DNA from: Eledone cirrhosa
Lineage: Eukaryota
Direction of reading: 5' to 3'
Assembly (NCBI GenBank): GCA_964016885.1
Contig: OZ024744.1
Location: forward strand, 10,416,001 to 10,480,000
Length of the DNA stretch: 64,000 nucleotides
This document shows positions 1 to 64,000 of this stretch, piece after piece. A program made the translations under genes and the position numbers. Positions within the stretch are counted from its first letter, which is position 1, and each line of letters starts with the position of its first letter. The notes under the pieces were generated by a model. That model had not been told where the DNA came from. It searched no databases and saw only the letters and a list, made by a program, of their open reading frames with translations.

Positions 1-1385
1 TTGTGTTGTTGTACTCCAATATGTTGTGTTTTTGTAATCCAATATGTAATGTTGTTGTACTCCAATACATCGTGTTGTACTCCAATATGTTGTGTTGTTG
101 TTGTAATCCAATATCTTGTGTTGTTATACTCCAATATGTTGTGTTGTTATACTCCAATATGTTGTATTGTTGATCTCCAATAAGTTGTGTTCTTGTACTC
201 CAATATATTGTGTTGTTGTACTCCAATATGTTGTGTTGTTGTACTCCAATATATCATGTTGTCGTACTCCAATATGTCATGTTATACTCCAATATGTCGT
301 TGTTATACTCCAATATGTCATGATGTTGTACTCCAATATGTCGTGTTCTTGTACTCCAATATGTCGTGTTGTCGTACTCCAATATGTTGTGTTGTTGTAC
401 TCCAATATGTTGTGTTGTTGTACTCCAATATGTTGTGTTGTTATACTCCAATATGTTGTGCTGTTGTACTCCAATATTTCGTGTTGTTGTACTCCAATAC
501 ATCGTGTTGTACTCCAATATGTTGTGTTGTTGTTGTAATCCAATATCTTGTGTTGTTATACTCCAATATGTTGTGTTGTTATACTCCAATATGTTGTGTT
601 GTGATACTCCAATATGTTGTGCTGTTGTACTCCAATATGTTGAGTTGTTATACTCCAATATGTAGTGTTGTTATACTCCAATATGTTGTGTTGTTGTACT
701 CCAATATGTTGTATTGTTGATCTCCAATAAGTTGTGTTCTTGTACTCCAATATATTGTGTTGTTGTACTCCAATATGTTGTGTTTTTGTAATCCAATATG
801 TAATGTTGTTGTACTCCAATATGTCTTGTTATATTCCAATATGTCGTGTTGTTGTACTCCAATATGTCATGTTGTTGTACTCCAATATTTCTTGTTGTTG
901 TACCCCAATATGTCGTGTTGATTATACTCCAATTTTTGTTGCTGTTGTACTCCAATATGTTGTGTTGTTGTACTCCAATATGTTGTGTTGTTGTACTCCA
1001 ATATGTTGTGTTGTTGTACTCCAATATGTTGTGTTGTTATTCTCCAATATGTTGTGCTGTTGTACTCCAATGTGTTATGTTGTTATACTCCAATATGTTG
1101 TGCTGTGATACTCCAATATGTTGTGTTGTTGTACTCCAATCTGTTGTGTTGTAATACTCCAATATGTTATGTTGTTTTACTCCAATATGTTGTGTTGTTG
1201 TACTCCAATATGTTGTGTTGTTGTACTCCAATATGTTGTGTTGTTGTAATCCAATATGTTGTGTTGTTATACTCCAATATGTTGTGTTGTTGTTCTCCAA
1301 TATGTCGTGTTGTTATACTCCAATATGTTGTGTTATGATACTCCAATATGTTGTGCTGTTGTACTCCAATATGTTGTGTTGTTAT

Positions 1386-1569
1386 ACTCCAATATGTAGT
1401 GTTGTTATACTCCAATATGTTGTGTTGTTGTACTCCAATCTGTTGTGTTGTTATACTCCAATATGTTGTGTTGTTATACTCCAATATGTAGTGTTGTTAT
1501 ACTCCAATATGTTGTGTTGTTGTACTCCAATCTGTTGTGTTGTTATACACCAATATGTTGTGTTGTTAT
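1386..1569 (+). repeat. 92-bp (4-monomer) tandem duplication
   Basis: The GTAG variant occurs at 1396 and 1488, each followed two monomers later by CCAATCTG. The same doublet is seen near 7500-7680 and 18255-18440. Confidence 0.85.
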
Positions 1570-3599
1570 ACTCCAATATGTTGTGTTGTTTTACTCCAAT
1601 ATGTTGTGTTGCTGTACTCCAATATGTTGTGTTGTTGTACTCCAATATGTTGTGCTGCTGTACTCCAATATATTGTGTTATACTCCAATATGTTGTGTTG
1701 TTGTACTCCAATATGTTGTGTTGTTGTAATCCAAAATGTTGTGTTGTTATACTCCAATATGTTGTGTTGTAATACTCCAATATGTTGTGCTCCAATATGT
1801 TGTGTTATACTCCAATGTGTTGTGTTCTTGTACTCCAATATGAAGTGTTGTAATACTCCAATATGTAGTGCTGTTGTTATACTCCAATATGTTGTGTTAT
1901 AATCCAATGTGTTGTGTTGTTGTACTCAAATCTGTTGTGTTGTTATACTCCAATCTGTTGTGTTGTTATACTGCAATATGTTGTGTTGTTATACTCCAAT
2001 ATGTTGTGTTTTTGTACTCCAATATGTTGTGTTGTTGTACTCCAATATGTTGTGTTGTTGTAATCCAATATCTTGTGCTGTTATACTCCAATATGTTGTG
2101 TTGTTGTACTCCAATATGTTGTGTTGTTATACTCCAATATGTTGTGTTGTGATACTCCAAAGTGTTGTGCTGTTGTACTCCAATATGTTGTGTTGTTTTA
2201 CTCCAATAGGTTGCGTTGTTGTACTCCAATCTGTTGTGTTGTTATACTCCAATATGTTGTGTTGTTATACTCCAATATGGTGTGTTGTTTTACTCCAATA
2301 TGTTGTGTTGTTGCAATCCAATATGTTTGTGTTGTTTTACTCCAATATGTTGTGTTGTTATACTCAAATATGTTGTGTTGTTGTACTCCAATATGGTGTG
2401 TTGTTGTACTCCAATATGTTGTGTTGTTGTACTCCAATATGTTGTGTTGTTATACTCCAATATGTTGTGTTGGTGTACTCCAATATGTTGTGCTGTTGAA
2501 CTCCAAATCTCGTGTTGTTATACTCCAATGTGTTGTGTTGTTATACTCCAATATGTTGTGTTGTTGTACTCCAATATGTTGTGTTGTTGTACTCCAATAT
2601 GTTGTGTTGTTGTACTCCAATATGTGATGTTGTTGTACTCCAATATGTCGTGATGTTGTACTCCAATATGTTGTGTTGTTATACTCCAATATTTCGTGTT
2701 GTTTTACTCCAATATGTCATGGTGTTGTACTCCAATATTTCGTGTGGTTGTATTCCAATATGTCATGGTGTTGTACTTCAATATGTCGTATTGTTGTACT
2801 CCAATATGTTGTGTTGTTGTTCTCCAATATGTCGTGTTGTTATACTCCAATATGTTATGATGTTGGACTCCAATATATTGTGTTGTTGTACTCCAATATG
2901 TTGTGTTTTTGTAATCCAATATGTAATGTTGTTGTACTCCAATATGTCTTGTTATAGTCCAATATGTCGTGTTGTTGTACTCCAATATGTCATGTTGTTG
3001 TACTCCAATATTTCGTGTTGTTGTACCCCAATATGTCGTGTTGATTATACTCCAATTTTTGTTGCTGTTGTACTCCAATATGTTGTGTTGTTGTACTCCA
3101 ATCTGTTGTGTTGTTATTCTCCAATATGTTGTGCTGTTGTACTCCAATGTGTTATGTTGTTATACTCCAATATGTTGTGCTGTGATACTCCAATATGTTG
3201 TGTTGTTGTACTCCAATCTGTTGTGTTGTTATACTCCAATATGTTGTGTTGTTATACTCCAATATGTTGTGTTGTTTTACTCCAATATGTTGTGTTGTTG
3301 TACTCCAATATGTTGTGTTGTTGTACTCCAATATGTTGTGTTGTTGTAATCCAATATCTTGTGTTGTTATACTCCAATATGTTGTGTTGTTGTACTCCAA
3401 TATGTTGTGTTGTTGTTCTCCAATATGTCGTGTTGTTATACTCCAATATGTTGTGTTATGATACTCCAATATGTTGTGCTGTTGTACTCCAATATTTTGT
3501 GTAGTTATACTCCAATATGTAGTGTTGTTATACTCCAATATGTTGTGATGTTGTACTCCAATCTGTTGTGTTGTTATACTCCATTATGTTGTGTTGTTA

Positions 3600-5040
3600 T
3601 ACTCCAATATATTGTGTTGTTGTACTCCAATAGGTTGTGTTGTTGTACTCCAATATGTTGTGTTGTTATACTCCAATATGTTGTGTTGTTATACTCCCAA
3701 AAGTTGTGTTGTTTTACTCCAATATGTTGTGTTGTTATACTCCAGTATGTTGTGTTGTTGTACTCCAATATGTTGTGATGTTGCACTCCAAAATGTTGTG
3801 TTGTTGTACTCCAATATGTTGTGTTGTTGTACTCCAATACGTTGTGTTGTTGTACTCCAATATTTTGTGCTGTTATACTCCAATATGTTGTGTTGTTATA
3901 CTCCAAAAAGTTGTGTTGTTTTACTCCAATATGTTGTGTTGTTATACTCCAGTATGTTGTGTTGTTGTACTCCAATATGTTGTGTTGTTGTACTCCAATA
4001 TGTCATGTTATACTCCAATATGTCATGTTGTTTTACTCCAATATGTTGTGTTGTTGCACTCCAATATGTCGTGTTGTTGTACTCCAATATGTTGTGTTTT
4101 TGTACTCCAATATGTTGTGTTGTTATACTCCAATATGTTGTGCTGTTGTACTCCAATATGTCAGGTTGTTGTACTCCGATATTTCGTGTTGTTCTACTCC
4201 AATATTTCGTGTTGTTTTACTCCAATATGTCGTGGTGTTGTACTCCAATATGTTTTGATGTTGTACTCCAATATGTCGTGTTGTTGTACTCCAATATGTT
4301 GTGTTGTTGAACTCCAATATGCTGTGTTGTTATACTCCTAAATGTTGTGTTGTTGTACTCCAATATGTTGTGTTGTACTCCAATATGTTGTGTTGTTACA
4401 CTCCACAATTTTGTGTTGTTGTACTCCAAAATGTGATGTTGTTGTACTCCAATATGTCGTATTGTTGTACTCCAATATGTTGCGTTGTTATACTCCAATA
4501 TTTCGTGTTGTTTTACTCCAATATGTCGTGTTTTTGTACTCCAATATATTGTGTTGTTGTACTCCAATATGTTGTGTTGTTGTACTCCAATATGTTGTGT
4601 TGTTATACTCCAATATGTTGTGTTGTTATACTCCAAAAAGTTGTGTTGTTTTACTCCAATATGTTGTGCTGTTATACTCCAGTATGTTGTGTTGTTGTAC
4701 TCCAATATTTTGTGATGTTGTACTCCAATATGTTGTGTTGTTGTACTCCAATATGTTGTGTTGTTGTACTCCAATACGTTGTGTTGTTGTACTCCAATAT
4801 TTTGTGCTGTTATACTCCAATATGTTGTGTTGTTATACTCCAAAAAGTTGTGTTGTTTTACTCCAATATGTTGTGTTGTTATACTCCAGTATGTTGTGTT
4901 GTTGTACTCCAATATGTTGTGTTGTTGTACTCCAATATGTCATGTTATACTCCAATATGTCATCTTGTTTTACTCCAATATGTTGTGTTGTTGCACTCCA
5001 ATATGTCGTGTTGTTGTACTCCAATATGTTGTGTTTTGTA
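3600..5040 (+). repeat. Block pair at +937 bp, each containing a 207-bp (9-monomer) internal duplication
   Basis: The AAAAGTTG...CCAGTATG marker occurs at ~3699, ~3906, ~4636 and ~4843 (spacings 207 and 937). ORFs 3689 and 4626 match. Confidence 0.85.
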
Positions 5041-5249
5041 CTCCAATATGTTGTGTTATTGTACTCCAATATGCTGTGCTGTTGTACTCCAATATGTTAT
5101 GTTGTACTCCAATATGTTGTGTTGTTGTACTCCAATATATCATGTTGTCATACTCCAATATGTCATGTTATACTCCAATATGTCGTTGTTATACTCCAAT
5201 ATGTCATGTTGCTGTACTCCAATATGCCGCGCTGTTGTACTCCAATATG

Positions 5250-8200
5250 TTGTGTTGTTATTCTCCAATATGTTGTGCTGTTGTACTCCAATGTGTTATG
5301 TTGTTATACTCCAATATGTTGTGCTGTGATACTCCAATATGTTGTGTTGTTGTACTCCAATCTGTTGTGTTGTTATACTCCAATATGTTGTGTTGTTATA
5401 CTCCAATATGTTGTGTTGTTTTACTCCAATATGTTTTGTTGTTGTACTCCAATATGTCGTGTTGTTGTACTCCAATATGTTGTGTTGTTGTAATCCAATA
5501 TCTTGTGTTGTTATACTCCAATATGTTGTGTTGTTGTACTCCAATATGTTGTGTTGTTGTTCTCCAATATGTCGTGTTGTTATACTCCAATATGTTGTGT
5601 TATGATACTCCAATATGTTGTGCTGTTGTACTCCAATATGTTGTGTTGTTATACTCCAATATGTAGTTTTGTTATACTCCAATATGTTTTGTTGTTGTAC
5701 TCCAATCTGTTGTGTTGTTATACTCCAATATGTTGTGTTGTTATACTCCAATATGTTGTGTTGTTTTACTCCAATATGTTGTGTTGTTGTACTCCAATAT
5801 GTTGTGTTGTTGTACTCCAATATATCATGTTGTCGTACTCCAATATGTCATGTTATACTCCAATATGTCGTTGTTATACTCCAATATGTCATGATGTTGT
5901 ACTCCAATATGTCGTGTTCTTGTGCTCCAATATGTCGTGTTGTCGTACTCCAATATGTTGTGTTGTTGTACTCCAATATGTTTTGTTGTTGTACTCCAAT
6001 ATGTTGTGTTGTTATACTCCAATATGTTGTGCTGTTGTACTCCAATATTTCGTGTTGTTGTACTCCAATACATCGTGTTGTACTCCAATATGTTGTGTTG
6101 TTGTTGTACTCCAATATGTTTTGATGTTGTACTCCAATATGTTGTGTTGTTGTACTCCAATATGTTGTGTAGTCATACTCCAATACGTTGTGTTGTTGTA
6201 CTCCAATATGATGTGATGTTGTACTCCAATATGATGTGCTGTTGTACTCCAATGCGTTGTGTTGTTGTACTCCAATGTGTTGTGTTGTTATACTCCAATA
6301 TGTTGTGTTGTTATACTCCAATATGTTGTGCTGTTGTACTCCAAATCTCGTGTTGTTATACTCCAATGTGTTGTGTTGTTATACTCCAATATGGTGTGTT
6401 GTTGTACTCCAATATGTTGTATTATTTTTCTCCAATATGCCATGTTATACTCCAATATGTTGTGTTCGTGTACTCCAATATGTTGTGTTATTGTACTCCA
6501 ATATGTTGCGTTGTTGTACTCCAATATGTTGTGTTGTTATACTCCAATATGTTGTGTTGTTGTACTCCTATATGTTGTCTTGTTGTACTCCAAAAGGTCA
6601 TATTATTGTACTCCAATATGTATTGTTATACTCCAATATGTCGTGTGTCTGTACTCCAATATGTCATTTTGTTGTACTCCAATATGTCTTGTTATAGTCC
6701 AATATGTCGTGTTGTTGTACTCCAATATGTCATGTAGTTGTACTCCAATATTTCGTGTTGTTATACCCCAATATGTCGTGTTGTTTATACTCCAATATGT
6801 TTTGCTGTTGTACTCCAATATGTTGTGTTGCTGTACTCCAATATGTTGTGTTGTTGTACTCCAATATGTTGTGTTGTTGTAATCCAATATCTTGTGTTGT
6901 TATACTCCAATATGTTGTGTTGTTATACTCCAATATGTTGTGTTGTGATACTCCAATATGTTGTGCTGTTGTACTCCAATATGTTGAGTTGTTATACTCC
7001 AATATGTAGTGTTGTTATACTCCAATATGTTGTGTTGTTGTACTCCAATCTGTTGTGTTATACTCCAATATGTTGTGTTGTTATACTCCAATATGTTGTG
7101 TTGTTGTACTCCAATATGTTGTGTTGTTATTCTCCAATATGTTGTGCTGTTGTACTCCAATGTGTTATGTTGTTATACTCCAATATGTTGTGCTGTGATA
7201 CTCCAATATGTTGTGTTGTTGTACTCCAATCTGTTGTGTTGTTATACTCCAATATGTTGTGTTGTTATACTCCAATATGTTATGTTGTTTTACTCCAATA
7301 TGTTGTGTTGTTGTACTCCAATATGTTGTGTTGTTGTACTCCAATATGTTGTGTTGTTGTAATCCAATATGTTGTGTTGTTATACTCCAATATGCTGTGT
7401 TGTTGTTCTCCAATATGTCGTGTTGTTATACTCCAATATGTTGTGTTATGATACTCCAATATGTTGTGCTGTTGTACTCCAATATGTTGTGTTGTTATAC
7501 TCCAATATGTAGTGTTGTTATACTCCAATATGTTGTGTTGTTGTACTCCAATCTGTTGTGTTGTTATACTCCAATATGTTGTGTTGTTATACTCCAATAT
7601 GTAGTGTTGTTATACTCCAATATGTTGTGTTGTTGTACTCCAATCTGTTGTGTTGTTATACTCCAATATGTTGTGTTGTTATACTCCAATATGTTGTGTT
7701 GTTTTACTCCAATATGTTGTGTTACTGTACTCCAATATGTTGTGTTGTTGTACTCCAATATGTTGTGCTGCTGTACTCCAATATATTGTGTTATACTCCA
7801 ATATGTTGTGCTGTTGTACTCCAATATGTTGTGTTGTTATACTCCAATATGTAGTGTTGTTATACTCCAATATGTTGTGTTGTTGTACTCCAATATGTTG
7901 TGTTGTTATACTCCAATATGTTGTGTTGTTATACTCCAATATGTAGTGTTGTTATACTCCAATATGTTGTGTTGTTGTACTCCAATATGTTGTGTTGTTG
8001 TAATCCAAAATGTTGTGTTGTTATACTCCAATATGTTGTGTTGTAATACTCCAATATGTTGTGTTATACTCCAATGTGTTGTGTTCTTGTACTCCAATAT
8101 GAAGTGTTGTAATACTCCAATATGTAGTGCTGTTGTTATACTCCAATATGTTGTGTTATAATCCAATGTGTTGTGTTGTTGTACTCCAATCTGTTGTGTT

Positions 8201-11200
8201 GTTATACTCCAATCTGTTGTGTTGTTATACTGCAATATGTTGTGTTGTTATACTCCAATATGTTGTGTTGTTATACTCCAAGATGTTGTGCTGTGATACT
8301 CTAATATGTTGTGTTTCTGTACTCCAATATGTTGTGTTGTTGTACTCCAATATGTTGTGTTGTTGTAATCCAATATCTTGTGCTGTTATACTCCAATATG
8401 TTGTGTTGTTGTACTCCAATATGTTGTGTTGTTATACTCCAATATGTTGTGTTGTGATACTCCAAAGTGTTGTGCTGTTGTACTCCAATATGTTGTGTTG
8501 TTTTACTCCAATAGGTTGCGTTGTTGTACTCCAATCTGTTGTGTTGTTATACTCCAATATGTTGTGTTGTTATACTCCAATATGGTGTGTTGTTTTACTC
8601 CAATATGTTGTGTTGTTGCAATCCAATATGTTTGTGTTGTTTTACTCCAATATGTTGTGTTGTTATACTCCAATATGTTGTGTTGTTATACTCAAATATG
8701 TTGTGTTGTTGTACTCCAATATGGTGTGTTGTTGTACTCCAATATGTTGTGTTGTTGTACTCCAATATGTTGTGTTGTTATACTCCAATATGTTGTGTTG
8801 GTGTACTCCAATATGTTGTGCTGTTGAACTCCAAATCTCGTGTTGTTATACTCCAATGTGTTGTGTTGTTATACTCCAATATGTTGTGTTGTTGTACTCC
8901 AATATGTTGTGTTGTTGTACTCCAATATGTTGTGTTGTTGTACTCCAATATGTTGTGTTGTTGTACTCCAATATGTGATGTTGTTGTACTCCAATATGTC
9001 GTGATGTTGTACTCCAATATGTTGTGTTGTTATACTCCAATATTTCGTGTTGTTTTACTCCAATATGTCATGGTGTTGTACTCCAATATTTCGTGTGGCT
9101 GTATTCCAATATGTCATGGTGTTGTACTTCAATATGTCGTATTGTTGTACTCCAATATGTTGTGTTGTTGTTCTCCAATATGTCGTGTTGTTATACTCCA
9201 ATATGTTATGATGTTGGACTCCAATATATTGTGTTGTTGTACTCCAATATGTTGTGTTTTTGTAATCCAATATGTAATGTTGTTGTACTCCAATATGTCT
9301 TGTTATAGTCCAATATGTCGTGTTGTTGTACTCCAATATGTCATGTTGTTGTACTCCAATATTTCTTGTTGTTGTACCCCAATATGTCGTGTTGATTATA
9401 CTCCAATTTTTGTTGCTGTTGTACTCCAATATGTTGTGTTGTTGTACTCCAATCTGTTGTGTCGTTATTCTCCAATATGTTGTGCTGTTGTACTCCAATG
9501 TGTTATGTTGTTATACTCCAATATGTTGTGCTGTGATATTCCAATATGTTGTGTTGTTGTACTCCAATCTGTTGTGTTGTTATACTCCAATATGTTGTGT
9601 TGTTATACTCCAATATGTTGTGTTGTTTTACTCCAATATGTTGTGTTGTTGTACTCCAATATGTTGTGTTGTTGTAATCCAATATCTTGTGTTGTTATAC
9701 TCCAATATGTTGTGTTGTTGTACTCCAATATGTTGTGTTGTTGTTCTCCAATATGTCGTGTTGTTATACTCCAATATGTTGTGTTATGATACTCCAATAT
9801 GTTGTGCTGTTGTACTCCAATATTTTGTGTTGTTATACTCCAATATGTAGTGTTGTTATACTCCAATATGTTGTGTTGTTGTACTCCAATCTGTTGTGTT
9901 GTTATACTCCAATATGTTGTGTTGTTATACTCCAATATGTTGTGTTGTTTTACTCCAATATGTTGTGTTGTTGTACTCCAATATGTTGTATTGTTGTTCT
10001 CCAATATGTCATGTTATACTCCAATAAGTTGTGTTCTTGTACTCCAATATGTTGTGTTGTTGTACTCCAATATGTTGTGTTGTTGTACTCCAATATATCA
10101 TGTTGTCGTACTCCAATATATCATGTTATACTCCAATGTGTCGTTGTTATACTCCAATATGTCATGATGTTGTACTCCAATATGTCGTGTTCTTGTACTC
10201 CAATATGTCGTGTTGTCGTACTCCAATATATTGTGTTGTTGTACTCCAATATGTTATGTTGTTGTACTCCAATATGTTGTGTTGTTATACTCGAATATGT
10301 TGTGTTGTTATACTCCCAAAAGTTGTGTTGTTTTACTCCAATATGTTGTGTTGTTATACTCCAGTATGTTGTGTTGTTGTACTCCAATATGTTGTGATGT
10401 TGTACTCCAAAATGTTGTGTTGTTGTACTCCAATATGTTGTGTTGTTGTACTCCAATACGTTGTGTTGTTGTACTCCAATATTTTGTGCTGTTATACTCC
10501 AATATGTTGTGTTGTTATACTCCAAAAAGTTGTGTTGTTTTACTCCAATATGTTGTGTTGTTATACTCCAGTATGTTGTGTTGTTGTACTCCAATATGTT
10601 GTGTTGTTGTACTCCAATATGTCATGTTATACTCCAATATGTCATGTTGTTTTACTCCAATATGTTGTGTTGTTGCACTCCAATATGTCGTGTTGTTGTA
10701 CTCCAATATGTTGTGTTTTGTACTCCAATATGTTGTGTTATTGTACTCCAATATGTTGTGTTGTTATACTCCAATACGCTGTGCTGTTGTACTCCAATAT
10801 GTTATGTTATACTCCAATATGCTGTGTTGTTGTACTCCAATATATCATGTTGTCGTACTCCAATATGTCATGTTATACTCCAATATGTCGTTGATATACT
10901 CCAATATGTCGTGTTGCTGTACTCCAATATGCCGCGCTGTTGTACTCCAATATGTTTTGATGTTGTACTCCAATATGTTGTGTTGTTGTACTCCAATATG
11001 TTGTGTTGTTGTACTCCAATATGTTGTGTTGTTATACTCCAATATGTTGTGCTGTTGTACTCCAATATGTCAGGTTGTTGTACTCCGATATTTCGTGTTG
11101 TTCTACTCCAATATTTCGTGTTGTTTTACTCCAATACGTCGTGGTGTTGTACTCCAATATGTTTTGATGTTGTACTCCAATATGTCGTGTTGTTGTACTC

Positions 11201-14200
11201 CAATATGTTGTGTTGTTGAACTCCAATATGCTGTGTTGTTATACTCCTAAATGTTGTGTTGTTGTACTCCAATATGTTGTGTTGTACTCCAATATGTTGT
11301 GTTGTTACACTCCACAATGTTGTGTTGTTGTACTCCAAAATGTGATGTTGTTGTACTCCAATATGTCGTATTGTTGTACTCCAATATGTTGTGTTGTTAT
11401 ACTCCAATATTTCGTGTTGTTTTACTCCAATATCTCATGTTGTTGTACTCCAATATTTCGTGTTGTTGTACTCCAATATGTCATGGTGTTGTACTTCAAT
11501 ATGTCGTATTGTTGTACTCCAGTATGTTGTGTTGTTGTTCTCCAATATGTCGTGTTGTTATACTCCAATATGTTATGATGTTGTACTCCAATATATTGTG
11601 TTGTTGTACTCCAATATGTTGTGTTGTTATACTCCAATATATTGTGTTATTTTACTCCAATATGTTGTGTTGTTGTACTCCAATATGTTGTGTTGTTGTA
11701 CTCCAATATGTTGTGTTGTTGTAATCCAATATCTTGTGTTGTTGTACTCCAATATGTTGTGTTGTTGTTCTCCAATATGTTGTGTTGTTATACTCCAATA
11801 TGTTGTGTTGTGATACTCCAATATGTTGTGCTGTTGTACTCCAATATGTGTTGTTGTTGTACTCCAATATGTTGCGTTGTTGTACTCCAATATATCATGT
11901 TGTCGTACTCCAATATGTCATGTTATACTCCAATATGTTTTGATGCTGTACTCCAATATGTTGTGTTGTTGTACTACAATATGTTGTGTTGCTGTACTCC
12001 AATATGTTGTGTTGTTGTACTCCAATATGTTGTGTTGTTGTAATCCAATATCTTGTGTTGTTATACTCCAATATGTTGTGTTGTGATACTCCAATATGTT
12101 GTGCTGTTGTACTCCAATATGTTGAGTTGTTATACTCCAATATGTAGTGTTGTTATACTCCAATATGTTGTGTTGTTGTACTCCAATCTGTTGTGTTATA
12201 CTCCAATATGTTGTGTTGTTATACTCCAATATGTTGTGTTGTTATACTCCAATATGTTGTGTTGTTTTACTCCAATATGTTGTGTTGTTGTACTCCAATA
12301 TGTTGTATTGTTGATCTCCAATAAGTTGTGTTCTTGTACTCCAATATATTGTGTTGTTGTACTCCAATATGTTGTGTTTTTGCAATCCAATATTTAATGT
12401 TGTTGTACTCCAATATGTCTTGTTATATTCCAATATGTCGTGTTGTTGTACTCCAATATGTCATGTTGTTGTACTCCAATATTTCTTGTTGTTGTACCCC
12501 AATATGTCGTGTTGATTATACTCCAATTTTTGTTGCTGTTGTACTCCAATATGTTGTGTTGTTGTACTCCAATATGTTGTGTTGTTGTACTCCAATATGT
12601 TGTGTTGTTATTCTCCAATATGTTGTGCTGTTGTACTCCAATGTGTTATGTTGTTATACTCCAATATGTTGTGCTGTGATACTCCAATATGTTGTGTTGT
12701 TGTACTCCAATCTGTTGTGTTGTTATACTCCAATATGTTGTTTTGTTATACTCCAATATGTTATGTTGTTTTACTCCAATATGTTGTGTTGTTGTACTCC
12801 AATATGTTGTGTTGTTGTACTCCAATATGTTGTGTTGTTGTAATCCAATATCTTGTGTTGTTATACTCCAATATGTTGTGTTGTTGTACTCCAATATGTT
12901 GTGTTGTTGTTCTCCAATATGTCGTGTTGTTATACTCCAATATGTTGTGTTATGATACTCCAATATGTTGTGCTGTTGTACTCCAATATGTTGTGTTGTT
13001 ATACTCCAAGATGTAGTGTTGTTATACTCCAATATGTTGTGTTGTTGTACTCCAATATGTTGTGTTGTTATACTCCAATATGTTGTGTTGTTATACTCCA
13101 ATATGTAGTGTTGTTATACTCCAATATGTTGTGTTGTTGTACTCCAATCTGTTGTGTTGTTATACTCCAATATGTTGTGTTGTTATACCCCAATATGTTG
13201 TGTTGTTTTACTCCAATATGTTGTGTTGCCATACTCCAATATGTTGTGTTGTTGTACTCCAATATGTTGTGCTGCTGTACTCCAATATATTGTGTTATAC
13301 TCCAATATGTTGTGTTGTTGTACTCCAATATGTTGTGTTGTTGTAATCCAAAATGTTGTGTTGTTATACTCCAATATGTTGTGTTGTAAAACTCCAATAT
13401 GTTGTGCTCCAATATGTTGTGTTATACTCCAATGTGTTGTGTTCTTGTACTCCAATATGAAGTGTTGTAATACTCCAATATGTAGTGCTGTTGTTATACT
13501 CCAATATGTTGTGTTATAATCCAATGTGTTGTGTTGTTGTACTCCAATCTGTTGTGTTGTTATACTCCAATCTGTTGTGTTGTTATACTGCAATATGTTG
13601 TGTTGTTATACTCCAATATGGTGTATTGTTGTACTCCAATATGTTGTATTGTTGTTCTCCAATATGTTATGTTATACTCCAATATGTTGTGTTCGTGTAC
13701 TCCAATATTTTGTGATATTGTACGCCAATATGTTGTGTTGTTGTACTCCAATATGTTGTGTTGTTATACTCCAATATGTTGTGTTGTTGTACTCCAATAT
13801 GTTGTTGTACTCCAACATGTTGTGTTGTTGTACTCCAATATGTTGTTGTACTCCAACATGTTGTGTTGTTGTACTCCAATATGTAGTGTTGTTGTAATCC
13901 AATATGTTGTGTTGTTGTACTCCAATATATAGTGCTGTTGTACTCCAATATGTTGTGTTGTTGTACTCCAATATGTTGTGCTGTTGTACTCCAATATGTT
14001 GTGTTGTTATACTCCAATATGTTGTGTTGTTATACTCCAATAAGTTGTGTTGTTTTACTCCAATATGTTGTGTTGTTATACTCCAGTATGTTGTGTTGTT
14101 GTACTCCAATATGTTGTGTTGTTATACTCCAATATGTTGTGTTGTTATACTCCAATAAGTTGTGTTGTTTTACTCCAATATGTTGTGTTGTTGTACTCCA

Positions 14201-17200
14201 ACATGTTGTGTTGTTGTACTCCAATATGTAGTGTTGTTGTAATCCAATATGTTGTGTTGTTGTAATCCAATAACTTGTGTTGTTATACTCCAATATGTTG
14301 TGTTGTTGTAATCCAATATGTTGTGTTGTTGTTCTCCAATATGTTATGTTGTTATACTCCAATATGTTGTGTTGTGATATTCCAATATGTTGTGCTGTTG
14401 TACTCCAATATTTTGAGTTGTTATACTCCAATATGTAGTGTTGTTATACGCCAATATGTTGTGTTGTTGTACTCCAATCTGTTGTGTTATACTCCAATAT
14501 GTTGTGTTGTTATACTCCAATATGTTGTGTTGTTATACTCCAATATGTTGTGTTGTTTTACTCCAATATGTTGTGCTGTTGAACTCCAATATGTTGTATT
14601 GTTGATCTCCAATATGTCATGTTATACTCCAATAAGTTGTGTTCTTTTACTCCAATATGTTTTGTTGTTGTACTCCAATATGTTGTGTTGTTGTACTCCA
14701 ATATATCATGTTGTCGTACTCCAATATGTCGTTGTTATACTCCAATATGTCATGTTGTTGTACTACAATATGTCGTGTTGTTGTACTCCAATATGTTTTG
14801 ATGCTGTACTCCAATATGTTGTGTTGTTGTACTCCAATATGTTGTGTTGTTATACTCCAATATGTTGTGCTGTTGTACTCCAATATGTCATGTTGTCCTC
14901 CGATATTTCGTGTTATTGTACTCCAATATTTCGTGTTGTTGTACTCCAATATGTTGTGTTTTTGTACTCCAATATGTTTTGATGTTGTACTCCAATATGT
15001 TGTGTTGTTGTACTCCAATATGTTGTGTTGTTATACTCCAATATGCTGTGTTGTTATACTCCTATATGTTGTGCTGTTGTACTCCAATATGTTGTGTTGT
15101 ACTCCAATATGTTGTTTTGTTATACTCCAATATGTTGTGTTGTTGTACTCCAATATGTTGTGTTGTTGTACTCCAATATATGATGTTGTTGTACTCCAAT
15201 ATGTCGTGATGTTGTACTCCAATATGTTGTGTTGTTATACTCCAATATTTCGTGTTGTTTTACTCCAATATGTCATGTTGTTGTACTCCAATATTTCGTG
15301 TTGCTGTACTCCAATATGTCATGGTGTTGTACTTCAATATGTCGTATTGTTGTACTCCAATATGTTGTGTTGTTGTTCTCCAATATGTCGTGTTGTTATA
15401 CTCCAATATGTTATGATGTTGGACTCCAATATATTGTGTTGTTGTACTCCAATATGTTGTGTTTTTGTAATCCAATATGTAATGTTGTTATACTCCAATA
15501 TGTCTTGTTATAGTCCAATATGTCGTGTTGTTGTACTCCAATATGTCATGTTGTTGTACTCCAATATTTCGTGTTGTTGTACCCCAATATGTCGTGTTGA
15601 TTATACTCCAATTTTTGTTGCTGTTGTACTCCAATATGTTGTGTTTTTGTACTCCAATATGTTGTGTTGTTATTCTCCAATATGTTGTGCTGTTGTACTC
15701 CAATGTGTTATGTTGTTATACTCCAATATGTTGTGCTGTGATACTCCAATATGTTGTGTTGTTGTACTCCAATCTGTTGTGTTGTTATACTCCAATATGT
15801 TGTGTTGTTATACTCCAATATGTTGTGTTGTTTTACTCCAATATGTTTTGTTGTTGTACTCCAATATGTTGTGTTGTTGTACTCCAATATGTTGTGTTGT
15901 TGTAATCCAATATCTTGTGTTGTTGTAATCCAATAACTTGTGTTGTTATACTCCAATATGTTGTGTTGTTGTACTCCAATATGTTGTGTTGTTGTTCTCC
16001 AATATGTCGTGTTGTTATACTCCAATATGTTGTGTTATGATACTCCAATATGTTGTGCTGTTGTACTCCAATATGTTGTGTTGTTATACTCCAATATGTA
16101 GTTTTGTTATACTCCAATATGTTTTGTTGTTGTACTCCAATCTGTTGTGTTGTTATACTCCAATATGTTGTGTTGTTATACTCCAATATGTTGTGTTGTT
16201 TTACTCCAATATGTTGTGTTGTTGTACTCCAATATGTTGTGTTGTTGTACTCCAATATATCATGTTGTCGTACTCCAATATGTCATGTTATACTCCAATA
16301 TGTCGTTGTTATACTCCAATATGTCATGATGTTGTACTCCAATATGTCGTGTTCTTGTACTCCAATATGTCGTGTTCTTGTACTCCAATATGTTGTGTTG
16401 TTGTACTCCAATATGTTGTGTTGTTGTACTCCAATATGTTGTGTTGTTATACTCCAATATGTTGTGCTGTTGTACTCCAATATTTCGTGTTGTTGTACTC
16501 CAATACATCGTGTTGTACTCCAATATGTTGTGTTGTTGTTGTACTCCAATATGTTTTGATGTTGTACTCCAATGTGTTGTGTTGTTGTACTCCAATATGT
16601 TGTGTAGTCATACTCCAATACGTTGTGTTGTTGTACTCCAATATGATGTGATGTTGTACTCCAATATGATGTGCTGTTGTACTCCAATGCGTTGTGTTGT
16701 TGTACTCCAATGTGTTGTGTTGTTATACTCCAATATGTTGTGTTGTTATACTCCAATATGTTGTGCTGTTGTACTCCAAATCTCGTGTTGTTATACTCCA
16801 ATGTGTTGTGTTGTTATACTCCAATATGGTGTGTTGTTGTACTCCAATATGTTGTATTGTTTTTCTCCAATATGCCATTTTATACTCCAATATGTTGTGT
16901 TCGTGTACTCCAATATGTTGTGTTCGTGTACTCCAATATGTTGTGTTATTGTACTCCAATATGTTGCGTTGTTGTACTCCAATATGTTGTGTTGTTGTAC
17001 TCCTATATGTTGTCTTGTTGTACTCCAAAAGGTCATATTATTGTACTCCAATATGTATTGTTATACTCCAATATGTCGTGTGTCTGTACTCCAATATGTC
17101 ATTTTGTTGTACTCCAATATGTCTTGTTATAGTCCAATATGTCGTGTTGTTGTACTCCAATATGTCATGTAGTTGTACTCCAATATTTCGTGTTGTTGTA

Positions 17201-17530
17201 CCCCAATATGTCGTGTTGTTTATACTCCAATATGTTTTGGTGTTGTACTCCAATATGTTGCGTTGCTATACTCCAATATGTTGTGTTGTTGTACTCCAAT
17301 ATGTTGTGTTGTTGTAATCCAATATCTTGTGTTGTTATACTCCAATATGTTGTGTTGTTATACTCCAATATGTTGTGTTGTGATACTCCAATATGTTGTG
17401 CTGTTGTACTCCAATATGTTGAGTTGTTATACTCCAATATGTAGTGTTGTTATACTCCAATATGTTGTGTTGTTGTACTCCAATCTGTTGTGTTATACTC
17501 CAATATGTTGTGTTGTTATACTCCAATATG
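5250..17530 (+). repeat. Dispersed ~1.8-kb block pair (about 5250-7100 vs 15660-17530), offset about 10435
   Basis: 5503..6216 matches 15938..16651 and 6236..6697 matches 16671..17132. Both blocks carry the rare AAAAGGTCATATTATTG monomer. Confidence 0.87.
13791..13872 (+). repeat. 41-bp (18+23) dimer duplicated in tandem
   Basis: ACTCCAATATGTTGTTGT plus ACTCCAACATGTTGTGTTGTTGT occurs twice in a row; paralogs lie at ~34897 and ~51603. Confidence 0.9.
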
Positions 17531-20500
17531 TTGTGTTGTTATACTCCAATATGTTGTGTTGTTGTACTCCAATATGTTGTATTGTTGATCTCCAATAAGT
17601 TGTGTTCTTGTACTCCAATATATTGTGTTGTTGTACTCCAATATGTTGTGTTTTTGTAATCCAATATGTAATGTTGTTGTACTCCAATATGTCTTGTTAT
17701 ATTCCAATATGTCGTGTTGTTGTACTCCAATATGTCATGTTGTTGTACTCCAATATTTCTTGTTGTTGTACCCCAATATGTCGTGTTGATTATACTCCAA
17801 TTTTTGTTGCTGTTGTACTCCAATATGTTGTGTTGTTGTACTCCAATATGTTGTGTTGTTGTACTCCAATATGTTGTGTTGTTATTCTCCAATATGTTGT
17901 GCTGTTGTACTCCAATGTGTTATGTTGTTATACTCCAATATGTTGTGCTGTGATACTCCAATATGTTGTGTTGTTGTACTCCAATCTGTTGTGTTGTTAT
18001 ACTCCAATATGTTGTGTTGTTATACTCCAATATGTTATGTTGTTTTACTCCAATATGTTGTGTTGTTGTACTCCAATATGTTGTGTTGTTGTACTCCAAT
18101 ATGTTGTGTTGTTGTAATCCAATATGTTGTGTTGTTATACTCCAATATGTTGTGTTGTTGTTCTCCAATATGTCGTGATGTTATACTCCAATATGTTGTG
18201 TTATGATACTCCAATATGTTGTGCTGTTGTACTCCAATATGTTGTGTTGTTATACTGCAATATGTAGTGTTGTTATACTCCAATATGTTGTGTTGTTGTA
18301 CTCCAATCTGTTGTGTTGTTATACTCCAATATGTTGTGTTGTTATACTCCAATATGTAGTGTTGTTATACTCCAATATGTTGTGTTGTTGTACTCCAATC
18401 TGTTGTGTTGTTATACTCCAATATGTTGTGTTGTTATACTCCAATATGTTGTGTTGTTTTACTCCAATATGTTGTGTTGCTGTACTCCAATATGTTGTGT
18501 TGTTGTACTCCAATATGTTGTGCTGCTGTACTCCAATATATTGTGTTATACTCCAATATGTTGTGTTGTTGTACTCCAATATGTTGTGTTGTTGTAATCC
18601 AAAATGTTGTGTTGTTATACTCCAATATGTTGTGTTGTAATACTCCAATATGTTGTGCTCCAATATGTTGTGTTATACTCCAATGTGTTGTGTTCTTGTA
18701 CTCCAATATGAAGTGTTGTAATACTCCAATATGTAGTGCTGTTGTTATACTCCAATATGTTGTGTTATAATCCAATGTGTTGTGTTGTTGTACTCCAATC
18801 TGTTGTGTTGTTATACTCCAATCTGTTGTGTTGTTATACTGCAATATGTTGTGTTGTTATACTCCAATATGTTGTGTTGTTGTACTCCAATATGTTGTGT
18901 TGTTGTAATCCAATATGTTGTGTTGTTATACTCCAATATGTTGTGTTGTTATACTCCAATATGTTGTGTTGTGATACTCCAATATGTTGTGCTGTTGTAC
19001 TCCAATATGTTGAGTTGTTATACTCCAATATGTAGTGTTGTTATACTCCAATATGTTGTGTTGTTGTACTCCAATCTGTTGTGTTATACTCCAATATGTT
19101 GTGTTGTTATACTCCAATATGTTGTGTTGTTATACTCCAATATGTTGTGTTGTTTTACTCCAATATGTTGTGTTGTTGTACTCCAATATGTTGTATTGTT
19201 GATCTCCAATAAGTTGTGTTCTTGTACTCCAATATATTGTGTTGTTGTACTCCAATATGTTGTGTTTTTGCAATCCAATATTTAATGTTGTTGTACTCCA
19301 ATATGTCTTGTTATATTCCAATATGTCGTGTTGTTGTACTCCAATATGTCATGTTGTTGTACTCCAATATTTCTTGTTGTTGTACCCCAATATGTCGTGT
19401 TGATTATACTCCAATTTTTGTTGCTGTTGTACTCCAATATGTTGTGTTGTTGTACTCCAATATGTTGTGTTGTTGTACTCCAATATGTTGTGTTGTTATT
19501 CTCCAATATGTTGTGCTGTTGTACTCCAATGTGTTATGTTGTTATACTCCAATATGTTGTGCTGTGATACTCCAATATGTTGTGTTGTTGTACTCCAATC
19601 TGTTGTGTTGTTATACTCCAATATGTTGTGTTGTTATACTCCAATATGTTATGTTGTTTTACTCCAATATGTTGTGTTGTTGTACTCCAATATGTTGTGT
19701 TGTTGTACTCCAATATGTTGTGTTGTTGTAATCCAATATCTTGTGTTGTTATACTCCAATATGTTGTGTTGTTGTACTCCAATATGTTGTGTTGTTGTTC
19801 TCCAATATGTCGTGTTGTTATACTCCAATATGTTGTGTTATGATACTCCAATATGTTGTGCTGTTGTACTCCAATATGTTGTGTTGTTATACTCCAAGAT
19901 GTAGTGTTGTTATACTCCAATATGTTGTGTTGTTGTACTCCAATATGTTGTGTTGTTATACTCCAATATGTTGTGTTGTTATACTCCAATATGTAGTGTT
20001 GTTATACTCCAATATGTTGTGTTGTTGTACTCCAATCTGTTGTGTTGTTATACTCCAATATGTTGTGTTGTTATACCCCAATATGTTGTGTTGTTTTACT
20101 CCAATATGTTGTGTTGCCATACTCCAATATGTTGTGTTGTTGTACTCCAATATGTTGTGCTGCTGTACTCCAATATATTGTGTTATACTCCAATATGTTG
20201 TGTTGTTGTACTCCAATATGTTGTGTTGTTGTAATCCAAAATGTTGTGTTGTTATACTCCAATATGTTGTGTTGTAAAACTCCAATATGTTGTGCTCCAA
20301 TATGTTGTGTTATACTCCAATGTGTTGTGTTCTTGTACTCCAATATGAAGTGTTGTAATACTCCAATATGTAGTGCTGTTGTTATACTCCAATATGTTGT
20401 GTTATAATCCAATGTGTTGTGTTGTTGTACTCCAATCTGTTGTGTTGTTATACTCCAATCTGTTGTGTTGTTATACTGCAATATGTTGTGTTGTTATACT
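17330..20500 (+). repeat. ~1.6-kb tandem module duplication (about 70 monomers)
   Basis: Offsets 17602/19216 (+1614) and 18405/20042 (+1637). The same +1637 spacing appears at 26318/27955. Confidence 0.88.
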
Positions 20501-23500
20501 CCAATATGTTGTGTTGTTATACTCCAAGATGTTGTGCTGTGATACTCTAATATGTTGTGTTTTTGTACTCCAATATGTTGTGTTGTTGTACTCCAATATG
20601 TTGTGTTGTTATACTCCAAATATGCTGTGCTGTTGTACTCCAATATGTTGTGTTGTACTCCAATATGTTGTGTTGTTGTACTCCAATATATCATGTTGTC
20701 GTACTCCAATATGTCATGTTATACTCCAATATGTCGTTGTTATACTCCAATATGTCATGTTGCTGTACTCCAATATGTCGTGTTGTTGTACTCCAATATG
20801 TTTTGATGTTGTACTCCAATATGTTGTGTTGTTGTACTCCAATATGTTGTGTTGTTATACTCCAATATGTTGTGCTGTTGTACTCCAATATGTCAGGTTG
20901 TTGTACTCCGATATTTCGTGTTGTTCTACTCCAATATTTCATGTTGTTTTACTCCAATATGTCGTGGTGTTGTACTCCACAATGTTGTGTTGTTGTACTC
21001 CAATAGGTTGTGTTGCTGTACTCCAATATGTTGTGTTGTTGTTCTCCAATATGTCGTGTTGTTATACTCCAATATGTTGTGTTATTGTACTCCAATATGT
21101 TGTGTTGTTATACTCCAATATGCTGTGCTGTTGTACTCCAATATGTTATGTTATACTCCAATATGTTGTGTTGTTGTACTCCAATATATCATGTTGTCGT
21201 ACTCCAATATGTCATGTTATACTCCAATATGTCGTTGTTATACTCCAATATGTCGTGTTGCTGTACTCCAATATGCCGCGCTGTTGTACTCCAATATGTT
21301 TTGATGTTGTACTCCAATATGTTGTGTTGTTGTACTCCAATATGTTGTGTTGTTGTACTCCAATATGTTGTGTTGTTATATTCCAATATGTTGTGCTGTT
21401 GTACTCCAATATGTCAGGTTGTTGTACTCCGATATTTCGTGTTGTTCTACTCCAATATTTCGTGTTGTTTTACTCCAATACGTCGTGGTGTTGTACTCCA
21501 ATATGTTTTGATGTTGTACTCCAATATGTCGTGTTGTTGTACTCCAATATGTTGTGTTGTTGAACTCCAATATGCTGTGTTGTTATACTCCTAAATGTTG
21601 TGTTGTTGTACTCCAATATGTTGTGTTGTACTCCAATATGTTGTGTTGTTACACTCCACAATGTTGTGTTGTTGTACTCCAAAATGTGATGTTGTTGTAC
21701 TCCAATATGTCGTATTGTTGTACTCCAATATGTTGTGTTGTTATACTCCAATATTTCGTGTTGTTTTACTCCAATATGTCATGTTGTTGTACTCCAATAT
21801 TTCGTGTTGTTGTACTCCAATATGTCATGGTGTTGTACTTCAATATGTCGTATTGTTGTACTCCAGTATGTTGTGTTGTTGTTCTCCAATATGTCGTGTT
21901 GTTATACTCCAATATGTTATGATGTTGTACTCCAATATATTGTGTTGTTGTACTCCAATATGTTGTGTTGTTATACTCCAATATGTTGTGTTATTTTACT
22001 CCAATATGTTGTGTTGTTGTATTCCAATATGTTGTGTTGTTGTACTCCAATATGTTGTGTTGTTGTACTCCAATATGTTGTGTTGTTGTAATCCAATATC
22101 TTGTGTTGTTGTTCTCCAATATGTTGTGTTGTTATACTCCAATATGTCGTGTTGTGATACTCCAATATGTTGTGCTGTTGTACTCCAATATGTGTTGTTG
22201 TTGTACTCCAATATGTTGCGTTGTTGTACTCCAATATATCATGTTGTCGTACTCCAATATGTCATGTTATACTCCAATATGTTTTGATGCTGTACTCCAA
22301 TATGTTGTGTTGTTGTACTACAATATGTTGTGTTGTTGAACTCCAATATGTTGTTTTTTGTACTCCAATATGTCATGTTGTTGTACTCCAGTATGTCTTG
22401 TTATACTCCAATATGTCGTGTTGCTGTACTCCAATATGTCATGATGTTGTACTCCAATATGTTTTGCTGTTGTACTCCAATATGTTGTGTTGCTGTACTC
22501 CAATATGTTGTGTTGTTGTACTCCAATATGTTGTGTTGTTGTAATCCAATATCTTGTGTTGTTATACTCCAATATGTTGTGTTGTTATACTCCAATATGT
22601 TGTGTTGTGATACTCCAATATGTTGTGCTGTTGTACTCCAATATGTTGAGTTGTTATACTCCAATATGTAGTGTTGTTATACTCCAATATGTTGTGTTGT
22701 TGTACTCCAATCTGTTGTGTTATACTCCAATATGTTGTGTTGTTATACTCCAATATTTTGTGTTGTTATACTCCAATATGTTGTGTTGTTTTACTCCAAT
22801 ATGTTGTGTTGTTGTACTCCAATATGTTATATTGTTGATCTCCAATAAGTTGTGTTCTTGTACTCCAATATATTGTGTTGTTGTACTCCAATATGTTGTG
22901 TTTTTGCAATCCAATATTTAATGTTGTTGTACTCCAATATGTCTTGTTATATTCCAATATGTCGTGTTGTTGTACTCCAATATGTCATGTTGTTGTACTC
23001 CAATATTTCTTGTTGTTGTACCCCAATATGTCGTGTTGATTATACTCCAATTTTTGTTGCTGTTGTACTCCAATATGTTGTGTTGTTGTACTCCAATATG
23101 TTGTGTTGTTGTACTCCAATATGTTGTGTTGTTATTCTCCAATATGTTGTGCTGTTGTACTCCAATGTGTTATGTTGTTATACTCCAATATGTTGTGCTG
23201 TGATACTCCAATATGTTGTGTTGTTGTACTCCAATCTGTTGTGTTGTTATACTCCAATATGTTGTGTTGTTATACTCCAATATGTTATGTTGTTTTACTC
23301 CAATATGTTGTGTTGTTGTACTCCAATATGTTGTGTTGTTGTACTCCAATATGTTGTGTTGTTGTAATCCAATATCTTGTGTTGTTATACTCCAATATCT
23401 TGTGTTGTTGTACTCCAATATGTTGTGTTGTTGTTCTCCAATATGTCGTGTTGTTATACTCCAATATGTTGTGTTATGATACTCCAATATGTTGTGCTGT

Positions 23501-26500
23501 TGTACTCCAATATGTTGTGTTGTTATACTCCAAGATGTAGTGTTGTTATACTCCAATATGTTGTGTTGTTGTACTCCAATATGTTGTGTTGTTATACTCC
23601 AATATGTTGTGTTGTTATACTCCAATATGTTGTGTTGTTATACTCCAATATGTTGTGTTGTTGTACTCCAATCTGTTGTGTTGTTATACTCCAATATGTT
23701 GTGTTGTTATACCCCAATATGTTGTGTTGTTTTACTCCAATATGTTGTGTTGCCATACTCCAATATGTTGTGTTGTTGTACTCCAATATGTTGTGCTGCT
23801 GTACTCCAATATATTGTGTTATACTCCAATATGTTGTGTTGTTGTACTCCAATATGTTGTGTTGTTGTAATCCAAAATGTTGTGTTGTTATACTCCAATA
23901 TGTTGTGTTGTAAAACTCCAATATGTTGTGCTCCAATATGTTGTGTTATACTCCAATGTGTTGTGTTCTTGTACTCCAATATGAAGTGTTGTAATACTCC
24001 AATATGTAGTGCTGTTGTTATACTCCAATATGTTGTGTTATAATCCAATGTGTTGTGTTGTTGTACTCCAATCTGTTGTGTTGTTATACTCCAATCTGTT
24101 GTGTTGTTATACTGCAATATGTTGTGTTGTTATACTCCAATATGTTGTGTTGTTATACTCCAAGATGTTGTGCTGTGATACTCTAATATGTTGTGTTTTT
24201 GTACTCCAATATGTTGTGTTGTTGTACTCCAATATGTTGTGTTGTTGTAATCCAATATATTGTGCTGTTATACTCCAATATGTTGTGTTGTTGTACTCCA
24301 ATATGTTGTGTTGTTATACTCCAATATGTTGTGTTGTGATACTCCAAAGTGTTGTGCTGTTGTACTCCAATATGTTGTGTTGTTTTACTCCAATAGGTTG
24401 CGTTGTTGTACTCCAATCTGTTGTGTTGTTATACTCCAAAATGTTATGTTGTTATACTCCAATATGGTGTGTTGTTTTACTCCAATATGTTGTGTTGTTG
24501 CAATCCAATATGTTTGTGTTGTTTTACTCCAATATGTTGTGTTGTTATACTCAAATATGTTGTGTTGTTGTACTCCAATATGGTGTGTTGTTGTACTCCA
24601 ATATGTTGTGTTGTTGTACTCCAATATGTTGTGTTGTTATACTCCAATATGTTGTGTTGGTGTACTCCAATATGTCGTGCTGTTGAACTCCAAATCTCGT
24701 GTTGTTATACTCCAATTTGTTGTGTTGTTATACTCCAATATGTTGTGTTGTTGTACTCCAATATGTTGTGTTGTTGTACTCCAATATGTTGTGTTGTTGT
24801 ACTCCAATATGTTGTGTTGTTGTACTCCAATATGTCATGTTATACTCCAATATGTCATGTTGTTTTACTCCAATATGTTGTGTTGTTGCACTCCAATATG
24901 TCGTGTTGTTGTACTCCAATATGTTGTGTTGTTGTACTCCAATATGTTGTGTTGTTATACTCCAATATGCTGTGCTGTTGTACTCCAATATGTTGTGTTG
25001 TACTCCAATATGTTGTGTTGTTGTACTCCAATATATCATGTTGTCGTACTCCAATATGTCATGTTATACTCCAATATGTCGTTGTTATACTCCAATATGT
25101 CATGTTGCTGTACTCCAATATGTCGTGTTGTTGTACTCCAATATGTTTTGATGTTGTATTCCAATATGTTGTGTTGTTGTACTCCAATATGTTGTGTTGT
25201 TATACTCCAATATGTTGTGCTGTTGTACTCCAATATGTCAGGTTGTTGTACTCCGATATTTCGTGTTGTTCTACTCCAATATTTCATGTTGTTTTACTCC
25301 AATATGTCGTGGTGTTGTACTCCAATATGTTTTGATGTTGTACTCCAATATGTCGTGTTGTTGTACTCCAATATGTTGTGTTGTTGAACTCCAATATGCT
25401 GTGTTGTTATACTCCTATATGTTGTGTTGTTGTACTCCAATATGTTGTGTTGTACTCCAATATGTTGTGTTGTTATACTCCACAATGTTGTGTTGTTGTA
25501 CTCCAATAGGTTGTGTTGTTGTACTCCAATATGTGATGTTGTTGTACTCCAATATGTCGTATTGTTGTACTCCAATATGTTGTGTTGTTATACTCCAATA
25601 TTTCGTGTTGTTTTACTCCAATATGTCATGTTGTTGTACTCCAATATCTCGTGTTGTTGTACTCCAATATGTCATGGTGTTCTACTTCAATATGTCGTAT
25701 TGTTGTACTCCAATATGTTGTGTTGTTGTTCTCCAATATGTCGTGTTGTTATACTCCAATATGTTATGATGTTGTACTCCAATATATTGTGTTGTTGTAC
25801 TCCAATATGTTGTGCTGTTGTACTCCAATGTGTTATGTTGTTATACTCCAATATGTTGTGCTGTGATACTCCAATATGTTGTGTTGTTGTACTCCAATCT
25901 GTTGTGTTGTTATACTCCAATATGTTGTGTTGTTATACTCCAATATGTTATGTTGTTTTACTCCAATATGTTGTGTTGTTGTACTCCAATATGTTGTGTT
26001 GTTGTACTCCAATATGTTGTGTTGTTGTAATCCAATATGTTGTGTTGTTATACTCCAATATGTTGTGTTGTTGTTCTCCAATATGTCGTGATGTTTTACT
26101 CCAATATGTTGTGTTATGATACTCCAATATGTTGTGCTGTTGTACTCCAATATGTTGTGTTGTTATACTGCAATATGTAGTGTTGTTATACTCCAATATG
26201 TTGTGTTGTTGTACTCCAATCTGTTGTGTTGTTATACTCCAATATGTTGTGTTGTTATACTCCAATATGTAGTGTTGTTATACTCCAATATGTTGTGTTG
26301 TTGTACTCCAATCTGTTGTGTTGTTATACTCCAATATGTTGTGTTGTTATACTCCAATATGTTGTGTTGTTTTACTCCAATATGTTGTGTTGCTGTACTC
26401 CAATATGTTGTGTTGTTGTACTCCAATATGTTGTGCTGCTGTACTCCAATATATTGTGTTATACTCCAATATGTTGTGTTGTTGTACTCCAATATGTTGT

Positions 26501-29500
26501 GTTGTTGTAATCCAAAATGTTGTGTTGTTATACTCCAATATGTTGTGTTGTAATACTCCAATATGTTGTGCTCCAATATGTTGTGTTATACTCCAATGTG
26601 TTGTGTTCTTGTACTCCAATATGAAGTGTTGTAATACTCCAATATGTAGTGCTGTTGTTATACTCCAATATGTTGTGTTATAATCCAATGTGTTGTGTTG
26701 TTGTACTCCAATCTGTTGTGTTGTTATACTCCAATCTGTTGTGTTGTTATACTGCAATATGTTGTGTTGTTATACTCCAATATGTTGTGTTGTTGTACTC
26801 CAATATGTTGTGTTGTTGTAATCCAATATCTTGTGTTGTTATACTCCAATATGTTGTGTTGTTATATTCCAATATGTTGTGTTGTGATACTCCAATATGT
26901 TGTGCTGTTGTACTCCAATATGTTGAGTTGTTATACTCCAATATGTAGTGTTGTTATACTCCAATATGTTGTGTTGTTGTACTCCAATCTGTTGTGTTAT
27001 ACTCCAATATGTTGTGTTGTTATACTCCAATATGTTGTGTTGTTATACTCCAATATGTTGTGTTGTTTTACTCCAATATGTTGTGTTGTTGTACTCCAAT
27101 ATGTTGTATTGTTGATCTCCAATAAGTTGTGTTCTTGTACTCCAATATATTGTGTTGTTGTACTCCAATATGTTGTGTTTTTGCAATCCAATATTTAATG
27201 TTGTTGTACTCCAATATGTCTTGTTATATTCCAATATGTCGTGTTGTTGTACTCCAATATGTCATGTTGTTGTACTCCAATATTTCTTGTTGTTGTACCC
27301 CAATATGTCGTGTTGATTATACTCCAATTTTTGTTGCTGTTGTACTCCAATATGTTGTGTTGTTGTACTCCAATATGTTGTGTTGTTGTACTCCAATATG
27401 TTGTGTTGTTATTCTCCAATATATTGTGCTGTTGTACTCCAATGTGTTATGTTGTTATACTCCAATATGTTGTGCTGTGATACTCCAATATGTTGTGTTG
27501 TTGTACTCCAATCTGTTGTGTTGTTATACTCCAATATGTTGTGTTGTTATACTCCAATATGTTATGTTGTTTTACTCCAATATGTTGTGTTGTTGTACTC
27601 CAATATGTTGTGTTGTTGTACTCCAATATGTTGTGTTGTTGTAATCCAATATCTTGTGTTGTTATACTCCAATATGTTGTGTTGTTGTACTCCAATATGT
27701 TGTGTTGTTGTTCTCCAATATGTCGTGTTGTTATACTCCAATATGTTGTGTTATGATACTCCAATATGTTGTGCTGTTGTACTCCAATATGTTGTGTTGT
27801 TATACTCCAAGATGTAGTGTTGTTATACTCCAATATGTTGTGTTGTTGTACTCCAATATGTTGTGTTGTTATACTCCAATATGTTGTGTTGTTATACTCC
27901 AATATGTAGTGTTGTTATACTCCAATATGTTGTGTTGTTGTACTCCAAACTGTTGTGTTGTTATACTCCAATATGTTGTGTTGTTATACCCCAATATGTT
28001 GTGTTGTTTTACTCCAATATGTTGTGTTGCCATACTCCAATATGTTGTGTTGTTGTACTCCAATATGTTGTGCTGCTGTACTCCAATATATTGTGTTATA
28101 CTCCAATATGTTGTGTTGTTGTACTCCAATATGTTGTGTTGTTGTAATCCAAAATGTTGTGTTGTTATACTCCAATATGTTGTGTTGTAAAACTCCAATA
28201 TGTTGTGCTCCAATATGTTGTGTTATACTCCAATGTGTTGTGTTCTTGTACTCCAATATGAAGTGTTGTAATACTCCAATATGTAGTGCTGTTGTTATAC
28301 TCCAATATGTTGTGTTATAATCCAATGTGTTGTGTTGTTGTACTCCAATCTGTTGTGTTGTTATACTCCAATCTGTTGTGTTGTTATACTGCAATATGTT
28401 GTGTTGTTATACTCCAATATGTTGTGTTGTTATACTCCAAGATGTTGTGCTGTGATACTCTAATATGTTGTGTTTTTGTACTCCAATATGTTGTGTTGTT
28501 GTACTCCAATATGTTGTGTTGTTATACTCCAATATGCTGTGCTGTTGTACTCCAATATGTTGTGTTGTACTCCAATATGTTGTGTTGTTGTACTCCAGTA
28601 TATCATGTTGTCGTACTCCAATATGTCATGTTATACTCCAATATGTCGTTGTTATACTCCAATATGTCATGTTGCTGTACTCCAATATGTCGTGTTGTTG
28701 TACTCCAATATGTTTTGATGTTGTACTCCAATATGTTGTGTTGTTGTACTCCAATATGTTGTGTTGTTATACTCCAATATGTTGTGCTGTTGTACTCCAA
28801 TATGTCAGGTTGTTGTACTCCGATATTTCGTGTTGTTCTACTCCAATATTTCATGTTGTTTTACTCCAATATGTCGTGGTGTTGTACTCCAATATGTTTT
28901 GATGTTGTACTCCAATATGTCGTGTTGTTGTGCTCCAATATGTTGTGTTGTTGAATCCAATATGCTGTGTTGTTATACTCCTATATGTTGTGTTGTTGTA
29001 CTCCAATATGTTGTGTTGTACTCCAATATGTTGTGTTGTTATACTCCACAATGTTGTGTTGTTGTACTCCAATAGGTTGTGTTGCTGTACTCCAATATGT
29101 TGTGTTGTTGTTCTCCAATATGTCGTGTTGTTATACTCCAATATGTTGTGTTATTGTACTCCAATATGTTGTGTTGTTATAATCCAATATGCTGTGCTGT
29201 TGTACTCCAATATGTTATGTTATACTCCAATATGTTGTGTTGTTGTACTCCAATATATCATGTTGTCGTACTCCAATATGTCATGTTATACTCCAATATG
29301 TCGTTGTTATACTCCAATATGTCGTGTTGCTGTACTCCAATATGCCGCGCTGTTGTACTCCAATATGTTTTGATGTTGTACTCCAATATGTTGTGTTGTT
29401 GTACTCCAATATGTTGTGTTGTTGTACTCCAATATGTTGTGTTGTTATACTCCAATATGTTGTGCTGTTGTACTCCAATATGTCAGGTTGTTGTACTCCG

Positions 29501-32500
29501 ATATTTCGTGTTGTTCTACTCCAATATTTCGTGTTGTTTTACTCCAATACGTCGTGGTGTTGTACTCCAATATGTTTTGATGTTGTACTCCAATATGTCG
29601 TGTTGTTGTACTCCAATATGTTGTGTTGTTGAACTCCAATATGCTGTGTTGTTATACTCCTAAATGTTGTGTTGTTGTACTCCAATATGTTGTGTTGTAC
29701 TCCAATATGTTGTGTTGTTACACTCCACAATGTTGTGTTGTTGTACTCCAAAATGTGATGTTGTTGTACTCCAATATGTCGTATTGTTGTACTCCAATAT
29801 GTTGTGTTGTTATACTCCAATATTTCGTGTTGTTTTACTCCAATATGTCATGTTGTTGTACTCCAATATTTCGTGTTGTTGTACTCCAATATGTCATGGT
29901 GTTGTACTTCAATATGTCGTATTGTTGTACTCCAGTATGTTGTGTTGTTGTTCTCCAATATGTCGTGTTGTTATACTCCAATATGTTATGATGTTGTACT
30001 CCAATATATTGTGTTGTTGTACTCCAATATGTTGTGTTGTTATACTCCAATATGTTGTGTTATTTTACTCCAATATGTTGTGTTGTTGTACTCCAATATG
30101 TTGTGTTGTTGTACTCCAATATGTTGTGTTGTTGTACTCCAATATGTTGTGTTGTTGTAATCCAATATCTTGTGTTGTTGTTCTCCAATATGTTGTGTTG
30201 TTATACTCCAATATGTCGTGTTGTGATACTCCAATATGTTGTGCTGTTGTACTCCAATGTGTTGTTGTTGTACTCCAATATGTTGCGTTGTTGTACTCCA
30301 ATATATCATGTTGTCGTACTCCAATATGTCATGTTATACTCCAATATGTTTTGATGCTGTACTCCAATATGTTGTGTTGTTGTACTACAATATGTTGTGT
30401 TGTTGAACTCCAATATGTTGTTTTTTGTACTCCAATATGTCATGTTGTTGTACTCCAGTATGTCTTGTTATACTCCAATATGTCGTGTTGCTGTACTCCA
30501 ATATGTCATGATGTTGTACTCCAATATGTTTTGCTGTTGTACTCCAATATGTTGTGTTGCTGTACTCCAATATGTTGTGTTGTTGTACTCCAATATGTTG
30601 TGTTGTTGTAATCCAATAACTTGTGTTGTTATACTCCAATATGTTGTGTTGTTATACTCCAATATGTTGTGTTGTGATACTCCAATATGTTGTGCTGTTG
30701 TACTCCAATATGTTGAGTTGTTATACTCCAATATGTAGTGTTGTTATACTCCAATATGTTGTGTTGTTGTACTCCAATCTGTTGTGTTATACTCCAATAT
30801 GTTGTGTTGTTATACTCCAATATGTTGTGTTGTTATACTCCAATATGTTGTGTTGTTTTACTCCAATATGTTGTGTTGTTGTACTCCAATATGTTATATT
30901 GTTGATCTCCAATAAGTTGTGTTCTTGTACTCCAATATATTGTGTTGTTGTACTCCAATATGTTGTGTTTTTGCAATCCAATATTTAATGTTGTTGTACT
31001 CCAATATGTCTTGTTATATTCCAATATGTCGTGTTGTTGTACTCCAATATGTCATGTTGTTGTACTCCAATATTTCTTGTTGTTGTACCCCAATATGTCG
31101 TGTTGATTATACTCCAATTTTTGTTGCTGTTGTACTCCAATATGTTGTGTTGTTGTACTCCAATATGTTGTGTTGTTGTACTCCAATATGTTGTGTTGTT
31201 GTACTCCAATATGTTGTGTTGTTATTCTCCAATATGTTGTGCTGTTGTACTCCAATGTGTTATGTTGTTATACTCCAATATGTTGTGCTGTGATACTCCA
31301 ATATGTTGTGTTGTTGTACTCCAATCTGTTGTGTTGTTATACTCCAATATGTTGTGTTGTTATACTCCAATATGTTATGTTGTTTTACTCCAATATGTTG
31401 TGTTGTTGTACTCCAATATGTTGTGTTGTTGTACTCCAATATGTTGTGTTGTTGTAATCCAATATCTTGTGTTGTTATACTCCAATATGTTGTGTTGTTG
31501 TACTCCAATATGTTGTGTTGTTGTTCTCCAATATGTCGTGTTGTTATACTCCAATATGTTGTGTTATGATACTCCAATATGTTGTGCTGTTGTACTCCAA
31601 TATGTTGTGTTGTTATACTCCAAGATGTAGTGTTGTTATACTCCAATATGTTGTGTTGTTGTACTCCAATATGTTGTGTTGTTATACTCCAATATGTTGT
31701 GTTGTTATACTCCAATATGTAGTGTTGTTATACTCCAATATGTTGTGTTGTTGTACTCCAATCTGTTGTGTTGTTATACTCCAATATGTTGTGTTGTTAT
31801 ACCCCAATATGTTGTGTTGTTTTACTCCAATATGTTGTGTTGCCATACTCCAATATGTTGTGTTGTTGTACTCCAATATGTTGTGCTGCTGTACTCCAAT
31901 ATATTGTGTTATACTCCAATATGTTGTGTTGTTGTACTCCAATATGTTGTGTTGTTGTAATCCAAAATGTTGTGTTGTTATACTCCAATATGTTGTGTTG
32001 TAAAACTCCAATATGTTGTGCTCCAATATGTTGTGTTATACTCCAATGTGTTGTGTTCTTGTACTCCAATATGAAGTGTTGTAATACTCCAATATGTAGT
32101 GCTGTTGTTATACTCCAATATGTTGTGTTATAATCCAATGTGTTGTGTTGTTGTACTCCAATCTGTTGTGTTGTTATACTCCAATCTGTTGTGTTGTTAT
32201 ACTGCAATATGTTGTGTTGTTATACTCCAATATGTTGTGTTGTTATACTCCAAGATGTTGTGCTGTGATACTCTAATATGTTGTGTTGTTTTACTCCAAT
32301 AGGTTGTGTTGTTGTAATCCAATATATTGTGCTGTTATACTCCAATATATTGTGTTGTTGTACTCCAATATGTTGTGTTGTTATACTCCAATATGTTGTG
32401 TTGTGATACTCCAAAGTGTTGTGCTGTTGTACTCCAATATGTTGTGTTGTTTTACTCCAATAGGTTGCGTTGTTGTACTCCAATCTGTTGTGTTGTTATA

Positions 32501-33160
32501 CTCCAAAATGTTATGTTGTTATACTCCAATATGGTGTGTTGTTTTACTCCAATATGTTGTGTTGTTGCAATCCAATATGTTTGTGTTGTTTTACTCCAAT
32601 ATGTTGTGTTGTTATACTCAAATATGTTGTGTTGTTGTACTCCAATATGGTGTGTTGTTGTACTCCAATATGTTGTGTTGTTGTACTCCAATATGTTGTG
32701 TTGTTATACTCCAATATGTTGTGTTGGTGTACTCCAATATGTCGTGCTGTTGAACTCCAAATCTCGTGTTGTTATACTCCAATTTGTTGTGTTGTTATAC
32801 TCCAATATGTTGTGTTGTTGTACTCCAATATGTTGTGTTGTTGTACTCCAATATGTTGTGTTGTTGTACTCCAATATGTTGTGTTGTTGTACTCCAATAT
32901 GTCATGTTATACTCCAATATGTCATGTTGTTTTACTCCAATATGTTGTGTTGTTGCACTCCAATATGTCGTGTTGTTGTACTCCAATATGTTGTGTTGTT
33001 GTACTCCAATATGTTGTGTTGTTATACTCCAATATGCTGTGCTGTTGTACTCCAATATGTTGTGTTGTACTCCAATATGTTGTGTTGTTGTACTCCAATA
33101 TATCATGTTGTCGTACTCCAATATGTCATGTTATACTCCAATATGTCGTTGTTATACTCC
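17900..33160 (+). repeat. ~7.9-8.1 kb tandem duplication nested in the higher-order repeat (about 17900-25090 vs 25810-33160)
   Basis: ORF-track offsets: 17963/25876 (+7913), 20071/27984 (+7913), 21010/29079 (+8069), 22852/30919 (+8067), 23377/31467 (+8090), 24699/32766 (+8067). Boundaries are approximate. Confidence 0.9.
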
Positions 33161-36100
33161 AATATGTTATGATGTTGTACTCCAATATATTGTGTTGTTG
33201 TACTCCAATATGTTGTGTTGTTGTATTCAATACGCTGTGTTGTTGTACTCCAATATGTTGTGTTGTTATACTCCAATATGTATTGTTGTTGTAATCCAAT
33301 ATGTTGTGTTGTTGTACTCCAATATATAGTGTTGTTGTACTCCAATATGTTGTGTTGTTGTACTCCGATATGTTGTGCTGTTGTACTCCAATATGTTGTG
33401 TTATTGTACTCCAATATGTTGTGTTGTTGTACTCCAATACGTTATGTTGTTGTACTGCAATATTTAGTGCTGTTATACTCCAATATGTTATGTTGTTATA
33501 CTCCAAAAAGTTTTGTTGTTTTACTCCAATATGTTGTGTTGTTATACTCCAGTATGTTGTGTTGTTGTACTCCAATATGTTGTGCTGTTGTACTCCAATA
33601 TGTCAGGTTGTTGTACTCCGATATTTCGTGTTGTTCTACTCCAATATTTCGTGTTGTTTTACTCCAATATGTCGTGGTGTTGTACTCCAATATGTTTTGA
33701 TGTTGTACTCCAATATGTCGTGTTGTTGTACTCCAATATGTTGTGTTGTTGAACTCCAATATGCTGTGTTGTTATACTCCTAAATGTTGTGTTGTTGTAC
33801 TCCAATATGTTGTGTTGTACTCCAATATGTTGTGTTGTTACACTCCACAATGTTGTGTTGTTGTACTCCAAAATGTGATGTTGCTGTACTCCAATATGTC
33901 GTATTGTTGTACTCCAATATGTTGTGTTGTTATACTCCAATATTTCGTGTTGTTTTACTCCAATATGTCATGTTGTTGTACTCCAATATTTCGTGTTGTT
34001 GTACTCCAATATGTCATGGTGTTGTACTTCAATATGTCGTATTGTTGTACTCCAGTATGTTGTGTTGTTGTTCTCCAATATGTCGTGTTGTTATACTCCA
34101 ATATGTTATGATGTTGTACTCCAATATATTGTGTTGTTGTACTCCAATATGTTGTGTTGCTGTAGTCCAATATGTTTTGTCGTTGTACTCCAATATGTTG
34201 TGTTGTTATACTCCAATATGTTGTGTTATTTTACTCCAATATGTTGTGTTGTTGTACTCCAATATGTTGTGTTGTTGTAATCCAATATCTTGTGTTGTTA
34301 TACTCCAATATGTTGTGTTGTTGTACTCCAATATGTTGTGTTGTTGTTCTCCAATATGTTGTGTTGTTATACTCCAATATGTTGTGTTGTGATACTCCAA
34401 TATGTTGTGCTGTTGTACTCCAATATGTTGTGTTGTTGTACTGCAATATTTAGTGCTGTTATACTCCAATATGTTGTGTTGTTATACTCCAATATGTTGT
34501 GTTATTTTACTCCAATATGTTGTGTTGTTGTACTCCAATATGTTGTGTTGTTGTACTGCAATATGTTATGTTGTTGTACTCCAATATGTAGTGCTGGTGT
34601 ACTCTAATATGTTGTGTTGGTGTACTCCAATATGTTGTGTTGTTATACTCCAATATGGTGTGTTGTTGTACTCCAATATGTTGTGTTGTTGTTCTCCAAT
34701 ATGTTGTGTTGTTATACTCCAATATGGTGTATTGTTGTACTCCAATATGTTGTATTGTTGTTCTCCAATATGTTATGTTATACTCCAATATGTTGTGTTC
34801 GTGTACTCCAATATTTTGTGATATTGTACGCCAATATGTTGTGTTGTTGTACTCCAATATGTTGTGTTGTTATACTCCAATATGTTGTGTTGTTGTACTC
34901 CAATATGTTGTTGTACTCCAACATGTTGTGTTGTTGTACTCCAATATGTTGTTGTACTCCAACATGTTGTGTTGTTGTACTCCAATATGTAGTGTTGTTG
35001 TAATCCAATATGTTGTGTTGTTGTACTCCAATATATAGTGCTGTTGTACTCCAATATGTTGTGTTGTTGTACTCCAATATGTTGTGCTGTTGTACTCCAA
35101 TATGTTGTGTTGTTATACTCCAATATGTTGTGTTGTTATACTCCAATAAGTTGTGTTGTTTTACTCCAATATGTTGTGTTGTTATACTCCAGTATGTTGT
35201 GTTGTTGTACTCCAATATGTTGTGTTGTTATACTCCAATATGTTGTGTTATATTACTCCAATATGTTGTGTTGTTGTACTCCAATATGTTGTGTTGTTGT
35301 ACTCCAATATGTTGTGTTGTTGTAATCCAATAACTTGTGTTGTTATACTCCAATATGTTGTGTTGTTGTACTCCAATATGTTGTGTTGTTGTTCTCCAAT
35401 ATGTTGTGTTGTTATACTCCAATATGTTGTGTTGTGATATTCCAATATGTTGTGCTGTTGTACTCCAATATTTTGAGTTGTTATACTCCAATATGTAGTG
35501 TTGTTATACGCCAATATGTTGTGTTGTTGTACTCCAATCTGTTGTGTTATACTCCAATATGTTGTGTTGTTATACTCCAATATGTTGTGTTGTTATACTC
35601 CAATATGTTGTGTTGTTTTACTCCAATATGTTGTGCTGTTGAACTCCAATATGTTGTATTGTTGATCTCCAATATGTCATGTTATACTCCAATAAGTTGT
35701 GTTCTTTTACTCCAATATGTTTTGTTGTTGTACTCCAATATGTTGTGTTGTTGTACTCCAATATATCATGTTGTCGTACTCCAATATGTCGTTGTTATAC
35801 TCCAATATGTCATGTTGTTGTACTACAATATGTCGTGTTGTTGTACTCCAATATGTTTTGATGCTGTACTCCAATATGTTGTGTTGTTGTACTCCAATAT
35901 GTTGTGTTGTTATACTCCAATATGTTGTGCTGTTGTACTCCAATATGTCATGTTGTCCTCCGATATTTCGTGTTATTGTACTCCAATATTTCGTGTTGTT
36001 GTACTCCAATATGTTGTGTTTTTGTACTCCAATATGTTTTGATGTTGTACTCCAATATGTTGTGTTGTTGTACTCCAATATGTTGTGTTGTTATACTCCA

Positions 36101-37769
36101 ATATGCTGTGTTGTTATACTCCTATATGTTGTGCTGTTGTACTCCAATATGTTGTGTTGTACTCCAATATGTTGTGTTGTTATACTCCAATATTTCGTGT
36201 TGTTTTACTCCAATATGTCATGTTGTTGTACTCCAATATTTCGTGTTGCTGTACTCCAATATGTCATGGTGTTGTACTTCAATATGTCGTATTGTTGTAC
36301 TCCAATATGTTGTGTTGTTGTTCTCCAATATGTCGTGTTGTTATACTCCAATATGTTATGATGTTGGACTCCAATATATTGTGTTGTTGTACTCCAATAT
36401 GTTGTTTTTGTAATCCAATATGTAATGTTGTTATACTCCAATATGTCTTGTTATAGTCCAATATGTCGTGTTGTTGTACTCCAATATGTCATGTTGTTGT
36501 ACTCCAATATTTCGTGTTGTTGTACCCCAATATGTCGTGTTGATTATACTCCAATTTTTGTTGCTGTTGTACTCCAATATGTTGTGTTGTTGTACTCCAA
36601 TATGTTGTGTTGTTATTCTCCAATATGTTGTGCTGTTGTACTCCAATGTGTTATGTTGTTATACTCCAATATGTTGTGCTGTGATACTCCAATATGTTGT
36701 GTTGTTGTACTCCAATCTGTTGTGTTGTTATACTCCAATATGTTGTGTTGTTATACTCCAATATGTTGTGTTGTTTTACTCCAATATGTTTTGTTGTTGT
36801 ACTCCAATATGTTGTGTTGTTGTACTCCAATATGTTGTGTTGTTGTAATCCAATATCTTGTGTTGTTATACTCCAATATGTTGTGTTGTTGTACTCCAAT
36901 ATGTTGTGTTGTTGTTCTCCAATATGTCGTGTTGTTATACTCCAATATGTTGTGTTATCATACTCCAATATGTTGTGCTGTTGTACTCCAATATGTTGTG
37001 TTGTTGTACTCCAATATGTAGTTTTGTTATACTCCAATATGTTTTGTTGTTGTACTCCAATCTGTTGTGTTGTTATACTCCAATATGTTGTGTTGTTATA
37101 CTCCAATATGTTGTGTTGTTTTACTCCAATATGTTGTGTTGTTGTACTCCAATATGTTGTGTTGTTGTACTCCAATATATCATGTTGTCGTACTCCAATA
37201 TGTCATGTTATACTCCAATATGTCGTTGTTATACTCCAATATGTCATGATGTTGTACTCCAATATGTCGTGTTCTTGTACTCCAATATGTCGTGTTGTCG
37301 TACTCCAATATGTTGTGTTGTTGTACTCCAATATGTTGTGTTGTTGTACTCCAATATGTTGTGTTGTTATACTCCAATATGTTGTGCTGTTGTACTCCAA
37401 TATTTCGTGTTGTTGTACTCCAATACATCGTGTTGTACTCCAATATGTTGTGTTGTTGTTGTACTCCAATATGTTTTGATGTTGTACTCCAATATGTTGT
37501 GTTGTTGTACTCCAATATGTTGTGTAGTCATACTCCAATACGTTGTGTTGTTGTACTCCAATATGATGTGATGTTGTACTCCAATATGATGTGCTGTTGT
37601 ACTCCAATGCGTTGTGTTGTTGTACTCCAATCTGTTGTGTTATACTCCAATATGTTGTGTTGTTATACTCCAATATGTTGTGTTGTTATACTCCAATATG
37701 TTGTGTTGTTGTACTCCAATATGTTGTATTGTTGATCTCCAATAAGTTGTGTTCTTGTACTCCAATATA

Positions 37770-40700
37770 TTGTGTTGTTGTACTCCAATATGTTGTGTTT
37801 TTGTAATCCAATATGTAATGTTGTTGTACTCCAATACATCGTGTTGTACTCCAATATGTTGTGTTGTTGTTGTAATCCAATATCTTGTGTTGTTATACTC
37901 CAATATGTTGTGTTGTTATACTCCAATATGTTGTATTGTTGATCTCCAATAAGTTGTGTTCTTGTACTCCAATATATTGTGTTGTTGTACTCCAATATGT
38001 TGTGTTGTTGTACTCCAATATATCATGTTGTCGTACTCCAATATGTCATGTTATACTCCAATATGTCGTTGTTATACTCCAATATGTCATGATGTTGTAC
38101 TCCAATATGTCGTGTTCTTGTACTCCAATATGTCGTGTTGTCGTACTCCAATATGTTGTGTTGTTGTACTCCAATATGTTGTGTTGTTGTACTCCAATAT
38201 GTTGTGTTGTTATACTCCAATATGTTGTGCTGTTGTACTCCAATATTTCGTGTTGTTGTACTCCAATACATCGTGTTGTACTCCAATATGTTGTGTTGTT
38301 GTTGTAATCCAATATCTTGTGTTGTTATACTCCAATATGTTGTGTTGTTATACTCCAATATGTTGTGTTGTGATACTCCAATATGTTGTGCTGTTGTACT
38401 CCAATATGTTGAGTTGTTATACTCCAATATGTAGTGTTGTTATACTCCAATATGTTGTGTTGTTGTACTCCAATATGTTGTATTGTTGATCTCCAATAAG
38501 TTGTGTTCTTGTACTCCAATATATTGTGTTGTTGTACTCCAATATGTTGTGTTTTTGTAATCCAATATGTAATGTTGTTGTACTCCAATATGTCTTGTTA
38601 TATTCCAATATGTCGTGTTGTTGTACTCCAATATGTCATGTTGTTGTACTCCAATATTTCTTGTTGTTGTACCCCAATATGTCGTGTTGATTATACTCCA
38701 ATTTTTGTTGCTGTTGTACTCCAATATGTTGTGTTGTTGTACTCCAATATGTTGTGTTGTTGTACTCCAATATGTTGTGTTGTTGTACTCCAATATGTTG
38801 TGTTGTTGTACTCCAATATGTTGTGTTGTTATTCTCCAATATGTTGTGCTGTTGTACTCCAATGTGTTATGTTGTTATACTCCAATATGTTGTGCTGTGA
38901 TACTCCAATATGTTGTGTTGTTGTACTCCAATCTGTTGTGTTGTAATACTCCAATATGTTATGTTGTTTTACTCCAATATGTTGTGTTGTTGTACTCCAA
39001 TATGTTGTGTTGTTGTACTCCAATATGTTGTGTTGTTGTAATCCAATATGTTGTGTTGTTATACTCCAATATGTTGTGTTGTTGTTCTCCAATATGTCGT
39101 GTTGTTATACTCCAATATGTTGTGTTATGATACTCCAATATGTTGTGCTGTTGTACTCCAATATGTTGTGTTGTTATACTCCAATATGTAGTGTTGTTAT
39201 ACTCCAATATGTTGTGTTGTTGTACTCCAATCTGTTGTGTTGTTATACTCCAATATGTTGTGTTGTTATACTCCAATATGTAGTGTTGTTATACTCCAAT
39301 ATGTTGTGTTGTTGTACTCCAATCTGTTGTGTTGTTATACACCAATATGTTGTGTTGTTATACTCCAATATGTTGTGTTGTTTTACTCCAATATGTTGTG
39401 TTGCTGTACTCCAATATGTTGTGTTGTTGTACTCCAATATGTTGTGCTGCTGTACTCCAATATATTGTGTTATACTCCAATATGTTGTGTTGTTGTACTC
39501 CAATATGTTGTGTTGTTGTAATCCAAAATGTTGTGTTGTTATACTCCAATATGTTGTGTTGTAATACTCCAATATGTTGTGCTCCAATATGTTGTGTTAT
39601 ACTCCAATGTGTTGTGTTCTTGTACTCCAATATGAAGTGTTGTAATACTCCAATATGTAGTGCTGTTGTTATACTCCAATATGTTGTGTTATAATCCAAT
39701 GTGTTGTGTTGTTGTACTCAAATCTGTTGTGTTGTTATACTCCAATCTGTTGTGTTGTTATACTGCAATATGTTGTGTTGTTATACTCCAATATGTTGTG
39801 TTTTTGTACTCCAATATGTTGTGTTGTTGTACTCCAATATGTTGTGTTGTTGTAATCCAATATCTTGTGCTGTTATACTCCAATATGTTGTGTTGTTGTA
39901 CTCCAATATGTTGTGTTGTTATACTCCAATATGTTGTGTTGTGATACTCCAAAGTGTTGTGCTGTTGTACTCCAATATGTTGTGTTGTTTTACTCCAATA
40001 GGTTGCGTTGTTGTACTCCAATCTGTTGTGTTGTTATACTCCAATATGTTGTGTTGTTATACTCCAATATGGTGTGTTGTTTTACTCCAATATGTTGTGT
40101 TGTTGCAATCCAATATGTTTGTGTTGTTTTACTCCAATATGTTGTGTTGTTATACTCAAATATGTTGTGTTGTTGTACTCCAATATGGTGTGTTGTTGTA
40201 CTCCAATATGTTGTGTTGTTGTACTCCAATATGTTGTGTTGTTATACTCCAATATGTTGTGTTGGTGTACTCCAATATGTTGTGCTGTTGAACTCCAAAT
40301 CTCGTGTTGTTATACTCCAATGTGTTGTGTTGTTATACTCCAATATGTTGTGTTGTTGTACTCCAATATGTTGTGTTGTTGTACTCCAATATGTTGTGTT
40401 GTTGTACTCCAATATGTGATGTTGTTGTACTCCAATATGTCGTGATGTTGTACTCCAATATGTTGTGTTGTTATACTCCAATATTTCGTGTTGTTTTACT
40501 CCAATATGTCATGGTGTTGTACTCCAATATTTCGTGTGGTTGTATTCCAATATGTCATGGTGTTGTACTTCAATATGTCGTATTGTTGTACTCCAATATG
40601 TTGTGTTGTTGTTCTCCAATATGTCGTGTTGTTATACTCCAATATGTTATGATGTTGGACTCCAATATATTGTGTTGTTGTACTCCAATATGTTGTGTTT

Positions 40701-43700
40701 TTGTAATCCAATATGTAATGTTGTTGTACTCCAATATGTCTTGTTATAGTCCAATATGTCGTGTTGTTGTACTCCAATATGTCATGTTGTTGTACTCCAA
40801 TATTTCGTGTTGTTGTACCCCAATATGTCGTGTTGATTATACTCCAATTTTTGTTGCTGTTGTACTCCAATATGTTGTGTTGTTGTACTCCAATCTGTTG
40901 TGTTGTTATTCTCCAATATGTTGTGCTGTTGTACTCCAATGTGTTATGTTGTTATACTCCAATATGTTGTGCTGTGATACTCCAATATGTTGTGTTGTTG
41001 TACTCCAATCTGTTGTGTTGTTATACTCCAATATGTTGTGTTGTTATACTCCAATATGTTGTGTTGTTTTACTCCAATATGTTGTGTTGTTGTACTCCAA
41101 TATGTTGTGTTGTTGTACTCCAATATGTTGTGTTGTTGTAATCCAATATCTTGTGTTGTTATACTCCAATATGTTGTGTTGTTGTACTCCAATATGTTGT
41201 GTTGTTGTTCTCCAATATGTCGTGTTGTTATACTCCAATATGTTGTGTTATGATACTCCAATATGTTGTGCTGTTGTACTCCAATATTTTGTGTAGTTAT
41301 ACTCCAATATGTAGTGTTGTTATACTCCAATATGTTGTGATGTTGTACTCCAATCTGTTGTGTTGTTATACTCCATTATGTTGTGTTGTTATACTCCAAT
41401 ATATTGTGTTGTTGTACTCCAATAGGTTGTGTTGTTGTACTCCAATATGTTGTGTTGTTATACTCCAATATGTTGTGTTGTTATACTCCCAAAAGTTGTG
41501 TTGTTTTACTCCAATATGTTGTGTTGTTATACTCCAGTATGTTGTGTTGTTGTACTCCAATATGTTGTGATGTTGCACTCCAAAATGTTGTGTTGTTGTA
41601 CTCCAATATGTTGTGTTGTTGTACTCCAATACGTTGTGTTGTTGTACTCCAATATTTTGTGCTGTTATACTCCAATATGTTGTGTTGTTATACTCCAAAA
41701 AGTTGTGTTGTTTTACTCCAATATGTTGTGTTGTTATACTCCAGTATGTTGTGTTGTTGTACTCCAATATGTTGTGTTGTTGTACTCCAATATGTCATGT
41801 TATACTCCAATATGTCATGTTGTTTTACTCCAATATGTTGTGTTGTTGCACTCCAATATGTCGTGTTGTTGTACTCCAATATGTTGTGTTTTTGTACTCC
41901 AATATGTTGTGTTGTTATACTCCAATATGTTGTGCTGTTGTACTCCAATATGTCAGGTTGTTGTACTCCGATATTTCGTGTTGTTCTACTCCAATATTTC
42001 GTGTTGTTTTACTCCAATATGTCGTGGTGTTGTACTCCAATATGTTTTGATGTTGTACTCCAATATGTCGTGTTGTTGTACTCCAATATGTTGTGTTGTT
42101 GAACTCCAATATGCTGTGTTGTTATACTCCTAAATGTTGTGTTGTTGTACTCCAATATGTTGTGTTGTACTCCAATATGTTGTGTTGTACTCCAATATGT
42201 TGTGTTGTTACACTCCACAATTTTGTGTTGTTGTACTCCAAAATGTGATGTTGTTGTACTCCAATATGTCGTATTGTTGTACTCCAATATGTTGCGTTGT
42301 TATACTCCAATATTTCGTGTTGTTTTACTCCAATATGTCGTGTTTTTGTACTCCAATATATTGTGTTGTTGTACTCCAATATGTTGTGTTGTTGTACTCC
42401 AATATGTTGTGTTGTTATACTCCAATATGTTGTGTTGTTATACTCCAAAAAGTTGTGTTGTTTTACTCCAATATGTTGTGCTGTTATACTCCAGTATGTT
42501 GTGTTGTTGTACTCCAATATTTTGTGATGTTGTACTCCAATATGTTGTGTTGTTGTACTCCAATATGTTGTGTTGTTGTACTCCAATACGTTGTGTTGTT
42601 GTACTCCAATATTTTGTGCTGTTATACTCCAATATGTTGTGTTGTTATACTCCAAAAAGTTGTGTTGTTTTACTCCAATATGTTGTGTTGTTATACTCCA
42701 GTATGTTGTGTTGTTGTACTCCAATATGTTGTGTTGTTGTACTCCAATATGTCATGTTATACTCCAATATGTCATCTTGTTTTACTCCAATATGTTGTGT
42801 TGTTGCACTCCAATATGTCGTGTTGTTGTACTCCAATATGTTGTGTTTTGTACTCCAATATGTTGTGTTATTGTACTCCAATATGCTGTGCTGTTGTACT
42901 CCAATATGTTATGTTGTACTCCAATATGTTGTGTTGTTGTACTCCAATATATCATGTTGTCATACTCCAATATGTCATGTTATACTCCAATATGTCGTTG
43001 TTATACTCCAATATGTCATGTTGCTGTACTCCAATATGCCGCGCTGTTGTACTCCAATATGTTGTGTTGTTATTCTCCAATATGTTGTGCTGTTGTACTC
43101 CAATGTGTTATGTTGTTATACTCCAATATGTTGTGCTGTGATACTCCAATATGTTGTGTTGTTGTACTCCAATCTGTTGTGTTGTTATACTCCAATATGT
43201 TGTGTTGTTATACTCCAATATGTTGTGTTGTTTTACTCCAATATGTTTTGTTGTTGTACTCCAATATGTCGTGTTGTTGTACTCCAATATGTTGTGTTGT
43301 TGTAATCCAATATCTTGTGTTGTTATACTCCAATATGTTGTGTTGTTGTACTCCAATATGTTGTGTTGTTGTTCTCCAATATGTCGTGTTGTTATACTCC
43401 AATATGTTGTGTTATGATACTCCAATATGTTGTGCTGTTGTACTCCAATATGTTGTGTTGTTATACTCCAATATGTAGTTTTGTTATACTCCAATATGTT
43501 TTGTTGTTGTACTCCAATCTGTTGTGTTGTTATACTCCAATATGTTGTGTTGTTATACTCCAATATGTTGTGTTGTTTTACTCCAATATGTTGTGTTGTT
43601 GTACTCCAATATGTTGTGTTGTTGTACTCCAATATATCATGTTGTCGTACTCCAATATGTCATGTTATACTCCAATATGTCGTTGTTATACTCCAATATG

Positions 43701-46700
43701 TCATGATGTTGTACTCCAATATGTCGTGTTCTTGTGCTCCAATATGTCGTGTTGTCGTACTCCAATATGTTGTGTTGTTGTACTCCAATATGTTTTGTTG
43801 TTGTACTCCAATATGTTGTGTTGTTATACTCCAATATGTTGTGCTGTTGTACTCCAATATTTCGTGTTGTTGTACTCCAATACATCGTGTTGTACTCCAA
43901 TATGTTGTGTTGTTGTTGTACTCCAATATGTTTTGATGTTGTACTCCAATATGTTGTGTTGTTGTACTCCAATATGTTGTGTAGTCATACTCCAATACGT
44001 TGTGTTGTTGTACTCCAATATGATGTGATGTTGTACTCCAATATGATGTGCTGTTGTACTCCAATGCGTTGTGTTGTTGTACTCCAATGTGTTGTGTTGT
44101 TATACTCCAATATGTTGTGTTGTTATACTCCAATATGTTGTGCTGTTGTACTCCAAATCTCGTGTTGTTATACTCCAATGTGTTGTGTTGTTATACTCCA
44201 ATATGGTGTGTTGTTGTACTCCAATATGTTGTATTATTTTTCTCCAATATGCCATGTTATACTCCAATATGTTGTGTTCGTGTACTCCAATATGTTGTGT
44301 TATTGTACTCCAATATGTTGCGTTGTTGTACTCCAATATGTTGTGTTGTTATACTCCAATATGTTGTGTTGTTGTACTCCTATATGTTGTCTTGTTGTAC
44401 TCCAAAAGGTCATATTATTGTACTCCAATATGTATTGTTATACTCCAATATGTCGTGTGTCTGTACTCCAATATGTCATTTTGTTGTACTCCAATATGTC
44501 TTGTTATAGTCCAATATGTCGTGTTGTTGTACTCCAATATGTCATGTAGTTGTACTCCAATATTTCGTGTTGTTATACCCCAATATGTCGTGTTGTTTAT
44601 ACTCCAATATGTTTTGCTGTTGTACTCCAATATGTTGTGTTGCTGTACTCCAATATGTTGTGTTGTTGTACTCCAATATGTTGTGTTGTTGTAATCCAAT
44701 ATCTTGTGTTGTTATACTCCAATATGTTGTGTTGTTATACTCCAATATGTTGTGTTGTGATACTCCAATATGTTGTGCTGTTGTACTCCAATATGTTGAG
44801 TTGTTATACTCCAATATGTAGTGTTGTTATACTCCAATATGTTGTGTTGTTGTACTCCAATCTGTTGTGTTATACTCCAATATGTTGTGTTGTTATACTC
44901 CAATATGTTGTGTTGTTGTACTCCAATATGTTGTGTTGTTATTCTCCAATATGTTGTGCTGTTGTACTCCAATGTGTTATGTTGTTATACTCCAATATGT
45001 TGTGCTGTGATACTCCAATATGTTGTGTTGTTGTACTCCAATCTGTTGTGTTGTTATACTCCAATATGTTGTGTTGTTATACTCCAATATGTTATGTTGT
45101 TTTACTCCAATATGTTGTGTTGTTGTACTCCAATATGTTGTGTTGTTGTACTCCAATATGTTGTGTTGTTGTAATCCAATATGTTGTGTTGTTATACTCC
45201 AATATGCTGTGTTGTTGTTCTCCAATATGTCGTGTTGTTATACTCCAATATGTTGTGTTATGATACTCCAATATGTTGTGCTGTTGTACTCCAATATGTT
45301 GTGTTGTTATACTCCAATATGTAGTGTTGTTATACTCCAATATGTTGTGTTGTTGTACTCCAATCTGTTGTGTTGTTATACTCCAATATGTTGTGTTGTT
45401 ATACTCCAATATGTAGTGTTGTTATACTCCAATATGTTGTGTTGTTGTACTCCAATCTGTTGTGTTGTTATACTCCAATATGTTGTGTTGTTATACTCCA
45501 ATATGTTGTGTTGTTTTACTCCAATATGTTGTGTTACTGTACTCCAATATGTTGTGTTGTTGTACTCCAATATGTTGTGCTGCTGTACTCCAATATATTG
45601 TGTTATACTCCAATATGTTGTGCTGTTGTACTCCAATATGTTGTGTTGTTATACTCCAATATGTAGTGTTGTTATACTCCAATATGTTGTGTTGTTGTAC
45701 TCCAATCTGTTGTGTTGTTATACTCCAATATGTTGTGTTGTTATACTCCAATATGTAGTGTTGTTATACTCCAATATGTTGTGTTGTTGTACTCCAATAT
45801 GTTGTGTTGTTGTAATCCAAAATGTTGTGTTGTTATACTCCAATATGTTGTGTTGTAATACTCCAATATGTTGTGTTATACTCCAATGTGTTGTGTTCTT
45901 GTACTCCAATATGAAGTGTTGTAATACTCCAATATGTAGTGCTGTTGTTATACTCCAATATGTTGTGTTATAATCCAATGTGTTGTGTTGTTGTACTCCA
46001 ATCTGTTGTGTTGTTATACTCCAATCTGTTGTGTTGTTATACTGCAATATGTTTTGTTGTTATACTCCAATATGTTGTGTTGTTATACTCCAAGATGTTG
46101 TGCTGTGATACTCTAATATGTTGTGTTTCTGTACTCCAATATGTTGTGTTGTTGTACTCCAATATGTTGTGTTGTTGTAATCCAATATCTTGTGCTGTTA
46201 TACTCCAATATGTTGTGTTGTTGTACTCCAATATGTTGTGTTGTTATACTCCAATATGTTGTGTTGTGATACTCCAAAGTGTTGTGCTGTTGTACTCCAA
46301 TATGTTGTGTTGTTTTACTCCAATAGGTTGCGTTGTTGTACTCCAATCTGTTGTGTTGTTATACTCCAATATGTTGTGTTGTTATACTCCAATATGGTGT
46401 GTTGTTTTACTCCAATATGTTGTGTTGTTGCAATCCAATATGTTTGTGTTGTTTTACTCCAATATGTTGTGTTGTTATACTCCAATATGTTGTGTTGTTA
46501 TACTCAAATATGTTGTGTTGTTGTACTCCAATATGGTGTGTTGTTGTACTCCAATATGTTGTGTTGTTGTACTCCAATATGTTGTGTTGTTATACTCCAA
46601 TATGTTGTGTTGGTGTACTCCAATATGTTGTGCTGTTGAACTCCAAATCTCGTGTTGTTATACTCCAATGTGTTGTGTTGTTATACTCCAATATGTTGTG

Positions 46701-49700
46701 TTGTTGTACTCCAATATGTTGTGTTGTTGTACTCCAATATGTTGTGTTGTTGTACTCCAATATGTTGTGTTGTTGTACTCCAATATGTGATGTTGTTGTA
46801 CTCCAATATGTCGTGATGTTGTACTCCAATATGTTGTGTTGTTATACTCCAATATTTCGTGTTGTTTTACTCCAATATGTCATGGTGTTGTACTCCAATA
46901 TTTCGTGTGGCTGTATTCCAATATGTCATGGTGTTGTACTTCAATATGTCGTATTGTTGTACTCCAATATGTTGTGTTGTTGTTCTCCAATATGTCGTGT
47001 TGTTATACTCCAATATGTTATGATGTTGGACTCCAATATATTGTGTTGTTGTACTCCAATATGTTGTGTTTTTGTAATCCAATATGTAATGTTGTTGTAC
47101 TCCAATATGTCTTGTTATAGTCCAATATGTCGTGTTGTTGTACTCCAATATGTCATGTTGTTGTACTCCAATATTTCTTGTTGTTGTACCCCAATATGTC
47201 GTGTTGATTATACTCCAATTTTTGTTGCTGTTGTACTCCAATATGTTGTGTTGTTGTACTCCAATCTGTTGTGTCGTTATTCTCCAATATGTTGTGCTGT
47301 TGTACTCCAATGTGTTATGTTGTTATACTCCAATATGTTGTGCTGTGATATTCCAATATGTTGTGTTGTTGTACTCCAATCTGTTGTGTTGTTATACTCC
47401 AATATGTTGTGTTGTTATACTCCAATATGTTGTGTTGTTTTACTCCAATATGTTGTGTTGTTGTACTCCAATATGTTGTGTTGTTGTAATCCAATATCTT
47501 GTGTTGTTATACTCCAATATGTTGTGTTGTTGTACTCCAATATGTTGTGTTGTTGTTCTCCAATATGTCGTGTTGTTATACTCCAATATGTTGTGTTATG
47601 ATACTCCAATATGTTGTGCTGTTGTACTCCAATATTTTGTGTTGTTATACTCCAATATGTAGTGTTGTTATACTCCAATATGTTGTGTTGTTGTACTCCA
47701 ATCTGTTGTGTTGTTATACTCCAATATGTTGTGTTGTTATACTCCAATATGTTGTGTTGTTTTACTCCAATATGTTGTGTTGTTGTACTCCAATATGTTG
47801 TATTGTTGTTCTCCAATATGTCATGTTATACTCCAATAAGTTGTGTTCTTGTACTCCAATATGTTGTGTTGTTGTACTCCAATATGTTGTGTTGTTGTAC
47901 TCCAATATATCATGTTGTCGTACTCCAATATATCATGTTATACTCCAATGTGTCGTTGTTATACTCCAATATGTCATGATGTTGTACTCCAATATGTCGT
48001 GTTCTTGTACTCCAATATGTCGTGTTGTCGTACTCCAATATATTGTGTTGTTGTACTCCAATATGTTATGTTGTTGTACTCCAATATGTTGTGTTGTTAT
48101 ACTCGAATATGTTGTGTTGTTATACTCCCAAAAGTTGTGTTGTTTTACTCCAATATGTTGTGTTGTTATACTCCAGTATGTTGTGTTGTTGTACTCCAAT
48201 ATGTTGTGATGTTGTACTCCAAAATGTTGTGTTGTTGTACTCCAATATGTTGTGTTGTTGTACTCCAATACGTTGTGTTGTTGTACTCCAATATTTTGTG
48301 CTGTTATACTCCAATATGTTGTGTTGTTATACTCCAAAAAGTTGTGTTGTTTTACTCCAATATGTTGTGTTGTTATACTCCAGTATGTTGTGTTGTTGTA
48401 CTCCAATATGTTGTGTTGTTGTACTCCAATATGTCATGTTATACTCCAATATGTCATGTTGTTTTACTCCAATATGTTGTGTTGTTGCACTCCAATATGT
48501 CGTGTTGTTGTACTCCAATATGTTGTGTTTTGTACTCCAATATGTTGTGTTATTGTACTCCAATATGTTGTGTTGTTATACTCCAATACGCTGTGCTGTT
48601 GTACTCCAATATGTTATGTTATACTCCAATATGCTGTGTTGTTGTACTCCAATATATCATGTTGTCGTACTCCAATATGTCATGTTATACTCCAATATGT
48701 CGTTGATATACTCCAATATGTCGTGTTGCTGTACTCCAATATGCCGCGCTGTTGTACTCCAATATGTTTTGATGTTGTACTCCAATATGTTGTGTTGTTG
48801 TACTCCAATATGTTGTGTTGTTGTACTCCAATATGTTGTGTTGTTATACTCCAATATGTTGTGCTGTTGTACTCCAATATGTCAGGTTGTTGTACTCCGA
48901 TATTTCGTGTTGTTCTACTCCAATATTTCGTGTTGTTTTACTCCAATACGTCGTGGTGTTGTACTCCAATATGTTTTGATGTTGTACTCCAATATGTCGT
49001 GTTGTTGTACTCCAATATGTTGTGTTGTTGAACTCCAATATGCTGTGTTGTTATACTCCTAAATGTTGTGTTGTTGTACTCCAATATGTTGTGTTGTACT
49101 CCAATATGTTGTGTTGTTACACTCCACAATGTTGTGTTGTTGTACTCCAAAATGTGATGTTGTTGTACTCCAATATGTCGTATTGTTGTACTCCAATATG
49201 TTGTGTTGTTATACTCCAATATTTCGTGTTGTTTTACTCCAATATCTCATGTTGTTGTACTCCAATATTTCGTGTTGTTGTACTCCAATATGTCATGGTG
49301 TTGTACTTCAATATGTCGTATTGTTGTACTCCAGTATGTTGTGTTGTTGTTCTCCAATATGTCGTGTTGTTATACTCCAATATGTTATGATGTTGTACTC
49401 CAATATATTGTGTTGTTGTACTCCAATATGTTGTGTTGTTATACTCCAATATATTGTGTTATTTTACTCCAATATGTTGTGTTGTTGTACTCCAATATGT
49501 TGTGTTGTTGTACTCCAATATGTTGTGTTGTTGTAATCCAATATCTTGTGTTGTTGTACTCCAATATGTTGTGTTGTTGTTCTCCAATATGTTGTGTTGT
49601 TATACTCCAATATGTTGTGTTGTGATACTCCAATATGTTGTGCTGTTGTACTCCAATATGTGTTGTTGTTGTACTCCAATATGTTGCGTTGTTGTACTCC

Positions 49701-52700
49701 AATATATCATGTTGTCGTACTCCAATATGTCATGTTATACTCCAATATGTTTTGATGCTGTACTCCAATATGTTGTGTTGTTGTACTACAATATGTTGTG
49801 TTGCTGTACTCCAATATGTTGTGTTGTTGTACTCCAATATGTTGTGTTGTTGTAATCCAATATCTTGTGTTGTTATACTCCAATATGTTGTGTTGTGATA
49901 CTCCAATATGTTGTGCTGTTGTACTCCAATATGTTGAGTTGTTATACTCCAATATGTAGTGTTGTTATACTCCAATATGTTGTGTTGTTGTACTCCAATC
50001 TGTTGTGTTATACTCCAATATGTTGTGTTGTTATACTCCAATATGTTGTGTTGTTATACTCCAATATGTTGTGTTGTTTTACTCCAATATGTTGTGTTGT
50101 TGTACTCCAATATGTTGTATTGTTGATCTCCAATAAGTTGTGTTCTTGTACTCCAATATATTGTGTTGTTGTACTCCAATATGTTGTGTTTTTGCAATCC
50201 AATATTTAATGTTGTTGTACTCCAATATGTCTTGTTATATTCCAATATGTCGTGTTGTTGTACTCCAATATGTCATGTTGTTGTACTCCAATATTTCTTG
50301 TTGTTGTACCCCAATATGTCGTGTTGATTATACTCCAATTTTTGTTGCTGTTGTACTCCAATATGTTGTGTTGTTGTACTCCAATATGTTGTGTTGTTGT
50401 ACTCCAATATGTTGTGTTGTTATTCTCCAATATGTTGTGCTGTTGTACTCCAATGTGTTATGTTGTTATACTCCAATATGTTGTGCTGTGATACTCCAAT
50501 ATGTTGTGTTGTTGTACTCCAATCTGTTGTGTTGTTATACTCCAATATGTTGTTTTGTTATACTCCAATATGTTATGTTGTTTTACTCCAATATGTTGTG
50601 TTGTTGTACTCCAATATGTTGTGTTGTTGTACTCCAATATGTTGTGTTGTTGTAATCCAATATCTTGTGTTGTTATACTCCAATATGTTGTGTTGTTGTA
50701 CTCCAATATGTTGTGTTGTTGTTCTCCAATATGTCGTGTTGTTATACTCCAATATGTTGTGTTATGATACTCCAATATGTTGTGCTGTTGTACTCCAATA
50801 TGTTGTGTTGTTATACTCCAAGATGTAGTGTTGTTATACTCCAATATGTTGTGTTGTTGTACTCCAATATGTTGTGTTGTTATACTCCAATATGTTGTGT
50901 TGTTATACTCCAATATGTAGTGTTGTTATACTCCAATATGTTGTGTTGTTGTACTCCAATCTGTTGTGTTGTTATACTCCAATATGTTGTGTTGTTATAC
51001 CCCAATATGTTGTGTTGTTTTACTCCAATATGTTGTGTTGCCATACTCCAATATGTTGTGTTGTTGTACTCCAATATGTTGTGCTGCTGTACTCCAATAT
51101 ATTGTGTTATACTCCAATATGTTGTGTTGTTGTACTCCAATATGTTGTGTTGTTGTAATCCAAAATGTTGTGTTGTTATACTCCAATATGTTGTGTTGTA
51201 AAACTCCAATATGTTGTGCTCCAATATGTTGTGTTATACTCCAATGTGTTGTGTTCTTGTACTCCAATATGAAGTGTTGTAATACTCCAATATGTAGTGC
51301 TGTTGTTATACTCCAATATGTTGTGTTATAATCCAATGTGTTGTGTTGTTGTACTCCAATCTGTTGTGTTGTTATACTCCAATCTGTTGTGTTGTTATAC
51401 TGCAATATGTTGTGTTGTTATACTCCAATATGGTGTATTGTTGTACTCCAATATGTTGTATTGTTGTTCTCCAATATGTTATGTTATACTCCAATATGTT
51501 GTGTTCGTGTACTCCAATATTTTGTGATATTGTACGCCAATATGTTGTGTTGTTGTACTCCAATATGTTGTGTTGTTATACTCCAATATGTTGTGTTGTT
51601 GTACTCCAATATGTTGTTGTACTCCAACATGTTGTGTTGTTGTACTCCAATATGTTGTTGTACTCCAACATGTTGTGTTGTTGTACTCCAATATGTAGTG
51701 TTGTTGTAATCCAATATGTTGTGTTGTTGTACTCCAATATATAGTGCTGTTGTACTCCAATATGTTGTGTTGTTGTACTCCAATATGTTGTGCTGTTGTA
51801 CTCCAATATGTTGTGTTGTTATACTCCAATATGTTGTGTTGTTATACTCCAATAAGTTGTGTTGTTTTACTCCAATATGTTGTGTTGTTATACTCCAGTA
51901 TGTTGTGTTGTTGTACTCCAATATGTTGTGTTGTTATACTCCAATATGTTGTGTTGTTATACTCCAATAAGTTGTGTTGTTTTACTCCAATATGTTGTGT
52001 TGTTGTACTCCAACATGTTGTGTTGTTGTACTCCAATATGTAGTGTTGTTGTAATCCAATATGTTGTGTTGTTGTAATCCAATAACTTGTGTTGTTATAC
52101 TCCAATATGTTGTGTTGTTGTAATCCAATATGTTGTGTTGTTGTTCTCCAATATGTTATGTTGTTATACTCCAATATGTTGTGTTGTGATATTCCAATAT
52201 GTTGTGCTGTTGTACTCCAATATTTTGAGTTGTTATACTCCAATATGTAGTGTTGTTATACGCCAATATGTTGTGTTGTTGTACTCCAATCTGTTGTGTT
52301 ATACTCCAATATGTTGTGTTGTTATACTCCAATATGTTGTGTTGTTATACTCCAATATGTTGTGTTGTTTTACTCCAATATGTTGTGCTGTTGAACTCCA
52401 ATATGTTGTATTGTTGATCTCCAATATGTCATGTTATACTCCAATAAGTTGTGTTCTTTTACTCCAATATGTTTTGTTGTTGTACTCCAATATGTTGTGT
52501 TGTTGTACTCCAATATATCATGTTGTCGTACTCCAATATGTCGTTGTTATACTCCAATATGTCATGTTGTTGTACTACAATATGTCGTGTTGTTGTACTC
52601 CAATATGTTTTGATGCTGTACTCCAATATGTTGTGTTGTTGTACTCCAATATGTTGTGTTGTTATACTCCAATATGTTGTGCTGTTGTACTCCAATATGT

Positions 52701-55700
52701 CATGTTGTCCTCCGATATTTCGTGTTATTGTACTCCAATATTTCGTGTTGTTGTACTCCAATATGTTGTGTTTTTGTACTCCAATATGTTTTGATGTTGT
52801 ACTCCAATATGTTGTGTTGTTGTACTCCAATATGTTGTGTTGTTATACTCCAATATGCTGTGTTGTTATACTCCTATATGTTGTGCTGTTGTACTCCAAT
52901 ATGTTGTGTTGTACTCCAATATGTTGTTTTGTTATACTCCAATATGTTGTGTTGTTGTACTCCAATATGTTGTGTTGTTGTACTCCAATATATGATGTTG
53001 TTGTACTCCAATATGTCGTGATGTTGTACTCCAATATGTTGTGTTGTTATACTCCAATATTTCGTGTTGTTTTACTCCAATATGTCATGTTGTTGTACTC
53101 CAATATTTCGTGTTGCTGTACTCCAATATGTCATGGTGTTGTACTTCAATATGTCGTATTGTTGTACTCCAATATGTTGTGTTGTTGTTCTCCAATATGT
53201 CGTGTTGTTATACTCCAATATGTTATGATGTTGGACTCCAATATATTGTGTTGTTGTACTCCAATATGTTGTGTTTTTGTAATCCAATATGTAATGTTGT
53301 TATACTCCAATATGTCTTGTTATAGTCCAATATGTCGTGTTGTTGTACTCCAATATGTCATGTTGTTGTACTCCAATATTTCGTGTTGTTGTACCCCAAT
53401 ATGTCGTGTTGATTATACTCCAATTTTTGTTGCTGTTGTACTCCAATATGTTGTGTTGTTGTACTCCAATATGTTGTGTTGTTATTCTCCAATATGTTGT
53501 GCTGTTGTACTCCAATGTGTTATGTTGTTATACTCCAATATGTTGTGCTGTGATACTCCAATATGTTGTGTTGTTGTACTCCAATCTGTTGTGTTGTTAT
53601 ACTCCAATATGTTGTGTTGTTATACTCCAATATGTTGTGTTGTTTTACTCCAATATGTTTTGTTGTTGTACTCCAATATGTTGTGTTGTTGTACTCCAAT
53701 ATGTTGTGTTGTTGTAATCCAATATCTTGTGTTGTTGTAATCCAATAACTTGTGTTGTTATACTCCAATATGTTGTGTTGTTGTACTCCAATATGTTGTG
53801 TTGTTGTTCTCCAATATGTCGTGTTGTTATACTCCAATATGTTGTGTTATGATACTCCAATATGTTGTGCTGTTGTACTCCAATATGTTGTGTTGTTATA
53901 CTCCAATATGTAGTTTTGTTATACTCCAATATGTTTTGTTGTTGTACTCCAATCTGTTGTGTTGTTATACTCCAATATGTTGTGTTGTTATACTCCAATA
54001 TGTTGTGTTGTTTTACTCCAATATGTTGTGTTGTTGTACTCCAATATGTTGTGTTGTTGTACTCCAATATATCATGTTGTCGTACTCCAATATGTCATGT
54101 TATACTCCAATATGTCGTTGTTATACTCCAATATGTCATGATGTTGTACTCCAATATGTCGTGTTCTTGTACTCCAATATGTCGTGTTCTTGTACTCCAA
54201 TATGTTGTGTTGTTGTACTCCAATATGTTGTGTTGTTGTACTCCAATATGTTGTGTTGTTATACTCCAATATGTTGTGCTGTTGTACTCCAATATTTCGT
54301 GTTGTTGTACTCCAATACATCGTGTTGTACTCCAATATGTTGTGTTGTTGTTGTACTCCAATATGTTTTGATGTTGTACTCCAATGTGTTGTGTTGTTGT
54401 ACTCCAATATGTTGTGTAGTCATACTCCAATACGTTGTGTTGTTGTACTCCAATATGATGTGATGTTGTACTCCAATATGATGTGCTGTTGTACTCCAAT
54501 GCGTTGTGTTGTTGTACTCCAATGTGTTGTGTTGTTATACTCCAATATGTTGTGTTGTTATACTCCAATATGTTGTGCTGTTGTACTCCAAATCTCGTGT
54601 TGTTATACTCCAATGTGTTGTGTTGTTATACTCCAATATGGTGTGTTGTTGTACTCCAATATGTTGTATTGTTTTTCTCCAATATGCCATTTTATACTCC
54701 AATATGTTGTGTTCGTGTACTCCAATATGTTGTGTTCGTGTACTCCAATATGTTGTGTTATTGTACTCCAATATGTTGCGTTGTTGTACTCCAATATGTT
54801 GTGTTGTTGTACTCCTATATGTTGTCTTGTTGTACTCCAAAAGGTCATATTATTGTACTCCAATATGTATTGTTATACTCCAATATGTCGTGTGTCTGTA
54901 CTCCAATATGTCATTTTGTTGTACTCCAATATGTCTTGTTATAGTCCAATATGTCGTGTTGTTGTACTCCAATATGTCATGTAGTTGTACTCCAATATTT
55001 CGTGTTGTTGTACCCCAATATGTCGTGTTGTTTATACTCCAATATGTTTTGGTGTTGTACTCCAATATGTTGCGTTGCTATACTCCAATATGTTGTGTTG
55101 TTGTACTCCAATATGTTGTGTTGTTGTAATCCAATATCTTGTGTTGTTATACTCCAATATGTTGTGTTGTTATACTCCAATATGTTGTGTTGTGATACTC
55201 CAATATGTTGTGCTGTTGTACTCCAATATGTTGAGTTGTTATACTCCAATATGTAGTGTTGTTATACTCCAATATGTTGTGTTGTTGTACTCCAATCTGT
55301 TGTGTTATACTCCAATATGTTGTGTTGTTATACTCCAATATGTTGTGTTGTTATACTCCAATATGTTGTGTTGTTGTACTCCAATATGTTGTATTGTTGA
55401 TCTCCAATAAGTTGTGTTCTTGTACTCCAATATATTGTGTTGTTGTACTCCAATATGTTGTGTTTTTGTAATCCAATATGTAATGTTGTTGTACTCCAAT
55501 ATGTCTTGTTATATTCCAATATGTCGTGTTGTTGTACTCCAATATGTCATGTTGTTGTACTCCAATATTTCTTGTTGTTGTACCCCAATATGTCGTGTTG
55601 ATTATACTCCAATTTTTGTTGCTGTTGTACTCCAATATGTTGTGTTGTTGTACTCCAATATGTTGTGTTGTTGTACTCCAATATGTTGTGTTGTTATTCT

Positions 55701-58700
55701 CCAATATGTTGTGCTGTTGTACTCCAATGTGTTATGTTGTTATACTCCAATATGTTGTGCTGTGATACTCCAATATGTTGTGTTGTTGTACTCCAATCTG
55801 TTGTGTTGTTATACTCCAATATGTTGTGTTGTTATACTCCAATATGTTATGTTGTTTTACTCCAATATGTTGTGTTGTTGTACTCCAATATGTTGTGTTG
55901 TTGTACTCCAATATGTTGTGTTGTTGTAATCCAATATGTTGTGTTGTTATACTCCAATATGTTGTGTTGTTGTTCTCCAATATGTCGTGATGTTATACTC
56001 CAATATGTTGTGTTATGATACTCCAATATGTTGTGCTGTTGTACTCCAATATGTTGTGTTGTTATACTGCAATATGTAGTGTTGTTATACTCCAATATGT
56101 TGTGTTGTTGTACTCCAATCTGTTGTGTTGTTATACTCCAATATGTTGTGTTGTTATACTCCAATATGTAGTGTTGTTATACTCCAATATGTTGTGTTGT
56201 TGTACTCCAATCTGTTGTGTTGTTATACTCCAATATGTTGTGTTGTTATACTCCAATATGTTGTGTTGTTTTACTCCAATATGTTGTGTTGCTGTACTCC
56301 AATATGTTGTGTTGTTGTACTCCAATATGTTGTGCTGCTGTACTCCAATATATTGTGTTATACTCCAATATGTTGTGTTGTTGTACTCCAATATGTTGTG
56401 TTGTTGTAATCCAAAATGTTGTGTTGTTATACTCCAATATGTTGTGTTGTAATACTCCAATATGTTGTGCTCCAATATGTTGTGTTATACTCCAATGTGT
56501 TGTGTTCTTGTACTCCAATATGAAGTGTTGTAATACTCCAATATGTAGTGCTGTTGTTATACTCCAATATGTTGTGTTATAATCCAATGTGTTGTGTTGT
56601 TGTACTCCAATCTGTTGTGTTGTTATACTCCAATCTGTTGTGTTGTTATACTGCAATATGTTGTGTTGTTATACTCCAATATGTTGTGTTGTTGTACTCC
56701 AATATGTTGTGTTGTTGTAATCCAATATGTTGTGTTGTTATACTCCAATATGTTGTGTTGTTATACTCCAATATGTTGTGTTGTGATACTCCAATATGTT
56801 GTGCTGTTGTACTCCAATATGTTGAGTTGTTATACTCCAATATGTAGTGTTGTTATACTCCAATATGTTGTGTTGTTGTACTCCAATCTGTTGTGTTATA
56901 CTCCAATATGTTGTGTTGTTATACTCCAATATGTTGTGTTGTTATACTCCAATATGTTGTGTTGTTTTACTCCAATATGTTGTGTTGTTGTACTCCAATA
57001 TGTTGTATTGTTGATCTCCAATAAGTTGTGTTCTTGTACTCCAATATATTGTGTTGTTGTACTCCAATATGTTGTGTTTTTGCAATCCAATATTTAATGT
57101 TGTTGTACTCCAATATGTCTTGTTATATTCCAATATGTCGTGTTGTTGTACTCCAATATGTCATGTTGTTGTACTCCAATATTTCTTGTTGTTGTACCCC
57201 AATATGTCGTGTTGATTATACTCCAATTTTTGTTGCTGTTGTACTCCAATATGTTGTGTTGTTGTACTCCAATATGTTGTGTTGTTGTACTCCAATATGT
57301 TGTGTTGTTATTCTCCAATATGTTGTGCTGTTGTACTCCAATGTGTTATGTTGTTATACTCCAATATGTTGTGCTGTGATACTCCAATATGTTGTGTTGT
57401 TGTACTCCAATCTGTTGTGTTGTTATACTCCAATATGTTGTGTTGTTATACTCCAATATGTTATGTTGTTTTACTCCAATATGTTGTGTTGTTGTACTCC
57501 AATATGTTGTGTTGTTGTACTCCAATATGTTGTGTTGTTGTAATCCAATATCTTGTGTTGTTATACTCCAATATGTTGTGTTGTTGTACTCCAATATGTT
57601 GTGTTGTTGTTCTCCAATATGTCGTGTTGTTATACTCCAATATGTTGTGTTATGATACTCCAATATGTTGTGCTGTTGTACTCCAATATGTTGTGTTGTT
57701 ATACTCCAAGATGTAGTGTTGTTATACTCCAATATGTTGTGTTGTTGTACTCCAATATGTTGTGTTGTTATACTCCAATATGTTGTGTTGTTATACTCCA
57801 ATATGTAGTGTTGTTATACTCCAATATGTTGTGTTGTTGTACTCCAATCTGTTGTGTTGTTATACTCCAATATGTTGTGTTGTTATACCCCAATATGTTG
57901 TGTTGTTTTACTCCAATATGTTGTGTTGCCATACTCCAATATGTTGTGTTGTTGTACTCCAATATGTTGTGCTGCTGTACTCCAATATATTGTGTTATAC
58001 TCCAATATGTTGTGTTGTTGTACTCCAATATGTTGTGTTGTTGTAATCCAAAATGTTGTGTTGTTATACTCCAATATGTTGTGTTGTAAAACTCCAATAT
58101 GTTGTGCTCCAATATGTTGTGTTATACTCCAATGTGTTGTGTTCTTGTACTCCAATATGAAGTGTTGTAATACTCCAATATGTAGTGCTGTTGTTATACT
58201 CCAATATGTTGTGTTATAATCCAATGTGTTGTGTTGTTGTACTCCAATCTGTTGTGTTGTTATACTCCAATCTGTTGTGTTGTTATACTGCAATATGTTG
58301 TGTTGTTATACTCCAATATGTTGTGTTGTTATACTCCAAGATGTTGTGCTGTGATACTCTAATATGTTGTGTTTTTGTACTCCAATATGTTGTGTTGTTG
58401 TACTCCAATATGTTGTGTTGTTATACTCCAAATATGCTGTGCTGTTGTACTCCAATATGTTGTGTTGTACTCCAATATGTTGTGTTGTTGTACTCCAATA
58501 TATCATGTTGTCGTACTCCAATATGTCATGTTATACTCCAATATGTCGTTGTTATACTCCAATATGTCATGTTGCTGTACTCCAATATGTCGTGTTGTTG
58601 TACTCCAATATGTTTTGATGTTGTACTCCAATATGTTGTGTTGTTGTACTCCAATATGTTGTGTTGTTATACTCCAATATGTTGTGCTGTTGTACTCCAA

Positions 58701-61700
58701 TATGTCAGGTTGTTGTACTCCGATATTTCGTGTTGTTCTACTCCAATATTTCATGTTGTTTTACTCCAATATGTCGTGGTGTTGTACTCCACAATGTTGT
58801 GTTGTTGTACTCCAATAGGTTGTGTTGCTGTACTCCAATATGTTGTGTTGTTGTTCTCCAATATGTCGTGTTGTTATACTCCAATATGTTGTGTTATTGT
58901 ACTCCAATATGTTGTGTTGTTATACTCCAATATGCTGTGCTGTTGTACTCCAATATGTTATGTTATACTCCAATATGTTGTGTTGTTGTACTCCAATATA
59001 TCATGTTGTCGTACTCCAATATGTCATGTTATACTCCAATATGTCGTTGTTATACTCCAATATGTCGTGTTGCTGTACTCCAATATGCCGCGCTGTTGTA
59101 CTCCAATATGTTTTGATGTTGTACTCCAATATGTTGTGTTGTTGTACTCCAATATGTTGTGTTGTTGTACTCCAATATGTTGTGTTGTTATATTCCAATA
59201 TGTTGTGCTGTTGTACTCCAATATGTCAGGTTGTTGTACTCCGATATTTCGTGTTGTTCTACTCCAATATTTCGTGTTGTTTTACTCCAATACGTCGTGG
59301 TGTTGTACTCCAATATGTTTTGATGTTGTACTCCAATATGTCGTGTTGTTGTACTCCAATATGTTGTGTTGTTGAACTCCAATATGCTGTGTTGTTATAC
59401 TCCTAAATGTTGTGTTGTTGTACTCCAATATGTTGTGTTGTACTCCAATATGTTGTGTTGTTACACTCCACAATGTTGTGTTGTTGTACTCCAAAATGTG
59501 ATGTTGTTGTACTCCAATATGTCGTATTGTTGTACTCCAATATGTTGTGTTGTTATACTCCAATATTTCGTGTTGTTTTACTCCAATATGTCATGTTGTT
59601 GTACTCCAATATTTCGTGTTGTTGTACTCCAATATGTCATGGTGTTGTACTTCAATATGTCGTATTGTTGTACTCCAGTATGTTGTGTTGTTGTTCTCCA
59701 ATATGTCGTGTTGTTATACTCCAATATGTTATGATGTTGTACTCCAATATATTGTGTTGTTGTACTCCAATATGTTGTGTTGTTATACTCCAATATGTTG
59801 TGTTATTTTACTCCAATATGTTGTGTTGTTGTATTCCAATATGTTGTGTTGTTGTACTCCAATATGTTGTGTTGTTGTACTCCAATATGTTGTGTTGTTG
59901 TAATCCAATATCTTGTGTTGTTGTTCTCCAATATGTTGTGTTGTTATACTCCAATATGTCGTGTTGTGATACTCCAATATGTTGTGCTGTTGTACTCCAA
60001 TATGTGTTGTTGTTGTACTCCAATATGTTGCGTTGTTGTACTCCAATATATCATGTTGTCGTACTCCAATATGTCATGTTATACTCCAATATGTTTTGAT
60101 GCTGTACTCCAATATGTTGTGTTGTTGTACTACAATATGTTGTGTTGTTGAACTCCAATATGTTGTTTTTTGTACTCCAATATGTCATGTTGTTGTACTC
60201 CAGTATGTCTTGTTATACTCCAATATGTCGTGTTGCTGTACTCCAATATGTCATGATGTTGTACTCCAATATGTTTTGCTGTTGTACTCCAATATGTTGT
60301 GTTGCTGTACTCCAATATGTTGTGTTGTTGTACTCCAATATGTTGTGTTGTTGTAATCCAATATCTTGTGTTGTTATACTCCAATATGTTGTGTTGTTAT
60401 ACTCCAATATGTTGTGTTGTGATACTCCAATATGTTGTGCTGTTGTACTCCAATATGTTGAGTTGTTATACTCCAATATGTAGTGTTGTTATACTCCAAT
60501 ATGTTGTGTTGTTGTACTCCAATCTGTTGTGTTATACTCCAATATGTTGTGTTGTTATACTCCAATATGTTGTGTTGTTATACTCCAATATGTTGTGTTG
60601 TTTTACTCCAATATGTTGTGTTGTTGTACTCCAATATGTTATATTGTTGATCTCCAATAAGTTGTGTTCTTGTACTCCAATATATTGTGTTGTTGTACTC
60701 CAATATGTTGTGTTTTTGCAATCCAATATTTAATGTTGTTGTACTCCAATATGTCTTGTTATATTCCAATATGTCGTGTTGTTGTACTCCAATATGTCAT
60801 GTTGTTGTACTCCAATATTTCTTGTTGTTGTACCCCAATATGTCGTGTTGATTATACTCCAATTTTTGTTGCTGTTGTACTCCAATATGTTGTGTTGTTG
60901 TACTCCAATATGTTGTGTTGTTGTACTCCAATATGTTGTGTTGTTATTCTCCAATATGTTGTGCTGTTGTACTCCAATGTGTTATGTTGTTATACTCCAA
61001 TATGTTGTGCTGTGATACTCCAATATGTTGTGTTGTTGTACTCCAATCTGTTGTGTTGTTATACTCCAATATGTTGTGTTGTTATACTCCAATATGTTAT
61101 GTTGTTTTACTCCAATATGTTGTGTTGTTGTACTCCAATATGTTGTGTTGTTGTACTCCAATATGTTGTGTTGTTGTAATCCAATATCTTGTGTTGTTAT
61201 ACTCCAATATCTTGTGTTGTTGTACTCCAATATGTTGTGTTGTTGTTCTCCAATATGTCGTGTTGTTATACTCCAATATGTTGTGTTATGATACTCCAAT
61301 ATGTTGTGCTGTTGTACTCCAATATGTTGTGTTGTTATACTCCAAGATGTAGTGTTGTTATACTCCAATATGTTGTGTTGTTGTACTCCAATATGTTGTG
61401 TTGTTATACTCCAATATGTTGTGTTGTTATACTCCAATATGTTGTGTTGTTATACTCCAATATGTTGTGTTGTTGTACTCCAATCTGTTGTGTTGTTATA
61501 CTCCAATATGTTGTGTTGTTATACCCCAATATGTTGTGTTGTTTTACTCCAATATGTTGTGTTGCCATACTCCAATATGTTGTGTTGTTGTACTCCAATA
61601 TGTTGTGCTGCTGTACTCCAATATATTGTGTTATACTCCAATATGTTGTGTTGTTGTACTCCAATATGTTGTGTTGTTGTAATCCAAAATGTTGTGTTGT

Positions 61701-64000
61701 TATACTCCAATATGTTGTGTTGTAAAACTCCAATATGTTGTGCTCCAATATGTTGTGTTATACTCCAATGTGTTGTGTTCTTGTACTCCAATATGAAGTG
61801 TTGTAATACTCCAATATGTAGTGCTGTTGTTATACTCCAATATGTTGTGTTATAATCCAATGTGTTGTGTTGTTGTACTCCAATCTGTTGTGTTGTTATA
61901 CTCCAATCTGTTGTGTTGTTATACTGCAATATGTTGTGTTGTTATACTCCAATATGTTGTGTTGTTATACTCCAAGATGTTGTGCTGTGATACTCTAATA
62001 TGTTGTGTTTTTGTACTCCAATATGTTGTGTTGTTGTACTCCAATATGTTGTGTTGTTGTAATCCAATATATTGTGCTGTTATACTCCAATATGTTGTGT
62101 TGTTGTACTCCAATATGTTGTGTTGTTATACTCCAATATGTTGTGTTGTGATACTCCAAAGTGTTGTGCTGTTGTACTCCAATATGTTGTGTTGTTTTAC
62201 TCCAATAGGTTGCGTTGTTGTACTCCAATCTGTTGTGTTGTTATACTCCAAAATGTTATGTTGTTATACTCCAATATGGTGTGTTGTTTTACTCCAATAT
62301 GTTGTGTTGTTGCAATCCAATATGTTTGTGTTGTTTTACTCCAATATGTTGTGTTGTTATACTCAAATATGTTGTGTTGTTGTACTCCAATATGGTGTGT
62401 TGTTGTACTCCAATATGTTGTGTTGTTGTACTCCAATATGTTGTGTTGTTATACTCCAATATGTTGTGTTGGTGTACTCCAATATGTCGTGCTGTTGAAC
62501 TCCAAATCTCGTGTTGTTATACTCCAATTTGTTGTGTTGTTATACTCCAATATGTTGTGTTGTTGTACTCCAATATGTTGTGTTGTTGTACTCCAATATG
62601 TTGTGTTGTTGTACTCCAATATGTTGTGTTGTTGTACTCCAATATGTCATGTTATACTCCAATATGTCATGTTGTTTTACTCCAATATGTTGTGTTGTTG
62701 CACTCCAATATGTCGTGTTGTTGTACTCCAATATGTTGTGTTGTTGTACTCCAATATGTTGTGTTGTTATACTCCAATATGCTGTGCTGTTGTACTCCAA
62801 TATGTTGTGTTGTACTCCAATATGTTGTGTTGTTGTACTCCAATATATCATGTTGTCGTACTCCAATATGTCATGTTATACTCCAATATGTCGTTGTTAT
62901 ACTCCAATATGTCATGTTGCTGTACTCCAATATGTCGTGTTGTTGTACTCCAATATGTTTTGATGTTGTATTCCAATATGTTGTGTTGTTGTACTCCAAT
63001 ATGTTGTGTTGTTATACTCCAATATGTTGTGCTGTTGTACTCCAATATGTCAGGTTGTTGTACTCCGATATTTCGTGTTGTTCTACTCCAATATTTCATG
63101 TTGTTTTACTCCAATATGTCGTGGTGTTGTACTCCAATATGTTTTGATGTTGTACTCCAATATGTCGTGTTGTTGTACTCCAATATGTTGTGTTGTTGAA
63201 CTCCAATATGCTGTGTTGTTATACTCCTATATGTTGTGTTGTTGTACTCCAATATGTTGTGTTGTACTCCAATATGTTGTGTTGTTATACTCCACAATGT
63301 TGTGTTGTTGTACTCCAATAGGTTGTGTTGTTGTACTCCAATATGTGATGTTGTTGTACTCCAATATGTCGTATTGTTGTACTCCAATATGTTGTGTTGT
63401 TATACTCCAATATTTCGTGTTGTTTTACTCCAATATGTCATGTTGTTGTACTCCAATATCTCGTGTTGTTGTACTCCAATATGTCATGGTGTTCTACTTC
63501 AATATGTCGTATTGTTGTACTCCAATATGTTGTGTTGTTGTTCTCCAATATGTCGTGTTGTTATACTCCAATATGTTATGATGTTGTACTCCAATATATT
63601 GTGTTGTTGTACTCCAATATGTTGTGCTGTTGTACTCCAATGTGTTATGTTGTTATACTCCAATATGTTGTGCTGTGATACTCCAATATGTTGTGTTGTT
63701 GTACTCCAATCTGTTGTGTTGTTATACTCCAATATGTTGTGTTGTTATACTCCAATATGTTATGTTGTTTTACTCCAATATGTTGTGTTGTTGTACTCCA
63801 ATATGTTGTGTTGTTGTACTCCAATATGTTGTGTTGTTGTAATCCAATATGTTGTGTTGTTATACTCCAATATGTTGTGTTGTTGTTCTCCAATATGTCG
63901 TGATGTTATACTCCAATATGTTGTGTTATGATACTCCAATATGTTGTGCTGTTGTACTCCAATATGTTGTGTTGTTATACTGCAATATGTAGTGTTGTTA
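37770..64000 (+). repeat. ~37.8-kb higher-order repeat, copy 2 (partial, equivalent to 1-26188)
   Basis: Rare markers recur at +37812: AAAAGGTCATATTATTG at ~6592 and ~44404, again at ~17027 and ~54839; CCAAATATGCTG at ~20616 and ~58428. ORF translations are nearly identical. Confidence 0.97.

What the first reader, a model, noticed from the sequence alone, without database searches (positions are those of the whole stretch)
1..64000. Giant ~37.8-kb higher-order repeat built from a 23-bp monomer
Seen: 1-26188 recurs at 37770-64000 almost exactly, so one unit holds on the order of 1,650 monomers. Established: typical primate alpha-satellite higher-order repeats have a few to tens of ~171-bp monomers. 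Inference: this array currently expands by very large, recent block duplication (unequal exchange, break-induced replication or rolling-circle reinsertion), which makes it a candidate actively homogenizing centromeric or heterochromatic array. Only ~1.7 periods are visible, so it could instead be a single tandem segmental duplication.
Basis: partly seen in the sequence, partly recalled or inferred. Interest (0 to 1): 0.75.

Follow-up and report, generated by a model that had tools for sequence, protein, structure and literature searches.

The report
One-off 38-kb duplication inside 23-bp satellite
The 37.8-kb stretch occurs exactly twice, side by side, inside a 1.7-million-base run of one 23-letter repeat that holds more than two dozen similar two-copy blocks (one of 60 kb), so it is likely an ordinary young duplication of the kind repeat arrays keep making, not a giant repeating unit.

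Summary
In detail: window 1-26188 recurs about 37.8 kb later. With the flanks, the repeat is two tandem copies (window -1614..36154 and 36155..73989, about 1,660 monomers each) that differ by 8 substitutions and 3 whole-monomer indels. There is no third period: the junction 51-mer occurs once and a unit-specific 45-mer twice in the 3.0-Gb genome. The breakpoints sit in a 397-bp segment shared at both ends, so homology-directed misalignment is the likely cause. The host array is a single-locus, single-orientation 23-bp satellite of about 1.67 Mb in a likely octopod. In the 1.59 Mb read it carries 26 tandem blocks of 4 kb or more (none above 2.6 copies), a 60-kb tandem duplication and a 77-kb block repeated 104 kb away. 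So this is not a giant higher-order repeat but one of many nested one-off duplications, as in plant and human satellite arrays. Read depth could not be tested, so an assembly artefact stays possible (about 10%). A centromere role is untested. The scan already noted the same reading for another part of this array (e1-10309920) and for another satellite in this genome (e1-9909488).

The parts
1..64000 (+). 23-bp satellite, one orientation; part of an array running G000:C28:10,159,650-11,849,370 with a 21-kb interruption (about 1.67 Mb of satellite)
   Evidence: TRF; array ends; no reverse-strand monomer in the DNA read; dimer pattern 4,419 forward and 0 reverse genome-wide
1..36154 (+). Copy A of the tandem duplication (begins 1,615 bases left of the window, at window -1614; 37,769 bp; 1,659 monomers)
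36155..64000 (+). Copy B of the tandem duplication (continues to window 73,989; 37,835 bp)
36126..36405 (+). Junction between the copies: the middle copy of a 397-bp segment that also stands whole before A (window -1760..-1364) and after B (73,959..74,355), here lacking five monomers (115 bp); its 51-mer is unique in the genome
38808..38830 (+). Extra 23-bp monomer in B (absent at A 1039)
42189..42208 (+). Extra 20-bp variant monomer in B (absent at A 4397)
7895..34233 (+). Span of the eight A/B substitutions (A positions 7895, 8242, 15646, 22757, 26096, 27949, 28598, 34233); a third monomer indel at A 33268 / B 71080
12053..32287 (+). Older, shorter duplications nested inside the unit (for example 12053-13620 at offset 6,888; 19425-20561 at 11,726; 18184-20619 at 7,913; 19194-20610 at 3,636), with irregular spacing
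   Evidence: monomer autocorrelation peaks at only 0.12

Best explanation
The 37.8-kb repeat is a single tandem pair inside a single-locus 23-bp satellite array, likely made once and recently when a broken or slipped DNA strand paired out of register with an identical 397-bp segment 37.9 kb away (unequal sister exchange or break-induced template switch). Shown: two copies only, in-phase breakpoints in a shared 397-bp segment, 8 substitutions and 3 monomer indels between the copies plus a 5-monomer loss at the junction, and many such blocks of other sizes along the array. Inferred: that the event is homology-directed repair, that the differences accumulated after it, and that repeated events of this kind (5 to 100 kb) are how this array grows and forms its local blocks of similarity.
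For: Two copies: junction 51-mer 1 match and unit-specific 45-mer 2 matches genome-wide; 97.6% of sampled 100-mers of copy A recur at +37.5 to 38 kb, at most 16.5% at any other offset, and 0.9-6.3% at the offsets where a third copy would sit. Homologous, in-phase breakpoints: 397-bp exact segment before A and after B, present whole in only these 2 places in the DNA read; monomers at the junction are whole. Context counts mark 6 of the 8 substitutions as derived in A and 2 in B, so both copies have changed independently. Not unique: 26 tandem blocks with period of 4 kb or more cover 34.5% of 1,588,736 array bases read; 11 of the other 25 have fewer substitutions per base than this one; a 60.2-kb tandem duplication (61,229 bp walked, 26 substitutions) and about 77 kb repeated at a 102-104-kb offset are larger. 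Across the 26 blocks 32 of the 33 indels with a net length of 7 bp or more are monomer-sized. The array shows local similarity blocks, not one period. The same mutation type (whole-unit tandem duplications, homogenised blocks from them) is documented in Arabidopsis centromeres (10.1101/2025.06.02.657473, sections read).
Against: No reads could be laid, so the pair is known from one assembly only. The event is larger than the de novo events in the papers read (Arabidopsis insertions of 1-31 units, mean 1,870 bp; human 680-12,228 bp). Six of the 8 substitutions are transversions against 28 of the other 80 in the pooled blocks, which could hint at consensus errors. Sequence alone cannot separate unequal exchange from break-induced replication. 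80 kb of the array (C28:11.58-11.66 Mb) was only sampled, though the genome-wide pattern counts cover it.
Confidence: 0.83

Rival explanations
1. Assembly artefact: the two copies are the two haplotypes, or one stretch laid twice, placed in tandem by the assembler.
For: 0.021% divergence is within what alleles could show; several other blocks in the array are identical over 8-26 kb, which a loop walked twice would also give; read depth untested.
Against: No N in the 1.46 Mb and 0.2 Mb read. The copies differ at sites never more than 7.4 kb apart, so long reads can tell them apart. The ends share only 397 bp, and the junction carries a private 115-bp loss, which an overlap error would not be expected to invent (inference). 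Block divergences form a continuum from 0 to 0.11%, as serial real events would. In Arabidopsis, replicated assemblies had few centromere errors (10.1101/2025.06.02.657473, section read).
Confidence: 0.1
2. A true giant higher-order repeat: 37.8 kb is the array's working unit, or the seed of one that will go on being amplified.
For: The two units are 99.98% alike while monomers differ from consensus at 1.7 of 23 bases. Elsewhere in the array a roughly 12.8-kb period does run for about 6.6 irregular copies (C28:10.253-10.337 Mb), so large units can be amplified more than once.
Against: Only two copies in the genome. The unit is itself a patchwork of shorter duplications with 256 monomer strings, the commonest 218 times. 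Periods change along the array.
Confidence: 0.04
3. Rolling-circle amplification and reinsertion of an excised 37.9-kb satellite circle.
For: An excised circle formed through the 397-bp direct repeat and reinserted in place would give the same two-copy product (inference).
Against: Rolling-circle copying is expected to leave runs of three or more copies or copies elsewhere; the 26 strict blocks reach at most 2.64 copies, all in one orientation and one locus.
Confidence: 0.03

Closest known systems
Periodicity-preserving tandem duplications and homogenised blocks in Arabidopsis CEN178 arrays (10.1101/2025.06.02.657473; abstract and three Results sections read)
   Same: Whole units added as copies of adjacent sequence, periodicity kept, local blocks of similarity hundreds of kb long, homology-directed repair as the proposed cause.
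   Different: Monomer 23 bp against 178 bp; blocks here reach 38-60 kb (about 1,660-2,600 monomers) against 1-31 units in the mutation-accumulation lines; here inferred from one assembly, not observed across generations; centromere function unknown.
Structural turnover of human alpha-satellite arrays (PMC12240836, passages; 10.64898/2026.09.03.749043, passages and part 1 of one section)
   Same: Frequent kb-scale gains and losses in whole units; structural change high relative to substitutions; older shared sequence kept at the array edge.
   Different: Human arrays have a fixed higher-order unit that the events multiply; this array has none. De novo human events read about were 0.7-12.2 kb.
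Canonical alpha-satellite higher-order repeats (HORmon, PMC9248890; passages)
   Same: Units far more alike than the monomers inside them.
   Different: Canonical units repeat about 1,500 to thousands of times with each monomer type once per unit; this one occurs twice and reuses monomer types hundreds of times.
Local, low-frequency HORs of maize CentC and similarity blocks of maize knobs (PMC13011684; abstract and Discussion read)
   Same: Higher-order patterns that are local and of low copy number and are not a sign of centromere function; large blocks ascribed to unequal crossing over.
   Different: Maize local patterns average about 4 monomers; this block is about 400 times longer.

Membership tests
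Canonical higher-order repeat (alpha-satellite type) | Unit repeated in tandem many times | tested here: not met
   Two copies; junction 51-mer 1, unit 45-mer 2 matches genome-wide; no third diagonal
Canonical higher-order repeat (alpha-satellite type) | Units more alike than the monomers within them | tested here: met
   8 substitutions in 37.8 kb against a mean 1.7 mismatches per 23-bp monomer
Canonical higher-order repeat (alpha-satellite type) | Ordered set of distinct monomer types, each once per unit | tested here: not met
   256 strings among 1,659 monomers, top two 218 and 202 times; internal duplications
Canonical higher-order repeat (alpha-satellite type) | One dominant period across the array | tested here: not met
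   Periods of 4-60 kb differ from place to place
Periodicity-preserving tandem duplication in a satellite array | Added sequence is a copy of the adjacent sequence | tested here: met
   B follows A directly, 99.98% alike
Periodicity-preserving tandem duplication in a satellite array | Monomer phase kept; breakpoints in homologous sequence | tested here: met
   Whole monomers at the junction; 397-bp shared segment; 32 of 33 larger indels monomer-sized
Periodicity-preserving tandem duplication in a satellite array | Supported by reads or by a haplotype lacking the second copy | not testable with these tools
   Run search gave only contigs holding 0.13-0.40 of the words and reduced-representation reads; the read-laying tool does not take long repeats
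Functional satellite centromere | CENP-A chromatin and a methylation dip on the array | not testable with these tools
   No chromatin data
Functional satellite centromere | Megabase-scale, homogeneous, one-orientation array | tested here: met
   About 1.67 Mb, one orientation; necessary-looking but not sufficient
Functional satellite centromere | Repeat shared by the centromeres of the other chromosomes (usual, not universal; recalled) | tested here: not met
   4,192 of 4,419 genome-wide dimer matches lie in the DNA read here, and the unread 80 kb would hold about the remaining 227 at local density
Assembly false duplication | Halved read depth, no read across the junction | not testable with these tools
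   See above
Assembly false duplication | Gap or long exact overlap at the join | tested here: not met
   No N; 397 bp of shared sequence, with a 115-bp loss in the junction copy

The most novel reading that the evidence does not exclude
This is a young, chromosome-specific centromeric satellite of an octopod that grows in jumps of 5-100 kb, several times larger than the de novo events reported in plants and humans, and it carries its own clock: a 21-kb copy of the array's unique right flank, only 0.14% diverged, splits it, yet the 0.92-Mb right part stays co-linear with the left part for only about 700 bp, so nearly a megabase of satellite was built or remodelled in the time unique DNA changed by 0.14%.
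Probability: 0.15. Interest if true: 0.55.

Novelty: new member of a known kind. Interest (0 to 1): 0.2.

Why it matters
As a giant higher-order repeat it does not stand. What remains is a clean example of how a short-monomer satellite grows by large one-off duplications, in a group (octopods, inferred) for which my searches listed no paper on centromeric satellites. The array's many datable blocks and its duplicated unique flank would let someone with reads from several animals measure satellite turnover against point mutation. It is also a caution for window-based scans: 1.7 visible periods of a large unit is what any young duplication looks like.

Tried and rejected
Third period at about -37.8 kb or +75.6 kb: rejected. 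Junction as 21-bp microhomology, my first reading: corrected, it is a 397-bp homologous segment with a later or concurrent 5-monomer loss. Fixed basic higher-order unit inside the 37.8 kb: not found, best monomer-lag agreement 0.12 against a median 0.022. Coding role: 327 open frames of 100 aa or more, none above 429 aa, overlapping in all frames, by-products of a stop-poor monomer. Origin of the 23-mer from the abutting 108-bp satellite: similarity not above shuffles (137 and 104 of 2,000 reach the score). The two halves of the array as two haplotypes laid in tandem: unlikely, they share 16-18% of 200-mers and are co-linear for only about 700 bp. Literature for the monomer: 0 papers hold a 13-base piece of it; one search on break-induced duplication sizes gave 0 papers. 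My block counts miss most periods under 4 kb because seeds were 200-mers present at most 40 times, and the first whole-array table cut long matches for the same reason; one search extended them. One row of the 27 lies in the 108-bp satellite and was dropped from the count of 26.

Full report
Observation. The window is one uninterrupted 23-bp satellite, 34% GC. Its first 26,188 bases recur on three neighbouring diagonals, 37,769, 37,792 and 37,812, the steps being whole monomers. The longest exact matches on this diagonal are 7,403 and 7,110 bp; the best elsewhere in the window is 1,137 bp.

Place. The window is G000:C28:10,416,001-10,480,000 in a 3.0-Gb assembly; C28 is 136.5 Mb. Haemocyanin domains in runs of seven point to an octopod-type mollusc (that octopods have seven units and squids and snails eight is recalled, not from a call). 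I read C28:10,116,001-11,580,000 and 11,660,001-11,860,000 in full and sampled beyond. The array starts at about 10,159,650, directly against a 108-bp satellite, and ends at about 11,849,370, with one 21-kb interruption. A two-monomer pattern has 4,419 forward and 0 reverse matches genome-wide; 4,192 of them lie in the DNA read, and the unread 80 kb would hold about the rest at local density. The satellite is therefore a single-locus, single-orientation array of about 1.67 Mb. No N was found in what was read.

How many periods. With flanks, copy A is window -1614..36154 (37,769 bp) and copy B 36155..73989 (37,835 bp). They differ by 8 substitutions (0.021%) and 3 monomer-sized insertions in B. 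A 51-mer across the junction has 1 match in the genome and a unit-specific 45-mer has 2, at the expected spacing. Of sampled 100-mers of A, 97.6% recur one period on, at most 16.5% at any other offset, and 0.9-6.3% where a third copy would lie.

Breakpoints. At first sight the copies overlap by 21 bp. In fact a 397-bp segment stands identical just before A and just after B (offset 75,719; only these 2 whole copies in the DNA read), and the junction holds a third copy lacking five monomers. The simplest history is out-of-register pairing of two 397-bp twins 37,884 bp apart, then or with it a 115-bp loss. Array-wide context counts mark 6 substitutions as new in A and 2 in B, so both copies have changed since. 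That the event was homology-directed repair is inference; unequal sister exchange and break-induced replication predict the same product.

Inside the unit. It has no fixed sub-period: 256 monomer strings, the two commonest 13.1% and 12.2%, and monomer-lag agreement peaking at 0.12. It is a patchwork of older 1.6-11.7-kb duplications.

The rest of the array. Chaining exact matches gives 26 tandem blocks with periods of 4 kb or more, covering 547,633 of 1,588,736 array bases read; none exceeds 2.64 copies. Their substitution divergence runs from 0 to 0.108%, and 11 of the other 25 are lower than the 37.8-kb pair (one of these was walked only in part). Looser chaining adds a 60.2-kb tandem duplication (0.042%), about 77 kb repeated 102-104 kb away, and a stretch with about 6.6 irregular copies of a 12.8-kb period. 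The 37.8-kb pair is the largest block that passed strict chaining but neither the largest nor the youngest overall. Pooled over the 26 blocks, 32 of 33 indels of 7 bp or more net length are monomer-sized, and 54 of 88 substitutions are transitions. A 100-mer sharing map shows local similarity blocks of 0.1-0.8 Mb. Counts for periods under 4 kb are too low by construction.

An internal clock. The 21-kb interruption is a copy of the unique DNA right of the array, 12 mismatches in 8,680 columns. Yet the satellite left of each copy is co-linear for only about 700 bp, and only 16-18% of the right part's 200-mers occur in the left part. If the assembly is right, about 0.92 Mb of satellite was built or remodelled since an event only about seven times more diverged than the 37.8-kb pair. 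This is inference from one assembly.

Artefact. I could not test read depth: the run search returned contigs holding 0.13-0.40 of the words and reduced-representation reads, and the read-laying tool does not take long repeats. Against an artefact: no gap, distinguishing sites at most 7.4 kb apart, only 397 bp of shared sequence at the ends, a private loss at the junction, and a continuum of block ages. For it: allele-like divergence, 6 of 8 substitutions being transversions against 28 of the other 80, and several difference-free blocks nearby. I leave it at about 10%.

Comparison. It works like the whole-unit tandem duplications seen arising in Arabidopsis CEN178 arrays, which in simulation build homogenised blocks (10.1101/2025.06.02.657473; abstract and Results sections 5, 7, 11 read), and like the unit-multiple gains in human alpha satellite (PMC12240836, passages; 10.64898/2026.09.03.749043, passages and part 1 of section 14). 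It is three to five times larger than the largest de novo event in those passages (12.2 kb), though the same sources mention array variants above 10 kb and deletions of 0.4-0.6 Mb. It is not a member of the canonical higher-order repeats, whose units repeat about 1,500 times or more with each monomer once (PMC9248890, passages). Maize shows that local, low-copy higher-order patterns are common and do not mark centromere function (PMC13011684, abstract and Discussion). No supplements were opened; satellite catalogues in supplements could hold this monomer unseen. A full-text search for a 13-base piece found 0 papers, and searches for cephalopod centromeric satellites listed none on the subject (listings only).

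Earlier notes of this scan (two searches gave nothing), consulted after my reading was formed: e1-10309920 reached the same view on another part of this array, e1-9909488 on a 31-kb duplication in another satellite of this genome; e1-10347674 and e1-10311083 mention a more abundant 196-bp repeat and an 8.4-Mb satellite block on this contig as centromere candidates. I did not test those two; they lower, as leads only, the odds that this array is the centromere.

Verdict. Observation confirmed; giant higher-order repeat not supported; one-off young tandem duplication in a serially duplicating single-locus satellite, confidence 0.83. New member of a known kind, interest 0.2.

Noticed in passing
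G000:C28:10,911,250-10,932,232 (L114-L116) and 11,849,400-11,878,900: The array is interrupted by a 21-kb copy of its own unique right flank (12 mismatches in 8,680 aligned columns, 0.14%); the copy breaks off and runs straight into satellite with no gap. The two array ends are co-linear for only about 700 bp.
   Followed up: partly
G000:C28:10,710,977-10,832,403: A 60.2-kb tandem duplication, larger than the finding: 26 substitutions and 9 other differences over 61,229 bp.
   Followed up: yes
G000:C28:11,311,248-11,492,513: About 77 kb repeated at a 102-104-kb offset (20 substitutions in 76,940 bp walked), with younger 8.7- and 10.5-kb duplications between the copies.
   Followed up: partly
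G000:C28:10,252,727-10,337,500: A roughly 12.8-kb period (12.3-13.2 kb) running for about 6.6 irregular copies, with a 25,682-bp exact match at offset 25,515 inside it; the nearest thing to a giant higher-order repeat in this array.
   Followed up: partly
G000:C28:11,268,939-11,312,634: A 21.8-kb tandem pair with no difference at all; either extremely young or an assembly loop.
   Followed up: no
G000:C28:10,103,000-10,159,650 (L063, L064, L036-L040): A 108-bp, 26% GC satellite abuts the array directly; it also occurs on other contigs (2,561 matches of a 29-mer, C10, C18 and C20 among the first listed) and holds its own 5.8-kb tandem duplication.
   Followed up: partly
L063:3971-8320 (G000:C28:about 10,105,000-10,109,300): An LTR-retrotransposon-type element (reverse transcriptase, RNase H, integrase in that order, split over several frames) inserted in the 108-bp satellite.
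   Followed up: partly
G000:C28:10,082,000-10,103,000 (L061-L063): A third tandem repeat of roughly 43 bp by eye, about 42% GC, left of the 108-bp satellite; similar sequence in reverse orientation at samples 9.6 and 9.9 Mb.
   Followed up: no
G000:C1:173.7-173.9 Mb and C26:21.9-22.0 Mb: Clusters of molluscan haemocyanin domains in runs of seven (three runs on C1, two on C26), the basis for calling the animal a likely octopod (the seven-unit rule is recalled).
   Followed up: partly
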